The translations under genes and the position numbers were made by a program. Shown here one piece after another: positions 1 through 64,000 of a stretch of 64,000 bases of DNA. The stretch is from a phage: NCBI GenBank assembly GCA_024572335.1, contig GCA_024572335.1_3052.1; one strand, given 5' to 3'. A model generated the notes under the pieces. That model ran no database searches. It was given only the letters and a program-made list of their open reading frames with translations, and was not told the DNA's origin. Every line of letters begins with the position of its first letter. Positions within the stretch are counted from its first letter, which is position 1.

Positions 1-29
1 AAAAAAAAAAATTTAAACTTTATGCAAAT

Positions 30-449
30 TTATGCTAAAGCTGCTTCGCACCATTTTTTAATTTGGAATTCAGGAACTACCATGAACTGGCCTGCAAAAA
101 CAATATTGTAGAGCTTGACACCATCTTCTACCCAACGGTCCGAAATAAAACCAGCGACTTGATTCGTTGTCCATGGAGTTCCATCTGTTGCCGCCGCAAT
201 TGTGAATTTATGGTCTTTTACAACTAAAACTGAAGAACAAAGTTTCCATTTAAATGCGCTTTCTTCTGGCTCAATGAACTGACTTGAGACATAACCAATG
301 TTACCATCAGCGTCACGAACTTTAACCTCGTTACGACCAAAAACTGGATCACTTACAGAAAGAACTTCAACCAGCTTTCCTGCAACTTTAGAACGAGAAG
401 CAACGGATACATATACGTAATCACCAGTAGAGAGATTTACAATATTCAT
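30..449 (-). CDS. Hypothetical early protein; member 1 of a tandem paralog trio sharing a C-terminal domain
   Basis: 139 aa ATG ORF, SD AAGGA upstream; C-terminal motif ISDRWVEDGVKLYNIVFAGQF shared with the next two ORFs. Confidence 0.6.
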   Translation of the reverse strand: MNIVNLSTGDYVYVSVASRSKVAGKLVEVLSVSDPVFGRNEVKVRDADGNIGYVSSQFIEPEESAFKWKLCSSVLVVKDHKFTIAAATDGTPWTTNQVAGFISDRWVEDGVKLYNIVFAGQFMVVPEFQIKKWCEAALA

Positions 450-458
450 AATAATTCC

Positions 459-932
459 TTAAGCTTTACGAGGAGAAGCATAACGAGTGATTTCAGATTC
501 TTCAACAACCCGGAAGTCACCTAAGAATACGATATTGTAGAGCTTTTCACCATCTTCAACCCATTGGTCTGTGATGAAGCCACACATCCTATCAGTTTTA
601 CTTGGACCAGCGAAATCATCAATATAATCGAATTCTTCATCAGTTACAAATTCAACGCCTTTACACAACGCCCATTTAAATTGTGCATTAGACTCAGTGG
701 ATTCAACTTCTTCAACAGAAGCAAAATGAGAGCTAACACGAGTTTCCAGAAATTTAGGACTTACGTAAGCGTACTGAGTTTCAGTTTTTCCAGAACTAGG
801 AATGATTCGAACTTTAACTTCTATAACACGACCAGTACCATTAGTACGAAGTCCTACCACTTCAACTAGACGACCTGCAGCTTTAGAACGAGATGCAGAC
901 GATACACGCTTAATTTCACCGATAGTAATCAT
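459..932 (-). CDS. Hypothetical early protein; paralog trio member 2
   Basis: 157 aa ATG ORF; C-terminal ITDQWVEDGEKLYNIVFLGDF; N-terminal SASRSKAAGRLVEV resembles member 1. Confidence 0.6.
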   Translation of the reverse strand: MITIGEIKRVSSASRSKAAGRLVEVVGLRTNGTGRVIEVKVRIIPSSGKTETQYAYVSPKFLETRVSSHFASVEEVESTESNAQFKWALCKGVEFVTDEEFDYIDDFAGPSKTDRMCGFITDQWVEDGEKLYNIVFLGDFRVVEESEITRYASPRKA

Positions 933-1004
933 AATTTTTCTCTCTTTGTTGTTAAGATTTATTCTCCATGAGAGCCATTATAACAGGCTCTCTATAAAGT
1001 AAAC

Positions 1005-1499
1005 TTAATTAAGGATATTAATTACTGCACTACGTGGAACTACACTAAAATCACCTGCATGAACAACGTTCAGAAGTTCAACACCGTCTTCAATCCACTG
1101 ATCAGTTACCCATCCACTCACTGGACCTGCGAACGGACGTCGAATTGAAACAGCTTTACACAACAAATCAGTAGGCTCAATAGGCTTAACCAGAGTACCG
1201 TACATACAAGCGATATCCATATCAATACAGATGTCTTTAACGGGTTCTACTTCTTCAATCAACAGTTCAAAGTCGGTGCTTGGAAGGGCGGTAGTAGAAA
1301 TTGTACCGTATGAATTTTTAATTTCTAAGAATAACCAAGGGCCTTCAGCTTGTTTGATGAAGTTAACAATAGTGAAACTATTACCTTGAGTGGCGCCTAA
1401 AATTTCACAAAACTTTTCATAAGCTCGCACTGAAGCACCATACCAGTTGATTTGCTTTTCGTCTTTCAGGATGTAAGTAGCTGTAGTACTGATATTCAT
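1005..1499 (-). CDS. Hypothetical early protein; paralog trio member 3 (C-terminal domain only)
   Basis: 164 aa ATG ORF; C-terminal VTDQWIEDGVELLNVVHAGDF. Confidence 0.6.
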   Translation of the reverse strand: MNISTTATYILKDEKQINWYGASVRAYEKFCEILGATQGNSFTIVNFIKQAEGPWLFLEIKNSYGTISTTALPSTDFELLIEEVEPVKDICIDMDIACMYGTLVKPIEPTDLLCKAVSIRRPFAGPVSGWVTDQWIEDGVELLNVVHAGDFSVVPRSAVINILN

Positions 1500-1511
1500 G
1501 ATGTTTTCCCC

Positions 1512-2024
1512 TTAATCTAAGGTAATAAAGCCTTTTAATTCGGCGTGTGATTTGCGGAACATTACTTGATGTCCGCCAATGATAACTTGGTCATCTGGAA
1601 CTTCATAAATCGCAATGTACATTCCACGTTCTTTTAAGTCTTCACGCTCTTCTCGAGTGAACCATCTCATCATATCATATTCACTAGCGAAAGCAAAATG
1701 ATATAATGCAATAAACCACAATGGAATATAATTTTCAATTCGTGAATAATCTTTATTCCATTTAGTTTTAATAACATCATTAGCATTTTCAACTAATAAC
1801 TTATCATCGTGTGGAATAGGAATACTTTCATGGCTTTCATAATTATCGCTATGATGATGAAATGACGATGAATTAATACCGCAAAATTTTAGCCAAGTTC
1901 GAGTTTTCATAGAATCAAATCCACGATAAGGAGTTGATTGAACGCATAACTCTTGCCTAATTTTCATTATACCACTATCATCATTTAATGCGCTAAACGA
2001 TGATTCAACACGATAAATTTTCAT
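1512..2024 (-). CDS. Hypothetical protein
   Basis: Track ORF 1512..2063 begins at TTG inside a promoter; internal ATG at 2024 (MKIYRV) follows SD GAGGA. Confidence 0.5.
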   Translation of the reverse strand: MKIYRVESSFSALNDDSGIMKIRQELCVQSTPYRGFDSMKTRTWLKFCGINSSSFHHHSDNYESHESIPIPHDDKLLVENANDVIKTKWNKDYSRIENYIPLWFIALYHFAFASEYDMMRWFTREEREDLKERGMYIAIYEVPDDQVIIGGHQVMFRKSHAELKGFITLD

Positions 2025-2050
2025 TTTATTATCCTCAGTAGCTATGGTGT

Positions 2051-2081
2051 TATAATACCACAACTAACCGAGGAAGTAAAC
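2051..2081 (-). promoter_or_regulatory. Early-type promoter
   Basis: Minus strand GTTTAC, 18 nt, TATTAT; followed by SD GAGGA and ATG 2024. Confidence 0.5.
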
Positions 2082-2087
2082 AACTTT

Positions 2088-2771
2088 TTATCGTTTTGTT
2101 GGAAGAGACAGAGGATCGCACTCTTCCTCTGACGGAGCATCTTCAAGACCCATAGCATATCGCAAAGCATACTTCATCATCAGGATGTCTTTCGCACAAT
2201 CATGAATAGAATCATGCGCAACGAATCCATCTAAAGTTCCCTTTGGAAGAGGACATGTAGTCATATCACGAACAAGCAGAAGTGCTTCAATTCTGGTACG
2301 AATATCACGCTGATTCCAAAATTTACAAGGTTCTAACTTAAATGTATCAAGCTCATTCTCGGAAACACCATTAAGACGTTGAATATCGCGAATGAGATCA
2401 ACTAAAATTGGAAAATCAAACGACATTCCACGGCACCAGCCTTGAGATTTCCAAGGATCGATGTTATGTGCATTGATGTAATCATTAAATTTTGCAATAC
2501 CATCGATAGTGCTTACATCTTCATCTGATGGTGCAATATTTTTTCGAGCTTCAGGAGATTGATTTTTCCACCATTCGATAGTGCTTTTAGTAAAAAGACG
2601 ATGTCCTTTTTGACTTTTTAAGTCAAATTTAATTTTAATGCCACGTGAAACTAATTCATCGAATGTTTCAACAACTTCCGGGTTAGGGTCAAAAGCAATT
2701 ACAGCCAAATCAATAACAGCTGCTTTTTCACCGCTTCCCATCGTTTCAAAATCTATAATAAAATCAAACAT
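2088..2771 (-). CDS. dexA: Exonuclease A (DexA), DEDD-type 3'-5' exonuclease
   Basis: 227 aa, matching T4 DexA size; N-terminal FIIDFETMG acidic motif; position below dda. Confidence 0.8.
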   Translation of the reverse strand: MFDFIIDFETMGSGEKAAVIDLAVIAFDPNPEVVETFDELVSRGIKIKFDLKSQKGHRLFTKSTIEWWKNQSPEARKNIAPSDEDVSTIDGIAKFNDYINAHNIDPWKSQGWCRGMSFDFPILVDLIRDIQRLNGVSENELDTFKLEPCKFWNQRDIRTRIEALLLVRDMTTCPLPKGTLDGFVAHDSIHDCAKDILMMKYALRYAMGLEDAPSEEECDPLSLPTKR

Positions 2772-3013
2772 TAAACTTTCCTCGCTAAATCGCGAATTTG
2801 ACCTACAGTATAATCTTGGATATAAACTTTATTAATGGGCTCATCAATAAATTTTGCCATAGATTCAATATCTTTTTGCATCTCTTCAAGACTGTATACT
2901 ATCTTTGAAGCTTTTTCACGAATAGTTACATTTTCAGGTCCTGGATTTTCTTCAATGACAGCTTTAACATTTGCCATAAGAGATTTAAACTGATACCAAC
3001 TTAATTCAATCAT
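2771..3013 (-). CDS. Hypothetical small protein
   Basis: 80 aa ATG ORF, start overlaps dexA stop. Confidence 0.45.
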   Translation of the reverse strand: MIELSWYQFKSLMANVKAVIEENPGPENVTIREKASKIVYSLEEMQKDIESMAKFIDEPINKVYIQDYTVGQIRDLARKV

Positions 3014-3266
3014 TAATAATCGCCTTATAAAGATGGCTAATTTCGCCTAAAACATAATCACTGATTGTAACAGTTTTCACTTCACCACAAAAGAATTCTA
3101 ACGCAATTAAATCTCGTTCAATTTCTTCTAATTGAAGCATTAACTTGCCTGATTCAGTTTTCACATTTTTGCGATTTTTACTATAAGCTATTTCATAAAT
3201 TTCGCTTACTTTATCTTGAAGAAGATAAAACTGGTCTTTAGTTATTTCCACGAATAGCTTCCTCAA
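3006..3266 (-). CDS. Hypothetical small protein (start uncertain)
   Basis: 86 aa track ORF with TTG start; in-frame GTG at 3251 preceded by GAGGAA is a possible true start. Confidence 0.4.
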   Translation of the reverse strand: MRKLFVEITKDQFYLLQDKVSEIYEIAYSKNRKNVKTESGKLMLQLEEIERDLIALEFFCGEVKTVTISDYVLGEISHLYKAIIND

Positions 3267-3498
3267 ATTTAATTAGTAATTTACAGACACTTTCATCTAG
3301 TGTAATTACCGTATCTGTATTACTGTGATATGATTGTTTTTCAATTCGTTTAATTGCTAATATAGTATCACTTATAAGATAAAGCTTATGAAGGAGCTCA
3401 GCTCCTGTTACCATAACATCGAGATTATCTTGCTTATTAGTATGCTTCCTTATACCATCTATTAGACGATTTAAATATTTTGAATTGATGTTAATCAT
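3238..3498 (-). CDS. Hypothetical small protein
   Basis: 86 aa ATG ORF directly downstream of dda. Confidence 0.45.
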   Translation of the reverse strand: MININSKYLNRLIDGIRKHTNKQDNLDVMVTGAELLHKLYLISDTILAIKRIEKQSYHSNTDTVITLDESVCKLLIKFEEAIRGNN

Positions 3499-3504
3499 AT
3501 AGCC

Positions 3505-4824
3505 TCACACATAAAACACATCATAACGACCACGTGTTACACCAACATAAAGAAGCTGCTGAGCTAGTTCAGCATCTGCATAATGAATACAAGGCGTATA
3601 AATGAAAGCACGGTCTACAGACATACCCTGAGCTTTATGGAATGTTGATGCAGGAAGCGCTTTCACTTTACTAAACTGTGATTTAGCATCCCAAAAATCA
3701 CTCCACGGAGCTTTTCCGCCTTTATTCCAATTTTTATAAGTTTCTGCCGTTTTACCTAAAAACAGGTTAAACTTATATAGCTCTTCATCAGATGAAATTA
3801 TTTTAATCTTTTCACGATAATATTCATCATCGCCGTAAGTTTCTACTGTTAAATCCCAATGACGAATTAAGTATTCTCCAGGAACACCACGAGCTTTAAC
3901 AAACGTTGATGTATACTCTGCTTCTATAATACGAACTAATTGTCCATTATTAAAAATAATTTCTGATACAGGCTTTCCATCAATTTTATATGTTTTAATT
4001 AACGGTTCTTGCATTACAATAATTTCACCGACAATAAAATCTTTATCAGTTTCAAAAATCTTTTTACGAATAATGCTATTTAACTTATCAACAGATTTAT
4101 TCGTAAATGCCATTACGCGATTTTCAAACAAATCATCTAGTGATTTGACGATTGAAAAATAATTTACCATAAAATCGCGTAAAGCGGTATCACCAGTAAA
4201 TCCACGTACTCCATGACCGTCAACAACTTTATCATAAATCCACTTACCGTTACGAACGTCAGTAGCTACATCAATAATAGGAGCATTACTGCGTTTAACT
4301 TCAGTGAGTTCACACTGATAAAAATCTTTGTGTGTAAAGAATGGACTGATATAAGCAGTATTTTCTCCTGGATCAACAGGTCTAATTTGCTTATTATCAC
4401 CTATTCCAATTATAGTACACCACGGTGGGATAGTTGAAAGCAGAATTTTAAATAGCTTTCTATCATACATTGACACTTCGTCGCAGATTAATACCCTGCA
4501 TTTAGCTAAATCTGGTACTTCCTTCTGTTCAAAAAGAACGTTTTCTTCATACGTAACTGGGTTAATTTTAAGAATACTGTGAATAGTACTCGCTTCTTTC
4601 CCCGACAGTTTTGAAAGAATCTTTTTAGCTGCATGTGTAGGAGCTGCCAAAATGATACCAGTTTCGCCTGTTGATATTAAAGCTTCAATGATGAACTTAG
4701 TAAGAGTAGTCTTACCAGTACCAGCAGGTCCATTAATAGTTACATGATGTTTCTTTTCTTTAATAGCCCTCATAACGATGTTAAAGGCATTTTTCTGGCC
4801 TTCTGTCAAATCATCAAATGTCAT
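3505..4824 (-). CDS. dda: Dda DNA helicase (SF1B)
   Basis: 439 aa; Walker A GPAGTGKTT, Walker B CDEVSMYD; N-terminus matches recalled T4 Dda. Confidence 0.9.
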   Translation of the reverse strand: MTFDDLTEGQKNAFNIVMRAIKEKKHHVTINGPAGTGKTTLTKFIIEALISTGETGIILAAPTHAAKKILSKLSGKEASTIHSILKINPVTYEENVLFEQKEVPDLAKCRVLICDEVSMYDRKLFKILLSTIPPWCTIIGIGDNKQIRPVDPGENTAYISPFFTHKDFYQCELTEVKRSNAPIIDVATDVRNGKWIYDKVVDGHGVRGFTGDTALRDFMVNYFSIVKSLDDLFENRVMAFTNKSVDKLNSIIRKKIFETDKDFIVGEIIVMQEPLIKTYKIDGKPVSEIIFNNGQLVRIIEAEYTSTFVKARGVPGEYLIRHWDLTVETYGDDEYYREKIKIISSDEELYKFNLFLGKTAETYKNWNKGGKAPWSDFWDAKSQFSKVKALPASTFHKAQGMSVDRAFIYTPCIHYADAELAQQLLYVGVTRGRYDVFYV

Positions 4825-5132
4825 CGGAAAGTCCCTGCAATTGGAATACTAACAATACGCCCAGTATCTAGAATTCGTTGATATAATCTTTGTGTATCTA
4901 CATCAGGCTTAACATGTTTAACTTCTATTTTATTAAACCAAAACTTGCGTGGAGTCTCAACTAGTCTTGGAATTCCCATACCTAAAGCTAGTTTATATTG
5001 GTCTTTGAGAGTAGTAAAAACTCTATCAGCAATCTCTCTTTCAAAAAACACAGCAGGACGATGTTCATCAAGTGGAACTGGCGCCGTAAATCCGTCTTTG
5101 TCTCGGTAAACTATCGCATATACATAAACCAT
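4821..5132 (-). CDS. Hypothetical protein (dda.1 position)
   Basis: 103 aa ATG ORF overlapping dda start by 4 nt. Confidence 0.5.
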   Translation of the reverse strand: MVYVYAIVYRDKDGFTAPVPLDEHRPAVFFEREIADRVFTTLKDQYKLALGMGIPRLVETPRKFWFNKIEVKHVKPDVDTQRLYQRILDTGRIVSIPIAGTFR

Positions 5133-5133
5133 A

Positions 5134-5880
5134 TTATCCTCGGATAAGTTTAAAAATTGAACAATTTAGCGGGTATCCTCTTTTCAGTTTAAGTTTATCA
5201 ATAAAAGACAAGTTTTGATACCGCTCTACACCTTGAATAATTTTATCACACATATCATATTGCATTTCTGCTTCTGACAACTTTTTCACAATTTTCCAAT
5301 CCGAGCCTTTAAGAAGAACGTTCAGTTTAACAACTTCAGCGCCTTCTGCTATGCGAGAACCATCAATACGAGCTTTAAGTGCTATAATCCTTAGCTTAAT
5401 GTCAGAGGTCTGTTTTGATTTAGAAAGCTGAGAAATGTGTTCAATTCGATTTTCACGCTTTTTCTGTATAGCTTTAATTTGATTATAAGTCTTTTTGATT
5501 TTAGCCCATTTCTTTTCATCTAAATTTAGTTTATGAACTTTTTTCGCAGATGAACGACCAATTCGCAAAGCAAATAAATCCCGTTTTTCAATCAACTCTT
5601 CTAAAGTATAATCAGAACGAAATGTATTATACTTTTTCTTTACTGCAATAACATTCCCTTTAATGTATCCAATGTTATTATCAAAACGTTCTAATGATAA
5701 TTTCTCTCCTTCAATACGATTATCAAAAGGTTCTCCCGAGTAAGCACAAACTTTTTGATCTAAAATGTTCTTAATGTAATTGAAGTCTAAGTTAAAATCT
5801 TTAGAACGTCTTTTTGCAGATGCCTGAGTATGCTCTAAACGACGTTTAATTTTACGAATTTGGTTATTAGACAGTTTCAT
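5134..5880 (-). CDS. Hypothetical protein at the T4 srd position
   Basis: 248 aa ATG ORF; size and position fit T4 Srd; sequence not independently recognised. Confidence 0.5.
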   Translation of the reverse strand: MKLSNNQIRKIKRRLEHTQASAKRRSKDFNLDFNYIKNILDQKVCAYSGEPFDNRIEGEKLSLERFDNNIGYIKGNVIAVKKKYNTFRSDYTLEELIEKRDLFALRIGRSSAKKVHKLNLDEKKWAKIKKTYNQIKAIQKKRENRIEHISQLSKSKQTSDIKLRIIALKARIDGSRIAEGAEVVKLNVLLKGSDWKIVKKLSEAEMQYDMCDKIIQGVERYQNLSFIDKLKLKRGYPLNCSIFKLIRG

Positions 5881-5910
5881 ATTTTTCTCACGGACGGTTA
5901 ACTTACTTAT

Positions 5911-5940
5911 ACTATATCATTTTTACTTCAGCTTGTAAAC
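5911..5940 (-). promoter_or_regulatory. Early-type promoter upstream of the srd-position gene
   Basis: GTTTAC, 18 nt, TATAGT on minus strand. Confidence 0.5.
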
Positions 5941-5996
5941 AACTTTATGTAAAATGCTTCAAAAATTTCATGGTATAATGAATCTAAGTCCTTCCA

Positions 5997-6599
5997 TTAT
6001 AGATTAAATCCTTCAAAATCAAGAGTATAGATAGTGTATGTTGAATACTTTTTATACTCATATCTATCTGCAATTCTAAATACACTTCCAGCTGGTATCA
6101 TTACTTCTTGTTCATCTGAAACTAATTCCATATTACGATAACGATGGCTATCCGGAAACTTAAAGTTTGGATTGTATTCTTTACAGCGTAGAGCTTTTAT
6201 AGCATACTCCTGGAAATTGAATACCATAGGAGCTTTGAATTCAAAAATAACTTGTGTGTTATACTCTAAACCAGAAGCAAAATGTAGAGCTATATTTTTA
6301 TCATATGAAGCTGATACGACTTTATCAAATGTAATAATATCAATTCCTTGATTTAACACCTGCTTAGTCTCGACTGGAACACCTCTCCAAAGAGGTTTAT
6401 CGTTTGGAACCAAACGAGATTTGATTATTTCATTTAACCAAGTATGGTCATCTGGTTTGTTGGTAATACAATGAATTAAAAGTTCAATTTCAGATAAATT
6501 AAACCCTTCAGAAAGTAATTCTTCACGAATAGAAGCACGCACCGATGCATCCATTGATTTTATTTTAAAATCTTTTAGTTGCATTACTGAGTATTTCAT
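5997..6599 (-). CDS. modA: ADP-ribosyltransferase ModA
   Basis: 200 aa; R (LWRG), S-x-S (VSASY) and E-x-E (DEQEVMIP) ART motifs; size and position as T4 ModA. Confidence 0.75.
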   Translation of the reverse strand: MKYSVMQLKDFKIKSMDASVRASIREELLSEGFNLSEIELLIHCITNKPDDHTWLNEIIKSRLVPNDKPLWRGVPVETKQVLNQGIDIITFDKVVSASYDKNIALHFASGLEYNTQVIFEFKAPMVFNFQEYAIKALRCKEYNPNFKFPDSHRYRNMELVSDEQEVMIPAGSVFRIADRYEYKKYSTYTIYTLDFEGFNL

Positions 6600-7219
6600 T
6601 CAACTACCTCAATATCATAAACTTTAAATGTTCCAAACGAATCGTGTAATTTTTCTTTTGAAATAGAAGTTATTTTATACTTTCCAATTGGAATCATCCA
6701 TTCTTGTTCACACACAATCATCATTAAGTTATCAGTTCTTTCTGAATCTAACCCGTCAGTATCTTCATACGTGTACTTAAACTCAGTATTAGGAGAAGAA
6801 AGTATAATATCGCTGATATGGTCAGAATAATTAAAAGCTTTATCAGTTTTTAAGCGAAAAATTATTTCAGTGAAATACTCAAAATAAGAAAAACCACATG
6901 CTGTGTGCAAACTAGTAGTAAATGAATCTACCCTGTTCGTTGAAAACACTTCTCCAACTTGTAAATCTTTAATAAGTTCTTCTGTTGATTTTGATATACC
7001 ACGATATAACTGATAAGGTGATTTAGTTAAATGCTTTTTAATGATTTTATTCAACTGCCGATGAAGAGCTTCATTCTTTTTGGCTTCCATACATTGCCAA
7101 AGAACAGACTGCTCAAAATCAGTAAATTTTTCACAGACCTTTTTATACATATCATATTGAAAATCAACGCTTTCAGCTTTTATAGATAACTGTTCAACAT
7201 CTGCAAGATTAATAATCAT
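6596..7219 (-). CDS. modB: ADP-ribosyltransferase ModB
   Basis: 207 aa; R (LYRG), S-T-x-S (FSTNRVDSFTTS), E-x-E (CEQEWMIP); strong SD GGAGG. Confidence 0.75.
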   Translation of the reverse strand: MIINLADVEQLSIKAESVDFQYDMYKKVCEKFTDFEQSVLWQCMEAKKNEALHRQLNKIIKKHLTKSPYQLYRGISKSTEELIKDLQVGEVFSTNRVDSFTTSLHTACGFSYFEYFTEIIFRLKTDKAFNYSDHISDIILSSPNTEFKYTYEDTDGLDSERTDNLMMIVCEQEWMIPIGKYKITSISKEKLHDSFGTFKVYDIEVVE

Positions 7220-7246
7220 GATAGCCTCCGTATACTTCAGAAGCTA

Positions 7247-7275
7247 TCATATCATCGTTAGAAAGGAAAGTAAAC
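7247..7275 (-). promoter_or_regulatory. Early-type promoter upstream of modB
   Basis: GTTTAC, 18 nt, TATGAT. Confidence 0.45.
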
Positions 7276-7286
7276 AACTTTTTGAA

Positions 7287-7469
7287 TTATTTTGCCCAGG
7301 GAGCCCAAGGCGGAGGGTCAAGATGGTATGAAGCTAGTTCTTCTAGAAGAGCATCTGGGGCTTCAATTCCATAATTCTGTAATACTATACGGTATTCTTT
7401 CTTATAATCACTAGAATCATTCTGGATATTCGTAGAATGATTATCTTCTAACATCTCAAATAAATCCAT
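7287..7469 (-). CDS. Hypothetical small acidic protein
   Basis: 60 aa ATG ORF. Confidence 0.4.
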   Translation of the reverse strand: MDLFEMLEDNHSTNIQNDSSDYKKEYRIVLQNYGIEAPDALLEELASYHLDPPPWAPWAK

Positions 7470-7477
7470 ACTAATTC

Positions 7478-7948
7478 CTAGCGATAAAAACCAAATTGAC
7501 GATTAGTTTCAATGATCTTTCTTTCTTCTTCGGACATTCTCCAGCGTAGTCCAACATCAAAATGAGCCCAGACCATCCTAACAAATGCATTTATATCTTT
7601 AATATCTTCAATAATGAATGTTTTACTTTTAGAAGGTTGACTCGCTAATTTAACTTTATCGTCTTCAAACATGTCAAAAAGACCATATTCATGAGCTCTT
7701 TTATAGCCTTTAATAGTTAAAGCTTCAGAAGAAGAAAATGGTGAATCTGTATTCTGCAAAATATCTTCAGTATGCTTTATAATTAGAATAATATTTTCTG
7801 GATATTTTCTTTCTTTTATATCTTTAATTAAAATATCCGGATTTTCTGCTAAAGGAATAATTAACGAGCATTTTTTATCAAGTGTATTTACTGATTTACC
7901 TTCTTTAGACATAAATCCTATTGAATACAGTTTTGCTACTTCAATCAT
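7478..7948 (-). CDS. Hypothetical protein
   Basis: 156 aa ATG ORF. Confidence 0.5.
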
Positions 7949-8101
7949 GTGATTTCCTCTTGCCTACTAATGGACCGTCAGGAATTTTATTTTCCTGAAT
8001 GTATTTTTCATTTTCTTCCATCATTTTACTGCCAATTTTAAGAAGCAAATCCAAAGCTTCATTTGCTTTAGCCTTTGCCTCTTCTAACGTCATATCTTTG
8101 G

Positions 8102-8305
8102 TCATGATTTATCACCATAGATGTCTCTCATCAATTTAAGCGCTGAGCGTTCTAATTTCTTTTCTTTCTCAGCACTAATCATTGATTTCATCCATTCTTC
8201 TGACTCGTTCTGCATTTCTTTATTTGCTTGTTCAACCCAACCATCATCAATATACATTGAGTTTGGTCTATTGAACCATTCAAGAATCTTCTTGAGAGCT
8301 TTCAT
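8102..8305 (-). CDS. Hypothetical small protein
   Basis: 67 aa ATG ORF. Confidence 0.4.
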
Positions 8306-8765
8306 TTATTTTACCTAAAACAATAGTATGGACACCGTCAAATTCATGAATTTTTAGCAAATTTGGATGTAAACTATTCCATACAGAAGAAATAAAGTAT
8401 GATAACGCATCTTCACTCGCAATTATAAATTTGTTTCCTTTATCTATTTTCCAGTTATATATTGAATCGTACGAATAAAAAGATAAGGGTTTATCATTAT
8501 ATTGTTCTGCGCTAACATTAATGTATTCGGATTTAGTAAATGCTTCAATTGCTCTAAATGGAATATTTGGTACAGTTTCAATAATTCCGATCTTTTTAAG
8601 TTTTATTTCAGCATCTTCTGGAACTGGCATTGAAACGAAATTTTCTACGAGATACATTGGGTCACAATAACCCTTATCAATCACTACGGCTACAGTAATT
8701 GGAACATCTTTAGCAAACGACATGCTATTACTGCTAATATACATTTCAAACAAAATCGCTTCCAT
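8280..8765 (-). CDS. Hypothetical protein
   Basis: Track ORF 8280..8777 has TTG start; internal ATG at 8765 (MEAILF) follows SD GAGGA. Confidence 0.45.
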
Positions 8766-8773
8766 AATTTTCC

Positions 8774-9115
8774 TCAATCACAAGATGTAGATGAACAACT
8801 AGAATCACAAGAACTTCCACATGAATCACCTGCCCATACATGAACAGGAACATTGGTGTCATATGAATCAGAACTAGACTGTGTATTCTGTGCATTAGAT
8901 GATGTAGTAGGTACTGACCAGCGCCAAGGATTTTTATAATATTCTTGGGCTTCTTCATAAGTCATAGTAACTGCTTCTACTGTTCCATCTCCCATATAAA
9001 CATATTCAACTACAGTTAAAGGAAGATAGTCATTTGAGATAGGAACTACACCTTCTCCCGGAGTTGTAGAGAAAAAATCTGTAAAGAAATTTTTAAACCA
9101 ATTAAAGATAAACAT
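8774..9115 (-). CDS. Hypothetical protein with Cys/Ser-rich C-terminal tail
   Basis: 113 aa; C-terminus [18 protein letters not shown]. Confidence 0.45.
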
Positions 9116-9327
9116 TACAAAAAGCCTCTTTGAAATTCGACTCTTTGAAATCCACCCCAGTCAGTATATCGCATTTCAGCATTGAACTCGACTGAACCAT
9201 CTGCATGCATCATGAATGAATGCGTGACGACATCACAATCCCAGCTTTTCATACCCCATTTATCAGAGATAGCTTTATCAAGAACCTTCTGAAGGTCTTC
9301 ATTTGGTTTAATCCAACGATTTAACAT
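9115..9327 (-). CDS. Hypothetical small protein
   Basis: 70 aa ATG ORF downstream of a canonical early promoter and SD GGAG. Confidence 0.45.
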   Translation of the reverse strand: MLNRWIKPNEDLQKVLDKAISDKWGMKSWDCDVVTHSFMMHADGSVEFNAEMRYTDWGGFQRVEFQRGFL

Positions 9328-9353
9328 AGTGTTCTCCTCTATAAGATATTTTT

Positions 9354-9383
9354 ATTATACCATACTCATTTTGGAAAGTAAAC
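9354..9383 (-). promoter_or_regulatory. Early promoter (canonical)
   Basis: GTTTAC, 17 nt, tgGTATAAT extended -10; SD GGAG then ATG 9327. Confidence 0.65.
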
Positions 9384-9397
9384 CAGTAAAATGAAAA

Positions 9398-9419
9398 AAG
9401 GACTCCCGGAGGAGTCCTT
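9398..9419 (-). terminator. Intrinsic terminator after soc
   Basis: Minus-strand RNA AAGGACUCC-UCCG-GGAGUCCUU followed by UUUUUUCAUUUU. Confidence 0.75.
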
Positions 9420-9423
9420 GAAA

Positions 9424-9669
9424 TTATTCACCAATTACTTTCCACAAATCTTCGTTTGCAGTAATCCATTCAGTACGTTGATTTTCTTCATATACTGTAG
9501 AATATGCTGCTTTTTCAGAAGGGAATGTCTGATAATGAGCACCAGAAATTTTGTGAACGTCAGAATAAAGAGGGAAAGCTACTGAAATTTCCTTTCCTTC
9601 AATTTTCTTATTTCCATCTAATTTCTGCTCAAATGTTTTGATATTAACATAACCGCGAGTACTAGCCAT
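9424..9669 (-). CDS. soc: Small outer capsid protein Soc
   Basis: 81-codon ORF matching recalled T4 Soc (MASTRGYVNIKTFEQKLDGNKKIEGKEISVAF...); late promoter TATAAATA upstream, terminator downstream. Confidence 0.85.
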   Translation of the reverse strand: MASTRGYVNIKTFEQKLDGNKKIEGKEISVAFPLYSDVHKISGAHYQTFPSEKAAYSTVYEENQRTEWITANEDLWKVIGE

Positions 9670-9699
9670 GTAATTCTCCTTTTATTTAAATTACATGAT

Positions 9700-9707
9700 T
9701 ATTTATA
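9700..9707 (-). promoter_or_regulatory. Late promoter for soc
   Basis: TATAAATA on minus strand about 30 nt upstream of soc ATG, then SD AAGGAG. Confidence 0.65.
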
Positions 9708-9751
9708 ATAATTCTCACGGCTTTTAAGTCGTCGTTTAAATAAACGAGCTA

Positions 9752-10270
9752 TTAATAACCTCGGTCTTGACGAGCGAAGTTTTCAGCATTTTTCAGATAA
9801 TAAAGTTTAAAGATTTCTTCAGCCGTAAGACCAAGACCTTGGAACATGTTCAGAACGAAATGAAGAATATCAATCATTTCGAATTTAATTTCCAATTGGT
9901 CTTGCGGAGACAAATCAGTAATTAGAGTTTCACGACGTTCACCATGCTGAGCTTTCCACGGCTTCCATACAGCAGATGCATCTTTTTCGCCATTGCTCAT
10001 ACCACCAAGAGAAGTCAGAAGTTCGCGGAATTCATCATCAATATAATCTTTCTGATTACGCAGCCAATCAACAACTTCACCTGCGGTAGCCAAATCATCA
10101 GGATGACGATTATATTCAGGTTTATCTTTAGCTAAACGAATCTGCAGAGATTTCTGCATGTCAAGCATTACCTGTAGCGGGTCTTTTTCATCACCGAGAA
10201 TATCCCAATATTCATTTTGAGCTTTATCAGCGCCTTCGATCAGTTGACTACATTCGTTAAAGTAAGCCAT
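9752..10270 (-). CDS. 56: dCTPase/dUTPase gp56 (MazG-like pyrophosphatase)
   Basis: Track ORF has TTG start; ATG at 10270 (MAYFNECSQ) gives a size matching T4 gp56; MazG-like EExxE/D helices. Confidence 0.8.
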   Translation of the reverse strand: MAYFNECSQLIEGADKAQNEYWDILGDEKDPLQVMLDMQKSLQIRLAKDKPEYNRHPDDLATAGEVVDWLRNQKDYIDDEFRELLTSLGGMSNGEKDASAVWKPWKAQHGERRETLITDLSPQDQLEIKFEMIDILHFVLNMFQGLGLTAEEIFKLYYLKNAENFARQDRGY

Positions 10271-10330
10271 TATTTTTCCTTTCAATTCATTAATAAGTTA
10301 AATAATTATATCATTTGAGTATGTAAGCAA

Positions 10331-11670
<1,340 letters not shown>

Positions 11671-11695
11671 TATATCATCCTCAGCAATTTATTTT

Positions 11696-11725
11696 ATAAT
11701 ACCATAACAAGCTGAGAAAGTAAAC
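11696..11725 (-). promoter_or_regulatory. Early promoter upstream of the 186-aa ORF and dam
   Basis: GTTTAC, 18 nt, GTATTATA; SD GAGGA. Confidence 0.55.
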
Positions 11726-11769
11726 AAATTTATGAAATTTATGATAAATATTAATTTAAAGGAGGATAC

Positions 11770-11970
11770 ATGGTACAAAAATTAATGGCACTTGTTAATG
11801 CCATAAAAGGTAATAAGAAACGTATAGCTTTTACTATTTCTGCTATGATAGGAATTTTACTTTGGAATTTTGTTTTATCGCCAGTTGCTATTGCTCATGG
11901 CGTTAGTATTCCAGTAGTTACTCTTGATACATTCGTAGATTTAGCATTTGCTTTAGTTGGGTTAATTTAA
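11770..11970 (+). CDS. Small hydrophobic membrane protein, the only convincing plus-strand gene
   Basis: 66 aa; strong RBS AAAGGAGG 5 nt before ATG; predicted TM helix; stop codon overlaps gene 61 stop on the opposite strand. Confidence 0.5.
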   Translation: MVQKLMALVNAIKGNKKRIAFTISAMIGILLWNFVLSPVAIAHGVSIPVVTLDTFVDLAFALVGLI

Positions 11971-12995
11971 ATCTTAGCATATTTAGATAGCCGCATTTTA
12001 GCCATCAACCCCTGGGCAATATTATTTTTCATATATTCCATAATTTGTTCAGGGGTTGCACCTTCCTTTCTAATCATATCATTAACATCTTTTGATTTCC
12101 AGGGAGATTTATCCCAAAACATAACCCTTTCTCCTGCATCAACTAATTTAGTCATTCGTTTAATAGTGTCAGGGTGACGAGGTTCATTATCTAAGACCCA
12201 CACTCGTCTATCTTTAAATGGAACAACTTCTAGGTCTAATTGACCACCCGTAATAGCTATACCATTTTCAATAAAAAGTGAATCTATAGGTCCTTCTAGA
12301 ACATATACATCACCATCTTTGACTCGTTCGACTCCATAGATTTTTGTTGCCTCAGGATAAGCTTTGATGGTGATATATTTTTGAGGAGCATCTTTCTTTA
12401 ATGCACGTCCTTGAAAAGACTCAGCTTTTCCGTTAGCATTATAAATTGGAATAACAAGACGAGGCTCAGGTGTTTCCTTTTTATATGTTCCTGGAGCTAT
12501 ACTATTAACTAATTTAGGCCATTCAGTTGTAAACCAAAGATATTTCCATTTATCCTTTGGAATACAACGAGCTTTTACATATTTTATAATTGCATGGTCT
12601 TCCGCCAATTTATCTAATCTGATGCATGACGGAAGAGATTTAATTATTTTCTTCTCAGGTTGTTTAGGAAGTTCTTTAGGTTTTTCTACTGGACGACTTT
12701 TACCTTTTTCTTTTCTTATTTCAAAGATATACTCACGATATAAATCAGGTTCAAACTCCTTTAAATATATTCCGATTGGTGCATGATAGTTACAGTTATA
12801 ACAATGAATATTTCCTTCATTATTATCACCGTAATACCATCCACGGGCTTTATTCTGGTCGGTTTTTGAATCTCCACAAACAGGACATCTAAACCGTAAT
12901 TTAAAAGTTGAACTATTATTTACTTGTGTGAATTTAGGTAAATGAGCTAATGCACGGTATGCAAACTCATTATCAATCCAAGGTATTGATGACAT
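11967..12995 (-). CDS. 61: DNA primase gp61
   Basis: 342 aa; zinc ribbon CPVCGDSK...CYNC; TOPRIM-like EGPIDSL; adjacent to helicase 41 region. Confidence 0.9.
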   Translation of the reverse strand: MSSIPWIDNEFAYRALAHLPKFTQVNNSSTFKLRFRCPVCGDSKTDQNKARGWYYGDNNEGNIHCYNCNYHAPIGIYLKEFEPDLYREYIFEIRKEKGKSRPVEKPKELPKQPEKKIIKSLPSCIRLDKLAEDHAIIKYVKARCIPKDKWKYLWFTTEWPKLVNSIAPGTYKKETPEPRLVIPIYNANGKAESFQGRALKKDAPQKYITIKAYPEATKIYGVERVKDGDVYVLEGPIDSLFIENGIAITGGQLDLEVVPFKDRRVWVLDNEPRHPDTIKRMTKLVDAGERVMFWDKSPWKSKDVNDMIRKEGATPEQIMEYMKNNIAQGLMAKMRLSKYAKI

Positions 12996-12997
12996 TT

Positions 12998-13162
12998 TTA
13001 CTCTTCTTTTTCTTTAGATTCCTCTTTTTTCTTTTTAGGAATCTGTTCAGGACCTTTATTTACTACAGCGCCTGATGTTGTTCCAGTAGAGATATTTTCA
13101 GGACTACCACCTGAATCTCCAGCGACCATATTTTCTTTGATAAATTCTTTATATGTTTTCAT
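12998..13162 (-). CDS. Small low-complexity protein with capsid-targeting-like N-terminus
   Basis: 54 aa ORF not in track (below 60 aa); translated by hand: MKTYKEFIKENMVAGDSGGSPENISTGTTSGAVVNKGPEQIPKKKKEESKEKEE; stop 2 nt before gene 61 ATG. Confidence 0.35.
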   Translation of the reverse strand: MKTYKEFIKENMVAGDSGGSPENISTGTTSGAVVNKGPEQIPKKKKEESKEKEE

Positions 13163-13206
13163 ATTAACCTCTATTCATAAAAGCATTAAAAATTTGGTCA
13201 TCAATA
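13160..13206. repeat. Direct repeat copy A (3' end of the 118-aa gene plus next start codon)
   Basis: About 47 nt, roughly 90 percent identical to 13518..13564. Confidence 0.8.
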
Positions 13207-13520
13207 GATGGCGCAGTAATATTTTCTGCATCATTTAGCAAATCATTAATTTCATCAGATAGCATAACACACGTACCTTTATTTCCTGTAATTGTTACTG
13301 CACAATTACGAACGTTTTCTTTATCAAATTTTAGGTTAATATTTTCATAGTGAAAATCCTTTAATGCCGAATATATCTTTAAAATGAAATTGTCTTTTAC
13401 TACAATAAACCCAACCTCACTATTAAAACGCGGTTCATGGAAACTGTAATAAACCTTTTCATCTATAAAATCGTATGAAATTTTTTCCATTTTTAAATAT
13501 GAAAATTCAGAACTATACAT
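13164..13520 (-). CDS. Hypothetical protein (61.1/61.2 region)
   Basis: 118 aa ATG ORF; C-terminal SIDDQIFNAFMNRG duplicated from upstream gene. Confidence 0.5.
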   Translation of the reverse strand: MYSSEFSYLKMEKISYDFIDEKVYYSFHEPRFNSEVGFIVVKDNFILKIYSALKDFHYENINLKFDKENVRNCAVTITGNKGTCVMLSDEINDLLNDAENITAPSIDDQIFNAFMNRG

Positions 13521-13564
13521 ATTAACCTTTATTCATAAAAGCATTAAAAATTTGATCGTCAATA
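13518..13564. repeat. Direct repeat copy B (3' end of the 213-aa gene plus next start codon)
   Basis: Near-identical to 13160..13206; both encode IDDQIFNAFMN[RK]G-stop. Confidence 0.8.
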
Positions 13565-14154
13565 GAAACTTTTACTTTAGGCTGTTCTTCAAACGGTAAT
13601 TCATATCCACATATTACAATTTTGTGATCGATACCAAAATACACAGAAGCAATATTATTAATATTATTTTCAGTGAAATCTAAATCAACATCAATATCTT
13701 TTTGACTAACGCTCAAAGGATAATTAATACGAATAATTCGATTATCTTTAACAAAGATTCCACCGACATACTCTGTGCTGCGTTTAAAGTTTACACGTTT
13801 CCTAAATGAAAAATATTCAGGTTCTTTATGCGCTCGACTCATAGGGCTTAAAGTGTATTCCGAATATGAAATATCAAATCCTACACCTTCAATATGAGCC
13901 AACGTGTCATGATTAAACCAATTATAATCATATGCCAAATCCATTATATTGTAATATGTGAAAGGCACCGGATTAACATCATGTGTTGTACCTTTAAAAT
14001 CTGCCCAGGCAACGATTTCGTTATCTTTAACAATTACAAAAATTGTGCCAATAAGATATCCACGGTTATTTTCATCAGGCGTTATATTATAACATTGTGC
14101 ATCAGGAAATTTACCGTATTTAAACGGTGGATTTTTGTGCATATAATAAATCAT
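13522..14154 (-). CDS. Hypothetical protein (61.1/61.2 region)
   Basis: Track ORF 13522..14163 has GTG start; ATG at 14154; C-terminal SIDDQIFNAFMNKG. Confidence 0.5.
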   Translation of the reverse strand: MIYYMHKNPPFKYGKFPDAQCYNITPDENNRGYLIGTIFVIVKDNEIVAWADFKGTTHDVNPVPFTYYNIMDLAYDYNWFNHDTLAHIEGVGFDISYSEYTLSPMSRAHKEPEYFSFRKRVNFKRSTEYVGGIFVKDNRIIRINYPLSVSQKDIDVDLDFTENNINNIASVYFGIDHKIVICGYELPFEEQPKVKVSIDDQIFNAFMNKG

Positions 14155-14155
14155 A

Positions 14156-14449
14156 TTATTCACCTGTGATTTCAGTTACGATATTTTTGTTATTAAAGTT
14201 TTTATCGCAATACAAAACATAATTATACTGCATTACACCACCAGACTTAAGCTGTTTTTGTACTTCAGCTTTCATTTCAGGGCGATCACGCTCAACGATA
14301 TTCATAATATCTGCTTCAATCTGAGTTTCAACTTCAGTCTGATCCGCAGTCATAGACCATTCACACAAATCTTTATCATAACCTGCCATAGCAGGCTGAG
14401 CAGCACAAGAAGCTAAAGCAAAAATTGCAGCAAAAACAAATTTTTTCAT
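14156..14449 (-). CDS. sp: Periplasmic protein Spackle-like (Sp)
   Basis: 97 aa with cleavable signal peptide MKKFVFAAIFALASCAAQPAMA; size and position as T4 sp. Confidence 0.6.
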   Translation of the reverse strand: MKKFVFAAIFALASCAAQPAMAGYDKDLCEWSMTADQTEVETQIEADIMNIVERDRPEMKAEVQKQLKSGGVMQYNYVLYCDKNFNNKNIVTEITGE

Positions 14450-14476
14450 GATAATCTCCTCAGTAGTTTATGTTTA

Positions 14477-14507
14477 TATAGTATCTCAATTTCCAACAAA
14501 AGTAAAC
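14477..14507 (-). promoter_or_regulatory. Early promoter upstream of sp
   Basis: GTTTAC, 17 nt, TACTAT; SD GAGGAG. Confidence 0.55.
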
Positions 14508-14509
14508 AG

Positions 14510-14767
14510 TTATTTTAAAACTTCTGCATAATCACATGTTACAAACTGTTTCTCTAACTTGACGATTTTACGAAAGTATCTTTTGCATTGACGAATCTGT
14601 CGCTTCGTAGGACGTACAGCAAACTTAATAAATTCCACTCGACCAAATGGAGGACTTTCTTCTGCTGGAATATCTAACACCAATTCCCACGTATCTGCAA
14701 TAAGTGCTTTGAATTGAGTATTTTTCCTGACGTTATACGGAGTAGGTTTAAATAAAACAATATGCAT
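14510..14767 (-). CDS. Hypothetical protein (61.4 position)
   Basis: Track ORF 14510..14821 has TTG start; ATG at 14767 (MHIVLF) follows SD AGGA and abuts dmd stop. Confidence 0.45.
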   Translation of the reverse strand: MHIVLFKPTPYNVRKNTQFKALIADTWELVLDIPAEESPPFGRVEFIKFAVRPTKRQIRQCKRYFRKIVKLEKQFVTCDYAEVLK

Positions 14768-14768
14768 A

Positions 14769-14951
14769 TTATCCTCGGAAATCCACTTCGCACACTTTCT
14801 TGTCATCAATGAAAGCTTCAACTAATGCTTTATTAACTTCAGCATATTGAGTAGTAGCCCATTGAACGTCATCTTTCATCATTGTGATTTCTTTAGTAAA
14901 CATGCTTTCATTCTTAAACCACCCCATAAAAACTACCTTTACCAATTCCAT
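14769..14951 (-). CDS. dmd: Dmd-like antitoxin (discriminator of mRNA degradation)
   Basis: 60 aa, same length and position as T4 Dmd (gene 61.5) just downstream of gene 41; own early promoter. Confidence 0.6.
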   Translation of the reverse strand: MELVKVVFMGWFKNESMFTKEITMMKDDVQWATTQYAEVNKALVEAFIDDKKVCEVDFRG

Positions 14952-14980
14952 AACAATCTCCTCATTTAACCAACAAGACT

Positions 14981-15010
14981 ACTATACCATAGTCTTGTCA
15001 GCTTGTAAAC
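14981..15010 (-). promoter_or_regulatory. Early promoter upstream of dmd
   Basis: GTTTAC overlapping gene 41 stop, 17 nt, GTATAGT; SD GAGGAG. Confidence 0.55.
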
Positions 15011-16437
15011 TAAAATTTTAATTCATTCGCCAAAGCATCTAACTGAGCTCGAGCTGATTCATTTCTTTGATAGCGATTTTGCTCAGCCTGAATCTGTTGT
15101 GAACCTGCTACTTCGTTCACTTCGGTTGGAGTAGAATCTTGTTCAATTTCTACCCATTTCTGATTTCCTTTTTGAACACCCATCAAAAACTTATTCCACT
15201 TATTCTTATCGCCATATCGTGATTTGATTTGCTTAATGAGTTGTTGTTCAGCAGCTGCTAGCTCCTCGGTTTCAATGACCGCAAGCATAAAATCAGCTGT
15301 TGCTGGAAGACCAGCAGATTCTGCAATATCGCTCATGTTAACATCGGAAGAGTCCCAAGCTTGTTTACCAACCTGTGCTGCAGTCCAAAGAACGGTTTCG
15401 GTTTCAACAGCCAGAGCACGTAATTCCTCTGCAATAGCTTTAACAGTTGTGTAACTATTTTCTGAATAAACTCTAATGCGGCAAGATTTACAAATACCTA
15501 GATAGTCGACAATAATGATTGTTGGAACAAAATTCTTTTTGAGCTTCAATTCATTCAAGAGAGACCTGAATGTATTAGCGTCTGCTCCACCAGTAGGATA
15601 TTGTTTAACGATTAAACGACCGAGAGTAGATTTCTCACGCCATTTTTCCATTTTTCCTTTATACTCAGCGTAAGAAATATGCCCATCATCAATGTCATCA
15701 AGAGAAACATCAAGCATATTAGCATCAATACGCTTAGCACAGACTTCTTCTGCCATTTCCATGGAGATATAAAGAACGTTATGACCAAGCTGCAAATAAT
15801 CTGCTGCTAATGAACAAAGTCCTAATGATTTACCAACGTTAACACCAGCCATTAAAACGTTCAGTGTTCCAGTCTCAGCTCCGCCTTTAGTAATTTTGTT
15901 TAGAATTCTGAGTTTAAATGGAACCTTACGAGCTTTATTCATATAAGATAGCCAACGTGCTTCGTAGTCATCCATCCAATCATGACCAACGTAGCTATCA
16001 AATGAAATTGATAATGCTTGACGCATGATGTCAGGAATAGCACCAACATCCGGCATTTTCTTATTTCGTTTTTCCGGAGGAAGCTCAGCATTAGTTTGAA
16101 TTTCGATTATTTTAGACGTAGCATTAAACATTGCTCGTTGCTGAACATATTTTTCAGTTTCTTTTACTAACCAACTGTGATCTTCTGGAGAATCAACTAG
16201 TTTTGAAATAAGTGTTTTTACACCAGAATATTCTGTTTCAGTAAATGAACTATTTTCTAATGCAACAATTAACGCATTAATAGATGGAACGCTATGGTAC
16301 TCATTAACATGAGATTTAATTAATTTGAATGTATTTTTAGCTGGACCACTTTCAAAATATTCTGAATCCATATATGGCCAAACTTTTGAAAAATAAGCTT
16401 GATCAAATATGAGATGAGAAAGAATAATTTCTACCAC
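15010..16437 (-). CDS. 41: Replicative DNA helicase gp41 (DnaB family)
   Basis: 475 aa; Walker A GVNVGKS; GTG start with strong SD TAAGGAG. Confidence 0.9.
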   Translation of the reverse strand: MVEIILSHLIFDQAYFSKVWPYMDSEYFESGPAKNTFKLIKSHVNEYHSVPSINALIVALENSSFTETEYSGVKTLISKLVDSPEDHSWLVKETEKYVQQRAMFNATSKIIEIQTNAELPPEKRNKKMPDVGAIPDIMRQALSISFDSYVGHDWMDDYEARWLSYMNKARKVPFKLRILNKITKGGAETGTLNVLMAGVNVGKSLGLCSLAADYLQLGHNVLYISMEMAEEVCAKRIDANMLDVSLDDIDDGHISYAEYKGKMEKWREKSTLGRLIVKQYPTGGADANTFRSLLNELKLKKNFVPTIIIVDYLGICKSCRIRVYSENSYTTVKAIAEELRALAVETETVLWTAAQVGKQAWDSSDVNMSDIAESAGLPATADFMLAVIETEELAAAEQQLIKQIKSRYGDKNKWNKFLMGVQKGNQKWVEIEQDSTPTEVNEVAGSQQIQAEQNRYQRNESARAQLDALANELKF

Positions 16438-16446
16438 ACTTACTCC

Positions 16447-16791
16447 TTAAAAGAATTTAAATTTTTTCTTTGACCTTTTATTAAATGCATCTTGTAGTTG
16501 CATTGTAATACATTTTTCTACATGAGGAGCTAACTCAGCTTTTCTTTCTTGGTCAAGAACAGCAAAGTCCATTACAACCTTTCCATCAACCCAATCTAAT
16601 TTTGTCACATACACAATGTGTGTAGAACCATCTTCTAGTTTAATGACAATCTCCTGGATAACATTTTCCATGGCAGATTTAATTATCTTAAGAGATTCAT
16701 TAAAAAGACGTTCTTTTCTTTTTTCTTCCCCCTCCGAAGAGGGGGATTCATCTATAATTTCTAGATCTAAGTCTAAATCATCTTTATTCAT
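16447..16791 (-). CDS. 40: gp40-position protein (head vertex assembly factor in T4)
   Basis: Track ORF has GTG start at 16809; ATG at 16791 overlaps uvsX stop; size about 114-120 aa. Confidence 0.55.
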   Translation of the reverse strand: MNKDDLDLDLEIIDESPSSEGEEKRKERLFNESLKIIKSAMENVIQEIVIKLEDGSTHIVYVTKLDWVDGKVVMDFAVLDQERKAELAPHVEKCITMQLQDAFNKRSKKKFKFF

Positions 16792-17965
16792 TAAATTCTT
16801 CCATACCACTTAACTGCTCGAGGTCAGTTTCTAAATCAGCAGCTGATTTACTTTTACTTTCTGGAGATTTAAATTTTTCAACCTTTGAGTTAATCAATTC
16901 ATCAACTTCAGCTTCAACAATTTCATTACTATCAATAGCACCTAACTGATAAGCACGTTTAATAGCATCTCGGAATGGTTGATGCTTAAATAAAGGACCC
17001 CAGAATGTAGTGCAGTTGGTATCTTTTGCACGCCAAGATTTTTCTTCGCGAATCATCTCGCCGGTTTCTTCGTCAAGAAATTCACGCGCATACCAGCCAT
17101 TTTTAGGTTTTACTACAAATCCTAATTCTAGAGCCATATCTAACAATCCAGAATAAGGATCGATACCACCGTCAAATTTAACATCAATAAAGAATTTACT
17201 TTTTTCTTTAACGGTACGAGATTTTTCTACATTTAGAACAAATTGATATCCCTGAAGATCAGAACCATCTTTAATCTGACGTTTACCGATAATGAATACA
17301 GTATCAGCCGAATACATTACGCCTGTACCGCCTGTCATCACGGTTTTACTAAACATTTCAATTGTTTCAATTGTATGGTTAACCGCAACACATGGAATAT
17401 TTTTAATGCTAAAGTAAGGAGTAACAATACGGAATAATGACTTCAGTGATTTAGCACGAGTCATATCTGCCACAGATTTTTCATTCAAGGCATCTTCCGT
17501 TTCTTTCTTAGAAGCCATATTACCAATTGAGTCGATGAATACAATAACCTTTTCACCACGCTCAATAGCTTCAAGCTGGTTCACCATATCAATTTTCAGC
17601 TGTTCAACTGACTGGATTGGTGTATGAATTACTCGTTCCGGGTCAACTCCCATAGATCGCAAATAAGCTGGAGTGATACCAAATTCGCTATCATAGAATA
17701 GACAAACCGCGTCAGGATATTTGTTCAAATATGCCGCAACCATAGTCAAAGACATATTTGATTTAAAGTGTTTAGAAGGCCCTGCGAAAATAGTTAAACC
17801 AGACTGCATGCCGCCATCAATCGCACCAGAAATAGCAATATTAAGCATTGGGATTTTTGTACGGATTACATCCTTTTCATTAAAGAATTTAGATGTAGTC
17901 AGTTCAGCAGTCATTTTAGAAGTTGAAGCTTTAATCAAACGGGATTTTAAATCTGCAATAGACAT
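16784..17965 (-). CDS. uvsX: Recombinase UvsX (RecA/Rad51 family)
   Basis: 393 aa; Walker A GPSKHFKS; highly similar but not identical to recalled T4 UvsX. Confidence 0.9.
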   Translation of the reverse strand: MSIADLKSRLIKASTSKMTAELTTSKFFNEKDVIRTKIPMLNIAISGAIDGGMQSGLTIFAGPSKHFKSNMSLTMVAAYLNKYPDAVCLFYDSEFGITPAYLRSMGVDPERVIHTPIQSVEQLKIDMVNQLEAIERGEKVIVFIDSIGNMASKKETEDALNEKSVADMTRAKSLKSLFRIVTPYFSIKNIPCVAVNHTIETIEMFSKTVMTGGTGVMYSADTVFIIGKRQIKDGSDLQGYQFVLNVEKSRTVKEKSKFFIDVKFDGGIDPYSGLLDMALELGFVVKPKNGWYAREFLDEETGEMIREEKSWRAKDTNCTTFWGPLFKHQPFRDAIKRAYQLGAIDSNEIVEAEVDELINSKVEKFKSPESKSKSAADLETDLEQLSGMEEFNE

Positions 17966-18042
17966 TCATTTTTTCCATAGGCATCATTATATTTTCCTCA
18001 CTGGTTAAAGATAGAGTAATTATAACACAATAAATTTAGGCA

Positions 18043-18885
18043 TTAATCAACTGCTATCGGATGAATAGCATTAAACTTATGAAATGCTTCTGATTTTTCT
18101 TTGCGCGAAACACACATGCGAAGAACCTTTAATGGCTCGTCTTCTTCACCCAACGATTTTCGTTTTTCAATATTAGAAGTTTTCCAACGAGCTTGCTCTG
18201 GAAACTCTCTATTGATTTGCTCAAGCGCTCTATTATGTTTAGAATTACTACGAATTGAACTGCACCCGCCAGGAGCTTGTGCTTTTCCAGATACAACCAG
18301 ATATTTGAACAAGGCCAAATGCGGATAACCTTGATTAATTAAATTGAGAAATGCATACATATCTTCGCACAAATCAATTTTTCCATACCCAATTTGTTCT
18401 GTAGTAAGTTTTCCGAGGTCATACCATGTATTCGTGAATCCATATGAATTTTCACGATAATTACCCCAAGATGAAGTAATTTTAAAAATAGGTAGACGAG
18501 CATGACCGTGATAATACCCACAATCCATGGCATCTTCGACGTATTGAATCAATTCATAGAACTGTTCACGGGTTAATTGATTGACTTTATCCACACAACG
18601 ACGGTCATCTCTTTTTCGCATTGAACTCATACGAATAGTAGTATCATCGTCAATCATCCAGATTCGTTGACCTGCATACATATCAGTAATTGCTTTACGA
18701 GTACCGGCAATTCCGTTTACATCATCAGGAATAGTTATAATTTTAGCTCTAGACCCATAGGCATCATAATAAGCTTTTTCTTCATGTTCACGCACTACAA
18801 TATGGGGTTCATAATCAGTCGGAAACATATCAAGGGCAGAAACTGCCCCGACACGCTGATAACTTGGAATTACGAATTGAATCAT
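18043..18885 (-). CDS. GT-A fold glycosyltransferase at the beta-gt locus (not T4 Bgt)
   Basis: About 280 aa; GT2-like N-terminus FVIPSYQR and DxD-type motif IWMIDDDTTI; sits between uvsX and gene 42 where T4 has bgt. Confidence 0.6.
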   Translation of the reverse strand: MIQFVIPSYQRVGAVSALDMFPTDYEPHIVVREHEEKAYYDAYGSRAKIITIPDDVNGIAGTRKAITDMYAGQRIWMIDDDTTIRMSSMRKRDDRRCVDKVNQLTREQFYELIQYVEDAMDCGYYHGHARLPIFKITSSWGNYRENSYGFTNTWYDLGKLTTEQIGYGKIDLCEDMYAFLNLINQGYPHLALFKYLVVSGKAQAPGGCSSIRSNSKHNRALEQINREFPEQARWKTSNIEKRKSLGEEDEPLKVLRMCVSRKEKSEAFHKFNAIHPIAVD

Positions 18886-19622
18886 TTCCACTCACCTTTA
18901 TAGTCTTTTTTCACAATATGAGTTTCGCCAGTATTCCACCAATGATCAACCAAGTAAAAATGACGAGAATATACATGAAGACTTCCGACATTCCATATAA
19001 TAGAACCTGCTTTATACTGACGAGTTGAATCGCCGGCATTCAAATCAGATACTAATTTATCTAATACGTATTTTTGCCATGCATAATCATTACGGAATCC
19101 GAAGACCACGTCATTTGAGCGCATGCTTACTACTGCATTGACTTTCTTATCACGAATCAGGTACTGTACTGTATTAGTACACATGAAATCTGACATACCA
19201 TCTTTATTGTAGTCAAATTGCATGGATGGACGAGTATAAATCATAATACCACGTCGAGAATCAGGGTTTTGACCAAGTTCAGCTAAACACATATCATACT
19301 GGGCGTAGTTATCTTCTGACCAAATAGCCCAACCGTAATTCGAATTAATTTCGCCTTTAGAAGATGCGACCTGCTGCCAAATCTTTGGTGTTTCACCTGG
19401 AATATCTTTAACAAACAAGCTCTTAGATTTATACCATTCAAGTTCACGCTGAATGTATTCATCATTAAGAGCGCCAAAAATAAACGGTTCATCTGCTACA
19501 AATGATGTGCCAATAATTTCAATAGTTTTAACACCAGTTTTATCAACTACGAAATCTTTTTCTTTTAATGCAAGCCCCAAATGAAGACGGATTTCTTCAA
19601 CTGTCATAGAGTCACTAATCAT
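18882..19622 (-). CDS. 42: dCMP hydroxymethylase gp42
   Basis: 246 aa, size and position as T4 gp42; thymidylate-synthase-like fold. Confidence 0.85.
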   Translation of the reverse strand: MISDSMTVEEIRLHLGLALKEKDFVVDKTGVKTIEIIGTSFVADEPFIFGALNDEYIQRELEWYKSKSLFVKDIPGETPKIWQQVASSKGEINSNYGWAIWSEDNYAQYDMCLAELGQNPDSRRGIMIYTRPSMQFDYNKDGMSDFMCTNTVQYLIRDKKVNAVVSMRSNDVVFGFRNDYAWQKYVLDKLVSDLNAGDSTRQYKAGSIIWNVGSLHVYSRHFYLVDHWWNTGETHIVKKDYKGEWK

Positions 19623-19775
19623 TTAAACCTCAATTGATACATTCATATTTAACTTGTAACAGTAATAAACCCCAACCTAAAATAATAGTTGGAATCATAA
19701 GAGGAACCGTTACACTATAGTATATACTTATTATAATCATCAAGATTAAAAGCAACACTGCTATAATTTTGCTTT

Positions 19776-20027
19776 TCATTCCTTCTCTCTGATGATAATT
19801 ACCTGATTTGGTTGTGCAGACTTTTTAGTTTCACCCGCAATTGACCAAATAAATGTAATAAACCAACCAATAATTGACCAGTTAAACAGTAAAGATGTGA
19901 AAAAGATTCCTACTGTCGATTTTGACCCACGCATCAAGGCAATGAACCATGGAAGCATGTATATAATAATAGCCAACACACCTGAAACTAAAACCATAAA
20001 AATTGAACCTGCTACTAAAGTTTCCAT
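19776..20027 (-). CDS. imm: Immunity protein Imm (membrane)
   Basis: 83 aa, two predicted TM helices; size and position as T4 imm. Confidence 0.6.
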   Translation of the reverse strand: METLVAGSIFMVLVSGVLAIIIYMLPWFIALMRGSKSTVGIFFTSLLFNWSIIGWFITFIWSIAGETKKSAQPNQVIIIREKE

Positions 20028-20034
20028 GTTTTCC

Positions 20035-20415
20035 TCACTTAGTCAAATTTTTTACACATGAATTATAAGAATTCACTACATACTCCATCGGAGCATTTTT
20101 ACCAGTACGCCATTGGTAATTATTAGCCCAATTAGCCCAAAGCTCGGCGCAGTAGTTTTCAATTTTTTCTTCGCGTGTAATTACATCAGAATTACGATAT
20201 GCTTGAGCAGATTCATCTGGACGAATAGCTTCGTCAAAATTCGCCTGCATTTGTTCGACTGTTTGATTTGGAGCTTCTTTATAACACTTGACATTAGGAT
20301 TATAAAATTTGCTTGAACAGTTTACAATTTTTCCTACATCAGACTGATTTACTACCGGTCCTTGAGCCACACAACCAGTAAGACCTAATGCAATAACCAA
20401 AATAGCGATTTTCAT
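20035..20415 (-). CDS. Lipoprotein (imm.1 position)
   Basis: Track has TTG start; ATG at 20415; lipobox LTGC after signal peptide MKIAILVIALG; SD GGAGA. Confidence 0.55.
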   Translation of the reverse strand: MKIAILVIALGLTGCVAQGPVVNQSDVGKIVNCSSKFYNPNVKCYKEAPNQTVEQMQANFDEAIRPDESAQAYRNSDVITREEKIENYCAELWANWANNYQWRTGKNAPMEYVVNSYNSCVKNLTK

Positions 20416-20450
20416 TTCATTCTCCAAATCCGTATCAGTAGTTGATATTG

Positions 20451-20483
20451 ATATAGTACCATGGAAGAACAGTCTTGTAAACA
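20451..20483 (-). promoter_or_regulatory. Early promoter of a repeated promoter-leader cassette
   Basis: A/T-rich UP-like run, GTTTAC, GGTACTATAT -10, then conserved leader with SD GGAGA. Confidence 0.55.
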
Positions 20484-20570
20484 GTTTTGTGAAAAAATTT
20501 TTAATGAATTCTAAAGGTCCAGAATCATCTGTTTTTCATAAGTATAGATTTATATTACTTGTATGAAAAA

Positions 20571-20586
20571 GGGACCCGGAGGTCCC
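20571..20586 (-). terminator. Intrinsic terminator after gene 43
   Basis: GGGACC-UCCG-GGUCCC hairpin followed by U5 on the minus transcript. Confidence 0.75.
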
Positions 20587-20599
20587 TAGATTTATTCTA

Positions 20600-23296
20600 T
20601 CAGCCAAACAGGAAGTCTAACGAAGCTTTTTCTTCATAGTCCATACCAGCCGATTCACACATGCCTGCAAGCGGTTTAACAAACGATTTTTGGAACAAAG
20701 TTGAGTAGTCAATCCAAGACAGTACGTCAGAACGAATTTCTTTTGGAAGTTCTGTACCCGACGGCCAAGCAATGCATTTGTCACCAAATGGATTTCCTTC
20801 ACGCAATGGAAGAACCATTACTTTATTTCCATCCAAAATTGGAGCTACACCTAAACCGCTAACAGCTCGACGATAAGTTAGCACACCACGAATATGGAAC
20901 GGGCATTTAAATCCTGGCCAACCTTTATCATCATATTTCGCTATATCGTTCGCAGTTTTTACTTCAGCAATAACTTTATAGTCAAGTTGACGATATTCTT
21001 TCTCGAAGTTCTTGTAATATTCTTGGACAGACTCTTCACCTTCCTGAAGAATACGACGAATACTTTCTTCGAGAGCTTCTTGAACCGCTTTAGGCGTTGA
21101 ACTCTGCTGAGTTTCCATACCCATGATTTTTAGATGTGGTTCAGCAAAACGCTTATCTTCCATATCATATACGTTCAGAGCATAACGCTTTTTCGCTTTC
21201 CAAAATCCACCAACGCCCTTTGAACCAAGTGGAGGGCAAGAAATAGCTTCACGGTCCATATGCATCAGATGCTCGCGGTTATTCATATAATCACATAACT
21301 CACGATATGCAGCATCAATCATAGGTTCCATCTTTTTCTTACCGAACTGATTCATGAATTCAACTAAATCGTTCTGCTCTTTGAATCGGTCAAGACCAAC
21401 TTTTTCAATAACTTTATCTACACAAACATATACCGAATCAGTATCACCTGCTGCAATGAAATCTTCGCCATTAGTTCCGCATACTTTATTCAGATATTCA
21501 TTAATTTTACGAGCAATCCACTGAATACCAACTTGGCCGAAAATTGTGATAGCAGTAGCATTTCGCAAATCATAGTAACGGAAATGAATATTACCAAGAG
21601 CACCATAAAGACTGTTAATAAGAATTTTACGGTTCAGCTGATTTGTATTAGCAAGTGTAGCCGCTTTTTCACATTCTTCAATCAAACTATTGAGAACAGA
21701 TTCAGTATAATTCGATAGTTCATTTAAGAAATCATCACTGAACTTAACATATCGTTCAACTTCAGGTTTAGTTGAACAAGACCCTGCGCCTTTCATAATA
21801 ATCTTTTTAATAGCTTCGGCATTCATTTCTTCAGCGAACATTTTCTTTTTCCAATCTTTACGCTGGAAAAATACTTTAGCGATTTCCTTTGGAATGATAC
21901 CTTCTTGATGCTTATCGTACATCCATCCATTCGGAGAACAAGAATATTCATCACTCGGTTTAGGAGCTGTTCCTGCGATATATTCATGAATTGGATGAAC
22001 TTTAAACTGACCACGAATAGTCTCAGGACTAATGTTAACCTGACGAATAATGCTCGGATACAGAGACGTCAAGTCAAAACTCATAATATATCGACGAGCA
22101 ATTGGTTTAGGTTCAAACACAAATGCACCCGGAAAACTCTGTTTAACATGCGAACCTTGTTGAGGAATAACCTTATGTTCACCTTTCAATGAGTTAAAAA
22201 TAATAGCATCCCAGGTTTTAATAGGACTCATTACACCAGAAAAAGGCATTTTAGCGTAATAAGACATACTTAAAACTAGATCGATAAACCCGCGAATTTT
22301 ATCAATTGCTTGAACTGATTCTACGTCAATGATGTTATAACTAATGTATCGTTGATGATTAGTCTCACGAAGTTTATTAATAGGACCGTCGTATGGTAAT
22401 TTACCTTTTTTGGTTTCATGCTGAGCAACTGATTCCAAAGAGAATGACGGCAAATTAGTAAATGCGAATTTCTTATACAAATCTAAATAATCAAGAATAG
22501 ATACGCCATCAATAGAATAAATTTCTTTGCTACCGTACATATTTTGAATAAGTTTAGATTTTACTCGACCGATTGGAGAGAAGCGTTTCATACTACGTTC
22601 ACCGAGAACCATTTTAACACGATTCATGATATACGGAACGTCAAATCCCTCAATATTCCAACCAGTAAAAATAGCAGGTCGTTTCTGTTCCCAAAGATTG
22701 ATATATTCCATGAGCATATCACGCTCGTTATCGAATGGCATATAAATTACTCGGTCAAGAATTTCTTGAGGAACTTCATCACCACCTTCACAGTCAAGCT
22801 TAGCAGCTAACTTTGCATCCCATTTTGATACTGAACCATACATTGAATTCAAAAGGTCGAAAACATAAAAACGATCATCAATTGAATCGTAATGAGTGAT
22901 AGCATCAATTTCATATTCAGCTTTCATTGGGTCAGGAAATTTATCACCAGTAACCTCAATGTCACAGTTAGCTACACGAACAAATTTTCGGTCATAAACA
23001 ATTTCTGAACCATACGTATCACTGATATAAGCGAGTTTAAAATCGTTCATACCGAGAGCTTCGAAACCGATGTCTTCCATTCGTTTCATCCAATCTCGAG
23101 CATCTTTCATTGATGGAAATTTTTGAGGAGCGCAGTTTTTACCATAGATGTCTTTGTACTTTGACTCTTCCTTACAATGCCTAAACATAGTCGGAAGATA
23201 TTCTACTTCACGAGTACGTTCCTTTCCGTTTTCATCAATATAACGTTCAACAATGTTATTTCCGACTGTTTCGATAGAGATATAAAATTCTTTCAT
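20600..23296 (-). CDS. 43: DNA polymerase gp43 (family B)
   Basis: 898 aa; PolB motif DTDS (AAGDTDSVYV), exonuclease motifs; matches T4 gp43 length. Confidence 0.95.
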   Translation of the reverse strand: MKEFYISIETVGNNIVERYIDENGKERTREVEYLPTMFRHCKEESKYKDIYGKNCAPQKFPSMKDARDWMKRMEDIGFEALGMNDFKLAYISDTYGSEIVYDRKFVRVANCDIEVTGDKFPDPMKAEYEIDAITHYDSIDDRFYVFDLLNSMYGSVSKWDAKLAAKLDCEGGDEVPQEILDRVIYMPFDNERDMLMEYINLWEQKRPAIFTGWNIEGFDVPYIMNRVKMVLGERSMKRFSPIGRVKSKLIQNMYGSKEIYSIDGVSILDYLDLYKKFAFTNLPSFSLESVAQHETKKGKLPYDGPINKLRETNHQRYISYNIIDVESVQAIDKIRGFIDLVLSMSYYAKMPFSGVMSPIKTWDAIIFNSLKGEHKVIPQQGSHVKQSFPGAFVFEPKPIARRYIMSFDLTSLYPSIIRQVNISPETIRGQFKVHPIHEYIAGTAPKPSDEYSCSPNGWMYDKHQEGIIPKEIAKVFFQRKDWKKKMFAEEMNAEAIKKIIMKGAGSCSTKPEVERYVKFSDDFLNELSNYTESVLNSLIEECEKAATLANTNQLNRKILINSLYGALGNIHFRYYDLRNATAITIFGQVGIQWIARKINEYLNKVCGTNGEDFIAAGDTDSVYVCVDKVIEKVGLDRFKEQNDLVEFMNQFGKKKMEPMIDAAYRELCDYMNNREHLMHMDREAISCPPLGSKGVGGFWKAKKRYALNVYDMEDKRFAEPHLKIMGMETQQSSTPKAVQEALEESIRRILQEGEESVQEYYKNFEKEYRQLDYKVIAEVKTANDIAKYDDKGWPGFKCPFHIRGVLTYRRAVSGLGVAPILDGNKVMVLPLREGNPFGDKCIAWPSGTELPKEIRSDVLSWIDYSTLFQKSFVKPLAGMCESAGMDYEEKASLDFLFG

Positions 23297-23356
23297 AGAT
23301 ATTCCTTAGTTTATAGCCCGAGTTATTAGGCTCTTGATATATTATACTCCAAATAA

Positions 23357-23370
23357 GGGGCCGAAGCCCC
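23357..23370 (-). terminator. Terminator-like hairpin between regA and gene 43
   Basis: GGGGC-UUCG-GCCCC tetraloop hairpin then UUAUUUGG. Confidence 0.6.
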
Positions 23371-23374
23371 TTGC

Positions 23375-23743
23375 TTAATTACCAATCGTATATTTAGGAA
23401 CGAGTTTCCATTCATGTTTTTGTTTAAAAGAAATAACTCGGAAGTTATTAGTTAAATCTTTCATAAAAGTTCTTTGACCAGGGACGATTTCAATCAGTCC
23501 CCAATCTTCTAACAGCCATGCAATCGAATCACGACGAACTTCATCTTCTTCTGTCATTTCAACTTGACGGCCATCCATACGAAGCATTTCTTTAAAATGA
23601 ACGATATAGTATAGTCCTTTTTTCTGAAGAATATGACAGGACTGATACAGAACTTTATCTTTATTATTAGCAATTCCCATACGAGTCAAAGTTTCTTTTA
23701 CTTTCAGAAAATCTTCAGGTTTTTTAAGAGTAATTTCAATCAT
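23375..23743 (-). CDS. regA: Translational repressor RegA
   Basis: 122 aa between genes 43 and 62, as in T4. Confidence 0.8.
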   Translation of the reverse strand: MIEITLKKPEDFLKVKETLTRMGIANNKDKVLYQSCHILQKKGLYYIVHFKEMLRMDGRQVEMTEEDEVRRDSIAWLLEDWGLIEIVPGQRTFMKDLTNNFRVISFKQKHEWKLVPKYTIGN

Positions 23744-23744
23744 T

Positions 23745-24308
23745 TTACCATTCCAATGCTAGTTTTTTGAGTTGTTTCTGTTCTTTTACGTTCTTAGTCA
23801 CTTCTTTCAAAAAATCATCCGTGACTAATCCTTTAAGTTCTTTTAATACTAAAGGTAGTTTTCCATTTTTAGTAAGAATTGATTTATAGTTAATTGCATC
23901 ATTTGTATTAACTTGATACCGCTTAGCAAGTAACTTAATAATCAATACTTCGGTGGAATCTTCAACTAGTTTTGCCCATTTACCATATCTTTTACCACGA
24001 GGAACTGCAGCCATTAGATAATTAAAATGAGCTTCATCACTTAAACCTGATCCAATTAAATTCATAGCATATACAGCTGGCATGCACTCTGGAAATTGTG
24101 ATAATGCATTTTCAACCATGAATTTTGAATAATCTTTTTGAGCAATAGAGCATTTAGTTTTATTATTAATAGCTCCAATTATTTCAAAAAATTCATTTTC
24201 AGCTTTTTCTTTAAAAGAATCAGCAGCGGATTGGACAGCTGTCCAATCTTTTGAATACCAAGCAACTTGATGCTCGTTTAATTGAATATCATCTTCAAAT
24301 AAGCTCAT
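23745..24308 (-). CDS. 62: Clamp loader small subunit gp62
   Basis: Track has GTG start; ATG at 24308 gives 187 aa as T4 gp62. Confidence 0.8.
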
Positions 24309-24309
24309 A

Positions 24310-25269
24310 TCACTTCCACTGCATTTCACATGCTAACTGAATGAAAAGATAAGCTAAATGCAATTCAGTATTAGCTGCAATACCATGATACTGATTATTT
24401 TCGCCGACAATTTCGTACATACGAATAATACTCTGTGGAGTTACACGTGAATAGATTTCTTCGGCAAGTTTACCCACGAACCACGAATAATCGGCTGCAT
24501 ATTTTGGTGCTAAAGCTCTGAGTTGTTTAACATCTTTATTTTTGAGAGACTCAAGAACATCATCAATAGCACCACGATCGTTAGTAACCAGTGATAAAAT
24601 ACCAGCATCCAAAACACCTTTAGATGAATAACTATCGAGCTCGCCAATAGTTTTACGAAAATCAGGAAAATTCTTTTTAACCAAAGCTGCTACAACTTTC
24701 ATATCAGCTATAGCAATTCCTTCATGCTTGCAGATTTCAGTCAATCGACGAATCATCTGCTTCATCATTTCAATTTTATCTTCATCGGTCGGTTGACCGA
24801 ACGTAATAACTCGGCAGCGTGACTGAAGCGGTTTAATAATACCATCAATATTGTTAGCAGTAATAATAATACTACAGTTTGAACTATAAGCTTCCATAAA
24901 GGAACGAAGATGTCGCTGAGACTCTGCTAATCCTGAGCGGTCAAATTCATCAATAACGATTACTTTTTGACGACCATCAAATGAAGCTGCACTGGCAAAA
25001 TTAGTCAAAGGACCACGAACGAAATCAATTTTACAATCTGATCCATTCACAAACATCATATCAGCATTTACATCATGACACAGTGCTTTTGCTACAGTTG
25101 TTTTACCTGTTCCTGGAGAAGGAGAATGAAGAATAATATGTGGAATCTTACCTTTACTTGTAATAGATTTAAAGGTTTCTTTATCAAAGGCGGGAAGAAT
25201 ACATTCATCGATAGTAGATGGACGATATTTCTGTTCAAGAATGTGTTCTTTTTCATTTACGGTAATCAT
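24310..25269 (-). CDS. 44: Clamp loader large subunit gp44 (AAA+)
   Basis: Track has TTG start; ATG at 25269 gives 319 aa; Walker A GTGKTT, Walker B DEFD, SRC motif. Confidence 0.9.
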
Positions 25270-25304
25270 AATTTCCTCATTCAAGTTTTAGTGTAAATTA
25301 TAAA

Positions 25305-25316
25305 GGGCCGAAGCCC
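25305..25316 (-). terminator. Terminator-like hairpin between genes 45 and 44
   Basis: GGGC-UUCG-GCCC then UUUAUAAUUU on minus transcript. Confidence 0.6.
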
Positions 25317-25320
25317 TCTA

Positions 25321-26007
25321 TTAAAAATCGTGGGTAGAATCAGCTTCAAGAGCTACTACATAATTCGCGTGTTCACCTTCAAATTTAGCAGCACCTTGTT
25401 TACCTTTTGCCCAGAGCAGAAGTTTATAATTTCCTGGTTGCATTTTCATATTTGCCATATTGATAATGAAATTAAATGTATTTTCACCATCATAATCACC
25501 AAGAGTCAAAGAATATTTAACACGGGTCAGAGCAGAATCTTCTACTTTATTAAAACCGTTAATTACGATTTTACCCTCTTTTACCGTGATAGCAATTGTA
25601 TCAATCTGCAGACCACGAGATACACGCAACAGTTGTTGAAGGTCTTCAGCTTTAATTTCAGTAACAACAGATGCTACCGGGAATGGAATTGGTTTATTAG
25701 GAGCAACTACTGTACTCGGATCGGCTGCTGGCCAAAAAATTGTTGAGCGGGCATCAGCAATTTTAATATTTCCATCTTCTGACTGGGAAATTTCTGCATC
25801 ATCATTAACTAAAGACAGAATACCGAGAAAACCGTTCAAATCGTAAATTGCTACATCAAAATCAATAACGTCAGAAATATTTGCTTCCGCATAAGTTGTA
25901 CCATTAACTGCGCGAGTCATAATAAATTGACCGGATTTAAGCATAATACCAGAGTTAATAGTAGCGAAATTTTTAAGCAGAGCAGTAGTATCTTTAGACA
26001 GTTTCAT
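25321..26007 (-). CDS. 45: Sliding clamp gp45
   Basis: 228 aa, position between 44 and rpbA; middle promoter upstream. Confidence 0.85.
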   Translation of the reverse strand: MKLSKDTTALLKNFATINSGIMLKSGQFIMTRAVNGTTYAEANISDVIDFDVAIYDLNGFLGILSLVNDDAEISQSEDGNIKIADARSTIFWPAADPSTVVAPNKPIPFPVASVVTEIKAEDLQQLLRVSRGLQIDTIAITVKEGKIVINGFNKVEDSALTRVKYSLTLGDYDGENTFNFIINMANMKMQPGNYKLLLWAKGKQGAAKFEGEHANYVVALEADSTHDF

Positions 26008-26038
26008 GTAATTTCCTTCAATTCAAATGAGATTTAAT

Positions 26039-26062
26039 TTTATAACTAATTTAATAAAGCAA
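26039..26062 (-). promoter_or_regulatory. Middle (MotA-dependent) promoter candidate upstream of gene 45
   Basis: MotA-box-like TTGCTTTA about 10-12 nt upstream of TATAAA on minus strand. Confidence 0.45.
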
Positions 26063-26452
26063 TTAACGATTAAAATCAGCCGCAATTGTTTCCGCAACAA
26101 TTTGAGCAGCAACAATTAGACGTTCATCTGCATTACCGCAATAATCATCTTCAAGGCGTTCACCACATGAAGTCATAATAAATTTAGCACCAGCATTTAA
26201 AGATTCTGTCGTATGTTTGCGCATCAGTTCAATCCATTTATTACTTACTTCACGATCGATAGCTTCATAATACGCATGACGAGCAGGTGCAGATTTAATT
26301 TTGTTCTGAATAACTTCCATTGCGTTATCAGAAAGAGACAAAACCCATGCTCGACGAATTTTATTTTGGTTTTGTGGATTTGATTCAGAACGCACGTGTT
26401 TTGGCTGAATATCTTTTACATCAACAGTATAATTCACAGTAATTTTAGTCAT
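26063..26452 (-). CDS. rpbA: RNA polymerase binding protein RpbA
   Basis: 129 aa, position between 45 and 46 as in T4. Confidence 0.7.
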
Positions 26453-26461
26453 AATACACCT

Positions 26462-26650
26462 TTAGTCATAATAATCAGTAACAGTCCAAGCTTCATTTCT
26501 ATTGGACATTATTTTTGTATATTCTGCTTTAAATGCATTCCTAAGCATAGATTCAGTAACTATATGCTCTTCATTAGAAAAATTATTTCTCAGAATATAT
26601 CGTTTTATTTCAGGAATAGTTAATAGATGCTGTCCAGTTGAATATTCCAT
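26462..26650 (-). CDS. Hypothetical small protein
   Basis: 62 aa ATG ORF. Confidence 0.4.
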   Translation of the reverse strand: MEYSTGQHLLTIPEIKRYILRNNFSNEEHIVTESMLRNAFKAEYTKIMSNRNEAWTVTDYYD

Positions 26651-26705
26651 GTTTTTCCTCCATAGAGATTATACTCTAATAAATTAAAGCATAATCTCTT
26701 ATAAA

Positions 26706-28388
26706 TTAAACCATTACAGTAAATCGACCAACTTTCTTCATTTGAAGATGCTGACCATATGCTTGTGGGTCATGGTCTCTATGTGAAATAACAAAAACAT
26801 TAGTATTTTTTAAACTATCTAAAATAGTTGAAATAGCTTTTACACCTTCAACGTCGGTCGCTGAATCAAAAACTTCATCAAGAATTAGTGTGTTTATTTT
26901 AACACCTGAAACTTTTTCAGCAATATCACGCCAAGTAAATAAAAGAGCAATATCAATTCGCGCTTTTTCACCTTGACTGAATGAAGCATAACTAAAATCT
27001 TCACGACCACGGGATTTAATTGTCTCATTAAATTCTTCATCTAATGTAAACACATAATCCGCTTCCATTATTTTAAGATAATGGTTAATCTGCTTATTAA
27101 ATAATGGAATGTACTTTTTAATAATAGCACCTTTAATACCAGAATCTTTGAGCATATCAGTCAAAATTCCTCGGTGGTATTTTTCCATTACTAAATTAGT
27201 TTTTGTCTTAACAATTTTATCAAGTTCTTCTTGAAGCAGTGCTATTTCATCAGCATGGTCAATAAACTCAGAAGATGCTTTTTCTATAGCTGCTTTAACT
27301 TTTTTAGCTTTATCTACCGTCGTGATTAGAGATTGCTTTTTATTGCGAATATCATTTGCCAACGACTGCTGTGTTTTAATATTATCTCGGTATTCATCAA
27401 CAAGAACTTTTAAATTATCACGATGTGTTGAAAGCTGTTCAAACGAATGCGTACATTCAGAAACTTTATCTTTAATTTTAGAAACAACTTTATCACCGGA
27501 ACTTAATTGTGACAAGCAGGTTGGACATAATCCACCTTCGTGATACATATTAATGACTTTATTATACGAGTCAATTTTTGATTTAATTAAAACTGCTTCT
27601 TGACCGATTTTATTAAATGCATCAGTCGGGTCTTCGTCTAAAACAATATTAACTAATCTTTCATTAGCTTCTTCTATTTCTGATTTTAGCGTTCTAGCTT
27701 CTTTTGCCAAATCATCATACATATTTTGTAGACGAGTAAGGTTGTCACCCGTTAATTTTTTATGGCGTTCAACGTTATCATTATATATTTTAATTTGTTG
27801 GATAATACTATCTTTTTTAACATCAAGCACTTGGTTCTGCGAATTTAATTCGCGTATTAGTGCTTTATTAAGCTTATCCATTTCAGCTAATGTTCCTACC
27901 TCAAGCAGGTCTTCCACAAGCTTTCTTCGTGCAGGGGTCGACAAACCCATGAAAGGGGTATACCCTGCTGTACCAAGGACAACAATCTGCTTGAAACTGG
28001 CATATGACATTCCAATAAGCTGTTCAAATTCTGCTTGGAAATCTTTACTGCTGGCAGATTCATTAAGACGTGTACCGTTAACGGTGATTTCGAAAACGTT
28101 CGGTTTTTGTCCTCTTTTGATATAGTACTTTTTCTCATCATATTCCATCCACAGTTCAACTAAAAGTTCTTTCTTATTTGTACTGTTTATTAATTGACCT
28201 TTCTTTACATCACGAAATGGCTTGCCAAAAAGCCCAAATGTGATGGCTTCTAACATAGTAGACTTACCACCGCCATTTCGTCCAGTAATAAGAGTTTTTT
28301 GAACCTTATCTAATTGAATGTCAATAGGATTTCCACCTACTGACATTATATTTTGATACCTAACTCGGTTTAGTTTAAAATTCTTCAC
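26706..28388 (-). CDS. 46: Recombination nuclease subunit gp46 (Rad50/SbcC-like)
   Basis: 560 aa; Walker A GRNGGGKST, coiled coil with CPTC zinc hook, signature FSQGEKA; GTG start. Confidence 0.9.
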   Translation of the reverse strand: MKNFKLNRVRYQNIMSVGGNPIDIQLDKVQKTLITGRNGGGKSTMLEAITFGLFGKPFRDVKKGQLINSTNKKELLVELWMEYDEKKYYIKRGQKPNVFEITVNGTRLNESASSKDFQAEFEQLIGMSYASFKQIVVLGTAGYTPFMGLSTPARRKLVEDLLEVGTLAEMDKLNKALIRELNSQNQVLDVKKDSIIQQIKIYNDNVERHKKLTGDNLTRLQNMYDDLAKEARTLKSEIEEANERLVNIVLDEDPTDAFNKIGQEAVLIKSKIDSYNKVINMYHEGGLCPTCLSQLSSGDKVVSKIKDKVSECTHSFEQLSTHRDNLKVLVDEYRDNIKTQQSLANDIRNKKQSLITTVDKAKKVKAAIEKASSEFIDHADEIALLQEELDKIVKTKTNLVMEKYHRGILTDMLKDSGIKGAIIKKYIPLFNKQINHYLKIMEADYVFTLDEEFNETIKSRGREDFSYASFSQGEKARIDIALLFTWRDIAEKVSGVKINTLILDEVFDSATDVEGVKAISTILDSLKNTNVFVISHRDHDPQAYGQHLQMKKVGRFTVMV

Positions 28389-28648
28389 AAAAGATTCCTT
28401 TTAATGTATCTTTTAGACCATTCTATCATATCATCATAATCTAAAAAGTATTCATCAAATTCAGCCATGCAAACAACGCCTTGTGCTGTTTTTGATGTAA
28501 TATAAATTATTCCAACATATCTAGAATCTTCTTCGGTATAATCAATATTTGCTATGAATTCATCATTAATGTCAAATGTCGAAAACTTCACAGTATGCAT
28601 CCTTAATACAAGATACAGCCATATCTTGTAATGATTTAGGTGTGTCAT
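28385..28648 (-). CDS. Hypothetical small protein (46.1 position); start uncertain
   Basis: 87 aa track ORF overlapping next ORF by 77 nt; true start probably internal. Confidence 0.35.
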   Translation of the reverse strand: MTHLNHYKIWLYLVLRMHTVKFSTFDINDEFIANIDYTEEDSRYVGIIYITSKTAQGVVCMAEFDEYFLDYDDMIEWSKRYIKRNLL

Positions 28649-28835
28649 TATCTAAAATGTTGAAGTTAAAAGATACAGCCCAGTCAGTGCAGACCGTAAC
28701 CTTTTTAATACAATTATCTTCAACCTCTAGCGGTTCAAACCAATATTCAATAATTTCTTTATGACCAATATCATCTTTTACTTCGCATTCAAAATGCTGA
28801 CTCATCATAACATTTTTAAATTCATCAAAAGTCAT
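28572..28835 (-). CDS. Hypothetical small protein (46.2 position)
   Basis: 87 aa ORF, start overlaps gene 47 stop. Confidence 0.4.
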   Translation of the reverse strand: MTFDEFKNVMMSQHFECEVKDDIGHKEIIEYWFEPLEVEDNCIKKVTVCTDWAVSFNFNILDNDTPKSLQDMAVSCIKDAYCEVFDI

Positions 28836-29851
28836 TGCGTTGCCTCTACATATAACTGATTTGCATATTGAATAAGTGCTTCGCGGTCAGAATCAGTGAT
28901 GTCTGGAATTGCATTAATGTATTCTTCCATCAACGTCTGAAGAGATTGAACTTCAACTTCTTCACTGTCATCTGACTCGACAGAGTTATCAATCTTTGAC
29001 ACAACTCGTAACGAATGCACAACTTTTTCTAGTTCAGATTCGAACTTCGTTAGATTTTTGTCTACTTCAGTTACTATAACACGTACTGATAGATTTGTAA
29101 AATCTTTATAGTCAATTTTTCCTTTAAATGGATAATGAATTCTACGATGCCAGGTAGTGTTGTTTGGAATAAATTCCATTCGTTCTGTTTCTGTATCAAA
29201 CATCCAGAACCCACGAGGGTCATTCTCGTCACCTGCAGTTAGTGTCCATGGTGTCCCAATATATCTGACGTTTGCAGCCTCAGAAATAGTATGGAAGTGA
29301 CCAGACCACACCTCTTTATAAGTCTTAAGGAAATCAGGTTCAAGACCGTGAGATTTCATTCCTTTATAAAAATAAAATCCATTCAGTTCCCAGTGACCAA
29401 CACAAAAAGAAGCAGAAGAAGTTTTTATGTGCTCGAGAATTTCACCAGTATTTTCTTCACACATCCAAGGAATTAAATCAATTAAACATCCGTCAAAATC
29501 TACTGTAGTAGGCTTATCATATACTTTAACATTAGGATATTTAGCCAAAAGCTCAGTAGAGGCATTTGGAGTTAAAGTATTTTTAAAGTGCATATCATGG
29601 TTTCCTACAACAGTATGCAGGGTAATACCAGCATCATCAAGCATTTGAACTATTTCACGAGCGAACTCCATAGTTTTATGTGTGATTGCTTTTCGCACAT
29701 CAAAAATATCACCATATTGAATCCAGGTAGTAATTCCATTTTTCTTAGAATATTCTATTGCTTGTTTAATTCCATCTAACTGAATGGATTGAACCCACTC
29801 ATCATCGGCTTTAACGCCTAAATGCCAATCACCTAAATTTAAAATTTTCAT
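28832..29851 (-). CDS. 47: Recombination nuclease subunit gp47 (Mre11/SbcD-like)
   Basis: 339 aa; calcineurin-like phosphoesterase motifs GDWHLG, GDIFD, GNHD. Confidence 0.9.
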   Translation of the reverse strand: MKILNLGDWHLGVKADDEWVQSIQLDGIKQAIEYSKKNGITTWIQYGDIFDVRKAITHKTMEFAREIVQMLDDAGITLHTVVGNHDMHFKNTLTPNASTELLAKYPNVKVYDKPTTVDFDGCLIDLIPWMCEENTGEILEHIKTSSASFCVGHWELNGFYFYKGMKSHGLEPDFLKTYKEVWSGHFHTISEAANVRYIGTPWTLTAGDENDPRGFWMFDTETERMEFIPNNTTWHRRIHYPFKGKIDYKDFTNLSVRVIVTEVDKNLTKFESELEKVVHSLRVVSKIDNSVESDDSEEVEVQSLQTLMEEYINAIPDITDSDREALIQYANQLYVEATQ

Positions 29852-30011
29852 ATATCAAGAACCGTCATTGAAATGCAAAATAAAATTATTGAAATAAATC
29901 CATCTGGAGTGCTAAAGAACCCAATCCAACATGCTCTAGTGAATAGATAAAATGCAAGAAAAAGTATCACATATCCAAGAAATATCATTATATCAAACTC
30001 CGTATAAAGCT

Positions 30012-30029
30012 AAAGGGCCGAAGCCCTTT
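30012..30029 (-). terminator. Terminator hairpin at the agt stop
   Basis: AAAGGGC-UUCG-GCCCUUU then UAGCUUUAUAC. Confidence 0.6.
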
Positions 30030-31230
30030 ATTTTGTAATAATGTCAAACTGTTCTTTAAAACAGAAGCTTGAATCTTGATGCTGATACAAAAATTCATAT
30101 GCTTTTTCTCGCTCACGGTCATAAAGAGCTCGGTCAGATGACAGTTCTTTAATACGTTCAAATGTTGATTCCATATCATTTTCATCAAACCAAATGATAC
30201 CGCTATCATGCGAGGTCAAAGGAGTATTATCAACACGGAATTTTAAATTTTCGCCAGTAGATTTCCAAAATACCGGAATTGTTCCACATGCACCAAGCTC
30301 GAGATGAGTATATTCTAAAGAACGTTGTAAATATTTTTTGTCCAACTTACTCAGTTGATAACCAAATCCGGATTTACTCATGCGTTCAAGCATTTCGCTA
30401 TTTACATAACGGTCAAGAATTTGCGTTGGCAAATTAGGAGCAATTTTAATTTGGTCTACTTGATGAAGACGATAATACTCGTATGGAATTCCTTTTTCTT
30501 TAATAGGAATGAACGCTGGAGAACGTTCCAGACCTTCCATAATAGTACTTAGTCCTGCAGGTTTAAGATGTTTTTCATGAAAATCAAACATCTGATAAAA
30601 ACCTTTCCATGTAGTAGTACGACCAATCCAACGGTTGATATTCATGTTAATTTCAGAAACATCTTTCCAGTAGGTTGATCGAACCTTCGCAATATCCATA
30701 GGAGGCTGAAAGTTGTATACGGTCGGTGCTTCTTCAACATCATCAAACAGTGAAACAGTTTCTGGATACCATTCTTTCATTAAAACTTTATTAAAATCAC
30801 CATTATCAGAATGGCTAAAAATAACATCAGCTCGACGAACAGTTTCTTCTAATCCCAAATTTCGACGCAAAGAAAGAGAAGAATGGTCATGCTGATAAAC
30901 TACAACACGAACAGAAGGTTTAATGTTATCAATAATTTTTTTATAGTTATTAATAGTGTCTTCTTCAACCGAAGTAGCAGGAACTGAATTGATAATTAGA
31001 ATATCACAATCATTTACCAGCTTAAGTGTTTTATCGTATTCTTTTGCCAATAAAACCGGAATTGAAAATGATTTATAATCATGCGCGCAATTACGAGTAA
31101 ATGATTTATCTTTAGCATAAACCAAAGTCACTTCATGACCATTTTTAATAAACCAATCACGTTGCTCGAGTGAGAATTTTGTTACACCACAACCTTCAAG
31201 ACCTCGAGCCATAAAAATACATACTTTCAT
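30028..31230 (-). CDS. agt: Alpha-glucosyltransferase
   Basis: 400 aa; sequence closely matches recalled T4 Agt (MKVCIFMARGLEGCGVTKFSLEQRDWFIKNGHEVTLVYAKDKSF...). Confidence 0.85.
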   Translation of the reverse strand: MKVCIFMARGLEGCGVTKFSLEQRDWFIKNGHEVTLVYAKDKSFTRNCAHDYKSFSIPVLLAKEYDKTLKLVNDCDILIINSVPATSVEEDTINNYKKIIDNIKPSVRVVVYQHDHSSLSLRRNLGLEETVRRADVIFSHSDNGDFNKVLMKEWYPETVSLFDDVEEAPTVYNFQPPMDIAKVRSTYWKDVSEINMNINRWIGRTTTWKGFYQMFDFHEKHLKPAGLSTIMEGLERSPAFIPIKEKGIPYEYYRLHQVDQIKIAPNLPTQILDRYVNSEMLERMSKSGFGYQLSKLDKKYLQRSLEYTHLELGACGTIPVFWKSTGENLKFRVDNTPLTSHDSGIIWFDENDMESTFERIKELSSDRALYDREREKAYEFLYQHQDSSFCFKEQFDIITK

Positions 31231-31280
31231 TTAATATCCTCTTTGTTTTGGTTTATTTTACCAAAAATTTATAAAGCAAT

Positions 31281-31300
31281 ATAGGAGCCGAAGCTCCTAT
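31281..31300 (-). terminator. Terminator-like hairpin upstream of agt
   Basis: AUAGGAGC-UUCG-GCUCCUAU then AUUGCUUUAUAAAUUUUU. Confidence 0.6.
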
Positions 31301-31470
31301 CCGCATAATACACCGTATAGAGGCTCATTAGAGCTTCTAAATTTTATACGCTTATATGTTATAGTTCCTTCTGCTTTAGCTTTATCATGAGACTCTTTAA
31401 AGCGTCTCATCATTTCCTCTTTAGAGGAACGAATTTTATTATAATCTATTTCAGAAGTCTGGGTGTTCAT
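31297..31470 (-). CDS. Small basic protein (unlisted ORF)
   Basis: 57 aa hand-translated ORF MNTQTSEIDYNKIRSSKEEMMRRFKESHDK...; stop lies inside a terminator hairpin. Confidence 0.3.
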   Translation of the reverse strand: MNTQTSEIDYNKIRSSKEEMMRRFKESHDKAKAEGTITYKRIKFRSSNEPLYGVLCG

Positions 31471-31473
31471 CTT

Positions 31474-31680
31474 TCATAGTTGCCACCATTTTTTGACTTG
31501 ATAGGAATCAACCCACACTTTCATATTAGGGTCTGCTCTTACAATAGGAGGATTAACTTCTTTAATTGAACTATCATGGTATTCTTTTTCAGAAATTTTC
31601 ACACAAAGATGACCATTCAAAGATTCAGTAAATCCTGCATTAATTTTAAGACGCTTGAATTTTACGTGTGTAAGCATCAA
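31474..31680 (-). CDS. Hypothetical small protein
   Basis: 68 aa ORF. Confidence 0.4.
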   Translation of the reverse strand: MMLTHVKFKRLKINAGFTESLNGHLCVKISEKEYHDSSIKEVNPPIVRADPNMKVWVDSYQVKKWWQL

Positions 31681-31963
31681 TCATATCCTCAATTTGCGAT
31701 CTAGTAGTCTTCCAAAGAATACTGATGAGTTCATCGTTATATGGCTGTTTTAGAATATCCCGACTTTTCTTGATAGCATATTCGTATTGAGCAAAATTAT
31801 TGTTTTCAGCTGCAATCTGAGCGTGCTTATAAAGACGATTCAGTTCGCGTTTGTTTTTAGACAATAACTTATTTGCTTTTCTTTCTGCTTCAAGACGGTT
31901 CTTTTCTTCAATAGAAGAAATAAGCTTTTCCACTTCATCATTAATTTCGGGTTTATCAGTCAT
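31646..31963 (-). CDS. Hypothetical protein
   Basis: 105 aa ATG ORF. Confidence 0.45.
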   Translation of the reverse strand: MTDKPEINDEVEKLISSIEEKNRLEAERKANKLLSKNKRELNRLYKHAQIAAENNNFAQYEYAIKKSRDILKQPYNDELISILWKTTRSQIEDMIDAYTRKIQAS

Positions 31964-31964
31964 A

Positions 31965-32183
31965 TTATTTCTCTAATATAAAATAAAAATCATCATCTGT
32001 TAAATGATACCGATAGTTTAATTCTACACCATTAGATTTAAAAGCGGTATCATACGGATTTTCTGGATCAATATCAATGTCAAGAGCTAAAACTTCCCTG
32101 AGATACATTTTAAGTAAATAGGGAATAGCTTCAACTTCAGGTATTTCTTCCAAGAATCCGGAGAGGTTAATCGTTAGCCTCAT
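31965..32183 (-). CDS. Hypothetical small protein
   Basis: 72 aa ATG ORF. Confidence 0.4.
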
Positions 32184-32724
32184 ATAAAAAATCCAAACTA
32201 GGAGAATCGTCTACAACACTTTTCTTTTCAGCCCCCGGTGTTCTATAGGTTGATTCTTCGTAATGCGTCATTTTATCGTAGATGTCTTGAATAAAAGTTT
32301 CATCTACTAACGCAACCATATCGTCGTCACGACTGTCATAGACATTGTGAACGAAGTAACTGTATTTCTTTGCAACTTCCTTACGTTCTTTTTTAATACG
32401 TTGGACGAATGCATTAAAACAAGCTTGAGTTATATATGCATGTGGGTTTTTATATTTCGTTTCATCAAAATTATGAAGCCCCTTAATAGAAGCTTCTATA
32501 CCATCTGCAATCATTTCTTGTTTCCAAGACTGGGTGTATCCTGAAAAGTTGAAACGCTTAGATAAGCCTTCTGCAATAAGCATAATGGCTAATCCGATAG
32601 TATCATTCTGACGAACTACTTTATTTGGGTCTTTATTATTTGCTAATTCTGTTTTCCAATCAATAATAGCTTGTAAAAGCTCTTTATTGTTTACGTAATT
32701 ATATTTAGGCTTAGTTTCTGACAT
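32167..32724 (-). CDS. 55: Late sigma factor gp55
   Basis: Track has GTG start; ATG at 32724 gives 185 aa matching recalled T4 gp55 ([26 protein letters not shown]...). Confidence 0.9.
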
Positions 32725-32802
32725 TTTCACCTCTTAGCTCAATTCATAGATCTATTATATCATAATATTTGAAGATCTATCTTAAAGCATAGAGGATATC
32801 AG

Positions 32803-33072
32803 TTATCTAAGTAAGCAGTATGCTTGGAATACTTTCTCCATCATCTTTTTAAATTCATGAATATCTATATAATGACTAGTTAGATCAGCATGATATAAAA
32901 AGTCTAAAAACTTTTCATGTGTGCTAACATATTCGCTTTCATTTAATTCAGAAACATGGCTTTCCCAATATCCAACACCAGTCTTATTTGGGAAAAATGA
33001 AATTTTCATGTATTGGTCAACATAGAAAATGCCATAATTTTCAATAGTAATAGAAATATTAATAAATTTCAT
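32803..33072 (-). CDS. Hypothetical protein
   Basis: 89 aa ATG ORF. Confidence 0.4.
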   Translation of the reverse strand: MKFINISITIENYGIFYVDQYMKISFFPNKTGVGYWESHVSELNESEYVSTHEKFLDFLYHADLTSHYIDIHEFKKMMEKVFQAYCLLR

Positions 33073-33284
33073 ACATTCATCAACTTAGCCGCTTCAAGAG
33101 CTGCATCTAGTGAATCAAATTGATCGACATATTCAATCAGTTCGCCATAATTGGCATATAACCACCATTGGCTAAATTCATACTCAAGGATGAATCCGTT
33201 TCCTTCAATTTGAGTTAAACCAATGCCATTTGTATTTACTTCATACCCAGCAAGACGCAAATCGTTAATAAGAGCTTCGTTCAT
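33069..33284 (-). CDS. Hypothetical small protein
   Basis: 71 aa ATG ORF. Confidence 0.4.
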   Translation of the reverse strand: MNEALINDLRLAGYEVNTNGIGLTQIEGNGFILEYEFSQWWLYANYGELIEYVDQFDSLDAALEAAKLMNV

Positions 33285-33286
33285 AA

Positions 33287-33613
33287 TTATACCTTAGTAA
33301 TTTTCAGGTCTGCAAATTTTTTCTTGCGTTGATTTTTCATGCGACGAATAGTTTTATCGGAAATTTCATGCTTTTGATAAGCTTTAGATTCTACACCAAA
33401 AGCTTTAACATCAAATTCTGACAAGATATATTGAACCAGCAATTCACGGACAGTATTGCGTCCAATCTTCTGATCATTCTGTTTCATCGTCTGATGAAGC
33501 TCTTTTTCCCATTTATCCAAAATTTGAGGAGTTACAATATCGCCTTTTTCTAGCAGAGAAACTACTTTATCATATGCATAAGAATTGATGGCGTTTTTAA
33601 TTTGAATAGTCAT
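33287..33613 (-). CDS. Hypothetical protein
   Basis: 108 aa ATG ORF. Confidence 0.45.
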   Translation of the reverse strand: MTIQIKNAINSYAYDKVVSLLEKGDIVTPQILDKWEKELHQTMKQNDQKIGRNTVRELLVQYILSEFDVKAFGVESKAYQKHEISDKTIRRMKNQRKKKFADLKITKV

Positions 33614-33651
33614 ACATTATCCTCAATTACATTAAAATTTTATTATCCAAA

Positions 33652-33667
33652 AAGGGCCGAAGCCCTT
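33652..33667 (-). terminator. Intrinsic terminator
   Basis: AAGGGC-UUCG-GCCCUU followed by UUUUGG and AU-rich tail. Confidence 0.7.
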
Positions 33668-33866
33668 AGCTAAACTGTTTGGCACCCTTCCAGCCTTCAT
33701 ACATCATTGCGACTGACAATGACAAAGCTCCTTCACATGCTGCATACTTATTATTCCAGAACCAATTTAGAAAAACTTCATCCTCAATACCATTGTGTTT
33801 CATGTTCTGGAAAAATTTGGCGCGTTCTTCACGAAGCTTTTGCGATAATTTAGATTCAGGATTCAT
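33666..33866 (-). CDS. Hypothetical small protein
   Basis: 66 aa ATG ORF; stop inside a strong terminator. Confidence 0.4.
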   Translation of the reverse strand: MNPESKLSQKLREERAKFFQNMKHNGIEDEVFLNWFWNNKYAACEGALSLSVAMMYEGWKGAKQFS

Positions 33867-33998
33867 TTAAATTTCCCAATTACCATTTTCATCAATAAAT
33901 TTAATCCAGTCATTTACTGACCACTTGGTCGTATCGCCTTTTGGAGCAACATTTAAAGTGTATAATCCTTGTTTAAAAAGCATTCGTTTGATATTCAT
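33867..33998 (-). CDS. Hypothetical small protein (start corrected)
   Basis: Track ORF 33867..34082 overlaps the next gene; internal ATG at 33998 follows SD GAGGA, giving 43 aa. Confidence 0.3.
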   Translation of the reverse strand: MNIKRMLFKQGLYTLNVAPKGDTTKWSVNDWIKFIDENGNWEI

Positions 33999-34005
33999 AT
34001 TTTCC

Positions 34006-34299
34006 TCAGCTGTAACGATAGCACTCGTTTGATTTGCGCTTAGCAACTCGTTGAGAAGTATTGTAATCAAAATCATCGTCAATGTAAACTGATTTTTTCA
34101 ACTTTCTTACTTCACCACGTAATTGGCGATTTAGCTCATCTTTAACTTCTGAATCAATACCTTTCATTCTACGCCATTTATCAGAGCGAAAAATGTTTTC
34201 AACCATATCTTTATGACTTACCCCATCAGGAGCTTTACGCTTTCCGAAATAGTCATAATCACGCACTTTTAAGTCTTTACGACGATACGTTTTACCCAT
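34006..34299 (-). CDS. Hypothetical basic protein
   Basis: Track ORF 34006..34338; ATG at 34299 (MGKTYRRKDLK) follows AAGGAA. Confidence 0.4.
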   Translation of the reverse strand: MGKTYRRKDLKVRDYDYFGKRKAPDGVSHKDMVENIFRSDKWRRMKGIDSEVKDELNRQLRGEVRKLKKSVYIDDDFDYNTSQRVAKRKSNECYRYS

Positions 34300-34474
34300 G
34301 GAGTTTAATTTCCTTAGCAACTGAACTAAATACAGCACGATCGCAAATCATGCGTTTATGTAACTTGAGTATAATATAGCAAACTTCAAAACTATTTACA
34401 TGAGTAACACGAACAGCATTACCATTAATGAGATAATACTGCCCCTTTTTAATTTCTTTATCAACCATAACCAT
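34292..34474 (-). CDS. Hypothetical small protein
   Basis: 60 aa ATG ORF downstream of an early promoter. Confidence 0.4.
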   Translation of the reverse strand: MVMVDKEIKKGQYYLINGNAVRVTHVNSFEVCYIILKLHKRMICDRAVFSSVAKEIKLHG

Positions 34475-34504
34475 ATCAATTCCTCAAAGGCAATTCATAT
34501 GTTA

Positions 34505-34534
34505 ATAATACCACAGTTTGAGCTTGTTGTAAAC
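34505..34534 (-). promoter_or_regulatory. Early-type promoter
   Basis: GTTTAC, about 17 nt, GTATTATTA; SD GAGGA. Confidence 0.45.
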
Positions 34535-34614
34535 AACTTTGTGAAAATTATTTTAGGGAATGATAAGAAGGGAACGATAGCTTAGAATGGTAATATACAG
34601 AATGTGAGAAAGAA

Positions 34615-34629
34615 AGGCCCAGAGGGCCC
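34615..34629 (-). terminator. Terminator after nrdH
   Basis: GGGCC-UCU-GGGCC hairpin then UUUCUUUCU. Confidence 0.55.
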
Positions 34630-34632
34630 GTC

Positions 34633-34956
34633 TTAGTCTTCTATGATATCTCTATCATATCCAAGTGAAATGAGAGTTTCTTTGAAGTGTTTAATGTTCT
34701 TTTGTCTAGAATCATTAATGAAAATGACTGGATAACGAATGTTAAGAGATGTGAATCCAGCGCGTTTAGCAAGAGATACAATCAGCGGACGATCATACTC
34801 AATCTTACCGTTATTTGTAAGAACTTTATAGAAAGTAAAAGGAGCATTAAGCTCCTTTAGAAGTTTTGTAACTGATTGACATCCAGGACAACGACCTACT
34901 TCTTCGGGGATGCCATAGATTTCAATCTTATTCTTTAAATTCGAGTTTTGTTCCAC
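34633..34956 (-). CDS. nrdH: Glutaredoxin-like protein NrdH
   Basis: CPGC redox motif; track ORF 34633..35085 over-extends; in-frame GTG at 34956 preceded by AAGGA is a plausible start; adjacent to nrdG/nrdD. Confidence 0.5.
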   Translation of the reverse strand: MEQNSNLKNKIEIYGIPEEVGRCPGCQSVTKLLKELNAPFTFYKVLTNNGKIEYDRPLIVSLAKRAGFTSLNIRYPVIFINDSRQKNIKHFKETLISLGYDRDIIED

Positions 34957-35239
34957 GAGAAATAATTCCTTGATAAGCCCAGTATGGCGGGTTAACAGAA
35001 TCCTCACCAGAGTTTTCTTCAGGAAAATAAACCTGGATAACGAAGCCGGATTCATCAAAGGTGAAATAAGTAGTAGGCAGTTCACCTAACAAATCGGCAC
35101 GAGCGTTGATTTCTTCGAGGTCTTGTTCACGTCCAGCCCAGAAGCTTGGGTTCAGACTACATTCATAGAAATAATAGTCATTACCGAACATATCAAAACC
35201 ATTCCAACTCTCTACTACATACCGCTCAAAACTAATCAT
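34928..35239 (-). CDS. Hypothetical protein
   Basis: 103 aa ORF upstream of nrdH. Confidence 0.45.
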   Translation of the reverse strand: MISFERYVVESWNGFDMFGNDYYFYECSLNPSFWAGREQDLEEINARADLLGELPTTYFTFDESGFVIQVYFPEENSGEDSVNPPYWAYQGIISRGTKLEFKE

Positions 35240-35241
35240 AA

Positions 35242-35457
35242 TTAAGCCTTTTTATCAAGAACAGCATTCAGCTTGTTAGTAATTTTATCCAGACGCTTAT
35301 TGAACTCACTAGAAGATAAGCCCTTTTCTGGAGAAATTAAACTAATAACGAAAAATACAACAATAAAAGGAATAAGAAAAATAGCTCCAACTGCCATAAA
35401 CAAAAAGAACGTTACAGTTGTAAGAAAATCAGCTAAACCTTTACGAAATTTATACAT
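35242..35457 (-). CDS. Small membrane protein
   Basis: 71 aa; hydrophobic stretch FLFMAVGAIFLIPFIVVFFVISLI. Confidence 0.45.
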   Translation of the reverse strand: MYKFRKGLADFLTTVTFFLFMAVGAIFLIPFIVVFFVISLISPEKGLSSSEFNKRLDKITNKLNAVLDKKA

Positions 35458-35572
35458 ATTTTACCCTTAATTGATTAACCAAGCATTGATAAGCACTAAA
35501 CTATATTGGGAATAAAATTCTGGACCAAAATGAAAAATCATATCATTTATAGTATCCATAATGTAATTCAGT

Positions 35573-36043
35573 TTAATCATGTTTCCACACCCCATCGGTA
35601 TTTGACCAAAGTCGCTGATTATCTGATCCTCGCCACAGCTTTTTGGTCGGAAGATTTTTCTCATACTTCCCATCAATAATAACATCAACATATTTAAGCA
35701 TTTCTAGTTGTTTAATATCTTCAAACTTATATCCTGTCCACAACCAAATGCTTTTATTGGGATAAAGATTTTTAACTGTTTGAACGATGCAATGAATCAC
35801 GTCTCTGTTATCAGGATAAAGAGGGTCACCTCCGGTTATAGTTAATCCTTCTATATAATCATTATTCAAACATTCAATTAATTGTTCTAGTGTTTCACCA
35901 GTGAATGGAATACCATTTCTAGCATTCCATGTTGATTTATTATAACACCCTTCACATTTATGCAAACAACCTGTAACGAAAAGAACGGTCCTGCAGCCAG
36001 GACCATTAACAAAATCGCAAGGATAAAATCTATCATAATTCAT
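35573..36043 (-). CDS. nrdG: Anaerobic ribonucleotide reductase activating protein NrdG (radical SAM)
   Basis: 156 aa; CxxxCxxC cluster motif GCLHKCEGC. Confidence 0.85.
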   Translation of the reverse strand: MNYDRFYPCDFVNGPGCRTVLFVTGCLHKCEGCYNKSTWNARNGIPFTGETLEQLIECLNNDYIEGLTITGGDPLYPDNRDVIHCIVQTVKNLYPNKSIWLWTGYKFEDIKQLEMLKYVDVIIDGKYEKNLPTKKLWRGSDNQRLWSNTDGVWKHD

Positions 36044-37857
36044 TGGTGCTTAACCCTATGCATGATTTCTTTATTTTTGCCGAGATTAAATCCGCGTTCG
36101 TTCGGATTTCCAAGATAGCCGCATGTTCTTCTTATTGTGTTCATCTTTTTAGGATCAGTTTCTCCACAGATAGAACAAACAAATCCGTTTTCAGTAGGAG
36201 TCATTTCATGGGTGCTTCCGCATGTAAAACATTTATCTACTGGCATATTAACACCAAAATAATCTAAATGTTGTGCAGCATAATCCCATACAGCCTCAAG
36301 GCCTTTTAGGTTATTTTTCATATCAGGAAGTTCAACATAAGAAATGTGACCACCTGTCGCAATGAAATGATATGGCGCTTCACGAGAAATCTTTTCAAAC
36401 GGAGTAATATTTTCTTCTACTGAAACATGGAAACTGTTAGTGTACCATCCTTTATCGGTAACATCTTTTACACTTCCATATTTTTCTGTATCAAGTTTAC
36501 AGAAGCGATAACAAAGGTTTTCAGCAGGAGTCGAATACAAACTAAAAGCAAACCCAGTTCTTTCAGCCCACTGTTTAAGACGAGCATTCATTTTAGTTAA
36601 AATTTCTTGTCCAATGTCACGACCGACAAGAATATTCAATTCATGAATACCAATGTATCCTAAAGACACTGAACTTCTACCGTTTTTAAATAACTCAATT
36701 ATGTCGTCATCAGGTTTAAGACGAACCCCGAATGCACCTTCTTGGTAAAGAATAGGAGCAACAGTAGCTTTAACTCCTTTTAAGGAACTAATTCTACACA
36801 TCAAAGCTTCAAAACACAAATCCATACGTTCATTGAATAATTCAACAAATTTCTGTTCATTGAACTGTGTTCCAATATAAGAATCCAACGCGATGCGAGG
36901 AAGATTCAGTGTTACAACACCAAGATTATTACGTCCATCAAGAATTTCATTACCAGTCGAATCTTTCCATACGCTCAAGAAACTACGGCAACCCATTGGA
37001 GAAACAGGAATAGATGAACCGGTGATAGCTTTATTATTCTTAACTGAAATAATATCAGGATACATCCTTTTGCTTGCACACTCTAGAGCAAGCTGCTTAA
37101 TATCATAGTTCGGATCGTCTTTATAAAGATTAACGCCTTCTTCAACGAACATAACAAGTTTAGGAAAAATAGGAGTTATCCCATCACGACCAAGACCTTT
37201 AATACGATTTTTCAGAATTGCTTTCTGAATCATTCGTTCAGTCCAGTCAGTTCCCGTACCAAATGTAATTGTTACAAAGGGAGTCTGTCCGTTTGAACTA
37301 AAGAGAGTATTTACTTCATATTCATAAGCTTGGAATGCATCGTATACGTCTTTTTCTGTTTTAGATTGGGCATAATTCAGTGCATCGGCGATTTGCCATT
37401 TTTCTGCGTCCTCGATATGTTTTGCATAGGTGCGTTTAACATAAGGAGAAAGTACTTTATCTACATTCGCAAAAGTCGTTCCGCCGTATTGGTGAGAAGC
37501 AACCTGTGCGGTAATTTGTGCCATAATTGCAGTAGCAACGCCAATTGATTTAGGAGTTTCAATCTGTGCATTACCAAGCTTAAATCCGTTTTCAAGCATT
37601 CCTTTTAAATCTACTAAACAACAATTAGTAAATGGAAGAGCAGGGGAATAATCAATATCATGGAAATGAATAATTCCGCTTTCATGCGCTTTCATAATAA
37701 AAGACGGGACCATATTTTTGGCAATGTGTTTAGACACAATACCAGCCATAAGGTCCCGTTGAGTTGGAAAAACACGAGAATCTTTATTAGCATTCTCGTT
37801 TAAAAGGTCTTTATTAGTTTTATGAATCAATCCTTCAATTTCTTTTTCAATTGTCAT
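36040..37857 (-). CDS. nrdD: Anaerobic ribonucleotide reductase NrdD, uninterrupted
   Basis: 605 aa continuous ORF; C-terminal glycyl radical motif RRTCGYLG and Zn site CFTCGS...CSICG. Confidence 0.9.
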   Translation of the reverse strand: MTIEKEIEGLIHKTNKDLLNENANKDSRVFPTQRDLMAGIVSKHIAKNMVPSFIMKAHESGIIHFHDIDYSPALPFTNCCLVDLKGMLENGFKLGNAQIETPKSIGVATAIMAQITAQVASHQYGGTTFANVDKVLSPYVKRTYAKHIEDAEKWQIADALNYAQSKTEKDVYDAFQAYEYEVNTLFSSNGQTPFVTITFGTGTDWTERMIQKAILKNRIKGLGRDGITPIFPKLVMFVEEGVNLYKDDPNYDIKQLALECASKRMYPDIISVKNNKAITGSSIPVSPMGCRSFLSVWKDSTGNEILDGRNNLGVVTLNLPRIALDSYIGTQFNEQKFVELFNERMDLCFEALMCRISSLKGVKATVAPILYQEGAFGVRLKPDDDIIELFKNGRSSVSLGYIGIHELNILVGRDIGQEILTKMNARLKQWAERTGFAFSLYSTPAENLCYRFCKLDTEKYGSVKDVTDKGWYTNSFHVSVEENITPFEKISREAPYHFIATGGHISYVELPDMKNNLKGLEAVWDYAAQHLDYFGVNMPVDKCFTCGSTHEMTPTENGFVCSICGETDPKKMNTIRRTCGYLGNPNERGFNLGKNKEIMHRVKHQ

Positions 37858-38327
37858 TTTAAACTCTTTCTAAGCTGCTTCTTAAATGAAGCTATTAATT
37901 GTGTTTTGGTGTCAAATTCATTATATTCAAATCCTCTTTGAAGCATCTCAGCCATCATTTCCTCTTTTCCTAAACGAGAAAATTCCTTTGATTTATCTCC
38001 AACGAAGTTAGGGTGAATATTATTTTGGGTGTAATCGGATTTTAAATAAGTAAGTAAATTTTCTAACCATTCAAGATAATCAACACCCTGTCCCTTTAAT
38101 CCAGAACGATTAAATTTATGCTTCATTTGACCTTCTGCAGCATTGCAGAGATTACAGAGCAATCCACGTACCTTTCCTGCTTTTGGTCCATTTAATTCAT
38201 GGTCATGGTCGAGGTGATTAGCTTGAACATCAGGATTTAGTTCTCGTTGGCAAATTAAACATTTACCATTTTGTGCATCATAAAATTTCTGTTTTTCTTC
38301 TTTATATAATTTGCCAGTCAATAACAT
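37854..38327 (-). CDS. 49: Endonuclease VII gp49 (Holliday junction resolvase)
   Basis: 157 aa; zinc-binding CLICQ...HLDHDH...CNLCN. Confidence 0.85.
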   Translation of the reverse strand: MLLTGKLYKEEKQKFYDAQNGKCLICQRELNPDVQANHLDHDHELNGPKAGKVRGLLCNLCNAAEGQMKHKFNRSGLKGQGVDYLEWLENLLTYLKSDYTQNNIHPNFVGDKSKEFSRLGKEEMMAEMLQRGFEYNEFDTKTQLIASFKKQLRKSLK

Positions 38328-38368
38328 AATAAACCCTTACCTTAAATAGATAAGGGTATTTATTATTT

Positions 38369-38854
38369 TCAAGTATTGTAAAACATTTGATTCAATCGCT
38401 TATATTGCCGAATCTTTTGGTCAGAAAAAGAAATTTGAGTTTCAAGCCATTCAATGTACTCTGCGGCAGCTTGCATTAAATTTCCTTCATAGCCATCGTT
38501 ATTTTCTTGTGCAGCTAATTTAGCTAATGCGTATGGAATACGTTCACCTTGAAAATCGGCTTTAGGCTTCTGAACAACTTGATTAGTTCTCTCTACAACT
38601 TCTTCAATTTCGCCATTTTCGACTGATTCAGTATTCCACAAGCACCAATACGTAATTGGCTTATCGTAGATATTAATAATCTTTCCATCAGAAAGTTCAA
38701 TTTCAATAATTCCAGTAACAGGTTCTATATCATCTTCACATTCTTTTGCAAGTTCACGAACTTTAAAGACAGTACCTGCACTAAGTTCCGGCCAGTAATT
38801 ACACAGCCCTGTATCAGCACGATTAATTCTAAACCACTTATCTACTGTAATCAT
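38369..38854 (-). CDS. Hypothetical protein at the T4 pin position
   Basis: Track ORF starts at TTG 38872; ATG at 38854 gives 161 aa (T4 Pin size); own early promoter. Confidence 0.5.
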   Translation of the reverse strand: MITVDKWFRINRADTGLCNYWPELSAGTVFKVRELAKECEDDIEPVTGIIEIELSDGKIINIYDKPITYWCLWNTESVENGEIEEVVERTNQVVQKPKADFQGERIPYALAKLAAQENNDGYEGNLMQAAAEYIEWLETQISFSDQKIRQYKRLNQMFYNT

Positions 38855-38904
38855 GTCCCATCTCCATATCAATTAAGTCATTTATCGTTGGTTCATTATA
38901 TACT

Positions 38905-38934
38905 GTTTCTTCATCAGTGTAAACCGGTTCTTCC
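38905..38934 (-). promoter_or_regulatory. Early-type promoter upstream of the pin-position gene
   Basis: GTTTAC, 16 nt, TATATAAT; SD GGAGA. Confidence 0.5.
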
Positions 38935-38976
38935 GGCTCTGGCTCTACAGTTTCCCATCTAGCCGCCCACCAAGGT

Positions 38977-39147
38977 TTAACCCCGAAGCTTATTAAGTTC
39001 TTCATAATCAATCCAGGATTCTAATCCTGATGGCAGGTCACATTCAATTTCCCAAAGAAGTTCTTCAATTTTATGAAGACGATCTAATTCTTCAACAGGA
39101 ATAGTAACCATTGATGGAGCTCTTGCTGCACTAATATCGTATATCAT
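38977..39147 (-). CDS. Small acidic protein (unlisted ORF)
   Basis: 56 aa hand-translated: MIYDISAARAPSMVTIPVEELDRLHKIEELLWEIECDLPSGLESWIDYEELNKLRG. Confidence 0.3.
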   Translation of the reverse strand: MIYDISAARAPSMVTIPVEELDRLHKIEELLWEIECDLPSGLESWIDYEELNKLRG

Positions 39148-39149
39148 AT

Positions 39150-39365
39150 TTACCCCAATTTAACCATACAATCGCCATATTTCCACTTAGAAATAGACTT
39201 TTCACCATTAGAATAATAAACTTCGAGTTTAGCACGATTATTTTTAATTTGAATAACCTTGGCTGTCATCAAAGTTCCATACCCATAATAAACTGCAACT
39301 TCATCACCTACATATACCGCGCTTCCGCGGTAATCATGAATATAGTCAGTTCCTTCAAGCATCAT
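39150..39365 (-). CDS. Hypothetical small protein
   Basis: 71 aa ATG ORF overlapping nrdC stop. Confidence 0.4.
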   Translation of the reverse strand: MMLEGTDYIHDYRGSAVYVGDEVAVYYGYGTLMTAKVIQIKNNRAKLEVYYSNGEKSISKWKYGDCMVKLG

Positions 39366-39625
39366 TTAAAATATTCTCGCAATTGGTCAAATCCACCAAT
39401 ATGACTTCCATCAGGAGCAAATACCTGAGGCATTGTCAAGCCGATTTGAGTATCACGACCTAGTTTAGTCAGAAGCTCAGCAATTTTCTCATCATCAAAA
39501 ACACCTTTTTCTGGCATAATGTTGATAAATTCAAATGGCTGTTTCTTCACGGTCAAAAGACGTTTTGCATTATCGCAATACACACATTTATGGATGTTGC
39601 TATCATAACCATATACTTTAAACAT
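39362..39625 (-). CDS. nrdC: Thioredoxin/glutaredoxin NrdC
   Basis: 87 aa; CVYC redox motif; size matches T4 NrdC. Confidence 0.7.
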   Translation of the reverse strand: MFKVYGYDSNIHKCVYCDNAKRLLTVKKQPFEFINIMPEKGVFDDEKIAELLTKLGRDTQIGLTMPQVFAPDGSHIGGFDQLREYFK

Positions 39626-39626
39626 A

Positions 39627-39884
39627 TTATTCCTTAATTCCTAGTACTTGTTTAAAAGTCTCGTCGTAATCAAGACTTTGGCCCGTTTGTTCTTTATGTT
39701 TGTATATAATATCACTTACTTCTGATAGCATATTTTTATATGAACGAGTTAAAGCAGATTTAAGCACGCTGTATCTATCAGGAAATTTACCATGTTCATT
39801 ATAATACGCTATTGCTAATTCACGGACTGCCTTTTCAGCAGTCTCCATATATTCTTTACGCTTTGTCATTTTCTTCTCGGTCAA
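39627..39884 (-). CDS. Hypothetical small protein (start uncertain)
   Basis: 85 aa track ORF with TTG start; internal ATGs at 39869 and 39848. Confidence 0.4.
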
Positions 39885-40173
39885 ATCGGTGTTTACAATG
39901 ACGACATTTATAACGAAGATTACTAGTCTGCCAATGAACTAATTGTACCTGTTCAGTACCGCATTCAGGACAATTAGGAACGCTTTTAGAAGCCCTTTCG
40001 CGACGTTCAACCATAGCCATAATGGCATCCCAAGCTGGAGGTTTAAAATCTAAATCATCACAACCGTGAATCTTTCCACGCATTTCCAGATCGTCTTCTT
40101 CACCAGCCATAATAATTTTAATTAGACTGGAATTACTTGAAGCTGCAATATCTTCTAATAGACGCTTTTTCAT
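39856..40173 (-). CDS. Zinc-ribbon protein
   Basis: 105 aa; CPECG...(18 aa)...CRHCKH four-cysteine ribbon. Confidence 0.45.
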
Positions 40174-41093
40174 TTCAGTACCTCAATAGCATCACGTAAA
40201 CCATTTGCTTTGGCGGTTAAAGCCTTAATAACTTTAGTATGCTCTTCAATCTGTTTTTCAACTTCAATCAAACGGGCACTGAGATATTCGCGTTCTTCTT
40301 TCATAGTATCATTCCCATGATTGGGCTTTGGCGTAGATTTAAATTTACTAGGGTCCTTTAACTTAATAACAACTTTAGTTTCAAACAGTGAAAGACCATA
40401 ATTCGTATTATCATCAAAGGATTCAACTACGTCCATTTTAGACAATAACGTACGAAGATTATAAGTCAAAGAACGAATCGTTTTATTATGTTTATTAGCT
40501 TCGCATGGTTTCATATATGGAAGATTTTTATATATTTCATGTGGAGCACAAACAATAATTGACAATTCAACTGGTCCATTCTGCGATGGAATGAATTTAG
40601 CCGTAACCCAATCTTTTACATTTACATTAATAGTACGGTCATCGCCATGACAAAACAGTCTACGAGAATGCTTAAAAAGCATATTCACATTATTATTAAA
40701 TTCGTGTGAAAACTCACTAGCAAATTTTTCTTTACTATTTTTAGAAAACCATTCTTCTAAATAAGTTCTTTTCACGTCATTAATAATATTAAATGTAACA
40801 ACATTAGCATTTGATACATTAGTCTCAATGTAGCTTGGATACATAAATTTTTTAACATTATTAACAGCTATCACAGAAGATAGTAATCGGGAACGTTTAA
40901 ACCATTCAAGCAAATTGCCTAACGAATGAGAATAAGCGTTTTGAGTATCTTTACAGATATGATTTTCCTGACCAACATATTGAAGGAAATCACGAAGAAT
41001 ATTATTGATTACTGCTCTGTGCCCGATCTGATAATTACGGTGTTTAGTAATAAGACTGTCAAAATAATCAATATAATGTTTACGAGTTTTCAT
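40170..41093 (-). CDS. Hypothetical protein with C-terminal coiled coil (array member 1)
   Basis: 307 aa; last about 40 aa heptad-like [42 protein letters not shown]. Confidence 0.5.
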   Translation of the reverse strand: MKTRKHYIDYFDSLITKHRNYQIGHRAVINNILRDFLQYVGQENHICKDTQNAYSHSLGNLLEWFKRSRLLSSVIAVNNVKKFMYPSYIETNVSNANVVTFNIINDVKRTYLEEWFSKNSKEKFASEFSHEFNNNVNMLFKHSRRLFCHGDDRTINVNVKDWVTAKFIPSQNGPVELSIIVCAPHEIYKNLPYMKPCEANKHNKTIRSLTYNLRTLLSKMDVVESFDDNTNYGLSLFETKVVIKLKDPSKFKSTPKPNHGNDTMKEEREYLSARLIEVEKQIEEHTKVIKALTAKANGLRDAIEVLK

Positions 41094-41145
41094 ATTCTTC
41101 TCACTTGGTTAATGGTTTATACTCCGAGCCATCCTTGGCTTTAAA

Positions 41146-42147
41146 TTACTTAATTAACTGTAAAGCTTGTTCAAGACGATCAAGACGATTAACGGATTCT
41201 TCCCAAATCTTTTTAGCCTGCTCATATTCTTTCTGCGCTTTATTAGAAATTTCTAGAACTTCTTTATAAGCTTTTTCTAGTGCAATAACTTCTGGACGAA
41301 TTTCTACCGGTTCAGGTGAATCGTCAAGATTATCCATTAGTTCCTCAAGGGTAGTTTCTTCTTTAGGAGTATTCACAATTTCCTCACATTTTTGTTGATA
41401 AATTTCTTTATCAGTAGGTGAATAAGCACATTTCACTTCACGAAGACTAATTACAATTTTATATCCTTCCCATCCGCATATATTCTTAAAAGGATATGTA
41501 TGAATATTTTCTACTGTTTCCATACAAAGTAATGCAGTCTCTAACTGACGAGTTATAGTGCTAGCAATTGAGAAAAATTTATTAATATTCTTTTGGTTAG
41601 TTTCTGGTGTAAAAAATCCATAATTCACAAAAATAGCTACTTTATTTTTATCAAGCTCATATTCTTTTACGATAATCATATCAGAAGCCAAAGGATGAAT
41701 TTGACGATAATCGCCATAACATAATTTAGAAGCTGATTTTAGAATTTGTCCTTTGAAAAGTCTGAAATTACTAATCCAACGACGAGTAAAAATATTCTCA
41801 GGGTCTTCTTTATTATTAAGATGATAAGAATTAACATCACCGAACCAATTATATCCTACTACATCTTTAGTTCGTTTAATTTCTTTCCCAAAATTACCAA
41901 GAATATCCCGATTAACCAAATATGAAAGAAGACGAGACTCTTTAAAAGTTTTTTTGATAACATCTTTATCTACACGGCTAGAAATTTTACGAATTTCATG
42001 AATAAATTTAGTAGAAGAAACAATACTTGCATCAACACTATTGAGCCATTGATTGATAATAGAAAGAACGATATTTTGACCAAACATCGGTATAGCTTTA
42101 TCATCAATAACGCTATTGAATGATTTGATATATTCGTTACGAGTCAT
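41146..42147 (-). CDS. Hypothetical protein with C-terminal coiled coil (array member 2)
   Basis: Track start TTG at 42201 lies in a promoter; ATG at 42147 (MTRNEY) follows SD GAGGAG; C-terminal coiled coil. Confidence 0.5.
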   Translation of the reverse strand: MTRNEYIKSFNSVIDDKAIPMFGQNIVLSIINQWLNSVDASIVSSTKFIHEIRKISSRVDKDVIKKTFKESRLLSYLVNRDILGNFGKEIKRTKDVVGYNWFGDVNSYHLNNKEDPENIFTRRWISNFRLFKGQILKSASKLCYGDYRQIHPLASDMIIVKEYELDKNKVAIFVNYGFFTPETNQKNINKFFSIASTITRQLETALLCMETVENIHTYPFKNICGWEGYKIVISLREVKCAYSPTDKEIYQQKCEEIVNTPKEETTLEELMDNLDDSPEPVEIRPEVIALEKAYKEVLEISNKAQKEYEQAKKIWEESVNRLDRLEQALQLIK

Positions 42148-42175
42148 AATAATAATCTCCTCAGTAGAAAGTAAG

Positions 42176-42208
42176 AACATTATACCACATCCTTGTGGCA
42201 ATGTAAAC
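42176..42208 (-). promoter_or_regulatory. Early promoter
   Basis: GTTTAC, 17 nt, tgGTATAAT; SD GAGGAG then ATG 42147. Confidence 0.55.
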
Positions 42209-43227
42209 TAGTTCAGTGCATTTAGTGCATTGTTCAGTTTAGAACGTTGCTTCGTAAGATTTTTGACTTTTTCTTGAGCTTTTTCCAACATCTTTTCAGC
42301 TTCTAGCACTTCATTAGTTGCTTTAACGAGTTCATCATCTACTGCCTTAAGGGACTTCTCAATCGCATCCGCGTGCCATTTTTCAACAGGTTTAAGACTC
42401 GGATTTTCAATAGGAAGAAAATTCACTTTATTGAATTTCCATGCATCTTTATTACCTGAACTATACATCCAAAATTTAGGATCATTTGACGAGTAATTAG
42501 ATAAATTTAAGGTATCTTGTACTTCCTGCTTTTTCTCTTGTGTAACTTCGTCCTTTCTCAAAAAATCGTATTTAAATGAAACGATCATATCAAGTTCATA
42601 TGTTGTTGTGTCTAATTTAAATCGTTCGAAATGCTGTGAAATCTTAGACTGAACTGCAGCAACAACATCCATATACTTAAATGCTTCTGTCAGCTGTGAT
42701 TTAAGGCATTCACAAATTGAAAGAGAATTTTTTGTATTAGGTTTAAAGCTAATTCGTGCAGTTCTATTATTTTCTTTTAATGGTCTTACTTCCATCTGAA
42801 GAGTATAACCATCAAATTTCAGATTCTTTAAGTTAATATCAGAGCCTTTTAATCGACTAGCCGTCGACAAAATTTGCTTTAATTGTTTACGGAATAGAGC
42901 AATAAATCTCCACTCAAGACGATAATGATTTGGATTAAAAAATCCAGATGATAAATCGACCTTACTCTGACCAACACCTTGAACAAACAGAGGATTTTTA
43001 TAATCAATAGTTTTACAGAAATCGGTGAGCTGCTCACGAGCAGTCATTTGTGTAATATACCCCGCTTTACTAAAATGACGTAACCATTCACTGCTATTCA
43101 TATATTTAAAGTGAATATCACGATTAACTTTATCAGGGTCTAAATTATTTTGGCACAAAAATGTCATAACATCACGAGTATAGCTGGCATTACGAACCAT
43201 ATCTTCAATTTGAGAACGAGTTTTCAT
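42208..43227 (-). CDS. Hypothetical protein with C-terminal coiled coil (array member 3)
   Basis: 339 aa; C-terminus LVKATNEVLEAEKMLEKAQEKVKNLTKQRSKLNNALNALN. Confidence 0.5.
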   Translation of the reverse strand: MKTRSQIEDMVRNASYTRDVMTFLCQNNLDPDKVNRDIHFKYMNSSEWLRHFSKAGYITQMTAREQLTDFCKTIDYKNPLFVQGVGQSKVDLSSGFFNPNHYRLEWRFIALFRKQLKQILSTASRLKGSDINLKNLKFDGYTLQMEVRPLKENNRTARISFKPNTKNSLSICECLKSQLTEAFKYMDVVAAVQSKISQHFERFKLDTTTYELDMIVSFKYDFLRKDEVTQEKKQEVQDTLNLSNYSSNDPKFWMYSSGNKDAWKFNKVNFLPIENPSLKPVEKWHADAIEKSLKAVDDELVKATNEVLEAEKMLEKAQEKVKNLTKQRSKLNNALNALN

Positions 43228-43235
43228 GGTGTTCC

Positions 43236-44123
43236 TTAAGATTTAAGTAAATCGACAATTTTAATTAACTTTTCACGCTCAGATTTAGCTTTACTACTCA
43301 ATCCAGATAGTCTGAAAATTTCATCGTCATACTGTTGAATAGAAATATTCAGCTCTTCAATTTGCTTATTAAAATAATCAATTTGTTCAGAATGTTTTTC
43401 ATTACTACGAACTGGTACAGGTTTTGTAGGTAATTTAGATGAACTGGATTCATCCGGGCGATAAATTAAAATACAACTTGAACCAATCGGGCATTTAGCA
43501 CCAGATGAATATTCTAATGTTCCGACTTCTTTTAAAACTTCAAAAGCTAAACAGAGATGATGCCCCATATTAACATAATCTGTAGAGCGAGCTCTGATGT
43601 AATAATCATCTCCGCGAATACTAAATTTAAAGCATTTAAGGTCTTCTGTATTATTGGTCTTAAAAATCATTTGTTTATCTAGACCTTTAGCTAATCGAGC
43701 GCCTAATGCTAATAATCGTCGTTGATTTTCCCACAAATCCGCAATCATTTGGTCAAATGATAATTTCGGCATTAGTCGACCATAAAGGTCGTATCCTTTA
43801 TTATAATTGCGAAGGATTTCACTCGCGTTAATACGAGACAATGCTCCAATTTTATTAAGTGCTTTCATAATGCGATTAGATAAACTCATTCCAGATCCGT
43901 TTGTTCGCTGTAAATGTTTTTCTAATCCAAATCCAATATCAACTTTAAATTTATCTAAAATTTCAGCATGAACATCTCTGTCAATAACATTCAAATCCAA
44001 AGTTGGGTTAAATCTATGAAAAAATTTATCTGGCTCTCCACGACGAAGTACAGTCCATTCATTTAATTTTTTATTAACTAAAGATTTAATTACTGCATTG
44101 ACATTATTAATTACTACTGACAT
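43236..44123 (-). CDS. Hypothetical protein with C-terminal coiled coil (array member 4)
   Basis: Track has TTG start; ATG at 44123; C-terminus QIEELNISIQQYDDEIFRLSGLSSKAKSEREKLIKIVDLLKS. Confidence 0.5.
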   Translation of the reverse strand: MSVVINNVNAVIKSLVNKKLNEWTVLRRGEPDKFFHRFNPTLDLNVIDRDVHAEILDKFKVDIGFGLEKHLQRTNGSGMSLSNRIMKALNKIGALSRINASEILRNYNKGYDLYGRLMPKLSFDQMIADLWENQRRLLALGARLAKGLDKQMIFKTNNTEDLKCFKFSIRGDDYYIRARSTDYVNMGHHLCLAFEVLKEVGTLEYSSGAKCPIGSSCILIYRPDESSSSKLPTKPVPVRSNEKHSEQIDYFNKQIEELNISIQQYDDEIFRLSGLSSKAKSEREKLIKIVDLLKS

Positions 44124-44134
44124 ATTTTTCTCAC

Positions 44135-44539
44135 TCAATTTTCAATTTTACTAAATACACAGAATATGATGGAAAAGACTATATAAGCACCGCATACAGA
44201 TTGAACTAATACCATTCCAAAGAACCAAACAATATTATCAAACAATGTCTGTTTTACGTCGAAAGGACGTAAACTTACAGTAATATTATCGCCTTTTTCT
44301 ATTGATGAATACATCTCTGGTGAAATATATTCACTAAATCTATAACCGTCTTTGAGTTCATATACGGCAATAAACGATAAACTAGACCCCTTTCCTTGAG
44401 TTCCTGTAAGGGTATTAACTACAGTAACATCATAATCTTTATAATGCATATAATCATTAATTGCGTAATAACCATATGCAATTACTACACATAAACAACA
44501 TATCAATAAATTCAATCTTTTAATTATCAACTGTTTCAT
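44135..44539 (-). CDS. Membrane protein
   Basis: 134 aa; N- and C-terminal hydrophobic helices. Confidence 0.45.
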   Translation of the reverse strand: MKQLIIKRLNLLICCLCVVIAYGYYAINDYMHYKDYDVTVVNTLTGTQGKGSSLSFIAVYELKDGYRFSEYISPEMYSSIEKGDNITVSLRPFDVKQTLFDNIVWFFGMVLVQSVCGAYIVFSIIFCVFSKIEN

Positions 44540-44594
44540 AATAATCTCAATTAAAAGGGCTTAGAACCATTATACCATCCTTGGTATAAAGCGG

Positions 44595-45122
44595 TTATGC
44601 GAGTACCGTCTTTAACCGTTCTTCAAACTTCCGAAGAGTATTTTGGCGTTCAGCTCTTTGCTTTTTGTAAGTTTCAATACGCTCTGAAATGAGAGTGTAT
44701 CGCTCATTTACTGATTCTTTCATAAAATCAGGAATTTCACGAGAAGCTTTAATCTCGTCAAATTTATCAATAACAGCTTGCTCTTCAGCAATTAAGTTAT
44801 CATACATTAAAATATCTTTCTTGATAAACTCAATATCTTCTTGAGTTACACGAGATAATTTAGATGCTTTATCCTTTTTGTACTGTTCGTTAGTATCACG
44901 AGACCAGTGTAATGTACGATTTTTATTCGTGTTCTTGTAAATTTCTACAATACCAATCTCATCGATAATAACGATCCAATTCCAACGGGATTTGTAAATT
45001 TGTCCTCCATCAACAGTGATTTCACCACCGATTGAGACATCATTAAAGAACTTGCTTTGAGCTTCAGATTTAAATTTACCATCGTTATAATTTATCAGGT
45101 TGAAAATATCTTTAGCGTTCAT
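44595..45122 (-). CDS. Hypothetical protein with helical C-terminus
   Basis: 175 aa; strong SD GGAGG; own early promoter. Confidence 0.5.
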   Translation of the reverse strand: MNAKDIFNLINYNDGKFKSEAQSKFFNDVSIGGEITVDGGQIYKSRWNWIVIIDEIGIVEIYKNTNKNRTLHWSRDTNEQYKKDKASKLSRVTQEDIEFIKKDILMYDNLIAEEQAVIDKFDEIKASREIPDFMKESVNERYTLISERIETYKKQRAERQNTLRKFEERLKTVLA

Positions 45123-45146
45123 TTTTGTTCCTCCGTAGTTGATAGT

Positions 45147-45179
45147 TGCATAGTACCACAGAGGAACGGTCTTGTAAAC
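45147..45179 (-). promoter_or_regulatory. Early promoter
   Basis: GTTTAC, 17 nt, GGTACTATG; SD GGAGG. Confidence 0.5.
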
Positions 45180-45181
45180 AA

Positions 45182-45484
45182 CTAAAAGAAACTTCTTTCA
45201 CAATTTTTTCCACTGAACCAAGCGCTCACTGCTTTCTTAGTCTCAGGAGCAGTGTTATCCATAAACCATTCAAAGGCAGCCTTTTTATGATTCTGGAGGG
45301 CTTCTCGGGCTTTAATCTGCTCACGGTCTATTAACACTAACATATGAGCCTTTCTTGTCACCAAAGGCTTCTTATGATTTTTTGAATACTCCCAATCATT
45401 TGTCCAACGCATTGTCGTTGCGAACTGATGAACCGCGTCTTTAATTTTAGTTTCATAAATTTCACGAGCTTTTGAGTATAACAT
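45182..45484 (-). CDS. Hypothetical protein
   Basis: Track ORF 45182..45496; ATG at 45484 follows SD GGAGG. Confidence 0.4.
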   Translation of the reverse strand: MLYSKAREIYETKIKDAVHQFATTMRWTNDWEYSKNHKKPLVTRKAHMLVLIDREQIKAREALQNHKKAAFEWFMDNTAPETKKAVSAWFSGKNCERSFF

Positions 45485-45585
45485 CTTTACCTCCATTTAC
45501 CAGTTTAATTCTAGTCATCTTTTTAATGGCAGTCCATATAATCTATTTCTGAACTGCCTTTTTGTCTTAGAAGTCCTCTTATGAA

Positions 45586-46554
45586 TTATTTCAGAAGAGT
45601 AACCTCAGCGATTTCTTCCCAACCGTTTTTGTCGGTCATAATAAAGTCAGCAAGATAAAGCGCAGTACGCAGTGAAACATTGCGTAAACGATTAACATTG
45701 ACTTTCATCCATGATAATGCTTTATAAGTTTCTTCATCAGAAAGACCGCGCTTTTGCATCATGTCAGTTGAAAGAATAACATCTTCAACCCTGACCATAA
45801 TTTCTTCATTAGTGTGAACACCCAAATCCAAATAAACTGAGCGGGACACTAATGCTTGTAAATGCGGAGCAAGTTTAGTACCACGGTCTAATTCGCGGTC
45901 AATGTCAACGTTTGTGATAAAAACAATCGTTCCTTTAAATTCAAACTCACGCTCAATGCCTTTTTCTTCTAAGTAAGAAGATGTGGTGCTCCAGCAGACT
46001 TTACGGGTCTCTCCAGTGTCCAGAGCAGCTTTCAGAAGATTAAGAATGTCCATATCAGAGAAAACATCCACATCATCAATCAAAAGGACAGAATTCTCTT
46101 CACGATTATTCCAAAGCTGTTCATAAAGACCAATACCAGAGATTTTACCATTAATGCTTTTATATTCAATGTATCCAATATCATTTGCTTTATTTAAAGC
46201 TTTATCTAAAGAATACGTTTTACCAATACCCGCCGCACCAGAGATAATTAATGAACGAATGTTTCCGTTAATAATACCATTCGTCATCATTCCCATAACA
46301 TTAAATCTTTTATTAATGCGGGTTTTCATATCTTCATACGATTCTTTAACTTCTTCAACTTTTACACCATCATATGAAATGTCTGATTTATAAACCCAAA
46401 CACCGCGACGTTTACCGTCAATTTCAACAAAAACTTTACCATCTCCTTGTGCATCTACCGGAGCATTATCTGGGAACCATTCGCCTAAGAGCTCAAAAGT
46501 TCCAGAGATTTCTTTACCGAAGTAGATACCCTTATTGATAGTTACAGTTTTCAT
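45586..46554 (-). CDS. AAA+/P-loop ATPase
   Basis: Walker A GAAGIGKT, Walker B VLLIDDVD, sensor-1-like TIVFITN; ATG at 46554 with SD GGAGA (track start is TTG). Confidence 0.6.
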   Translation of the reverse strand: MKTVTINKGIYFGKEISGTFELLGEWFPDNAPVDAQGDGKVFVEIDGKRRGVWVYKSDISYDGVKVEEVKESYEDMKTRINKRFNVMGMMTNGIINGNIRSLIISGAAGIGKTYSLDKALNKANDIGYIEYKSINGKISGIGLYEQLWNNREENSVLLIDDVDVFSDMDILNLLKAALDTGETRKVCWSTTSSYLEEKGIEREFEFKGTIVFITNVDIDRELDRGTKLAPHLQALVSRSVYLDLGVHTNEEIMVRVEDVILSTDMMQKRGLSDEETYKALSWMKVNVNRLRNVSLRTALYLADFIMTDKNGWEEIAEVTLLK

Positions 46555-46586
46555 TTTATTCTCCAAATCCGTATCAGTTGATAGTT

Positions 46587-46618
46587 GTATAGTACCATAA
46601 AGCTTTATGCTTGTAAAC
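46587..46618 (-). promoter_or_regulatory. Early promoter of the repeated promoter-leader cassette, upstream of the AAA+ ATPase
   Basis: GTTTAC, 17 nt, GGTACTATAC; conserved leader and SD GGAGA. Confidence 0.55.
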
Positions 46619-46648
46619 CGTTTTGTGAAAAATTTTTGAAATAAAAAA

Positions 46649-46666
46649 GGGAGCCCGAAGGCTCCC
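46649..46666 (-). terminator. Intrinsic terminator after the nucleotidyltransferase-like gene
   Basis: GGGAGCC-UUCG-GGCUCCC followed by U6. Confidence 0.8.
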
Positions 46667-46668
46667 TA

Positions 46669-47682
46669 TCATTTATAATAACTTCGGTGGTTTTCAAGAT
46701 AAACCCTCTCAAGGAAGTCATCCCAAAAACCCATGTCTACTTTTTGCTGCATACCGTTCTTAGAAGCTTCAATAGATGCTGCTTCTACTTGATCGACCAC
46801 ATCTTCCAAAAACTCTTGAACAGTTTTAAATGGGTGTTTACCCAGCTTCACGTCGAGAATAAATGGAGCGTCTTGAAGTGGATAGACTAAGTCACCAGTT
46901 TTGTAAATTTCCAATAGTTGGAGTCCACCACGACAAGCATGACTCAGAGCTTTCCAGTCAATGCCCTCATTCGCTTCAGCCTTACGAGCACGTTCGCCGT
47001 ATTCAGCATCAAGTTTATTCAAAGACTGCTTAAGCTCAATAAGAGAAAGTGTTGTCTGATATTTACGACCCAACACAGTGTAGAACGTTTGTGGACCGGT
47101 TTTCTCATGATTATGGAATACCCATTCACAAAACTCGTTTTCAGGGAGTCGGTGTTTGATATCTTCTACCTTAGTTCGGCGTAAACGATCTGGAATTCCC
47201 TCTTGGTAATCAACCCACTGGTCAGGGATTTGATTAACTACTTTCAATACATCACGTAATGCGGCCAAACGAGAACCCTTGACACCGTATTTAGAAGCTT
47301 GCTTGCGGACATATCCTAAATAGGATTTCATGTTAGTCGTATAAAAACGAGAACGGTTGTCTTGAATAAACTTCCACACATCAGGCAAATCAGATTTAAC
47401 CACTAGTTCAGGTGGAGTGTGAAGCATATCCAATGCTACAGTTTCACCATCTGCTGCTAATTTAAAGAAATATTTAAGACTGTATAGTTCATGGTCAATA
47501 TCATCTTTAGTGTTTTTAGATGATGTGTTGTTAGTGTTTTTACTCATGTGCTCTTTGACATTTCCGATAAGAATATCGCGGGCAGGAGGAACAAAGATTT
47601 CTTTAAAATCTACATCAGATTCTGGGGTAGAAGTTCCATAAAGATGACTACCAAAATAGCTTTTCATTACTGTTTTCATCAT
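46669..47682 (-). CDS. Pol-beta superfamily nucleotidyltransferase-like protein
   Basis: 337 aa; N-terminal hG[GS]x9DxD motif YFGSHLYGTSTPESDVDF and downstream VALDML acidic motif. Confidence 0.55.
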   Translation of the reverse strand: MMKTVMKSYFGSHLYGTSTPESDVDFKEIFVPPARDILIGNVKEHMSKNTNNTSSKNTKDDIDHELYSLKYFFKLAADGETVALDMLHTPPELVVKSDLPDVWKFIQDNRSRFYTTNMKSYLGYVRKQASKYGVKGSRLAALRDVLKVVNQIPDQWVDYQEGIPDRLRRTKVEDIKHRLPENEFCEWVFHNHEKTGPQTFYTVLGRKYQTTLSLIELKQSLNKLDAEYGERARKAEANEGIDWKALSHACRGGLQLLEIYKTGDLVYPLQDAPFILDVKLGKHPFKTVQEFLEDVVDQVEAASIEASKNGMQQKVDMGFWDDFLERVYLENHRSYYK

Positions 47683-48140
47683 TCAGCCTTATATTCAATA
47701 ACAGGACATACTTTAGCTTTACGAGCTTTTAAAAATTCAACGATAATCGATTTCTTGGGTTGAATAGGAGGTAAACCTTTATTTTTCCTATCAATGTTTT
47801 CTACGTGTAAAGCATAATCCTTTTTCCATTTATAATCTTTATATTTTTCACGCAAATGTGCAGGAATAACAAATGAACCGATAATAAGTAAAACAACCAA
47901 AAGCGCAAGTATAAATGCCGATGGAAGAAGAGCCCATAAACTACCGAAAATAAGCCAACGTTGTAGGCTTTCTGCACAAATAATTGTTAACCCTACGAGT
48001 ATAGCACACCCAAAAATAGAAACGAAAAATGTAGGTATGGCAATAGACCAAAAATATGCGCATAGTGTCTTAGGTCGTTGCCATTCATCGTTAAACAATT
48101 TGAATAATTTATAGTGCCAAGAGTTTTCATTAATAATCAT
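47679..48140 (-). CDS. Membrane protein, translationally coupled to the nucleotidyltransferase-like gene
   Basis: 153 aa; 2-3 predicted TM helices; stop overlaps downstream start. Confidence 0.5.
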   Translation of the reverse strand: MIINENSWHYKLFKLFNDEWQRPKTLCAYFWSIAIPTFFVSIFGCAILVGLTIICAESLQRWLIFGSLWALLPSAFILALLVVLLIIGSFVIPAHLREKYKDYKWKKDYALHVENIDRKNKGLPPIQPKKSIIVEFLKARKAKVCPVIEYKAE

Positions 48141-48142
48141 AA

Positions 48143-48664
48143 TTATCCTTTCATTGAAGGCGTAACGGTTGTTAAATACTTAATCATAGCTTCAGCTTCT
48201 GATTTTGATAGTGAAATTTCTTCACCGTTTTGGCGAATAGAAACAAAATCTGGATGACGATCACCACCAGCTTTTAAAACACACATATAAGTATCAGCTT
48301 CGCCTTCAATATTTGAAATGATTGAAGCAGTTCCACACGAATGTGGTTTTTGATAAATCAATACAGCTTTTCTTCCACCATTTGACTGTTCATAGGCTTT
48401 TAATACATCAAACAAATCAGTTCTTTTATCAATAGCTAAAATGTTATTTTCATCTTCAATGTTAAATCCTTCGGATACTTCATAAAGCGTTACCCATAAA
48501 TCGCCAATATCAATAACAGCATTTACTTTTCCACGGCTTTCAAGAGTATGACAAATTTTCTTGATTTCGTCATAACTCATTTTAATAATATCATCTCCTT
48601 GACTAAGAAAGATGTCATTTTTAAATTCAACACGAATTAAACCACTTCCACTTGAAATAAACAT
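48143..48664 (-). CDS. Hypothetical protein (paralog pair member)
   Basis: 173 aa; C-terminal EAEAMIKYLTTVTPSM resembles next ORF. Confidence 0.45.
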   Translation of the reverse strand: MFISSGSGLIRVEFKNDIFLSQGDDIIKMSYDEIKKICHTLESRGKVNAVIDIGDLWVTLYEVSEGFNIEDENNILAIDKRTDLFDVLKAYEQSNGGRKAVLIYQKPHSCGTASIISNIEGEADTYMCVLKAGGDRHPDFVSIRQNGEEISLSKSEAEAMIKYLTTVTPSMKG

Positions 48665-48670
48665 ATTTCC

Positions 48671-49228
48671 TCACTTTGAAATCATAGTTGGAATAACAGA
48701 ATCAAGATAAGTCTTTAGTGCAATAGCTTCGTCTTTGGTAAATGTGACAATATGTGCTCGAAAATCGTCAATTTGACGAATAGTTAAGACATCTCCTTCT
48801 TCATAACATTTTGATACGTTTAAAACAGTTTCATCATTCTGATTGCAAGCGTTAGTAATAATAGCATTGCAATTTTTAAACCATTTTAAACTATGTTTTC
48901 TTTCATTAGAATAATAAAAATATTTAATCTTATCTATAAAACTATCCCAATGGATAACTGATAAGCATATTGACTCGCTTTCAATATTAAATCCTGGGCA
49001 TGAAGAATAAAAATGAATTTTATGCTCATCATTAATGCTTACAATTTTATCAGTATAAGGATTTTCAATTTTGGTTAAATGAATGATTTCACTAGGCGTA
49101 AAATATAACATGTCATCTTCTTGCGTCAAACGATACATGTTATTTACTTTTTCTATAGCCAATTCACCAAAAAGTGGACTAACTTCTAATACTAATCGTT
49201 TCATATTGATTCTCTTCGACTCGCTCAC
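48671..49228 (-). CDS. Hypothetical protein (paralog pair member)
   Basis: 185 aa; GTG start with AAAGGAG 9 nt upstream; C-terminal DEAIALKTYLDSVIPTM. Confidence 0.45.
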   Translation of the reverse strand: MSESKRINMKRLVLEVSPLFGELAIEKVNNMYRLTQEDDMLYFTPSEIIHLTKIENPYTDKIVSINDEHKIHFYSSCPGFNIESESICLSVIHWDSFIDKIKYFYYSNERKHSLKWFKNCNAIITNACNQNDETVLNVSKCYEEGDVLTIRQIDDFRAHIVTFTKDEAIALKTYLDSVIPTMISK

Positions 49229-49230
49229 AA

Positions 49231-49335
49231 TTACATACTCCTTTGAATAATATCAATAATGTTGTTCACCAGATTATAGGTAAACAAAGGATAATTATAT
49301 TGAATCATCACATACACAACAAACAAAATTTTCAT
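49231..49335 (-). CDS. Very small hydrophobic ORF (leader peptide candidate)
   Basis: 34 aa hand-translated MKILFVVYVMIQYNYPLFTYNLVNNIIDIIQRSM; SD GAGGAG; immediately downstream of an early promoter. Confidence 0.25.
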   Translation of the reverse strand: MKILFVVYVMIQYNYPLFTYNLVNNIIDIIQRSM

Positions 49336-49360
49336 TCTCTTCTCCTCAGTAGTTGACAAG

Positions 49361-49393
49361 ATTACTATACCATAACCTTGCCAACTTGTAAAC
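49361..49393 (-). promoter_or_regulatory. Early promoter
   Basis: GTTTAC, 17 nt, GGTATAGTAA; followed by 34-aa leader ORF. Confidence 0.5.
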
Positions 49394-49558
49394 CATTAAA
49401 TGACGTTTTCGATAAAATTCTGAAGCTTTGTATGAGCATCAACCATGATTTTCATTTCTTCTTTAGCGAAAGCTGTGCCTCTTTCTCGAGAAGAACATTC
49501 ATAGTCAGAAACTGCGTTAGCATATTCTTCAATTAGTTTCATTAAAAACATCTGCTTT

Positions 49559-49753
49559 TCAGTTTTCATTATTCCACCTAATCATTTCAAGATATTGAAC
49601 TAACTTAGCTTTAGATTTATCCAAATCCTTTTTAGCTGTTTCTATACCGTCGTATGAATATCCTTCACAATGCTCAACCGCTAATTGATATGAATCTATT
49701 TCAATATCACGTGCTAATTTAATGATTTTTTCAAACTGTTCGCGTGTTAGCAT
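49559..49753 (-). CDS. Hypothetical small protein
   Basis: 64 aa ATG ORF. Confidence 0.35.
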   Translation of the reverse strand: MLTREQFEKIIKLARDIEIDSYQLAVEHCEGYSYDGIETAKKDLDKSKAKLVQYLEMIRWNNEN

Positions 49754-49755
49754 AC

Positions 49756-49959
49756 TTAAACTCTCGTATTATGATCGATAATTTCATCAAGAAACATATC
49801 TAACGCTTCTATAGCATTATCCACTTTAGTTTCAAAGTCTTTAATGCCTTTATTCGAAATACCCGATGAATACCAAGCAAAGTCAATCAGCTCTTCATCT
49901 GCTTTACGAATTGAAGCCACTAATTCCTTGATTTTATCTGCTTGCTCTATACTAATCAT
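49756..49959 (-). CDS. Hypothetical small protein
   Basis: Track ORF 49756..49995 has GTG start; ATG at 49959. Confidence 0.35.
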   Translation of the reverse strand: MISIEQADKIKELVASIRKADEELIDFAWYSSGISNKGIKDFETKVDNAIEALDMFLDEIIDHNTRV

Positions 49960-50147
49960 TATTCCACCACATATGACAGAGAGAATATTGCACACGCCAT
50001 GTGAGTTGCAACTTCATCACACATATTATAACGTTTCTTAAGAAGTTCTACAAGTTCTTCACTAGTAACTTCATCCATGTCGACGAAAAAATCACCATTA
50101 ATGATGACGTAGATATTTCCTTCTTGATTGAGCGCTTCAATTTTCAT
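49959..50147 (-). CDS. Hypothetical small protein
   Basis: Track start TTG at 50192 lies in a promoter; ATG at 50147 follows SD GAGGAG. Confidence 0.35.
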
Positions 50148-50174
50148 GATGTTCTCCTCTTTATCTAATAGTTG

Positions 50175-50205
50175 TATAGTATCACAGCTCAAACGGAAAG
50201 TAAAC
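50175..50205 (-). promoter_or_regulatory. Early promoter
   Basis: GTTTAC, 17 nt, GATACTATAC; directly downstream of a terminator. Confidence 0.5.
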
Positions 50206-50221
50206 CGGTAAAATGAAAAAA

Positions 50222-50237
50222 GTCTCCCGAAGGAGAC
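50222..50237 (-). terminator. Intrinsic terminator
   Basis: GUCUCC-UUCG-GGAGAC followed by U6. Confidence 0.8.
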
Positions 50238-50242
50238 TAATG

Positions 50243-50629
50243 TTATTCGAGGGAAAGAAGATACTTACTCTGGTAAAACATTCCAGTAATATCATCTATC
50301 GTGCTTTGAATGGCTGGAGGCATTTCTTTATAAATGCTGTTAGATTGGTCTAGTATGCGATCAATCATTTTAATTGTGTCGGTAGGAAGTTTACTGGCAT
50401 CTGGAATTGAAGGCGTGTATTTTCTACCAGAATACCCCAAATATTGCTCACCAAATTTATCAATCAAATCTGGCAACTCGGAGAAAATAAAATCGTATGC
50501 TTTGTGTCTAGCATAACTTTTAGTTTCAAAATGCGCAGAATGAAAATAAGCTTGTGCAGCCATTAATAAACCTAAGTATTCATCTGCCTTTGAAGGTTTT
50601 CCACTTTGTGAAAAGTCGCTGAATTTCAT
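50243..50629 (-). CDS. Hypothetical protein (rI.-1 position)
   Basis: 128 aa ATG ORF between a terminator and rI. Confidence 0.45.
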
Positions 50630-50919
50630 TCAGTCTCCAATTTAATGTTCATAATTCTAGCGTATGATTGTGCCATCTCCGCGCCTCGTTCTATACATTC
50701 AAAATCAGAAGAGCACGGGTCATTTTTATAGGTCGTTCTCATAAAACTATAGAACTGTTCAGATGATTCTACGCTTTTATTTTCAAAAAGCATATAAACA
50801 TGTCTAATACCAGATTCCATAAATTTATCAAAATGAGGATCGACATTCGCTTCAATTGATGGAGATAAAGCAAATGACAATCCTAGCATGGCAAAAAGTG
50901 CCGTTGCTTTTAAGGCCAT
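50626..50919 (-). CDS. rI: Lysis inhibition regulator RI (periplasmic, signal-anchored)
   Basis: 97 aa; N-terminal MALKATALFAMLGLSFALSPSIEA signal sequence; size and position as T4 RI next to tk. Confidence 0.6.
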   Translation of the reverse strand: MALKATALFAMLGLSFALSPSIEANVDPHFDKFMESGIRHVYMLFENKSVESSEQFYSFMRTTYKNDPCSSDFECIERGAEMAQSYARIMNIKLETE

Positions 50920-50931
50920 AAAGGCCTCCTA

Positions 50932-51144
50932 TCATTTTTGTCCTGTATTTACTTTATGCCGGTGCACGGCCTTAACTTTATCAAGGTATTTTTCAAAATT
51001 TCGCAATCTAGTATAGTCTGCCGGAGATTGGTTGAGTGATACTTCTCGACGCAAAGCTGAAATGATATTTCCAACTTCCCTACGAATTTCATCTAATTGA
51101 AGCACAGTAAGATTGCGAAGTTGCTTTTCAGTTAATTGTAGCAT
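50932..51144 (-). CDS. Hypothetical small protein
   Basis: 70 aa ATG ORF. Confidence 0.4.
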
Positions 51145-51186
51145 ATATACCCCTTTAGTTAGATAAACCTATTTATAACTTTTGCA

Positions 51187-51768
51187 CTAACCGAGCTTTT
51201 TAGTTAATTCGTTCCAGTGTTTTCTACACAAAGAAACATAAATTTCATCACCAATACAGATTTGATTACCTTCTTTAACTGGTGTTCCATCTTCCATTAA
51301 TCGAGCTGTCATAATCGCTTTTTTACCACAATGACAAACTGCCTTTAGTTCAATAAGTTTATCTGCAATCGCTAAAAGTTCTTTAGAACCTTCAAACAAT
51401 TTTCCAGCGAAATCAGTCCTTAATCCATAAGCCATAACAGGAACATTATATGTATCAACAATTCGGCTCAATTGATGCACTTGTTCAGTTTTTAAAAACT
51501 GAGCTTCATCTACAAATACACAATGAATATCTTTTTGTGCTTCAGCCCATTTATAGAACTCGAAAATATCCATATCATCTGTAATAATATTCGCTTCCTG
51601 CTTAATTCCAATGCGAGAAACAACTTCACAGACAGAATCGCGAGTATCAATAGCAGGCTTAAGAACTAATACACCCATTCCACGTTCTTTATAATTATGT
51701 GCAGCAGTCAAAAGAGAAGCAGATTTTCCAGCATTCATTGCTGCATAAGTAAAAATTAAACTCGCCAT
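51187..51768 (-). CDS. tk: Thymidine kinase
   Basis: 193 aa; P-loop MNAGKSASLL; C-terminal zinc-binding cysteines/His. Confidence 0.85.
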   Translation of the reverse strand: MASLIFTYAAMNAGKSASLLTAAHNYKERGMGVLVLKPAIDTRDSVCEVVSRIGIKQEANIITDDMDIFEFYKWAEAQKDIHCVFVDEAQFLKTEQVHQLSRIVDTYNVPVMAYGLRTDFAGKLFEGSKELLAIADKLIELKAVCHCGKKAIMTARLMEDGTPVKEGNQICIGDEIYVSLCRKHWNELTKKLG

Positions 51769-51777
51769 ATCACCTTC

Positions 51778-51963
51778 TTAAAGCGTATTCACATAAGCTA
51801 TTAATTCATTTTCTTTCTTATCAAACCGATCAGCAAATTCTTCCTGCTGTTCGGGAGATAGCGGGCCGTATTCATCATAAAAGGTGTTTGCTTCTGTATG
51901 CTCATCTAGAAGTTCATGGATAAGCTCAAACAATTTATCTTTTTGTTCTTTACTCAGACTCAT
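51778..51963 (-). CDS. Hypothetical small acidic protein
   Basis: 61 aa ATG ORF. Confidence 0.4.
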   Translation of the reverse strand: MSLSKEQKDKLFELIHELLDEHTEANTFYDEYGPLSPEQQEEFADRFDKKENELIAYVNTL

Positions 51964-52129
51964 ATATTAATTTCCAGGAGTTTTAAAATAATTCGCTTTT
52001 GCTTAAATATTTCCATAGTTAAATGATCAGTATCTTTTTGACCAATTCCAATGGCAAAACCTTTATTAGCAGCGAGTTCAATTAAATTATCAAGCTCACG
52101 TAACACTTCGTATTGTAACTCAAAACTAT

Positions 52130-52336
52130 TCATTTTGGTTTACCTTCTTTAACGAAATCTGGATAAGGATAAAATCCCGAATAAAATCCTTCACCTTTAT
52201 GATTGATACATCCTTTATTAGAACAATAGCACCAATAATCGAAATCACAAGTCATTTCATCGTTGCATAAAGCAAAAACAACCGGCCACTTACACTTTTC
52301 ACAGTGGGCATTTTTAAGAATGCTAGTTTGGCTCAT
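52130..52336 (-). CDS. Small Cys-rich protein
   Basis: Track ORF 52130..52357; ATG at 52336 follows AGGTGA; cysteine pattern CEKC...C...C...CYC...C. Confidence 0.4.
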   Translation of the reverse strand: MSQTSILKNAHCEKCKWPVVFALCNDEMTCDFDYWCYCSNKGCINHKGEGFYSGFYPYPDFVKEGKPK

Positions 52337-52545
52337 AACCATGTCACCTTTAAGCAATATTCTTCTACGTGCTGTTTACGACCTTTCTTATCAATAAAGG
52401 TATATTCAACGAATGTTCCAATGTAGTCTTTATCTACATCATGTGGACTATTAATTGGACATTTAGTACGGCAAATGCGTTCCCATTGACGAATAATTAC
52501 TGCTTTGTTTTTAGGATCAAACGGATGCGGGTAATGTACTTTCAT
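52333..52545 (-). CDS. Hypothetical small protein
   Basis: 70 aa ATG ORF. Confidence 0.4.
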   Translation of the reverse strand: MKVHYPHPFDPKNKAVIIRQWERICRTKCPINSPHDVDKDYIGTFVEYTFIDKKGRKQHVEEYCLKVTWL

Positions 52546-52996
52546 AATCCACCACTATTAAATCAATATCAGGAGTAAACATGTCAATTAATTTAGAAAC
52601 CTTATCCCAATCGCCGCCAGCGATACCACAACCTATGCGTGGAATGTAAATTACTGGTTTGAACAAAAGGGTTTCTGCCTGTAGATTTAATTCTATCATG
52701 CAGTTTACTAAAGCACCATAATCAAGATTAGGACCTGGTTCGTATTGCGTATACAGGTTATAGCATATACCAAATCCCGTAGGACTATGTTTAAAAACAA
52801 TAGACATATCGCCTAATTTATCACGAGAACCGTACTCAGTAGTGGTTTTATCTATTTCTAAAATTTTGGGATAGGCTCTTGCTAATTGACCCGCTACACC
52901 TGAACCCATAGTATGAAAACAATTGCACCCGTGCGCAATAATATTACCTTGAAGAAATAGGGCGACAATATCGCCCTTGATATATTTTACAATCAT
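52517..52996 (-). CDS. Macro domain protein (ADP-ribose binding/hydrolase fold)
   Basis: 159 aa; GDIV...NIIAHGCNC...GSGVAG and IPRIGCGIAGG motifs typical of macro domains. Confidence 0.65.
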   Translation of the reverse strand: MIVKYIKGDIVALFLQGNIIAHGCNCFHTMGSGVAGQLARAYPKILEIDKTTTEYGSRDKLGDMSIVFKHSPTGFGICYNLYTQYEPGPNLDYGALVNCMIELNLQAETLLFKPVIYIPRIGCGIAGGDWDKVSKLIDMFTPDIDLIVVDYESTLPASV

Positions 52997-53334
52997 CTAG
53001 TACTCAATCCTCGATTATAAGAATCTACCAAACGGTCAACCATTGAATGACAAGCGGCTTTATCTTTCTCCTCCGCAACTGAACATTCTAAGGTATTCCA
53101 CTTTTTAGCATATCGTTTTAACAATGTATCATTTTTGTATCTGCTTGATTTATCTCTTTCTCCGTCTTTATATGCATATATTAATTTCTGCGCAAATTCA
53201 GCTTGGCATGCTTTATTTTTCCCGCAATAATCCGCTGCAGTACGGTTTACATACTCTCTAATTTCAGTATATGATGTATCTGCTAACGCAGAAAATGAAA
53301 TTAATCCTATACATAAAACCAAAATTTTAGTCAT
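52993..53334 (-). CDS. Secreted/periplasmic protein
   Basis: 113 aa; signal peptide MTKILVLCIGLISFSALA; four conserved Cys. Confidence 0.45.
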   Translation of the reverse strand: MTKILVLCIGLISFSALADTSYTEIREYVNRTAADYCGKNKACQAEFAQKLIYAYKDGERDKSSRYKNDTLLKRYAKKWNTLECSVAEEKDKAACHSMVDRLVDSYNRGLSTR

Positions 53335-53872
53335 TTACTATTTCCAAAAGTTTATTATTTTTAAGGTAATTAGCCTTTTCTAGGACTTCAGAAGCATATT
53401 TAGAACCTGCTTTAACATTCCATCCCGAATTATAAGAGGATATTGCTTTTCTTATATCGCCCTTATGTATATTTAACCAATAAGAAAGTTCAATGTACGC
53501 CCAGGAAGCTGAATTGGACCGTTTATTCAACATTCTTTTTATTTCAGCATCGGTCATATTATAACCAAGTTCCTTAACTCTTGCTCGCATAGTAGGCAAA
53601 TAATTTTGGAACATTCCATAAGCGTGATGCTTTGGTTTAGATTTTAAATTAACTCCGCCAGAGCTTTCTTGCCATAAAATAGCAGCCATTATATGACCTA
53701 ATCCGCTCTTGTGGATATTTTTGTGTGTTTTATATTTTCCATCCTTAGAAAATTGTTCCCCGAATTGATACGCGTAACGCATGTTATCGAGTTGGACATT
53801 ACTGAAAGTATGCTCGGAGCTATGTGCCATCATTGAAATGGCCAATAGACCAGCGAGTAGTGCTTTTCTCAT
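53327..53872 (-). CDS. Secreted lytic transglycosylase-like (SLT domain) protein
   Basis: 181 aa; signal peptide; SLT-like ILWQESSGG ... GMFQ ... YNSG motifs. Confidence 0.55.
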   Translation of the reverse strand: MRKALLAGLLAISMMAHSSEHTFSNVQLDNMRYAYQFGEQFSKDGKYKTHKNIHKSGLGHIMAAILWQESSGGVNLKSKPKHHAYGMFQNYLPTMRARVKELGYNMTDAEIKRMLNKRSNSASWAYIELSYWLNIHKGDIRKAISSYNSGWNVKAGSKYASEVLEKANYLKNNKLLEIVND

Positions 53873-53879
53873 GCTTACC

Positions 53880-54341
53880 TCATTGAGTTTTAATTACTGC
53901 TTTAGAAGCCTTTCCTGGTAAACGACGACTGTTGATAATTGCCATCCTACATTGAAGTGACGGGTCTTTGAACTTCGCATTAGGTTTACAAACTGTAAAT
54001 CCAAGCCAAAGATTTCCATTTGTGATTTCTAAACGTCCAGGACGGTATTCAACCCCATCAATAAAATCCTCGTCAATGTCAGGACGCGGAGGCATACTCA
54101 GGAATTCATTAACTTCTAAAACATGGTCTTTTATTTTATGGAATAATTCAAAAACGTATGTCTCATCAATCTCCCGTTGAATTGCACGATCAAGAAGATG
54201 TTGAGAATATTTTAGATGAAACGATGAGACTCCTTCTGCTTTTGATGCTTCACGAATCTCATTGTTAATTTGACGAAACTCCGACTCAAAGTGACGACGA
54301 AGCTTATTTCGACGGATAAAAACTTCTGTATTGATAGTCAT
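53880..54341 (-). CDS. regB: Endoribonuclease RegB
   Basis: 153 aa as T4 RegB; position between tk-side ORFs and the lysozyme side; own early promoter and SD GGAG. Confidence 0.55.
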   Translation of the reverse strand: MTINTEVFIRRNKLRRHFESEFRQINNEIREASKAEGVSSFHLKYSQHLLDRAIQREIDETYVFELFHKIKDHVLEVNEFLSMPPRPDIDEDFIDGVEYRPGRLEITNGNLWLGFTVCKPNAKFKDPSLQCRMAIINSRRLPGKASKAVIKTQ

Positions 54342-54369
54342 GTTATTCTCCTCTTAACTGATAGAAAAA

Positions 54370-54398
54370 TTATACCACAGTCAAGAGGAAAAGTAAAC
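54370..54398 (-). promoter_or_regulatory. Early promoter upstream of regB
   Basis: GTTTAC, 17 nt, tgGTATAAT; SD GGAG. Confidence 0.55.
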
Positions 54399-54400
54399 AG

Positions 54401-54679
54401 TTATTCTTTAAATCTAATCAATTTATTCATAGACTTTGAAACTTCTGCACGAACCTCATGTAAGTTTTTAAGCTGTTCAAGACGCTGCTCATAGTAAGCA
54501 ATTTCATCTTCTTCGAGACAGTCCTGTGAATCTTCTTTAAGATAACGTGCATAGTCCTGAAAAGCTTTACGGACTACTTCCTGAAAGTCATCAAGACTTT
54601 GAATTTTCTTAGGAGCGGCAGATACACGACGAGGTGCAGTATAATACTCATAACCAAACCCTGCACTTAATTGAGCCAT
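54401..54679 (-). CDS. Hypothetical protein
   Basis: Track ORF 54401..54721 has GTG start; ATG at 54679. Confidence 0.4.
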
Positions 54680-54945
54680 TAGTATTTTTCCTCTGGTTGG
54701 AACACTGCACGACAAGCCCACATACTGGCTTCTTTGAGTTTCGTTTTAGCAATAGTTAACTGATCGAGGCTTTCAGCATAATTCTTCGCGAGTTCATAGT
54801 CTTCACAGCTATTAAATGCTTCCCAAAATTCATCGTATAAAGCATCAAAGATAAGTCCTAAACGAACTTCAGCGTCTTTGATAGCATTCACTTTACCGAT
54901 TTTCTCTTCAGTATGCGGCTTATAACTTTTAATGTCTTCAATCAT
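54679..54945 (-). CDS. Hypothetical protein
   Basis: Track ORF 54679..54981 has TTG start; ATG at 54945 follows SD GAGGAAG. Confidence 0.4.
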
Positions 54946-55159
54946 ATTTGACTTCCTCACCAGTACATAAATCATATTCAACTAAACGAATAGGTTCATG
55001 AATGCCATATCCTTGAACAGAAATTTCTGTCGTAGGATAAATTCCATCAATATCACCCATATTCCAGGCTTCGTTAAATTGCTGTTCGCCTGAATTACTA
55101 AACCACTCGGCGAAAGCATTTAGCACATCTTTAGAACCTTCAATAATTATCTTTGCCAT
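54938..55159 (-). CDS. Hypothetical small protein
   Basis: 73 aa ATG ORF. Confidence 0.4.
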   Translation of the reverse strand: MAKIIIEGSKDVLNAFAEWFSNSGEQQFNEAWNMGDIDGIYPTTEISVQGYGIHEPIRLVEYDLCTGEEVKYD

Positions 55160-55521
55160 TACAAACTCTCAGTAAAGGTACGAGCGATAACGTCGCGCTG
55201 CTGTTCCGGAGTCAGAGAGTTAAAGCGAACTGCATATCCGGATACACGGATGGTCAGCTGCGGATATTTTTCCGGATGCTTAACTGCATCTTCCAGAGTT
55301 TCGCGACGCAGAACGTTAACGTTCAGGTGTTGACCACCTTCAATTTTAACTGTAGGCTGTTGCTCAATTTCAATTTCACGGGCATGCAAACCGTAGAAAA
55401 TTTCTGGGTCTACAAAAGAGTCCTCTTTAAAGGTTTTGGAGACAATAATTCGTGCTTGAATACCATCTTCAAAATAAATAGTACCTTTATGTGTGCCTTC
55501 AAGAATTTGATATGCTTTCAT
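55159..55521 (-). CDS. Autonomous glycyl radical cofactor-like protein (GrcA/YfiD-like)
   Basis: 120 aa; glycyl radical signature [11 protein letters not shown] near C-terminus. Confidence 0.6.
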
Positions 55522-55528
55522 ATAAACC

Positions 55529-55909
55529 TCAATTAGAAAATAAATTTATCCAAGATTGTTCTTTAATTAAAAATGGCTCAGAATCATATGCCATTAAACT
55601 CTGTGTGATTAGTCCTTTAAAAGGCCCATCAATAAATTCCATGGTAAAATATGGAATTTTATTCATTAGCCGTGCATTAGGAGCAGTACATAAAACTCTG
55701 CATCCTTTGAATACGCCTTTTTGTAATTTGTATTGCTTAGGATAAAATTCGCTTAAAATGTTATTTTTTGCCAAAATTTCAAAATGATTCACCAATTTAT
55801 TTTTAATAGTTTTTGGCGAAAAATAAAGATATTCGAAAAGCTGAGTGTCTGTCATCATTGCATTCCAATCACAAAAAATTGAGGACGAGTAATACCACCA
55901 ATGCAACAT
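55529..55909 (-). CDS. Hypothetical protein
   Basis: 126 aa ATG ORF. Confidence 0.4.
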
Positions 55910-56394
55910 TTACTATTACAGCAGTAGTGTACAGTGTCAATATGGACACTATAAATCTTATCCATATCAGGAGATTTGACAGGCTCATCAATTATATACA
56001 AAATTCGCGAAAGCGATAAACCTCTGAACTTGCTTCCTTTATTACCAATAAAACTGCGCACAGAATCAGTAAATAAACGAAAACGTATATCATCATTAGA
56101 ATAACGCGAAAATTCCTTTTTAATGTTATTTGCAGAAATTTTAGCGTAAGCTGAAGTATTAGAAAGAACAATAACTGTTCCGCCATCATACAGCCAATTA
56201 GCAGCAAAGTTAGTCACAGCAATTGATTTACCAGATTGACGTCCACCGTCTAGTCGAAGTGTGCAATACTGCTTAAATAATTCTTCAAATGGCGGGATAT
56301 ATTCGTTTTTACAAATTTCTTCTACTCTAGCATCAGAATGGTGTGTAAAAGCATTCATCAGGGATAGATAAGGACCAGTTAAAAATGTTCTCAT
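55855..56394 (-). CDS. Small P-loop NTPase
   Basis: Walker A DGGRQSGKS, Walker B ILYIIDEP; likely start ATG 56394 (track start 56442). Confidence 0.5.
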   Translation of the reverse strand: MRTFLTGPYLSLMNAFTHHSDARVEEICKNEYIPPFEELFKQYCTLRLDGGRQSGKSIAVTNFAANWLYDGGTVIVLSNTSAYAKISANNIKKEFSRYSNDDIRFRLFTDSVRSFIGNKGSKFRGLSLSRILYIIDEPVKSPDMDKIYSVHIDTVHYCCNSKCCIGGITRPQFFVIGMQ

Positions 56395-56535
56395 TTTATT
56401 CTCTCTAGGTTTGGGCCATTCCGTGGCGCATGAATTGTCCATTTCTGTATTTACCCATTACCGCACTTGGGCTCGACCTTATTACAGGTTGGCGGGAATC
56501 CCTCATAGAATCATGAGGTCCAGTTTGTTCCCATA

Positions 56536-57009
56536 TTATTTGAACGATTTAACGTACTGAATAGAACCCTTACTATTCACAAAGGCAATTTTACCATTTT
56601 TATTATACATGGTAGCAGTACGCTGATAACCATAGGTTTGTTTACCAGATTGATAACCAACTAATGCAAAATTATCTTCACCCATTTTATTCTGTTTAGC
56701 GCGAATGCGTTCATGACCATGTGCCATAAGAACCTTAGCATCACCAGTTGCAATGGATCGACGAGTTTTTTCATCTTCAACTGCATTAACAAAGTCGTCA
56801 AATGAATCAAATTTAGCATGAGATTTATTATACAATTTTCCATCTACTGCATAATTATATCCCTGTACATCCATCTCAACTTCTGTACCATCATCCAATA
56901 CAGCAGTAATTTTTTGACCTTTTTTAAATTTCAAAAGATCAGTAAAAGATTCAGCAATAATTTGAGAATTAATAGCTGCTTCAGTGATAAATTCTTGATA
57001 TGTTTTCAT
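56536..57009 (-). CDS. Internal protein (IP) with capsid targeting sequence
   Basis: 157 aa; N-terminal MKTYQEFITEA matches the T4 IP capsid-targeting decapeptide; located just downstream of e as T4 ipIII/ipII. Confidence 0.6.
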   Translation of the reverse strand: MKTYQEFITEAAINSQIIAESFTDLLKFKKGQKITAVLDDGTEVEMDVQGYNYAVDGKLYNKSHAKFDSFDDFVNAVEDEKTRRSIATGDAKVLMAHGHERIRAKQNKMGEDNFALVGYQSGKQTYGYQRTATMYNKNGKIAFVNSKGSIQYVKSFK

Positions 57010-57060
57010 GGGTTTCCTTTAAATATTTTAATTAGTAATTTGTCTCTTCAAGCAACTGTG

Positions 57061-57093
57061 AATATACTATCACAATTCTAGGAGAAAGTAAAC
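57061..57093 (-). promoter_or_regulatory. Early promoter upstream of the IP gene
   Basis: GTTTAC, 17 nt, GATAGTATAT. Confidence 0.5.
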
Positions 57094-57097
57094 AACT

Positions 57098-58066
<969 letters not shown>

Positions 58067-58085
<19 letters not shown>

Positions 58086-58555
58086 TCAGTGATAAAGTTA
58101 TTTAAATTTTGAGTGTATTTCTTTTCATCAAAAATCTTTTGCTGTCTGCGTAGCCGCCATGGCATTTCAATGAACACGCACCATATCCCAGATAATATTG
58201 CTGCAGTAAAAATATTAACAAGTATGGTTAAAAGAATCCAATCTCCTATTCTGTCCATTGGATTTTTTATAAAAAAGTAAAATACGAATGATGTCACAGG
58301 AAGACTAATAATATACCACAGAATCATAATTTTATCTGTGAACCAATCAGCGTTCGTTAACTTAGCGCGACCATTATGAATACACACGAATTTATCATCT
58401 GTTATAATAGATGGCTTAGCTGCTTGATATCCCATTCTAAACTCACTAATCAACAAATTTTTCATATCTTCGGAACAACCATTCCAGTCAACTCTATCAA
58501 CTGAAATGCCATCATCCCCATCATCTAAATCATACCAGCGAGTTTTTAAAATCAT
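58067..58555 (-). CDS. Membrane protein
   Basis: 162 aa; two predicted TM helices. Confidence 0.45.
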
Positions 58556-58914
58556 TTAATTTTCCTACAATCACTCACAAACTCTTCCATTGATTCTTTT
58601 TCAATATAAGACATGTAGCTATTATATTCCTTTAATTGTATTTTGTAATCTTTTTTTCTTTGCCAATTTATTTTAAAATTATCATAATGAAAATATAACA
58701 TGGTACCAAAGAATGAAAATAATGAAATAATTTTAGTATAGTGAAGTTCACTCCAAACTTCTATTATATTTACTGTGCCGTCAATGTTTAAAATAAGACA
58801 GTCAATTAACAATCCAAAAAGACTACCCGCAAGAGCTGCAGCCAACGCTACAGCAAAAATTAAAAATGACTCAGGAAGAGAATATTTGACTTTATTTAGT
58901 TTTGGCTTTTGCAT
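58552..58914 (-). CDS. Membrane protein
   Basis: 120 aa; predicted TM helices. Confidence 0.45.
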   Translation of the reverse strand: MQKPKLNKVKYSLPESFLIFAVALAAALAGSLFGLLIDCLILNIDGTVNIIEVWSELHYTKIISLFSFFGTMLYFHYDNFKINWQRKKDYKIQLKEYNSYMSYIEKESMEEFVSDCRKIK

Positions 58915-59288
58915 CGTGATTCCTTAACAAATTTCATAATTTCATCAAATTCATGCGCAGCAAGTTTAAGCTGATGTTCCTTTTTAATCTTTTTACACTG
59001 AGCTTTCCAATCACGTACACGTTTACGATAGTGTCTTCCTTGATACCAATATCCTATCCAATTTATAGGTACTAATAAAAGCGGAACTACCAATGGAAGA
59101 ATTAGTGTTGCTCCAAATATTGCACCAGATTCAATATCAGTCATAACGTCTATAACTATTCCAGCAATCAACAGAATCACAAATGATACGGCTACCACAG
59201 GACCTATTAACACATCAGTAGAAATTATCTGACGCTTTAATTCATACTTTAAGGGTTTACTTGGAAGATACATTGATGGCTTTGACAT
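58896..59288 (-). CDS. Membrane protein
   Basis: Track ORF 58896..59309 has TTG start; ATG at 59288 follows AAGGAA; two TM helices. Confidence 0.45.
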   Translation of the reverse strand: MSKPSMYLPSKPLKYELKRQIISTDVLIGPVVAVSFVILLIAGIVIDVMTDIESGAIFGATLILPLVVPLLLVPINWIGYWYQGRHYRKRVRDWKAQCKKIKKEHQLKLAAHEFDEIMKFVKESRCKSQN

Positions 59289-59862
59289 ATTCTCTACATT
59301 CCTTAACAAATTTTTCTAATAATAAATCGCTTTCAAAATTAGGATTTTCCACGAATTTATCAAAAAGATCATCGACAACAGTTAAGATATTCTTTTTATT
59401 AAGAATACGCTTATTTTCATATTTTGTTTCAGAGTCAACTATAAGAGTAAAGAAATATTTCTTTCCCTGAAATTTTACCGTAGTATCAATATAGAACAAA
59501 TTTGACTTTTGTAAATTACGTTTAAACCATGCGTCACTTAAACTGTAAACGCCAAGATAATCATAATCGTCATTTAAATAACAAACTGTCCATTCAGGAG
59601 AAATGAAATCAGTAAATTCAACATCAAAATCACACGTCAATGAATGAATTGATTCAATACTTTTAATGAGTATTCCAGGACGTATTAAAGACTTTTTACC
59701 TTTATAAAATCCAGAAAGACTTTCATCAGTTTCGTATGAAGACCCCCAATAATAATTACGTCCTTCTGCCATATGTTTAAGAGCATTTAGTAATTGATCT
59801 GGAACATCAACCTGTCTTTGGAACTCTTCAAACATTGAATTGAAATCACTTTGCATTTTCAT
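59257..59862 (-). CDS. Hypothetical protein
   Basis: 201 aa ATG ORF. Confidence 0.45.
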   Translation of the reverse strand: MKMQSDFNSMFEEFQRQVDVPDQLLNALKHMAEGRNYYWGSSYETDESLSGFYKGKKSLIRPGILIKSIESIHSLTCDFDVEFTDFISPEWTVCYLNDDYDYLGVYSLSDAWFKRNLQKSNLFYIDTTVKFQGKKYFFTLIVDSETKYENKRILNKKNILTVVDDLFDKFVENPNFESDLLLEKFVKECREYVKAINVSSK

Positions 59863-59882
59863 TCCTATTTACTCCAAGTAAT

Positions 59883-59898
59883 AGGGGCCGAAGCCCCT
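59883..59898 (-). terminator. Terminator-like hairpin
   Basis: AGGGGC-UUCG-GCCCCU then UAUUACUUGG. Confidence 0.55.
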
Positions 59899-59903
59899 TA
59901 TCA

Positions 59904-60497
59904 TTATTTCAGAGAATTAATATATTCCTGAACATCGGCAGAGGTAGTTTCAACCCCAGAAATATTGCCATTAAAGGTTTCAACTCGGGCAAGAGTATCT
60001 TCAATATCAACCTTAGTCAGCGCTGCAATTTCAACTACATCATCAGCAGTACTAATTCCGAGGGCATTCGCGGCGCGAGTTTCACGGATATATTCCAATT
60101 TAACTGCAAGTTCTTGGCGAGCATCATCTAACTCAACTACTTTCTTGGCGATTTCAATTCGCATTTCAGCATAACCATCAGCTTTAGTAGTCAACTGCTC
60201 AGCTGTTCGACGATATAGTAAACCAAGTTTAGCATGCATTGTTACATCTTGACCTTCCGAAAGAAGCTTGCGAATTTCACGCTCTTTTGATTCGGCCTGC
60301 TTATTCTTTTCGACAATAAGTTCACGAATACGCTTTTCTTCATTAATAGATTTAACAGAAGCAGTTTTTAGATCTTTAATCTTATCAAGTAGTTTTGCTG
60401 CTGCAGCAGTATACTGTTCTTCAACAGATAGATTTTTAGCCATAGCAGAACCAAGTTTAGTGCGAATAAACTCAACAATTTTCTTCAGTGTGTTCAT
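59904..60497 (-). CDS. Coiled-coil protein, PspA/IM30-like by composition
   Basis: 197 aa almost entirely helical heptad-like sequence; early promoter upstream. Confidence 0.45.
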
Positions 60498-60541
60498 AGC
60501 ATTTCCTTTAGTTAATTAAGGGTTTTATAATCCGTGGGAGT

Positions 60542-60571
60542 ATTATACTCTACTCCCAAGAGTTTGTAAAC
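60542..60571 (-). promoter_or_regulatory. Early-type promoter
   Basis: GTTTAC, about 18 nt, GTATAATA. Confidence 0.5.
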
Positions 60572-60904
60572 TTATTCTTCGTCCAATTCATCAATAAATT
60601 TATCGATACTACTATTAATAGACTCATCGATGATTAACAAAGCATCATCATCTATAATATTAATATTTTCTAAAGCATCAATATAAGCTTGATTGACTAT
60701 AGACCATGCCCTTTGAAAATATGGGGTTTCATCATCAGGACTGAACCAACGTACACCTTCAAAGATACGTTTAGCATAATCCAACACCCATTGTACAGGC
60801 ATGTTTTGAGAGCGTTCATTAAACTCTTCAAAGTCCTTAGATTCAAAAAGCTCTTCAGGATAATAATTTCTATTACAAAAAGCTTTACTAAAGTTACGTT
60901 TCAT
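60572..60904 (-). CDS. Hypothetical acidic protein
   Basis: 110 aa ATG ORF. Confidence 0.4.
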   Translation of the reverse strand: MKRNFSKAFCNRNYYPEELFESKDFEEFNERSQNMPVQWVLDYAKRIFEGVRWFSPDDETPYFQRAWSIVNQAYIDALENINIIDDDALLIIDESINSSIDKFIDELDEE

Positions 60905-60960
60905 AATGTTCTCCTCAAAGTTATAGGCTCATAATATCTCAATCATGAGCCTGTGTAAAC

Positions 60961-61224
60961 TTATTTCATATTATTGAAATATTCTTCAGCAATTTCATCA
61001 TTATCATGATAAACTTTAGAAGACAGTTTAACATAACTTTCAGCAGTGAACATGTTAATCACAACCTTTACAGTATACCACTGACCATCTTCATTACCCA
61101 TTACTGCGTAAGTTTCAAACAACGGATGATCAGGACCGATAACTTTAATATCATTCACTGTACGACCGAAATCTTCTGAAACACATTTCATAAAGAAGTT
61201 GAACAGTTCGCCGTAATTATCCAT
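60961..61224 (-). CDS. Hypothetical small protein
   Basis: Track start TTG at 61287 lies in a promoter; ATG at 61224 follows SD GGAGA. Confidence 0.4.
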   Translation of the reverse strand: MDNYGELFNFFMKCVSEDFGRTVNDIKVIGPDHPLFETYAVMGNEDGQWYTVKVVINMFTAESYVKLSSKVYHDNDEIAEEYFNNMK

Positions 61225-61265
61225 TTCGTTCTCCAAGTTGTTTTCTGTATCAGTAGTTGATAGTT

Positions 61266-61297
61266 GTATAGTACCATGGAAGGACAAGGATGTAAAC
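61266..61297 (-). promoter_or_regulatory. Early promoter of the repeated promoter-leader cassette
   Basis: GTTTAC, 17 nt, GGTACTATAC; conserved leader and SD GGAGA. Confidence 0.55.
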
Positions 61298-61327
61298 CGT
61301 TTTGTGAAAAAATTTTTAAAAAGTTTT

Positions 61328-61351
61328 GGGGAATTCTAGGGCAGGGAGGGG
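61328..61351 (+). other. G-quadruplex-forming motif in non-coding DNA
   Basis: GGGG-N7-GGG-N2-GGG-N1-GGGG on the plus strand in an otherwise AT-rich genome. Confidence 0.5.
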
Positions 61352-61434
61352 AAATCAAAGGATAGGATAATATATTATAAAGGGTAGAAACTAAATGATG
61401 TCTAGAGAGGCCTGGAAAGGCCTAGATACCAAAA

Positions 61435-61458
61435 AGCCCCAACCTTTCGGCTAGGGCT
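61435..61458 (-). terminator. Terminator after the IP-like gene (copy 1 of a repeated hairpin)
   Basis: AGCCCxAGCCGAAAGGUUGGGGCU bulged hairpin followed by U5. Confidence 0.65.
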
Positions 61459-61465
61459 AAGAATG

Positions 61466-61939
61466 TTATTTGATTTGTTTAGCAGACCAAATGCGGTCTT
61501 TAATAATTTTTTGGATGTCTTCAACATACTCAAGAGAGTGAGCATGTGGGTTATCTTTGAAACTATAAGCACGAGCTAACTTTTGACCTTCAGTTTTGAT
61601 TACTAAAAGCTCTTTAAGGATAGCTTCATATTTGGAGATAATTCCTTTAACAATATTTTTCTCTTGTGCGACTTTAGGATCTGCTTTAGGAGCAGGTTTA
61701 CCCGAAGCCTTTGCAAAAGCAGCGCCAGTAGCAACTAAACTTTTCCAGGCCATACTAACTGCATTTCCCGTAAATCCTTCTGCTTTCATGTCGCGAGCAA
61801 ATTGGAATCGTGATTCATCAGAAGCATCTTTATAGGAATATTTACCCGCTGCAATGGCTGCTTTTGCGACAGCTTGAATTTCGGTGCTAGACGCTTCATT
61901 TAACACCGCTTCATTTAAAAATTGAGTATATGATTTCAT
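61466..61939 (-). CDS. Internal-protein-like gene with capsid-targeting-like N-terminus
   Basis: 157 aa; N-terminal MKSYTQFLNEA; late promoter TATAAATA upstream; flanked by duplicated terminator hairpins. Confidence 0.5.
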   Translation of the reverse strand: MKSYTQFLNEAVLNEASSTEIQAVAKAAIAAGKYSYKDASDESRFQFARDMKAEGFTGNAVSMAWKSLVATGAAFAKASGKPAPKADPKVAQEKNIVKGIISKYEAILKELLVIKTEGQKLARAYSFKDNPHAHSLEYVEDIQKIIKDRIWSAKQIK

Positions 61940-61975
61940 CTTATTTCCTGTTTTAATTTGTAGATTTAATATACT

Positions 61976-61983
61976 TATTTATA
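61976..61983 (-). promoter_or_regulatory. Late promoter upstream of the IP-like gene
   Basis: TATAAATA on minus strand about 35 nt upstream of ATG 61939. Confidence 0.55.
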
Positions 61984-61989
61984 CTAAAA

Positions 61990-62013
61990 AGCCCCAACCT
62001 TTCGGCTGGGGCT
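61990..62013 (-). terminator. Terminator after the tRNA/stable-RNA region (copy 2 of the repeated hairpin)
   Basis: AGCCCCAGCCGAAAGGUUGGGGCU followed by U5. Confidence 0.7.
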
Positions 62014-62064
62014 AAGCCTTGCGGCAACCTTGTCGGGGTTCCACCTGCTAAGGCAAGTGTTTGT

Positions 62065-62157
62065 ACGAAACGCCGGGATTCGAACCCGGTTATCAAGCAG
62101 TTGACGCTACTCAATATTTTTAAAAGGCCATATCTCGACCATATCCGAACGTTCCGT
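62065..62157 (-). ncRNA. tRNA-like stable RNA candidate (T4 rnaC/rnaD-type)
   Basis: 8-bp acceptor-like stem (ACGGAACG/CGTTTCGT) enclosing a perfect T-arm CCGGG-TTCGAAT-CCCGG but about 60 nt of non-canonical internal sequence. Confidence 0.3.
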
Positions 62158-62324
62158 CAAAAACGCTACTCGGCTTACGGCAAAGATATTTCCTCGAATC
62201 GATAATTCGGTGCGCCGTTTCTGCTGTGATATAAGGGGACATTAACAAAACATAAAGATTTATTAATGCCAGTCCTTAAACAGGGAACATCAGTCCGACG
62301 ACTTACCGGTAGCGACCCGGTTTC

Positions 62325-62675
62325 TTAATATTCTTTTAAAGCATCAATCTGTTCACGGCGTTTACGCCATAAATCAATTGCTTCATACGCAGATTCAGCA
62401 TTTCGAATTAGCCGGCATTTATGTAAAGACTTATGATTTTGATATTGTGTAGATAATGGAATTGTATCTAAAAGGTCTTTACGATCAAAGTATTCGTAAC
62501 CATCTAAACCAAATGAACGATTTTTGAGAAATTGCCAATGGCCAAATTCATTTTCAACATAAACATAATCTGCATGCTGATAAAGTAAATTAATTACACG
62601 TTCAGAAATAGCAGTATCATTATGATTAAAATAGAATGTTAAATCATGAACTACTAAATAAACATTACCTTTCAT
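62325..62675 (-). CDS. Hypothetical protein within the tRNA region
   Basis: Track ORF 62325..62723 starts at TTG inside tRNA-Arg; ATG at 62675 follows SD GAGGA. Confidence 0.4.
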   Translation of the reverse strand: MKGNVYLVVHDLTFYFNHNDTAISERVINLLYQHADYVYVENEFGHWQFLKNRSFGLDGYEYFDRKDLLDTIPLSTQYQNHKSLHKCRLIRNAESAYEAIDLWRKRREQIDALKEY

Positions 62676-62693
62676 ATTTTCCTCACTTATAAT

Positions 62694-62770
<77 letters not shown>

Positions 62771-62777
62771 TATTTTG

Positions 62778-62849
62778 CGGACGTGATAGGATTCGAACCT
62801 ATAACCAATCGCTTAACAGGCGATCGCTCTGCCATTGAGCTACACATCC
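62778..62849 (-). tRNA. tRNA-Asn (anticodon GUU)
   Basis: Acceptor GGATGTG/CACGTCC, D-stem GCTC/GAGC, anticodon stem ATCGC/GCGAT, loop CTGTTAA, T-loop TTCGAAT; CCA not encoded. Confidence 0.8.
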
Positions 62850-62853
62850 AAAT

Positions 62854-62940
62854 TGGTGGGGAGTGGTGGAGTCGAACCACCCGAGTCGCAATGACAATGA
62901 ATTTACAGTCCACACCGCTACCTCTACGGGATAACTCCCC
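62854..62940 (-). tRNA. tRNA-Tyr (anticodon GUA), long variable arm
   Basis: Acceptor GGGGAGT/ACTCCCC, anticodon loop CTGTAAA, variable arm TGTCATTGCGACTCG similar to E. coli tRNA-Tyr; CCA encoded. Confidence 0.75.
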
Positions 62941-62949
62941 AAATTAATT

Positions 62950-63024
62950 TGGTGGCCCTGGGTGGAATTGAACCACCATCTGGCGATTATGAGTCGCTTG
63001 CTTGAACCTTCCAGCTACAGGGCC
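62950..63024 (-). tRNA. tRNA-Ile (anticodon CAU, lysidine-type as in T4) or Met
   Basis: Acceptor GGCCCTG/CAGGGCC, anticodon loop CTCATAA, T-arm GGTGG-TTCAATT-CCACC; CCA encoded. Confidence 0.75.
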
Positions 63025-63025
63025 T

Positions 63026-63101
63026 TGGTGCTGATTAACGGAATCGAACCGCCGACCTTCTCATTACAAGTGAGTTGCTCTACCTACTGAGCTAAATCAG
63101 C
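63026..63101 (-). tRNA. tRNA-Thr (anticodon UGU)
   Basis: Acceptor GCTGATT, D-stem GCTC/GAGC, anticodon loop CTTGTAA, T-loop TTCGATT; CCA encoded. Confidence 0.85.
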
Positions 63102-63106
63102 AAAAC

Positions 63107-63196
63107 TGGCGGAGGCGATAGGATTTGAACCTATGAGTCGCCGGAGCGACTGCCGGTTTTCAAGACCGGTGCATTAAACCACTCTGCCACGCCTCC
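63107..63196 (-). tRNA. tRNA-Ser (anticodon UGA), long variable arm
   Basis: Acceptor GGAGGCG, anticodon stem CCGGT/ACCGG, loop CTTGAAA, long variable arm; CCA encoded. Confidence 0.85.
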
Positions 63197-63198
63197 AG

Positions 63199-63272
63199 TC
63201 TCCATACAAGGATTTGAACCTTGGACCTCCTGATCCCAAATCAGGCGCTCTACCAAACTGAGCTACACGGAG
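63199..63272 (-). tRNA. tRNA-Pro (anticodon UGG)
   Basis: Acceptor CTCCGTG, anticodon stem CCTGA/TCAGG, loop TTTGGGA, T-loop TTCAAAT; CCA not encoded. Confidence 0.85.
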
Positions 63273-63282
63273 TAAATTAAAT

Positions 63283-63356
<74 letters not shown>

Positions 63357-63361
63357 AAATT

Positions 63362-63448
63362 TGGTGCGAGAAGTGGGACTCGAACCCACAAGGAAATCAT
63401 TCCGCAGCATTTTAAGTGCTGTGCCTTTACCAATTTGACCATTCTCGC
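63362..63448 (-). tRNA. tRNA-Leu (anticodon UAA), long variable arm
   Basis: Acceptor GCGAGAA, anticodon stem CAGCA/TGCTG, loop CTTAAAA, long variable arm, T-loop TTCGAGT; CCA encoded. Confidence 0.85.
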
Positions 63449-63449
63449 G

Positions 63450-63522
63450 CTGGGAATAAAGGACTCGAACCTTTGCATCCTGGAATCAAAATCCAGTGCC
63501 TTACCAACTTGGCTAATTCCCA
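63450..63522 (-). tRNA. tRNA-Gln (anticodon UUG)
   Basis: Acceptor TGGGAAT/ATTCCCA, anticodon stem CTGGA/TCCAG, loop TTTTGAT; CCA not encoded; separated from tRNA-Leu by 1 nt. Confidence 0.85.
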
Positions 63523-63619
63523 ATTATTAACAAAGGCTCTCAAGCAAGAACCCTTGATGATAGAGGGTATTAATCAGTGCGGTATGAGTTAATAATAACA
63601 AATAATTCTTAAAGCATAT

Positions 63620-63907
63620 TTACCATTTATGATAATACATATTTACGATGCACTCAAGACCCAAAGGATTCTTGAAAATATCATATTCAAGAGGACCTTT
63701 TTCTGTTTCAATAAAGAAATCAAAATTTACTGTATTAAATTTACGGTCTTCCTTCACTAATTTAACTTGAGAAGATGAACGGTCAACATAAACCTTTTCA
63801 ACTTCAAAACATGTTAAAACGCCATAATCATCAATCAAGGCTTTAGCCGCGTCTTGATCATATTTATATCCATTTTCAATGGACGATACTTTAGCATAAA
63901 GAATCAT
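63620..63907 (-). CDS. Hypothetical protein upstream of the tRNA cluster
   Basis: 95 aa ATG ORF. Confidence 0.4.
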   Translation of the reverse strand: MILYAKVSSIENGYKYDQDAAKALIDDYGVLTCFEVEKVYVDRSSSQVKLVKEDRKFNTVNFDFFIETEKGPLEYDIFKNPLGLECIVNMYYHKW

Positions 63908-64000
63908 TATTACCCTTCATCAACAATAGTATGAGTGTGGGCATTTACAATTTGCCACCAATCAAAGCGATTAGAACCATACATTGGTTTGTTCTCATTT
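63908..64000 (-). CDS. 3' end of a gene truncated by the window edge
   Basis: Open frame running off the window end, stop at 63908..63910; C-terminus ...RFDWWQIVNAHTHTIVDEG. Confidence 0.3.

Follow-up and report, generated by a model that had tools for sequence, protein, structure and literature searches.

The window analysed here, a stretch of 64,000 nucleotides from a T4-type phage (Tequatrovirus), carries in its equivalent of the T4 61.1/61.2 region two adjacent genes that end in almost the same 49 nucleotides. Both genes belong to the family of AdfA, the anti-DarT factor A, and we hold with moderate confidence that cassettes of this family share an end module, which would combine a tail peptide, a promoter, a translation start and a recombination handle.

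A repeated gene end in two AdfA-family genes

The region is 98-99% identical to those of Escherichia phage JLBYU24, Shigella phage SHBML-50-1 and many others, and its genes are arranged on the minus strand in the order 41, dmd, 61.4 (tifA), sp, the 210/213-aa gene, the 118-aa gene, 61.1 and the primase gene 61. The relevant features are listed below.

14156..14449, minus strand: sp (spackle), left border of the variable slot
13522..14154, minus strand: adfA (T4 gene 61.2), anti-DarT factor A, 210 aa from ATG 14154
13518..13566, minus strand: repeat copy R2, last 14 codons of AdfA (SIDDQIFNAFMNKG)
13546-13537 and 13524-13519, minus strand: MotA-box-like element and -10 of R2, both the same as in R1
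Minus strand, within R2: Shine-Dalgarno weakened to AAGG; predicted start site 13512
13524-13522, one T, 13520-13518, minus strand: R2 junction, TAA and ATG of the 118-aa gene
13164..13520, minus strand: 118-aa short paralog of the AdfA C-terminal half, phrog_4122
13160..13208, minus strand: repeat copy R1, last 14 codons of the 118-aa gene (SIDDQIFNAFMNRG)
13188-13179, minus strand: MotA-box-like TAATGCTTTT of R1
13171-13168, minus strand: Shine-Dalgarno GAGG, within the 12-nt spacer of R1
13166-13161, minus strand: -10 TAATAT of R1; predicted start site 13154
13166-13164, one T, 13162-13160, minus strand: R1 junction, TAA and ATG of 61.1
12998..13162, minus strand: gene 61.1, 54 aa, downstream of R1, with its ribosome-binding site and ATG inside R1
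11967..12995, minus strand: gene 61, DNA primase, first complete gene on a transcript started at P61

The stop codon of sp overlaps the start region of AdfA (GAATAATATG). A mechanical ORF call begins AdfA at GTG 14163 (213 aa), and annotated relatives begin it at ATG 14154 (210 aa); the latter codon lies one base past the sp stop, in the same TAATATG junction as that at the end of the repeat module. Constructs of RB69 AdfA start at the fifth codon (MHKN) (PMC11257639). At the other border of the slot, the 54-aa product of 61.1 (12998-13162, minus strand) matches phrog_1823 over its full length and also the C-terminal part of phrog_2086 (positions 109-154 of 156), which makes it the second gene in this operon whose end is shared with a longer protein family.

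A repeat search identified two direct copies of 49 nt at 13160-13208 and 13518-13566 of the minus strand, 358 nt apart from start to start and identical at 46 of 49 positions (94%), the repeat being 2 nt longer than given in an earlier note on this DNA. Each copy comprises the last 14 codons of its gene (SIDDQIFNAFMN[R/K]G), the stop codon TAA, a single T and the ATG of the next gene. The copies differ by GAT/GAC twice, which is synonymous, and by one Arg/Lys change. The earlier note had described a gene-end repeat, a C-terminal peptide common to both proteins and identical translational-coupling junctions, and all of these were recovered. A search for the 49-mer allowing up to 3 mismatches returned exactly two sites in the 64-kb window, R1 and R2, and 0.00 matches in dinucleotide-preserving shuffles; a degenerate pattern at the peptide level likewise matched only R1 and R2 in the window. 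The arrangement with both genes was found, at a query coverage of at least 80%, in 126-155 independent phage genome records. The possibility that the repeat is a chance match or an assembly artefact has a negligible probability, since the former is ruled out by the absence of matches in shuffled sequence and the latter by the presence of the same arrangement in 126-155 independently sequenced phages.

The 210-aa gene matches the Pfam family PF23813 (AdfA) with 458.6 bits and is annotated as 'anti-DarT factor A' in PV857777. For the 118-aa protein, BLASTP gives an alignment to residues 114-213 of AdfA at 37% identity over about 100 residues (E 7e-11). It scores 31.9 bits against Pfam AdfA, where it covers profile positions 113-211 only; with membership defined as a score above the curated gathering cut-off, which is 27, both proteins belong to the family. 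Close homologs of the 118-aa protein have precomputed PF23813 hits, and the protein itself falls into a PHROG family of its own, phrog_4122 (E 2e-72). In databases the short gene is listed as hypothetical, or as 'gp61.2' in T2, and it has apparently gone unrecognised in published work on AdfA.

These data bear on the earlier proposal that a gene-boundary module alone had been reused. Recent copying of the boundary onto the end of an unrelated neighbouring gene would account for the contrast between 46/49 matching nucleotides in the module and 37% amino-acid identity upstream of it. However, homology between the two genes extends over about 100 residues and each of them matches Pfam AdfA, the tail predates the split of at least four subfamilies found in several genera, and T2-type phages have the short gene alone with the same tail. 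Such copying is therefore very unlikely, and the shared peptide, which the earlier note attributed to the reuse of a gene-boundary module, is instead an invariant signature of the whole family across several genera.

The short gene could also be viewed as the dead remnant of a truncated AdfA, with the repeat marking a decaying partial duplication. Its match is restricted to the C-terminal half of the AdfA profile, and in phage Elenatom AdfA itself appears to be broken into fragments. Against this stand a dN/dS of 0.07-0.32, the presence of the gene at 75% identity or more in about 299 phage records, its status as the sole family member in T2-type phages and its orthologs in Gaprivervirus at 43-48% identity. 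The AlphaFold2 (AF2) model points the same way: mean pLDDT is 82, and a domain of five strands plus helices is predicted at about 90, followed by a tail helix (106-115) at about 50. On these grounds, decay is highly improbable, and the 118-aa ORF is best taken as a real gene, a paralog of the C-terminal half of AdfA. In Elenatom (L004 1368-1990) the region of AdfA matches the window at 98-100% identity, but its annotation consists of two ORFs, 98 and 64 aa long; AdfA thus appears disrupted there, with the short paralog intact.

In its AF2 model, AdfA consists of a five-strand plus helix unit that occurs twice, followed by a low-confidence C-terminal helix. The 210-aa gene thus has the two-repeat architecture of about 210 aa, and the 118-aa protein corresponds to a single repeat. 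The N-terminal half of AdfA aligns with the short family in register but weakly (hhalign E 0.0032, 10% probability); together with the repeated secondary structure, this profile comparison is only suggestive of an internal duplication of AdfA itself. A wider profile search of the family over 1.84 billion cluster representatives gave only 10 hits, and all members among them with a visible source or genomic context were from T4-type phages.

AdfA binds and neutralises DarT1, and residue 164 of RB69 AdfA decides the outcome, Arg being inactive and His active (PMC11257639). The window AdfA is a full-length AdfA that differs from these characterised alleles in having Asn at the equivalent position (residue 167 counted from ATG 14154; 13654-13656, minus strand; TENNINNIAS), where T4 and the near-identical phage Ec_O157kw have His. 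The short protein resembles AdfA in comprising the C-terminal repeat, including the helix with the DarT1-specificity residue (RB69 164) and the tail, and in occupying the same position between sp and 61.1/primase; it is unlike AdfA in having one repeat rather than two. Its residue aligned to the specificity position is also Asn. T2 has been described as a phage that 'naturally lacks an adfA homolog' and whose DarTG1 resistance comes from AdfN (PMC11257639), although T2 does carry the short paralog, in the AdfA slot.

Gene content and recombination at the slot

Four states of the slot were distinguished among Tequatrovirus genomes: empty (sp-j-61.1), as in RB3; short gene only, as in T2; AdfA only, as in T4, KRT47 and PE37; and both genes, as in this window, O157kw and KAW1E185. 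Among 665 matching records about 155 have both genes and about 144 the short gene only, these counts being estimates from coverage classes rather than exact numbers; the remaining records have AdfA only (the T4 type, and Mosigvirus with a different downstream gene) or are rare empties. Genes of the homing-endonuclease kind adjoin the locus in some relatives: one is annotated beside the primase gene of DK-13 (L006 3943-4306), and an HNH gene lies between 41 and dmd in a metagenomic contig (L030 871-1491).

Multiple alignment of close relatives showed that the states differ by clean indels of 358 or 627 nt, with ends in the repeat or in its 14-nt tail. KAW1E185 and T4/KRT47, which are 96-97% identical, are separated by a single 358-nt gap. 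The window and PE37 differ by the same 358-nt gap, plus a 3-nt gap elsewhere. Between T2 and RB3, at 97% identity, a single 358-nt gap is bounded by 14-nt copies of the tail, one of which, j (TAGAGGTTAGTATG), follows sp, while the other, TAGAGGTTAATATG, belongs to R1. Three independent pairs thus have an indel of 358 nt, exactly one repeat period, and the window differs from T2 by a single 627-nt gap corresponding to the AdfA cassette. Identity changes along the locus in a mosaic fashion, the breaks lying at R2. The window and KAW1E185 have short genes that are 99% identical and AdfA genes that are 70-89% identical, and the reverse pattern is seen against Elenatom, where AdfA is 98-100% and the short gene 83% identical. 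That the module is a place of recombination is well supported, as judged from sequence comparison, by the clean one-period indels between close relatives and the identity jumps at the repeat.

Copies of the module group by genus and not by gene family: in Tequatrovirus they differ at 0-4 nt, and between genera mostly at 5-12 nt, Dhakavirus C6 being an exception at 2 nt. In DK-13 the two copies differ at 3 nt and have K-R in common instead of N-R. The copies of the Gaprivervirus phage EAWsc9 differ at 9 of 49 nt, so concerted evolution of module copies is not universal. In Dhakavirus C6, the end of a 145-aa gene (L025 2501-2546) differs from the Tequatrovirus module (13160-13208) at 2 of 49 nt, the rest of that locus gives no match by megablast, and other Dhakavirus copies differ from the C6 copy at 5 sites; this near-identity could reflect exchange between genera, or chance.

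How recently the copies were homogenised was evaluated against a null in which the peptide is conserved and codons are drawn according to the usage of 53 long ORFs of the window. The null expects 5.45 of the 13 shared-peptide codons to differ and the window shows 2 (P = 0.034), while copies of the KAW1E185 type, and likewise T4 compared with T2, show 0 codon differences (P = 4.5e-4). The null alone predicts a nucleotide identity of about 86%, and much of the identity of the repeat is explained by peptide conservation and codon bias. For the lineage, there is good support for homogenisation by recombination; for this genome alone, recent homogenisation is only weakly supported. The earlier suggestion of a recent recombination or duplication therefore stands in part: recombination at the module is borne out by the 358-nt indels and identity jumps, the reuse of a boundary module by itself is not, and the word 'recent' finds weak support in this genome.

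The same comparisons bear on a conservation acting purely at the level of the protein, according to which the genes are old tandem paralogs and the repeat is a by-product of biased codons and a standard junction, with no recombination involved. The high identity expected under the null, relative to which the excess in the window is marginal, agrees with this explanation, as do the divergence of the EAWsc9 copies and the invariance of the peptide in all subfamilies despite synonymous changes. It does not agree with near-identical phages differing by indels of exactly one repeat period, with identity jumping at the repeat in both directions, with the absence of any synonymous codon difference in the KAW1E185 type and between T4 and T2, or with the grouping of copies by genus rather than gene family. 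Conservation of the protein without recombination is consequently regarded as rather improbable, and the module that also serves as a recombination handle is the preferred interpretation.

Tail peptide, promoter and translation start

The DDQIFNAFM tail is invariant in at least four subfamilies of this slot, distributed over several phage genera: AdfA (208-216 aa), the short proteins (116-125 aa), a 145-aa and a 120-aa subfamily. Between genera the synonymous divergence of the module (pS 0.38-0.65) approaches that of the gene bodies (0.62-0.82), yet the peptide is unchanged, which argues for selection on the tail at the protein level. In the AF2 models of both proteins the tail is a predicted helix behind a low-confidence linker, with a pLDDT of about 45-55, and it is probably a short helix carried on a variable flexible linker, acting as a docking or partner-binding element. 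The fourth subfamily (P0068, 120 aa) has a barely recognisable body and was found in the slot after sp of a 173-kb metagenomic T4-like contig (L030 3001-3363); its end reads TDDQIFNAFMNRG and then AGAGGTTAATATG and differs from that in the window by four synonymous changes.

A sliding-clamp-binding tail was considered as a candidate, prompted by the C-terminus SLDFLFG of gp43 in this phage, and was rejected. The pattern [ILVM]F[DNES].[FLMY], searched over all ORF C-termini, matched no replication protein, its matches being the two genes and two short unannotated ORFs. A link between the AdfA-family tail and sliding-clamp binding is speculative.

The earlier note had missed that the T4 middle promoter P61 lies inside the repeat. 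P61 is MotA-dependent, and its start site was mapped in T4, at position 19122 (Marshall, Sharma and Hinton 1999, cited in Table 1 of the review PMC2988021). R1 matches the end of T4 61.2 at 49 of 49 positions, and the T4 start site, in a coordinate system checked with Pdam, puts TAATAT at -12..-7 and TTAATGCTTT at -35..-26. The hexamer TAATAT consists in T4 of the 61.2 stop codon and the first bases of the 61.1 ATG, and TTAATGCTTT of the Asn-Ala-Phe codons of the tail. Given this identity to a mapped promoter, R1 can be assigned as the P61 sequence, with transcription predicted to begin at 13154, within codon 3 of 61.1, and a transcript that would serve the primase gene. The position of P61 inside the codons of a conserved peptide has apparently not been noted before.

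R1 reproduces T4 P61 base for base from the MotA box through the -10, and R2 keeps both elements and their 12-nt spacing, the one change in this stretch being in the spacer, GAGG to AAGG. The window phage, unlike T4, thus carries the promoter sequence twice, 358 nt apart. Both copies read TAATGCTTTT, 12 nt and TAATAT, which fits a MotA box (wwwTGCTTyA) located 12 +/- 1 bp upstream of TAnnnT, and both match the loose pattern TGCTT-N13-15-TANNNT. The window has 31 matches to this loose middle-promoter pattern where 15 +/- 4 would be expected, so that a single match is weak evidence; the minus strand, where all long ORFs listed lie, accounts for 22 of the 31. In phage Lutter (MT682714), a 27-nt 'promoter' (AATGCTTTTATGAATAGAGGTTAATAT) is annotated computationally at the equivalent place in both copies. 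The second promoter copy, R2, may also be active; a transcript begun at its predicted start, 13512, would be without the start codon of the 118-aa gene.

The exact MotA-box core is limited to Tequatrovirus and some Dhakavirus phages. Other genera have TGCCT, TGCAT or CGCTT as the core and some have TGATAT as the -10, with the peptide unchanged, so that the promoter role is a lineage-specific overlay on the module. The 13-nt end AGAGGTTAATATG, by comparison, hardly varies from genus to genus and is followed by at least four different genes.

A DNA or RNA signal, either P61 with the ribosome-binding site or an mRNA hairpin, might in principle drive the conservation, the peptide being a passenger. 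The mapped T4 P61 lies entirely within the module, and the near-invariance of the 13-nt end would be expected of such a signal. RNA folding around R1 (13140-13230, minus strand) also predicts, with a z-score of -1.98, a hairpin in which UCUAUUGAUGA is paired to UCAUGAAUAGAGG and which covers the Shine-Dalgarno of 61.1. However, the peptide remains identical in the genera where the MotA core, and sometimes the -10, is altered, and synonymous sites of the module vary almost as freely as those of the gene bodies. The hairpin has no equivalent in the R2 context (z 0.14), and an Rfam search at E up to 1 gave no match. In the AdfA repeat that is internal and not terminal, the motif is degenerate (HIEGVGFDIS), which also speaks against this explanation. 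A conserved mRNA hairpin as a feature shared by the copies was accordingly discarded, R1 being moderate and R2 near zero, and conservation driven by a nucleic-acid signal is considered unlikely as a whole. Selection on the tail, overlaid in some lineages by the promoter, is in better accord with these data.

The proposed end module and its relation to known systems

According to the preferred reading, the slot between sp and 61.1 of T-even-type phages would be a small array of paralogous cassettes of the anti-toxin type, two of them in this phage, each ending in one module with three jobs. The first job of the module would be to encode the invariant DDQIFNAFM peptide, predicted to be helical and probably serving in docking or partner binding. 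As its second job, in Tequatrovirus, the Asn-Ala-Phe codons would double as the MotA box, and the stop codon and next ATG as the -10 of P61, from which transcription would begin in codon 3 of the next gene and serve primase gene 61. In its third job, the final two codons together with the stop and the start that follows it would form a Shine-Dalgarno/TAA-T-ATG junction able to start translation of whatever gene comes next.

Because the module is repeated, cassettes could be exchanged at it. Crossover, homologous or unequal, between two copies or between a copy and the 14-nt remnant after sp would add, remove or swap cassettes and leave neighbouring genes undamaged, and recombination would also hold the copies within a genome nearly identical. 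For example, if the module of an AdfA-only phage crossed over unequally with j of a short-only phage, the 'both' and 'empty' states would arise as reciprocal products. The overlap of peptide, promoter and ribosome-binding site would in turn explain why the boundary is stable enough to act as a recombination handle.

On this reading the short gene may have an anti-toxin function. The slot with both genes lies inside a region that has been proposed as an anti-toxin-antitoxin island (PMC9391042). A more far-reaching form of the model, which we regard as no better than a tentative possibility, is a plug-and-play inhibitor array. In this form the module would provide a docking helix for a DarT-like toxin or a hub, a MotA promoter, a translation start and a homology handle with which co-infecting T-even phages stack, swap or drop specificities, and the lone short paralog of T2-type phages would be a functional inhibitor with its own target.

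Modular shuffling at repeated boundary sequences is already established in T4-type phages, and the present case is a further example. PeSLs, described in 2010, are short repeated regulatory sequences that flank non-essential genes of variable regions, and recombination between them inserts, deletes and replaces genes (PMC2839356; PMC4122927). The module resembles them as a short repeat that flanks variable genes and whose recombination changes gene content. In contrast, PeSLs are intergenic and contain a strong sigma-70 early promoter and a terminator stem-loop, whereas the module is coding, contains a middle promoter and lacks a terminator: a scan of 12800-14900 gave 0 terminator-like sites, and no match to a sigma-70-type promoter on the minus strand at the repeat. 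Membership in the PeSLs was ruled out by the lack of a terminator and of a sigma-70 promoter and by the coding position.

T4 has been shown experimentally to amplify and delete segments of this region through microhomologies of 6-10 bp (Srikant, Guegler and Laub 2022, PMC9391042). Those events took place in the same neighbourhood (dmd-tifA-sp-adfA) and by the same process, recombination between short direct repeats that alters gene content. They differ in that they involved unique 6-10-bp microhomologies during laboratory evolution, where the present case concerns a functionally constrained 49-bp repeat in natural isolates.

AdfA is among the few known phage inhibitors of DarT toxins and its mechanism is poorly understood. 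A single-domain paralog of it is present in hundreds of T-even-type phages, including T2, although T2 had been described as being without adfA, and the best-conserved part of every family member is a C-terminal stretch predicted to be a tethered helix. The locus also provides a compact case in which one DNA segment would be peptide, promoter and ribosome-binding site, and an anti-toxin island whose gene content shifts at a defined repeat. The significance of these features would grow if the tail and the short paralog do act in counter-defence.

Follow-up and report, generated by a model that had tools for sequence, protein, structure and literature searches.

The 64-kb stretch of DNA analysed here (the window) belongs to a T4-type phage of the genus Tequatrovirus (34% G+C) and carries, within the first codons of gene 40, a short G/C-rich hairpin with a UUCG loop that is a genuine RNA-level element under nucleotide-level selection. 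The feature is already known, since it very likely corresponds to the stem-loop described upstream of gene 41 in T4; the window thus offers the rediscovery of a documented T4 element, to which the comparative picture drawn here is a useful addition rather than a new kind of system. We consider it probable that this hairpin defines the 3' end of the uvsX transcript, most likely as a barrier to 3' exonucleases, and in this way uncouples the expression of uvsX from that of genes 40 and 41.

Structure and genomic context of the gene 40 hairpin

A 701-nt query around the hairpin matched 669 phage records, with Escherichia phage JLBYU31 as the best match (99.4%), and T4T is 97.7% identical to the window over the 701 nt. 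The features of the locus are the following.

16784..17965, minus strand: uvsX (RecA-like recombinase), from the ORF list and the annotation of the T4/T4T homologue; stop codon TAA at 16786..16784
16447..16791, minus strand: gene 40 (head vertex assembly chaperone, 114 aa), from the ORF list and the T4 annotation; ATG at 16791..16789
15010..16437, minus strand: gene 41 (replicative helicase, GTG start), from the ORF list and the T4 annotation
16727..16746, minus strand: RNA hairpin in gene 40, with 5' arm 16746..16739 UCCCCCUC, loop 16738..16735 UUCG and 3' arm 16734..16727 GAGGGGGA
16708..16726, minus strand: purine-rich tail AGAAAAAAGAAAAGAACGU directly 3' of the hairpin, without a U-tract

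The gene 40 ATG and the end of uvsX overlap as ATGAATAA. The ORF lister gives GTG 16809 as an upstream in-frame alternative start of gene 40, the ATG at 16791 being the start according to the T4 annotation. On the plus strand, positions 16727..16746 read T CCCCCTC CGAA GAGGGGG A, and the minus-strand mRNA reads U-CCCCCUC-UUCG-GAGGGGG-A from 16746 to 16727, so composed that U 16746 and A 16727 flank the arms CCCCCUC (16745-16739) and GAGGGGG (16734-16728). The initial annotation had described a GC stem with a UUCG loop, about 45 nt into the gene and lacking a U-run, and all of this was confirmed: RNAfold recovered the hairpin in both 111-nt and 358-nt contexts, with seven G/C-rich pairs plus one flanking U-A pair, eight pairs altogether; it begins 46 nt past the gene 40 ATG and 37 nt past the uvsX stop; and the tail that follows, AGAAAAAAGAAAAG, contains no U-run. 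The nearest-neighbour prediction for its energy is −16.7 kcal/mol in a 26-nt segment.

The UUCG loop, at 16738..16735 on the minus strand, is closed by a C-G pair (C16739 with G16734) and carried by seven further stem pairs, which corresponds to the C(UUCG)G, or UNCG, class. The loop, the C-G closing pair and the G/C-rich stem are shared with the extra-stable C(UUCG)G hairpins of T4 mRNA (Tuerk et al. 1988, PNAS 85:1364), a classic T4 hairpin class (commentary PMC4371310). Whereas the other CUUCGG hairpins of the window lie mostly just past stop codons and have U-rich tails, the one in gene 40 is located within a coding sequence and is followed by purines. With intrinsic terminators it shares a G/C-rich stem-loop shortly past the stop of the upstream gene, but it differs from them by its translated location and by the missing U-rich tract 3' of the stem, and a terminator scan did not call it.

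The hairpin encodes codons 16-21 of gene 40, Ser-Pro-Ser-Ser-Glu-Gly (SPSSEG). In gp40 the Pfam domain PF11113 spans residues 44-99 only, and these codons fall outside it, in an N-terminal acidic extension. An (Asp-Leu) repeat at the gene 40 start varies among Tequatrovirus isolates by a 6-nt indel (TTAGAY), in the region of window positions 16766..16771, which moves the hairpin by two codons relative to the gene start while leaving the hairpin itself untouched.

The late-promoter sequence TATAAATA was not found near gene 40 or uvsX, and a scan with promoter consensus sequences gave no relevant promoter at the hairpin locus. An Rfam scan of 16300..17100 with E values up to 10 returned sub-threshold chance matches only, with no family for the hairpin, and neither GenBank K03113 nor the T4 RefSeq record annotates an RNA feature at its position. 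The record LR990704.1 of phage NR1 carries at 219..240 a 'terminator' placed exactly on the hairpin, on the strand antisense to gene 40; this is probably an automated software prediction.

Three specific assignments were considered and rejected. A RegB site, prompted by GGAG in the 3' arm, does not agree with the GGAAGG of Mosigvirus nor with the lack of GGAG in other genera. No slippery heptamer was seen by eye upstream of the hairpin, which led us to discard a programmed frameshift. Cleavage by RNase III was dismissed since an 8-bp stem is too short for this enzyme.

Upstream of uvsX, T4 carries segA and a 351-aa beta-glucosyltransferase, neither of which occurs at that position in the window. 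Directly between gene 42 and uvsX, the window contains instead a 282-aa ORF (18043..18891) with a TET-associated glycosyltransferase (TAGT) domain.

Stability and codon choice

Local hairpins were ranked by a 26-nt sliding fold along both strands of the window. On the coding strand, the gene 40 hairpin ranks third in stability and first among hairpins located within ORFs. The native strand contains five hairpins at or below −16 kcal/mol, versus none in any of 20 dinucleotide shuffles of the 64-kb strand.

The codons that build the stem are rare ones. TCC is used for 3.9% of Ser and CCC for 1.7% of Pro, and TCG, GAG and GGG account for 5.9%, 17.9% and 5.9% of their respective families, so that the joint probability of this codon string given the peptide SPSSEG is 1.5e-7. 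When gene 40 was resampled synonymously, none of 1000 sequences reached the native energy, the mean being −6.3 kcal/mol and the best value −13.7 kcal/mol. The shuffles, the codon rarity and the synonymous resampling together uphold the proposal of an unusually stable element in an AT-rich ORF.

Other hairpins of the window

The tetraloop motif CTTCGG occurs in 25 copies in the window against 12.2 expected, an approximately twofold enrichment, and only one of 100 shuffles reaches 25. Sixteen of the copies are on the minus (coding) strand, and several belong to C(UUCG)G terminator hairpins lying 8-14 nt past ORF ends, for example at 46657, 25310, 23363, 59890 and 30020. The two strongest hairpins of the window, at ~62001 and ~61446 on the minus strand, are near-identical copies about 555 nt apart (GCCCCAGCC-GAAA-GGUUGGGGC and GCCCUAGCC-GAAA-GGUUGGGGC), each followed by a U-run, with energies of −20.6 and −18.3 kcal/mol; the pair has the appearance of a repeated terminator module.

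Two further hairpins are located inside ORFs. On the minus strand at ~35982..36007 (centre 35995), about 48 nt into an nrdG-like ORF (156 aa, 35573..36043) and 45 nt past the stop of an overlapping 605-aa nrdD-like ORF, a 10-pair fold with a GGUCCUG/CAGGACC core, AUGGUCCUGG-CUGC-AGGACCGU, has an energy of −15.7 kcal/mol, encodes VNGPGCRTVLF and is followed by UCUUUUCG. As with the gene 40 hairpin, the structure sits within coding sequence, and it resembles an intrinsic terminator. The other, terminator-like GGGGCAG-UUU-CUGCCCU with a U-rich tail (18833..18849, minus strand), lies 44 nt into the 282-aa TAGT glycosyltransferase ORF mentioned above and 41 nt past the end of the gene 42-like ORF, which we take to be the counterpart of the T4 dCMP hydroxymethylase gene.

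Conservation among close relatives

The 20 nt of the hairpin are identical in about 21 Tequatrovirus sequences (the window, T4, T4T, NR1, IME340, HY01, FL33, phiD1, five IMG/VR contigs and eight metagenomic contigs) while flanking sites vary. Taken within Tequatrovirus only, this conservation is statistically uninformative, as the expectation over 20 nt is about 1.5 changes, against none seen, and flanking polymorphisms are few. Mosigvirus, about 80% identical in this region, shows as sole stem changes CCC>CCU and GAG>GAA, both synonymous and jointly compensatory, as they replace a C-G pair by U-A. The comparison of synonymous sites that the initial annotation had suggested therefore came out in favour of the element, the stem being disrupted in none of the ~21 close relatives and the Mosigvirus changes preserving it.

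The contig IMGVR_UViG_2974573174_000001 lacks one base in the 5'-arm C-run (ACCCCTCTCAGGAGGGGG), which breaks its gene 40 frame upstream of the match. The short C-run may be a homopolymer sequencing error.

A fixed position across Tevenvirinae

Loci containing uvsX, gene 40 and gene 41 were gathered from many genera by means of a 7-sequence gp40 alignment (a 14-sequence gp40 alignment had no conserved block), and all local hairpins were ranked at each locus. In every Tevenvirinae lineage examined, namely Tequatro-, Mosig-, Karam-, Gelderland-, Jiaoda-, Gapriver-, Kanagawa- and Dhakavirus, kv_tblp8 and the IMG/VR loci L055, L058 and L064, the loop of the top-ranked hairpin in the 1.3-2.7 kb locus is placed 44-72 nt from the uvsX stop, and these top-ranked hairpins fall within N-terminal codons of gene 40. 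Their stems and loops are as follows.

Karamvirus / Gelderlandvirus: CCCCCUC – UCAG, UAAG or UUCG – GAGGGGG
Jiaodavirus: UCUCCCUC – GGAA – GAGGGAGA
kv_tblp8: CUCCCCUU – GAAG – AAGGGGAG
Gaprivervirus: GGAGGGAGC – UAAG – GCUCCUUCU
Kanagawavirus: GAGGGCC – CUAGU – GGCCCUC
Dhakavirus: GAGGGUC – CUAGU – GACCCUC
L055: GGAAUCCUC – UGAU – GAGGAUUCC
L058: GAGUCCUC – AAAC – GAGGACUC
L064: GAGGGUCA – CUA – UGACCCUC

A further stem among relatives is CCCCUUC/GAAGGGG. The tetraloop is not the conserved feature, given that other genera carry UCAG, UAAG, GGAA, GAAG, CUAGU, UGAU or AAAC in its place. Several genera have the purine arm where others have the pyrimidine arm and vice versa, and the peptide turns from PS-x-EG into EG-xx-PS, or into EESSDEDS; across the lineages the encoded peptides include SPSSEG, TPSQEG, AEGAKAPS, EEGPSDPR, EEGHYDPL and EESSDEDS. 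Since MAFFT matched the purine arms together when given bare hairpins, leaving the arm-swapped genera out of register, the count of paired changes was limited to ten in-register sequences, among which five of the eight pairs have changed on both sides and the inner pairs are never broken. The hairpin of each locus was chosen by folding and the percentage of pairing is hence partly a matter of construction; the independent evidence resides in position and rank. With the position fixed while sequence, arm orientation and peptide vary, the RNA structure itself emerges as the selected feature.

The stems of Tequatro-, Mosig-, Karam-, Jiaoda- and Gaprivervirus have no U-tract behind them. The tail of the Dhakavirus hairpin, GUUAUUAU, is moderately U-rich, which suggests that termination may be ancestral and partly retained.

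In more distant phages the hairpin is found outside gene 40. The gp40 proteins of Ac42, RB43 and AP1 have no N-terminal extension. PspYZU05, Ac42 and RB43 have non-overlapping uvsX and gene 40, and their most stable hairpin lies between the two genes, the loop being about 16 nt away from the uvsX stop. For PspYZU05 and for Ac42 it takes the form of a canonical terminator, a CUUCGG hairpin with a U-run after it. AP1 carries its hairpin in the spacer just before gene 40, the upstream gene there not being uvsX. In the Acinetobacter phages AbTZA1, DP45 and W16, a CUUCGG stem right after the gene 40 stop, in the spacer between genes 40 and 41, outranks all other hairpins of the locus, and no comparably strong hairpin was detected before gene 40 or in its first codons. 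Taking the embedded placements of Tevenvirinae together with the intergenic and post-gene-40 ones, a strong hairpin always separates uvsX from gene 41. Its retention outside gene 40 in these relatives indicates that its conserved partner is the distal end of uvsX, or the boundary between uvsX and gene 41, and not the gene 40 frame.

Probable correspondence to the T4 stem-loop upstream of gene 41

T4 and T4T share with the window the identical 20 nt, the gene order uvsX-40-41 and the offset from the gene 40 ATG. A study of T4 by the Hinton laboratory (Kim et al. 2025, PMC12152347) uses the 358 nt upstream of gene 41 (the '41 5'UR') as a reporter leader and, citing Hinton 1989, places an RNA 3' end detected in vivo directly behind a stem-loop of that region (−358 to −1, spanning gene 40). 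It reports that more RNA ends at the site upstream of gene 41 in rho mutant (nusD) hosts, that GoF(D25Y) restores RNA extension into gene 41, and that RNA with the 358-nt leader has a longer half-life under GoF(D25Y). The level of gene 41 mRNA depends on RNA extending beyond the site, according to PMC12152347 and PMC2988021.

Apart from the gene 40 hairpin, this 358-nt stretch contains no strong stem-loop, and the next-best hairpins in 2.7 kb (−9.5 and −8.9 kcal/mol) are both within gene 41. From this singularity we infer that the published stem-loop is very likely the gene 40 hairpin, and the purine-rich tail at 16708..16726 would then be the position of the T4 in vivo RNA 3' end. Compared with the T4 stem-loop of Hinton 1989 (J Biol Chem 264:14432, 14440) and Kim et al. 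2025, hairpin, gene order and offset are the same, with no difference detectable at the hairpin itself and a few flanking synonymous differences; the window is a different Tequatrovirus isolate. A literature search for a Term-seq data set or 3'-end map of T4 found none, and a literal search of the literature with the sequence returned nothing relevant.

Proposed function at the uvsX-41 boundary

The arrangement recalls a known class of regulatory structures. Intercistronic stem-loops that stabilise mRNA block 3' exonucleases and set differential expression within operons, as do the REP elements of malE-malF and the puf hairpins of Rhodobacter. The uvsX locus offers a stable stem-loop just distal to uvsX, at a position conserved in Tevenvirinae. 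With such stabilisers the gene 40 hairpin shares a stable stem-loop distal to a highly expressed cistron, 3' ends at its base and lower downstream expression; it differs from them in being a single short stem within the downstream coding sequence, and the stabilisation of uvsX mRNA is putative.

We propose that transcripts from upstream promoters would either run on into genes 40 and 41 or stop just past the hairpin. Following cleavage, or release of the downstream 40-41 RNA by Rho, 3'-to-5' decay would run back and halt at the C(UUCG)G stem, leaving a protected uvsX message, and the abundant UvsX recombinase would thereby be uncoupled from the low-level gp40 and helicase gp41. Pausing or weak termination at the stem may contribute. 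An origin of the 3' end in exonuclease arrest rather than in termination is favoured by the lack of a U-tract in the T4-type stems, by the action of GoF(D25Y) on RNA half-life and by the nuclease-sensitivity model for nusD; for T4 delayed-early RNA a nuclease-protection model has been put forward, according to which the nusD phenotype reflects nuclease sensitivity of transcripts rather than extra termination (PMC2988021). The benefit would be a differential expression of uvsX versus gene 41. Against the exonuclease barrier speak the intergenic versions in distant phages, which resemble true terminators, and ribosomes translating gene 40 would melt the stem, limiting when it can act. Among the roles that the initial annotation had listed, stability element or processing site fits best, while a translational pause finds no specific support.

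The main alternative, which we hold to be possible although rather unlikely, is an attenuator, where the nascent hairpin would make RNA polymerase pause or partly terminate, either unaided or assisted by Rho, NusA or a phage factor, and the 3' end would be a primary termination product. The canonical CUUCGG hairpins with U-run at the equivalent positions of PspYZU05 and Ac42 point in this direction, as do most other strong coding-strand hairpins of the window, which are post-ORF terminators of similar style, the U-rich tail of Dhakavirus, and the response to rho alleles of the amount of RNA ending at the site (PMC12152347). Nevertheless, the stem is devoid of a U-tract in the five genera named above, the nusD Rho proteins are not simply stronger terminators, and growth is rescued by Rop, which is not an antiterminator, as well as by extra mutant Rho (PMC2988021); moreover, the effect of GoF(D25Y) on this region is post-transcriptional, with a longer RNA half-life (PMC12152347). 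The initial view that the hairpin is unlikely to terminate is thus right in so far as it is not a canonical intrinsic terminator, but it was too strong, considering the U-run carried by the equivalents in distant relatives. An uncoupling of UvsX from low-level gp40 and gp41 would result under either the exonuclease barrier or the attenuator.

We regard as very improbable that the hairpin acts on translation, slowing or pausing ribosomes about 12 codons into gene 40 or limiting uvsX-coupled translation in order to tune gp40 synthesis or its co-translational membrane association. Ribosomes can be slowed by stable stem-loops, and this one is located in a coding sequence, 46 nt from a start that overlaps the uvsX stop. 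However, ribosomes readily unwind an 8-bp stem, the hairpin is equally kept outside gene 40, either before it (PspYZU05, Ac42, RB43) or after it (Acinetobacter phages), and the upstream sequence (AUU AUA GAU GAA UCC CCC) shows by eye no slippery heptamer, the frame being unbroken.

Least credible of all, and close to dismissal, is the absence of any RNA function, with the inverted repeat as a by-product of a conserved Pro-Ser...Glu-Gly peptide or a DNA-level feature (cruciform, protein-binding palindrome): the peptide PS(S/Q/K/E)EG does recur in several genera and a DNA palindrome is inherently present on both strands, yet the stem uses the rarest available codons and is never regained by synonymous resampling, it is kept with peptides as different as AEGAKAPS, EEGPSDPR, EEGHYDPL and EESSDEDS, the part of gp40 concerned is not covered by the conserved Pfam domain and is missing in distant gp40 proteins, SP18 and the locus L051 contain G-U wobble pairs, which pair only in RNA of this strand, and no T4 replication origin is known to map to this position.

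Implications for T4-type phages

Depending on their orientation, the arms of the hairpin are translated as Pro-Ser...Glu-Gly or as Glu-Gly...Pro-Ser. We tentatively suggest, with somewhat less than even confidence, that in Tevenvirinae the acidic N-terminal extension of gp40 derives from the terminator region of uvsX, which the gene 40 frame has taken in, and that its codons would now be dictated by the RNA structure and not by the function of the protein. T-even phages may more generally tend to place post-cistronic hairpins in the first 30-70 nt of the next, overlapping gene, the hairpins in the nrdG-like ORF past the nrdD-like ORF (about 35995) and in the glycosyltransferase ORF past gene 42 (about 18841) being further candidates in the window. 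The gene 40 hairpin is a compact example of RNA structure constraining protein sequence.

The stems found across genera may help as natural variants with which to address the effects of GoF, Rho and exonucleases. Overall, the hairpin appears to mark the site at which T4-type phages set the share of the uvsX transcript that is extended into gene 41, the essential helicase gene, and to underlie the long-standing rho(nusD)/goF phenotype.

Follow-up and report, generated by a model that had tools for sequence, protein, structure and literature searches.

The 64-kb stretch of phage DNA analysed here (hereafter the window) is best explained as a T2/wV7-type Tequatrovirus with ordinary unoccupied alleles at the places where T4 holds homing endonuclease genes (HEGs), with nothing hidden at these sites, a reading to which we assign a probability of roughly 0.93. 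The window, from the genus Tequatrovirus and sharing about 98% identity with ESh32, wV7 and AR1, is colinear with T4 in blastn comparisons, with orthologous flanking genes that mostly show 92-99% DNA identity. Both blastn and pairwise alignment place the deletions relative to T4 precisely at segF, segA (together with b-gt), mobB, mobC, the nrdD intron, mobD and segB, i.e. all seven T4 HEG sites that fall within the window (the intron being that with I-TevII) are unoccupied. In contrast to T4, the window thus lacks all seven elements and has b-gt swapped for a beta-alpha-gt gene, and its site-adjacent flanks diverge beyond the background (71% identity in gene 56, 82% at the 5' end of uvsX and 79% at the 3' end of nrdG). 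A preliminary description of positions 17965-37857 (hereafter the region) had proposed endonuclease-free alleles at the usual T4 sites, a conclusion supported alike by synteny, by domain and RNA-family searches and by the comparison with T2 and wV7. As judged from the T2 annotation and sequence, the window matches the T2-type HEG-free junctions at the uvsX, nrdG-nrdD, nrdD and tRNA loci.

The nrdD gene (36040-37857, minus strand) is, as first described, a single uninterrupted ORF of 605 codons in the ORF list, with a full-length Pfam NRDD match and no match to RF00028; its product is colinear with the spliced T4 NrdD and identical to it at 599 of 605 residues. The gene nrdG (35573-36043, minus strand; 156 aa, Fer4_12/Radical_SAM) overlaps it by the 4 nt originally reported, ...CACCAATGAATT..., with the ATG of nrdG shared with the stop codon of nrdD (ATGA), as seen from both the ORF coordinates and the sequence. 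Therefore, there is no space for mobC, segH or any other HEG found there in relatives. T2 likewise shows nrdG overlapping an uninterrupted nrdD, whereas 32 relatives differ in having a HEG between the two genes, which is missing from the window.

The uvsX recombinase gene (16784-17965, minus strand; 393 aa; ORF list, Pfam T4_UVSX_C and RecA) is bordered by a spacer of exactly 77 nt (17966-18042), the length initially given, between its start at 17965 and the stop at 18043 of a 282-aa glycosyltransferase; coordinates, sequence and synteny identify this spacer as the empty counterpart of T4 segA. The neighboring enzyme (18043-18891, minus strand; Pfam TAGT, E 1e-9; phrog_842, E 2e-89) is a beta-glucosyl-HMC-alpha-glucosyltransferase, so annotated in wV7 and T2, which takes the place of T4 beta-gt as it does in T2. 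The same uvsX-glycosyltransferase arrangement is seen in T2 and wV7, where the gene order is again uvsX, beta-alpha-gt and gene 42. The alpha-glucosyltransferase gene a-gt (30028-31230, minus strand; 400 aa; Pfam AGT, E 4e-237) is separated from a-gt.2 by 66 nt (31231-31296), which alignment with T4 identifies as the empty counterpart of mobB: T4 carries 861 bp more between the aligned blocks, and MobB has no tblastn match in the window. The spacer between soc and gene 56 (9670-9751), defined by blastn, pairwise alignment and the ORF list, is the corresponding empty segF site, with about 80 bp in the window versus 696 bp in T4 and no tblastn match to SegF.

At the T4 mobD position, the window encodes two non-endonuclease ORFs (47682-48670, minus strand; Pfam T4_y05I_N/C, phrog_944, synteny). 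A different HEG was suspected in the 962 bp that this site does not share with T4, and was rejected: the stretch codes for a membrane protein (phrog_944; stop-to-stop segment of 166 aa) and a y05I-like protein (segment of 175 aa). In the tRNA cluster, ARAGORN and Rfam recover tRNA-Arg, tRNA-Asn, tRNA-Tyr and tRNA-Met(CAU) (62694-63024, minus strand), whereas T4 has tRNA-Arg, segB and tRNA-Ile at the same place. The window is thus of the segB-less T2L type, with tRNA-Asn and tRNA-Tyr in the cluster as in T2/T2L-type phages. Its tRNA-Asn gene contains the GGTTCGAATCC core of the SegB site, as found by a motif search; T2L, RB1 and RB3 also lack segB, and SegB cuts in their tRNA-Asn genes (PMC2330249). 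The ORF between rnaD and tRNA-Arg (62328-62675), another candidate HEG, was discarded as a phrog_3355 member with no nuclease signal.

Sequence-profile searches concur with this picture. A six-frame Pfam scan of 17900-37900 (stop-to-stop segments of at least 30 aa, joined by XXX) gave no match at E<=0.1 to the GIY-YIG, HNH, LAGLIDADG and NUMOD families. Neither the GIY-YIG catalytic domain typical of the Seg proteins and I-TevI/II (PF01541/PF19835) nor, as a free-standing or intron ORF, the HNH/beta-beta-alpha-Me motif of the Mob, I-TevIII and Hef-like enzymes (PF01844 and relatives) was found in the scanned frames. The sole beta-beta-alpha-Me protein is gp49, endonuclease VII (37854-38327), the normal T4 resolvase, and no nuclease family besides its Endonuclease_7 domain occurs near the region. 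Separate Pfam scans of seven large genes (E<=0.01) and of the remaining coding strand of the window (E<=0.05) returned no HEG family, and the plus strand of the region no nuclease family, its sole match being a sub-threshold AmpE (E 0.049). LAGLIDADG and Hint/intein domains were absent from these Pfam scans; gp43, gp46 and nrdD equal their T4 counterparts in length, and the whole block forms one unbroken 12.3-kb alignment with T4. When all 15 T4 HEG proteins were used as tblastn queries against the entire window, the best match had E=0.028, and none with SegA-G and I-TevI/II fell below E=0.3; the weak matches, among them those of MobC to gp47 (E 0.028), of MobE (E 0.057) and of I-TevIII (E 0.17), all fall within conserved genes other than HEGs or run on the wrong strand and were dismissed as chance. 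The earlier statement that no ORF of the region shows GIY-YIG or clear HNH signatures is therefore borne out by both the six-frame scan and tblastn, and the ORFs of the region that it had left as hypothetical likewise yielded no endonuclease domain. Group I and group II introns were both absent from the Rfam results for the window: RF00028 (group I core) stayed below the gathering score throughout the 64 kb, and 17500-38500 yielded no match to it at E<=1, while the T4 nrdD intron, used as a positive control, was recovered at 105 bits. Matches to SR1 antisense and BSR0709 (E ~0.7) were sub-threshold and discarded.

The window is nevertheless not devoid of nuclease-like accessory genes: outside the region, we observed a hypothetical ORF with a restriction-endonuclease fold (11110-11670, minus strand; 186 aa), which is neither GIY-YIG, HNH nor LAGLIDADG and does not coincide with a T4 HEG site. 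It displays the PD-(D/E)xK restriction-endonuclease-like fold with the conserved D...(D/E)xK residues, and its stop codon overlaps by 1 nt the start of dam (10331-11110, minus strand), which codes for a D12-class N6-adenine DNA methyltransferase (Pfam MethyltransfD12, E 1e-49). That the phage carries another selfish nuclease here, with the 186-aa ORF and dam forming a mobile restriction-modification (RM)-like cassette that could act in a HEG-like manner against dam-less co-infecting phages, is a real possibility that we rate somewhat below even odds. In its favor are the matches to PADLOC REase_II (E 9e-5) and Pfam DpnII (E 0.0048), the residues E23, D72, E85 and K87, which are invariant across nine homologous sequences down to 32% identity, the constant linkage to a MethyltransfD12 gene, and a patchy distribution. 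Such a methyltransferase gene directly follows the ORF in every lineage examined, namely the window, T2, the Klebsiella phage Shinkou and four metagenome lineages. The pair occurs in 149 records, about 33 records of the T4 lineage have only dam and an 87-nt remnant of the ORF, and wV7, the sole dam-less relative examined, has neither dam nor the 186-aa ORF. The family is tiny (11 representatives among 1.84 billion) and annotated as "hypothetical" in every listed record; a literature search of narrow scope found no description of it. Against such a cassette, the sequence-family matches are all under the curated thresholds (DpnII 16.7 bits versus a cut-off of 23, BanI 15.3 versus 28), NCBIfam gave no restriction-enzyme family and one chance sub-threshold match, and a sequence profile search of the PDB gave none. 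Moreover, there is no evident target, the host DNA being Dam-methylated and the phage DNA carrying glucosyl-hmC, and the ORF lies outside the region, away from the T4 HEG sites.

A precedent is offered by the DpnII/MboI-type RM cassettes and the MunI/EcoRI-class PD-(D/E)xK enzymes, with which 10331-11670 shares the fold, the D...ExK motif and a coupled D12-class (GATC-type) methyltransferase. Unlike type II RM systems, however, the putative nuclease has only 186 aa, stays below the DpnII threshold and is without a PDB match, and the pair is found in a lytic phage whose DNA contains glucosyl-hmC. It is conceivable, if rather doubtful, that the T-even Dam is the M half of a phage-borne RM cassette, whose R gene was deleted by T4, and that this cassette could attack the GATC sites of dam-less co-infecting relatives, resulting in genome-wide marker exclusion. 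The strong depletion of GATC in these genomes (observed/expected ~0.35) would fit an RM cassette. This side observation could weigh more than the empty sites themselves: were the dam-linked protein an active nuclease, the classic view of the T2/T4 Dam as an "orphan" would change, and an RM-type weapon would be added to inter-phage competition.

An alternative origin for the empty sites is that they are secondary, i.e. that T4-like HEGs and the intron were present in an ancestor and disappeared when they were precisely deleted or when an empty allele converted the site. Cycles of gain and loss are the accepted life history of such elements, and degenerate HEGs are indeed seen in relatives, such as T4 mobA and I-TevIII, and the split mob-like gene of T2 between genes 46 and 46.1, in which T2 differs from the window. 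Yet tblastn recovered HEG remnants at none of the seven sites, and the nrdD junction also speaks against this. The alignment with T4 nrdD across the intron insertion site is colinear with the spliced gene and shows seven mismatches within the 30-nt equivalent of the I-TevII homing site (37300-37329, minus strand; insertion point between 37320 and 37319). All seven are synonymous and they form the densest cluster of the gene. T2, wV7 and Jbel carry exactly the window's intronless junction. Among about 1060 records in which the junction is uninterrupted, no match to the T4 spliced junction exceeds 94.9%, and across the phage collection the T4 flank haplotype occurs in intron-bearing records only. 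The want of remnants, the shared intronless haplotype and the restriction of the T4 flank to intron-bearing records together point to T4 as the derived state, and secondary loss appears improbable. The same distribution led us to reject the silent-site cluster as an immunity allele peculiar to this phage; the seven differences are best read as exon sequence that was probably co-converted along with the T4 intron.

Since Pfam misses some divergent phage HEGs, a domain search alone is not exhaustive: our positive control detected eight of ten T4 HEGs (SegA, SegB, I-TevI, I-TevII, MobB, MobC, MobD and MobE) and failed on SegF and SegG, both of which are covered by tblastn, and the catalytic domain of the Jbel HEG is visible to PHROGs but not to Pfam. 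Synteny and tblastn fill this gap, together with PHROG searches of the few ORFs that T4 lacks. Thus, while these failures and the presence of three ORFs without a T4 orthologue in the region (18043-18891, 32803-33072 and 34928-35239) might favor a HEG of too divergent a family hiding among them, this is very improbable, as one of the three is the beta-alpha-glucosyltransferase and the others are short proteins (89 and 103 aa; DUF7200/phrog_1822 and phrog_2749) conserved in wV7 and RB69. Searches of Pfam, PHROGs, PADLOC and NCBIfam gave none of the three a nuclease signal, all other ORFs are orthologues of non-HEG T4 genes (at least 79-99% identical), and the region has no unassigned DNA and no nuclease family on its plus strand.

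Under the favored reading of ordinary unoccupied alleles, published T4 x T2 work suggests by analogy that those of the window would be recipients in homing. Neighboring genes simply abut or overlap at the vacant sites (the nrdG/nrdD ATGA and the uvsX and a-gt spacers), tRNA-Asn and tRNA-Tyr stand in place of segB, and nrdD is continuous. In a mixed infection, T4 endonucleases are predicted to cut in or near these alleles, e.g. SegB in the tRNA-Asn gene, and repair templated by the T4 copy would bring them, along with flanking DNA, into the occupied state. Such cleavage and conversion by T4 enzymes is known for T2L with SegB (PMC2330249) and for T2 markers generally (PMC2988022), with marker exclusion and co-conversion described in a review (PMC2988022). 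The HEG-poor T-even genomes, T2, T2L, RB1, RB3, RB32, wV7 and AR1, are recipients in T4 homing and marker exclusion, and the window's phage is accordingly predicted to lose its empty-site markers when crossed with T4. That unoccupied alleles are targets of T4 homing is already known, having been described since the 1980s-2000s. As stated, the finding thus matters little beyond its use in annotation, where it specifies an intron-free genome whose glucosylation genes are of the T2 type and whose tRNA cluster is of the T2L type.

The empty alleles are the majority state of Tequatrovirus and no peculiarity of this genome. The T4 elements are rare: the intron occurs in 25 records and mobC in 32, and segA and full-length mobB are each present in 26. 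By comparison, coverage of the region reaches at least 80% in 489 records, and identity to it at least 90% in 538. HEG-free alleles are a textbook trait of T2-type phages (PMC2988022, PMC2330249), and T4, with its 15 HEGs, has been called "an oddity" in the literature; the finding is ordinary because T4 itself is the exception among its relatives. The window's version of the 20-kb region is the most compact among the top-scoring relatives.

In a megablast search of 50,697 phage records, the region 17965-37857 retrieves 1145 matching records, with a query coverage of at least 80% in 489 and an identity of at least 90% in 538 of them. Shigella phage ESh32 and the Escherichia phages wV7 and AR1 match best, at about 98% identity, together with several Yersinia phages. 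All genes are encoded on the minus strand. By blastn, the window is colinear with T4 (NC_000866) between about 6.9 kb and 73 kb, and the alignment places the differences between the two exactly at the mobile elements of T4. Synteny, domain and RNA searches, and comparison with T2 and wV7, whose architecture is the same as that of the window gene for gene, together support the preliminary description, according to which the window carries endonuclease-free alleles at the usual T4 sites.

Alignment with T4 reveals the anatomy of these empty sites. The soc-gene 56 interval, the site of segF, measures about 80 bp in the window versus 696 bp in T4, and the blocks aligned on either side of the mobB site are separated by 24 bp versus 861 bp. 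The approximately 600 bp mobC is missing and nrdG abuts nrdD, while the 1033-nt nrdD intron with I-TevII is missing to the nucleotide, as is also seen on alignment to the spliced T4 gene, the check named beforehand. Other positions are differently occupied: a 282-aa ORF stands in place of segA and b-gt; a tRNA search finds tRNA-Asn and tRNA-Tyr genes at the segB position; and the mobD position instead holds 962 bp which, by family searches, encode a membrane protein (phrog_944) along with an additional y05I-like paralog that is a putative transcription factor (both within 47682-48670, minus strand), the paralog adjoining the regular y05I-like gene at 48674-49252. The GGTTCGAATCC core of the SegB site is present in the window's tRNA-Asn gene (62777-62849), and segB is also missing from T2L, RB1 and RB3 (Brok-Volchanskaya et al., PMC2330249).

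Only three ORFs in 17965-37857 are devoid of a T4 counterpart. The 282-aa ORF is the beta-glucosyl-HMC-alpha-glucosyltransferase of T2-type phages (Pfam TAGT; phrog_842, E 2e-89), with the same annotation in wV7 and T2, and the other two are small conserved proteins with no assigned function at 32803-33072 (DUF7200, phrog_1822) and 34928-35239 (phrog_2749). Searches of Pfam, PHROGs, PADLOC and NCBIfam give no nuclease signal for any of the three. More generally, a six-frame Pfam-A scan (E at most 0.1) covering all 289 stop-to-stop segments that overlap 17900-37900 and are at least 30 aa long, along with a separate Pfam scan of seven large genes (E at most 0.01), recovers no GIY-YIG, HNH, LAGLIDADG, NUMOD or intein families, in agreement with the claimed lack of GIY-YIG and clear HNH signatures in this region. 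The plus strand of 17900-37900 yields essentially no Pfam matches, and the sole nuclease families found are those of gp46/gp47 and the Endonuclease_7 domain of gp49 (37854-38327), which are normal T4 recombination enzymes. As a positive control, Pfam recognizes eight of ten T4 homing endonuclease genes but misses SegF and SegG; hence, the synteny evidence is needed alongside it, as are tblastn searches, in which none of the 15 T4 homing endonuclease proteins finds a match below E=0.028 in the whole window. Rfam likewise detects only tRNAs across the whole window and nothing intron-like in 17500-38500 even at E up to 1, with the T4 nrdD intron scoring 105 bits in the same search.

The gene structures also stand as originally read: nrdD is one uninterrupted ORF of 605 codons (36040-37857), which overlaps nrdG (35573-36043) by 4 nt (ATGA), and a 77-nt spacer separates the start of uvsX (17965) from the end of the upstream 282-aa ORF (18043). 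The Pfam NRDD domain spans the NrdD of the window end to end, and this protein agrees at 599 of 605 residues with the translation of the spliced T4 nrdD exons. The 30 nt across the intron insertion/I-TevII site (37300-37329, minus strand) show seven differences from the spliced T4 junction, all synonymous, which is the maximum for any 30-nt stretch in nrdD, the gene overall being 96.2% identical to that of T4. This junction is identical in T2, wV7 and Salmonella phage Jbel, and the T4 version finds no match above 94.9% among about 1060 records whose junction is uninterrupted; thus, the T4 flank haplotype is found only with the intron, as would be expected from co-conversion of flanking exon sequence. 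The flanks of the free-standing sites similarly diverge beyond the background of about 95%, with gene 56 being 71%, the 5' end of uvsX 82% and the 3' end of nrdG 79% identical to T4.

None of the elements, nor any remnant of them, is present, and the alleles are the same as in T2. The loci of the window are most likely unoccupied recipient alleles of homing. Extrapolating from published T4 x T2 work, in a mixed infection the T4 enzymes would cut at or near the window sites and repair would copy the T4 element with its flanks into the window genome, such cutting and repair amounting to marker exclusion with co-conversion.

The endonuclease-free state is the well-known norm among T4 relatives, and in this respect the finding is already known. 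Against a comparison set of roughly 490-540 close relatives, the T4 nrdD intron occurs in 25 records of the phage collection, mobC in 32, and segA and full-length mobB in 26 each, with most of the records bearing any of these being T4 isolates. A hot spot lies at the junction of nrdG and nrdD: 32 relatives, e.g. Jbel (97.7% identity), have a different endonuclease gene there, which in Jbel encodes 279 aa (18571-19410 of its record, L006; phrog_655 "homing endonuclease", E 7e-37) and is lacking in the window. T2 differs from the window in having, between genes 46 and 46.1, a mob-like gene that is split (18902-19754 of its record, L012). These Jbel and T2 sites are empty in the window and likewise in the T4 catalog. 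Among the top-scoring relatives, the window has the most compact version of the region.

Whereas no ORF labeled hypothetical within 17965-37857 contains an endonuclease domain, one outside it does in a different sense. A 186-aa ORF (11110-11670), situated between gene 61 and dam, with its stop codon sharing one base with the dam ATG, shows evidence for a restriction-endonuclease fold. It belongs to none of the classical homing-endonuclease families. Its matches are weak (Pfam DpnII, E 0.0048, and BanI, E 0.0099; PADLOC REase_II, E 9e-5), every sequence-family score falling below curated thresholds. The residues E23, D72, E85 and K87, constituting a PD-(D/E)xK signature, are invariant in 9/9 sequences down to 32% identity. 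The family has only 11 representatives among 1.84 billion proteins, and a D12-class Dam methyltransferase gene directly follows or overlaps it in every member with readable context (the window, T2, Klebsiella phage Shinkou and four metagenomic lineages). The pair is contiguous in 149 records of the phage collection; in about 33 records of the T4 lineage, dam is preceded by only the last approximately 87 nt of the ORF, frameshifted, and wV7, the sole dam-less relative examined, lacks both genes. This pattern, a putative restriction component never without the methyltransferase and the methyltransferase sometimes without it, is one that a restriction-modification cassette would show. The observed/expected ratio of GATC is 0.36 for the whole window and 0.34 for the full T4 genome, by far the lowest of the 16 4-bp palindromes, the next-lowest being at about 0.7. 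The ORF is annotated "hypothetical" in every listed record and a limited literature search found no description of it; it is the one item of the window meriting a separate look.

A single 160-aa stop-to-stop ORF (56536-57018; DUF7412), beginning at its first Met with MKTYQEFI, takes the place of the T4 denV-ipII-ipIII block, and no homolog of denV (endonuclease V) is found anywhere in the window. Another stop-to-stop ORF, of 170 aa (61469-61978, minus strand), has no counterpart in T4 and no Pfam family; it begins at its first Met with MKSYTQFLNEA, and both of these starts resemble the N-termini of T4 internal proteins. A 116-aa ORF with no assigned function (62328-62675, minus strand; phrog_3355) is inserted between an rnaD-like RNA and tRNA-Arg, and may be one of the two ORFs of unassigned function reported in the T2L tRNA region. 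Finally, immediately downstream of the gene for full-length AdfA/61.2 (13522-14163, minus strand) there is a 118-aa ORF (13164-13520, minus strand) whose match to AdfA (anti-DarT factor A; E 1e-7) is confined to the C-terminal half of the latter. As both end in the same ...SIDDQIFNAFMN motif, it looks like a partial tandem duplication that is absent from T4.

Follow-up and report, generated by a model that had tools for sequence, protein, structure and literature searches.

The gene between uvsX and gene 42 of a Tequatrovirus genome very probably encodes the second-glucose transferase of T2 and T6

In T4, the locus between uvsX and gene 42 carries b-gt. Which transferase occupies this locus in the present phage DNA, and what kind of sugar coat would it give to the virion DNA? 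A sequence-only reading of the window (the whole stretch of 64,000 nucleotides which was analyzed) had noticed at this place a protein of roughly 280 aa with GT-A signatures and without resemblance to T4 Bgt. It had proposed a second-sugar or alternative-linkage transferase, and thus a decoration different from that of T4.

Gene, start codon and neighbouring genes

The open reading frame between uvsX and gene 42 was confirmed and encodes 280 aa from ATG 18885 (Table 1). In the program-made list of open reading frames it begins at GTG 18891 and its stop ends at 18043. ATG 18885 is the annotated start in the record of the Shigella phage ESh32, which encodes a 100% identical protein. At this position, the stop codon of gene 42 and the start codon of the transferase gene share 4 nt (...GGT GAG TGG AAA TGA / ATG ATT CAA), and the records of ESh32, T6 and T2 show this ATGA overlap in their annotation as well. 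On the basis of the overlap and the annotation of these three phages, ATG 18885 was taken as the biological start. The overlap may couple the translation of the transferase gene to that of gene 42, and by this coupling the transferase would be made early along with the other DNA-precursor enzymes.

Table 1. Coordinates of the features in the window
Feature	Position	Strand	Evidence or remark
Transferase gene (ba-gt / ggt / TAGT), probable beta-glucosyl-HMC-alpha-glucosyltransferase	18043..18885	minus	280 aa + stop
ATGA overlap of gene 42 stop codon with ba-gt start codon	18882..18885	minus	read from sequence
Gene 42, dCMP hydroxymethylase	18882..19622	minus	PF00303, thymidylate-synthase family; name from annotation of relatives
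uvsX recombinase, downstream flank	16784..17965	minus	PF21134, 4.7e-39, and RecA
a-gt, DNA alpha-glucosyltransferase	30028..31230	minus	PF11440, E 3.9e-237, 786 bits
Segment without T4 nucleotide homology	17954..18899	no strand	blastn against T4
Spacer, transferase stop to uvsX start	17966..18042	minus	77 bp
Hydrophobic ORF between imm and gene 42	19630..19779	minus	49 aa; phrog_3610 (function-unknown group)
dam	10331..11110	minus	PF02086, 1.3e-50
ORF preceding dam	11110..11670	minus	186 aa; phrog_8706 (function-unknown group)

Gene 42 is the upstream and uvsX the downstream neighbour, and the transferase gene alone (0.84 kb) separates them. Beyond gene 42, the window possesses the 49-aa ORF, imm, imm.1 and then gene 43. 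The GC content of the transferase gene (0.376) is close to that of the neighbouring genes (0.36-0.37), so it gives no compositional signal of foreign origin. A promoter and terminator scan of the transferase locus gave counts not above those of shuffled sequence. The spacer between the transferase stop and the uvsX start holds TGTTATAAT, an extended -10-like element, and GAGGAAAA, a ribosome-binding site 5' of uvsX. The TGTTATAAT element was not listed by the generic promoter scan because it has no -35 match.

Two other ORFs of the window were also observed. The 49-aa ORF is strongly hydrophobic, and its start codon overlaps with the stop codon of imm (ATGA). Its frame is maintained in T4, T2 and T6, where the residue changes are conservative and the 153-bp gap is unannotated in the records. 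A counterpart in RB69 bears the annotation 'similar to T4 42-imm intercistronic region'. The 186-aa ORF precedes dam, and its stop overlaps the dam start. It showed no Pfam or NCBIfam match, is found in 181 phage records and was once annotated as 'putative restriction endonuclease'. A 'restriction enzyme-like gene' beside Dam has been described in the Durham phages which contain hmC, glucosyl and gentiobiosyl species at 1:2:2 (PMC13390438).

Identity of the transferase

Comparison with known proteins identified the product, with very high probability, as the Tequatrovirus beta-glucosyl-HMC-alpha-glucosyltransferase (ba-gt, ggt or TAGT), and no finding spoke against this assignment. By tblastn and direct comparison, it showed 98.6% amino acid identity over the full length of 280 aa with T6 YP_010067197, the TAGT reference in PMC13216743, and differs from it by Y40N, D55G and R106H (window to T6). 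The identity with the T2 protein was 99.3% over the full length, with two residue differences, R11H and P251S, in both T2 records. The protein of ESh32 showed no difference at all, and several phages of the BASEL and Durham collections, including vB_Eco_Solly (OY720021), encode a 100% identical protein (tblastn). The protein matched PHROG 842 (phrog_842), a group which bears the name beta-glucosyl-HMC-alpha-glucosyltransferase, at E 6.4e-89 over residues 1-275. It also matched the Pfam family PF20691 (TET-associated glycosyltransferase, TAGT) with 38.9 bits against a gathering cut-off of 27.5, residues 3-207 aligning to profile positions 2-205 of 205, while no NCBIfam model matched. The order gene 42, transferase, uvsX is that of T2 and T6, and the partners gp42 and Agt are encoded in the genome, the latter by the gene which the sequence-only reading had already assigned as agt and which the PF11440 match bore out. 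A search against the T2/T6 beta-alpha-glucosyltransferase was among the checks proposed by that reading, and the end-to-end match agrees with its suggestion that the protein is perhaps a second-sugar transferase which would produce a decoration unlike that of T4.

The enzyme of T2 and T6 adds a beta-1,6-linked second glucose onto alpha-glucosyl-hmC and thereby forms gentiobiosyl-hmC (PMC11078745, PMC13216743, PMC6024577). From its near identity, the window protein is expected to transfer glucose from UDP-glucose onto alpha-glucosyl-hmC DNA by the same linkage. The gene, its genetics, chemistry and synteny have all been described previously, and the locus represents the textbook arrangement of T2 and T6. 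The cloning and sequencing of ba-gt from both phages is credited to Winkler and Ruger (NAR 1993 21:1500, as cited in PMC11946311), and the synteny of ba-gt with T4 b-gt is also in print. A T6 delta-ba-gt mutant reported in 2024 contained alpha-glucosyl-hmC only and showed increased sensitivity to Brig1 (PMC11078745). The BapA glucosidase deglucosylated the DNA of T6 delta-g-gt and did not deglucosylate that of wild-type T6 (bioRxiv 10.64898/2026.02.25.707755). The virion DNA of 10 Tequatroviruses carrying ba-gt has been measured (PMC13390438). In seven of them, including Solly (by HPLC/MS), hmC made up about 1/3 and alpha-gentiobiosyl-hmC about 2/3, with a trace of alpha-glucosyl-hmC, and the other three contained hmC, glucosyl and gentiobiosyl species at about 1:2:2. 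Beta-glucosyl-hmC was found in none of the ten.

The position at the b-gt locus, together with the name 'b-gt' or 'putative beta-glucosyltransferase' given to the gene in several database records, could hint at a diverged equivalent of T4 Bgt, adding a single beta-glucose onto bare hmC and giving a T4-like alpha/beta mixture. TAGT homologs are also found in other phages beside Bgt homologs or alone, so that the acceptor specificity may vary across the wider family (PMC13216743). This reading is highly improbable in view of the sequence comparison. BLASTP of the transferase against T4 Bgt (NP_049658, from NC_000866) found no similarity (best E 2.2), and a tblastn search of the complete 64-kb window with T4 Bgt gave no match (best E 1.3). 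The lack of resemblance asserted from the sequence alone thus held, and nothing like an end-to-end alignment with T4 Bgt was seen. T4 Bgt matched PF09198 at 9.4e-98, while PF20691 is the only Pfam match of the window transferase, and the two proteins belong to different fold classes, GT-B and GT-A respectively (PMC13216743). Furthermore, phages with an identical or near-identical protein possess no beta-glucosyl-hmC; their DNA contains alpha-gentiobiosyl-hmC along with about 1/3 bare hmC (PMC13390438), and in T6 delta-ba-gt it is the second sugar which is lost, not the first (PMC11078745).

The reading that the enzyme transfers a sugar other than glucose, for example as an arabinosyltransferase of the RB69/Mosigvirus type, and gives a non-glucose decoration is the least probable of all and very nearly negligible. 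This option had been raised by the sequence-only reading, and the arabinose-pathway cassette of RB69 occupies the same uvsX / gene 42 neighbourhood. The comparison with the RB69 genes went against it. RB69 ORF003c (the candidate arabinosyltransferase) and ORF052c/053c gave negative bit scores by phmmer and with the family profile, and tblastn of the transferase on RB69 1-30000 found no similarity (best E 2.2). The RB69 cassette, taken here from uvsX to record position 30,000, the end of the stretch compared, comprises ORF045c-055c and about 6 kb, for which there is no room between uvsX and gene 43 of the window. The window encodes a glucose system with gp42 and Agt, and its transferase shows 100% identity with that of Solly, whose DNA was measured to contain gentiobiosyl-hmC. 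The identity as an RB69-type arabinosyltransferase was rejected at the sequence level, as the transferase matched none of ORF003c, ORF052c and ORF053c.

Predicted fold and proposed reaction

The signatures FVIPSYQR and DDD, which had been read as those of a GT-A enzyme, were found at residues 4-11 and 79-81, with the core IPSYQR at 6-11 and an ED pair at 174-175. The homolog search gave 11 protein clusters (P0001-P0011), all of which carry PF20691, so the alignment behind the structure model is shallow. The AF2 model was built from a 9-sequence alignment and is of moderate confidence (mean pLDDT 72.5, pTM 0.73), with weak stretches at residues 131-150 and 203-211 (pLDDT <50). It is composed of a single Rossmann-like nucleotide-sugar-binding domain of GT-A fold, in which DDD is situated at the end of the beta-strand 74-79. 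Residues P7, S8, Y9, R11, D79-D81 and D175 are invariant among the 9 homologs, down to 32% identity. A sequence search for solved structures detected none for the transferase. The top hit of the 9-homolog profile among PDB sequences was 9jma, a GT2 beta-1,3-glucosyltransferase, at a weak E of 0.25; this weak alignment places IPSYxR with IPTYNR and DDD with DDDD. An AlphaFold3 model of T6 TAGT also has a GT-A fold and was described as sister to GT2 (PMC13216743).

On the basis of the model, the transferase may be a GT-A, GT2-like inverting enzyme. GT2 enzymes are inverting, and inversion of UDP-alpha-glucose would give the beta linkage, which suggests a metal-dependent single displacement. The IPSYQR strand-loop and DDD would hold the UDP-sugar and a divalent metal, with DDD contacting the metal and the diphosphate of the donor. 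By analogy with the 'ED' motif of GT2 enzymes, the likely candidate for the catalytic base is D175, in the ED pair. In the proposed pathway, gp42 would supply hm-dCMP and hmC would enter the DNA at replication. Agt would then add an alpha-linked glucose to most hmC, and the transferase would add a glucose derived from UDP-glucose, in beta linkage, to the 6-OH of this first glucose to give gentiobiosyl-hmC.

The transferase would in this way set the sugar coat of the DNA as gentiobiosyl-hmC and not the alpha/beta monoglucosyl mixture of T4. The virion DNA is predicted to contain hmC, alpha-glucosyl-hmC and gentiobiosyl-hmC and no beta-glucosyl-hmC. The type of coat bears on the sensitivity to Brig1, BapA/Brig3 and the type IV nucleases (GmrSD/BrxU), as established for T2, T6 and relatives. 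According to the literature, the bulk of the disaccharide shields DNA from enzymes which act on alpha-glucosyl-hmC, for example the glycosylase Brig1 and the glucosidase BapA, and it gives no shield against nucleases of the GmrSD/BrxU type.

Extent of diglucosylation, distribution and relation to known systems

The published share of gentiobiosyl-hmC differs widely among phages with near-identical enzymes, being 5% in T2, about 40% in Durham EL/BGP/Geo and about 67-72% in Solly and T6 (PMC11078745, PMC13390438). An intact gene could therefore contribute little in the present phage, as in T2, leaving DNA with mostly alpha-glucosyl-hmC and bare hmC. The T2 protein is only two residues away from that of the window and yet T2 has 5% gentiobiosyl-hmC, and the two GenBank records of T6 show lesions in ba-gt, suggesting that laboratory growth does not require this gene. 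This outcome is considered unlikely. The protein is identical to that of Solly, about 2/3 of whose DNA is gentiobiosylated (PMC13390438), and it retains the family-invariant R11, which is H in both T2 records; these two observations favor a high gentiobiosyl fraction in the window phage. All of the ten Durham Tequatroviruses carrying ba-gt also possess at least 40% gentiobiosyl-hmC (PMC13390438).

The R11H change lies in the IPSYQR motif of the T2 records AP018813 and MH751506 (window codon 11, 18853..18855), while R11 is kept in the window, in T6 and in all 9 homologs down to 32% identity. It is conceivable, though rather doubtful, that R11H is hypomorphic, so that the 5% of T2 against the 72% of T6, with enzymes about 98% identical, would reflect a defect of the laboratory strain. 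No statement in the literature was found which gives R11H as the cause of the low gentiobiosylation of T2. If this suggestion is true, heavy gentiobiosylation would be the wild-type state of Tequatrovirus, the window phage included. In the T6 record MH550421, ba-gt has an amber at codon 10 (CAG to TAG; 4951..4953 of the compared stretch) and is annotated from an internal Met, and in AP018814/NC_054907 one Asp of the invariant DDD is missing. These lesions are either mutations of laboratory stocks or sequencing errors.

By megablast, about 475 phage records contain the transferase gene at 90% nucleotide identity or above, the carriers being Tequatroviruses of Escherichia, Shigella, Yersinia, Salmonella and Citrobacter. 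T4-type Bgt was found at or above 90% identity in just 29 records. The sequence-only reading had compared the locus with that of T4; by these counts, the window represents the majority state of Tequatrovirus and T4 is the exception. Homologs of about 65% identity are found at the same location in T4-like phages of Klebsiella, Enterobacter and Salmonella, and of 48% identity in Serratia phages. In the literature, the pairing of alpha-GT with beta-GT as in T4 was found in 6 of 753 genomes, and most of the phages which encode glucosyltransferases possess an alpha-GT or a beta-GT, alone or with TAGT (PMC13216743). In three Tequatroviruses (MZ234030, OR539218 and MZ234053), a Bgt homolog with 55% identity to T4 Bgt adjoins the TAGT gene, which is 96.8% identical to the window transferase. 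No literature description was found for the product of such a beta-GT and TAGT pair, possibly a diglucosyl group on a beta-linked first glucose. Many carriers are annotated with beta-glucosyl-HMC-alpha-glucosyltransferase, 'beta-alpha-glucosyltransferase' or 'ggt', and others with 'hypothetical protein' or the two beta-glucosyltransferase names mentioned above. The practical value of the present identification is the corrected annotation of a gene which is mislabelled in several database records.

Among the sugar-decoration systems of T-even-type phages, the arabinosylation genes of RB69 and ba-gt are alternatives to each other. RB69 arabinosylation uses a different sugar and a different base precursor (PMC13390438), and RB69 ORF003c, predicted to be GT-B (PMC6024577), shows no detectable similarity to the GT-A transferase of the window. 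Within PF20691 the window protein is a distant member which shares the DxD-type motif. It also possesses a C-terminal extension of about 70 residues (208-280), which is outside the PF20691 domain and has lower model confidence. With ba-gt of T6 and T2 it shares the slot, the ATGA overlap and the gp42 and Agt partners, and it lacks both lesions of the T6 records (the amber at Q10 and the missing Asp of DDD).

The comparison with T4 was also made at the nucleotide level by blastn of the window against NC_000866 19000-30000. The homology is 92.7% across gene 41, gene 40 and uvsX and ends at about 17954. It restarts at about 18900, and from there gene 42, imm and gene 43 are covered with 96.9%. 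The gap represents a cassette of 0.95 kb in place of the 1.94-kb segA and b-gt of T4. In T4, the homing endonuclease gene segA follows b-gt, whereas no segA is situated between uvsX and the transferase gene, and no SegA homolog was found within the window. The window transferase is smaller than T4 Bgt (280 against 351 aa), has a GT-A fold in the model against GT-B (PF09198), and as a ba-gt type enzyme would use the glucose of alpha-glucosyl-hmC as acceptor, while T4 Bgt uses the hydroxymethyl group of hmC. Common to ba-gt and T4 Bgt are the slot downstream of gene 42, the UDP-glucose donor known from the literature, the beta outcome and the hmC DNA substrate.

Follow-up and report, generated by a model that had tools for sequence, protein, structure and literature searches.

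A recurrent early-promoter and leader cassette in a T4-like phage, with candidate RegB/S1 sites at the start codon

The early promoters of phage T4 are composed of UP, -35, TGn and -10 elements plus additional consensus regions (PMC2988021), and the family consists of very strong early promoters. In T4 and PST, a unit made of promoter, SD and ATG recurs before unrelated genes (PMC4122927, PMC2839356). The PeSL described in the same two phages contains an AT-rich region, a stem-loop, TTTACW-N17-TAYWAT, an SD and an ATG, and is associated with gene swaps (PMC4122927); mini-circles formed between PeSLs have been demonstrated experimentally in RB49/phi1 (PMC2839356). The target of RegB and ribosomal protein S1 has been experimentally defined as 11 nt of single-stranded RNA, GGAGRAYARAA, with the optimum GGAGAAUAAAA. 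The cut falls in the middle of GGAG, and the sequence 5' of it need not be a specific one (PMC1702504, PMC3014915). Finally, T4 e, soc, 49 and I-TevI carry translation-initiation hairpins in combination with late promoters (PMC3014915).

Anatomy and placement of the repeated unit

The 64-kb stretch of DNA analysed here (the window) belongs to the early region of a Tequatrovirus, a T4-like phage, and every gene in it lies on the minus strand. It is collinear with T4 from approximately 6.6 to 70.7 kb and shows ~98-99% identity to many T4-like phages; its gene 43 is 99% identical to that of Shigella phage ESh32. T4-type early promoter sites are found about 17 times on the minus strand versus two weak sites on the plus strand. 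A preliminary description of this DNA had pointed to a nearly identical unit at three intervals and to close variants at two more, and the unit is indeed present at all five, read on the minus strand. Three main copies are located upstream of imm.1, nrdC.10 and e.8, and two variants upstream of nrdC.8 and mobD.5. The order of elements is an A/T-rich UP, GTTTAC, a 17-nt gap, TGGTACTAT, a leader of 30-40 nt, GGAG, an A-rich tract and the ATG.

20413..20506, minus strand: cassette 1, before imm.1, TTTACA-17-TACTAT with TG; UP 20483..20506, -35 GTTTAC 20477..20482, TGGTACTAT 20453..20461, probable +1 20446, RegB/S1-like site GGAGAATGAAA 20415..20425 (one mismatch to GGAGRAYARAA), ATG 20413..20415
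20570..20587, minus strand: terminator-like stem-loop behind gene 43, ~88 nt upstream of the cassette 1 -35
46552..46642, minus strand: cassette 2, before nrdC.10, TTTACA-17-TACTAT with TG; UP 46619..46642, -35 46613..46618, TGGTACTAT 46589..46597, probable +1 46582, perfect RegB/S1 consensus GGAGAATAAAA 46554..46564, ATG 46552..46554
46648..46667, minus strand: intrinsic-terminator-like stem-loop AGGGAGCCTTCGGGCTCCCT plus T-run, abutting the cassette 2 UP, PeSL-type
61222..61321, minus strand: cassette 3, before e.8, TTTACA-17-TACTAT with TG; UP 61298..61321, -35 61292..61297, TGGTACTAT 61268..61276, probable +1 61261, RegB/S1-like site GGAGAACGAAA 61224..61234 (one mismatch), ATG 61222..61224
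45120..45203, minus strand: variant cassette with a short leader, before nrdC.8; -35 45174..45179, TGGTACTAT 45150..45158, SD GGAGGAAC, ATG 45120..45122; spacer arm 45155..45167 complementary to leader/SD arm 45127..45139
50145..50238, minus strand: variant cassette before mobD.5; terminator-like stem-loop 50221..50238, -35 50200..50205, TGATACTAT 50176..50184, SD GAGGAGAACATC, ATG 50145..50147

The last base of the -10 falls at 20453 (imm.1), 46589 (nrdC.10), 61268 (e.8), 45150 (nrdC.8) and 50176 (mobD.5), and the orthologous sites in T4 are 27051, 55355, 70667, 53914 and 58751, respectively. The genes behind the three main cassettes are unrelated (a DUF5481 protein, an AAA-like protein and a protein without a family). 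The imm.1 cassette is identical in ESh32, orthologous copies of the e.8 cassette are kept in Mosigvirus and Dhakavirus, and in phage fPS-90 a terminator is annotated at the place of the 20570..20587 stem-loop.

Similarity between the copies extends beyond the -35 and -10 hexamers: in an alignment, the UP and the discriminator plus leader are conserved as well. Among the three main copies, mean identity is 0.85 over the 24-nt UP (AAAAATTTTTTCACAAAAC, 19-21/24 identical), with the -35 matching at 6/6 positions and TGn plus -10 at 9/9. From the discriminator through the leader to the ATG it is ~0.72, or 0.74-0.83 when the imm.1 start codon is correctly placed, both figures allowing for a 3-nt ACT indel. 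Neither the 15-nt spacer between -35 and -10 (0.54) nor the start of the coding sequence (0.50 over 45 nt) rises above the background set by ten other early promoters of the window (UP 0.52, spacer 0.47, leader 0.58, coding sequence 0.51). The UP of the two variants is less similar, A/T-rich nonetheless. GTTTAC and the 17-nt gap (TTTACA-17-TACTAT) are exact in all five units, and the TG-extended -10 is TGGTACTAT in four of them and TGATACTAT in mobD.5. Two sites, 46587..46618 and 61266..61297, match the string GTTTAC-N15-19-GGTACTATAC exactly, and there are four occurrences of the 20-mer GGTACTATACAACTATCAAC with no more than three mismatches; in shuffled sequence neither is expected by chance (0 in both cases).

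The 30-nt leader that had been quoted for the unit is exact for the copy at 46561, but the copies at 20421 and 61231 differ from it. The former reads GGTACTATAT-CAATATCAACTACTGATAC, a clustered variant with an extra ACT, and the latter diverges after ~21 nt of leader, where a different middle, AGAAAACAACTT, and then GGAGAACGAAATG follow. The leader of the mobD.5 variant departs from the family after ACAACTAT.

Judged by sequence, the repeated units are T4-type early (Pe) promoters, an element already well described, and belong to a single paralogous subfamily. They share with T4 early promoters the same UP, the GTTTAC -35, the 17-nt gap, the TG-extended -10 and a minus-strand placement before early genes, and the T4 motA early promoter has GGTACTATACAACTATCAACTACTGATAC identical to the window copies. 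The one difference is the ATCAAT of the window imm.1 copy, a 3-base clustered variant that in T4 is found only at the motB-cef copy; otherwise there is none of substance. In T4, the 5' end of the mobD.5 promoter was detected by primer extension (PMC1702504). Host sigma-70 RNA polymerase would bind the UP, the -35 GTTTAC(A), the TG extension and the -10 TACTAT; recognition of these elements is established for T4 early promoters, and we infer it for the present copies. Following the published numbering, with T at -7 (PMC1524935), the discriminator is ACAACT and the mRNA leader AUCAACU(ACU)GAUACGGAUUUGGAGAAUAAAAUG, so that transcription would start ~7 nt past the -10 at the A of ATCAACT.

Very probably, then, the units are paralogous Pe promoter copies, each with a standard translation-initiation leader, that give an early burst of expression limited by RegB and owe their extended identity to constraint together with descent and exchange. 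Functional constraint would act on the UP, the -35, the TGn/-10 and the SD/RegB site, and the remainder would come from the shared ancestry of the copies and from homologous exchange that still goes on between them. The repeat is real and the preliminary interpretation of it was right in outline; T4 early promoters, RegB-sensitive initiation regions and PeSL cassettes were already known. What is gained for this phage is a set of exact coordinates, covering five early promoters together with probable start sites and candidate RegB sites. The finding also confirms that functional promoter/leader units can be recognized from raw sequence at a first pass; biologically it adds little.

As a separate observation, the nrdC.10 spacer contains a perfect 14-bp palindrome, CATAAAGCTTTATG, at 46599..46612 of the window. 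The palindrome is identical in the T4, ESh32 and IMG/VR copies and is also found at the T4 frd.3 promoter.

The candidate RegB/S1 site and the probable origin of the leader

At its 3' end, the leader agrees with GGAGRAYARAA over 11-13 nt (GGAGAAUAAAAUG and near variants). Just one position in the 64 kb of the window, the nrdC.10 site at 46554..46564, fits the consensus perfectly, and it corresponds exactly to the published optimum, while the imm.1 (20415..20425) and e.8 (61224..61234) sites each have one mismatch, a G at position 8. When one mismatch is allowed, the scan also recovers sites reported to be cleaved, namely the regB SD and two GGAU sites that were assigned to motB.2 and 55.2 by position; recovery of these three reported sites validates the scan. 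Each candidate site lies between an early promoter and a start codon and is predicted to be single-stranded in the primary transcript, with P(paired) of 0.08-0.20. As in known RegB/S1 targets, the SD of an early transcript supplies GGAG followed by an A-rich 7-mer, and regB itself is present in the same genome:

53880..54341, minus strand: regB (Pfam REGB_T4, E 5e-68)
54341..54351, minus strand: regB SD GGAGAATAACA, behind an early promoter at 54369

The two variants differ from such targets. In T4, the nrdC.8 transcript is only moderately cleaved by RegB and the mobD.5 transcript is insensitive, as reported in PMC1702504, and the poorer consensus match of both variants fits this moderate cleavage and resistance.

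The mechanism of RegB/S1 cleavage is established in T4, and for the present copies we infer it from the consensus match. The 30-40 nt leader, G-poor and unstructured, is predicted to keep the GGAG of the SD open so that translation could begin immediately after infection. As RegB accumulates, RegB with ribosomal protein S1 would cut GG^AG within the 11-nt GGAGAAUAAAA, and the cut would inactivate the mRNA and confine expression to an early burst. The regB product, a trans-acting endoribonuclease, is predicted to act in this way on the GGAG of cassettes 1-3.

T4 has eight sites that fit the RegB/S1 consensus perfectly, every one of them the identical 13-mer GGAGAATAAAATG, on the minus strand and at a start codon (positions 167029, 146014, 130263, 129863, 73524, 70633, 55330 and 6567), and five of the eight stand behind the leader core TATCAACT. 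Part of the published "optimal site" may reflect paralogy of the cassette as well as selection. That the optimal site GGAGAATAAAATG mostly travels with the TACTAT cassette subfamily may be of interest to T4 specialists.

The -10 together with the leader core is found at nine loci in T4, including the motA early promoter, and 539 phage records have the segment from -10 to ATG alone, at a total of 1814 places. Going by their names, these records appear to be almost all Tequatrovirus; a Dhakavirus and non-T4 phages such as Salmonella phage STML-198 carry one copy each. In T4, the leader start ATCAAC stands behind 12 of 15 promoters with TACTAT; of the 16 others, one has it (Fisher p = 3.9e-5). 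The same linkage is seen in the window (p = 0.017). Other -10 variants have downstream blocks of their own, for example TATAGT-AGTCTT. Given that ATCAAC is tied to TACTAT, the leader appears to belong to paralogous subfamilies inherited as blocks and not to be an element needed by every early gene. Judging by this linkage, -10 variant and leader are inherited together within T4 early promoter subfamilies, and the 5' part of the leader is probably best explained by common descent. The suggestion that the leader is a shared post-transcriptional control site fits its 3' end, which matches the RegB/S1 target, but is not supported for its 5' part, CAACTATCAACT(ACT)GATAC, which moves as a block with TACTAT, has no conserved structure and lies where RegB needs no specific sequence.

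Two other explanations for the shared leader were weighed against descent. According to one, the leader encodes a conserved RNA structure, be it a 5' stabilizing hairpin (AUCA-ACUAC-UGAU), a riboswitch or a protein-binding operator. A 4-bp hairpin is predicted in the imm.1 and e.8 leaders and begins exactly at the probable +1, but at -1.2 to -2.6 kcal/mol (z ~0) its MFE is small, and the primary leaders as a whole range from 0 to -2.6 kcal/mol, again with z ~0, and have P(SD paired) of 0.08-0.21. RNAalifold finds 0 consensus pairs across nine distinct leaders of the family, natural variants such as CAACTAATAC break the pairing, and an Rfam search with the leader matched no family. Given the near-zero MFE and the results from RNAalifold and Rfam, we rejected a conserved structure, and we consider it extremely improbable. 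According to the other, the discriminator and the first ~20 transcribed nt (ACAACT|ATCAACTACTGATAC) form a dedicated cis-element: a DNA or RNA site for a phage or host factor, as in S1/30S standby binding, RegA binding or the shut-off of early promoters, or else an initial transcribed sequence tuned for promoter escape. The segment is more conserved among paralogues than the neighbouring spacer and is nearly invariant over 37 copies from several phages, and 0-3 changes next to a diverged spacer could reflect selection and not descent alone. It is G-poor and predicted to be single-stranded. A review considers the shut-off of early promoters to be only partly explained (PMC3014915), and PMC2988021 describes additional, unexplained consensus regions in T4 early promoters. 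Nevertheless, the segment is tied to one -10 variant instead of being spread over all early promoters, and early promoters of the same class, among them those of regB and motB.2, are without it. RegB/S1 needs no specific 5' sequence (PMC1702504), and natural variants delete or alter parts of the segment (CAACTAATAC, the 3-nt ACT indel, ATCAAT). We regard such an element as unlikely, and the same low expectation applies to the narrower proposal that ACAACT|AUCAACUACUGAUAC, common to motA, imm.1, nrdC.10, e.8 and other immediate-early genes, is itself a cis-acting signal. If it were, the genes that share ACAACT|AUCAACUACUGAUAC might make up a regulon, be it for shutting off early promoters, for tuning promoter escape or for an S1/30S standby loading through which RegB is potentiated.

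Exchange between cassette copies

The proposal that the unit is a portable expression module agrees with the PeSL concept; segments have been exchanged between copies, and the downstream genes are unrelated. At the imm locus, the cassette has either its own spacer type or an e.8-type spacer depending on the phage, and the frd.3 locus has an nrdC.10-type spacer in T4 and an e.8-type spacer in ESh32. The imm.1 copies of the window and of ESh32 carry the clustered patch ATCAAT that is otherwise seen at the motB-cef copy. Across phages, no fewer than 12 different ORFs are preceded by the same cassette. A small additional ORF, joined at the common ATGAAAAT, separates the cassette from imm.1 in fPS-90 and many other phages, and at the imm and ndd loci genes have been replaced or inserted exactly at the cassette start codon. 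The table of mosaics also drew on a scan of IMG/VR with the leader core, which gave 20 loci on ~6 T4-like contigs, too few for population statistics. These mosaics support spread and homogenization of the cassettes by homologous recombination, for which an adaptive role is putative. Common descent with homologous exchange would place the same module before many unrelated ORFs, in the manner of a PeSL-type portable cassette.

Like PeSLs, the window units combine an AT-rich tract, an early promoter, an SD and an ATG before unrelated small ORFs, have a stem-loop nearby and include chimeric copies. They differ in that a stem-loop directly abuts the promoter in only two of the five, nrdC.10 (46648..46667) and mobD.5 (50221..50238); it overlaps the -10 in nrdC.8 and lies 88 nt upstream in imm.1 and ~140 nt upstream in e.8. 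A further difference is that an association with indels is not statistically visible in the window.

Under the PeSL hypothesis, homology would be kept since the cassettes serve as recombination linkers, with selection for gene insertion, deletion or swap, possibly by way of mini-circles. The mosaic units, the gene changes at the start codon of the imm and ndd cassettes, the stem-loops that abut two cassettes and the mini-circles shown between PeSLs in RB49/phi1 (PMC2839356) all speak for this. However, the 17 indel/replacement breakpoints between the window and T4 show no significant enrichment near cassettes when compared with random points (P 0.18-0.69), and for the seven relative to ESh32 the enrichment is marginal (P ~0.05). 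Moreover, all 45 records listed of 651 matches retain the interval that separates the neighbouring direct-repeat cassettes at 46589 and 45150. Exchange could also be a by-product of the active homologous recombination of T4 on any repeat of ~50-100 bp, in which case selection for exchange is not required. Maintenance of the cassettes as linkers is rather unlikely.

The extra ORF before imm.1 is ~78 aa long (MKIVMGCLAVCL...) and is found in most Tequatroviruses, with T4, ESh32 and the window being without it. In fPS-90 it spans 705..941 with the junction at ATGAAAAT, and it is also present in four IMG/VR loci.

The 17 indel/replacement differences between the window and T4 within 64 kb include window 61460..61981, 47683..48646, 17953..18900 and 56536..56978. 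Just upstream of the e.8 cassette, 520 bp of the window are missing from T4, and replacements relative to T4 are located near mobD, segA and ipII-ipIII. Several of the differences are homing-endonuclease genes of T4 or ESh32 that are missing from the window. Nine tRNA genes are clustered on the minus strand at window 62697..63522; the corresponding region of T4 has eight tRNAs and is interrupted by segB.

Hairpins between spacer and leader

Some of the strict T4 early promoters, about 12 of 29, have a -35/-10 spacer that is the reverse complement of the leader and SD of the same promoter, which places the -10 in the loop of a hairpin. Promoters of this kind are found in the window at 45127..45167 (nrdC.8), 54351..54398 (regB), 2024..2081 (motB.2) and 11670..11725, and in T4 at 62768, 65385, 166778, 136307, 123064, 8189 and 53914. 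Spacers form stronger duplexes with their own leaders than with those of other promoters (mean -8.7 versus -6.3 kcal/mol; p=5e-5 for T4 and 0.01 for the window by permutation). For nrdC.8, the read-through RNA is predicted to form a hairpin of -24.3 kcal/mol (z -4.84) in which the SD is fully paired, whereas the primary transcript is unstructured. With the SD paired in read-through RNA and open in promoter-initiated RNA, read-through transcripts would be translationally silent.

The arrangement at nrdC.8 and other short-leader early promoters, which lie inside a hairpin with the SD in its 3' arm, is similar to the translation-initiation hairpins of e, soc, 49 and I-TevI, in that only transcripts begun at the embedded promoter would have an open SD. 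However, the known cases use late promoters and the promoter embedded at nrdC.8 is early, and the three main cassettes are without the hairpin. The spacer-leader hairpin was rejected as the reason for the common leader, since the three main copies rank 13-29 of 29. Stem-loops overlapping the -10 in the PeSLs of RB49/phi1 have been interpreted as terminators. A second class of early promoter, embedded in SD-sequestering hairpins, may be of interest to T4 specialists.

One further copy of the cassette is located in the motB-cef intergenic region, at T4 6500..6606, immediately outside the window on its left side, and at ESh32 56714. Its -35 is degenerate, ATATAC, and all that it drives before cef is an ORF of 11 codons (MENSLKVLILF). 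The spacer ATCAGTAGTTGAT and the leader ATCAACTACTGAT of this copy are perfect reverse complements of each other.
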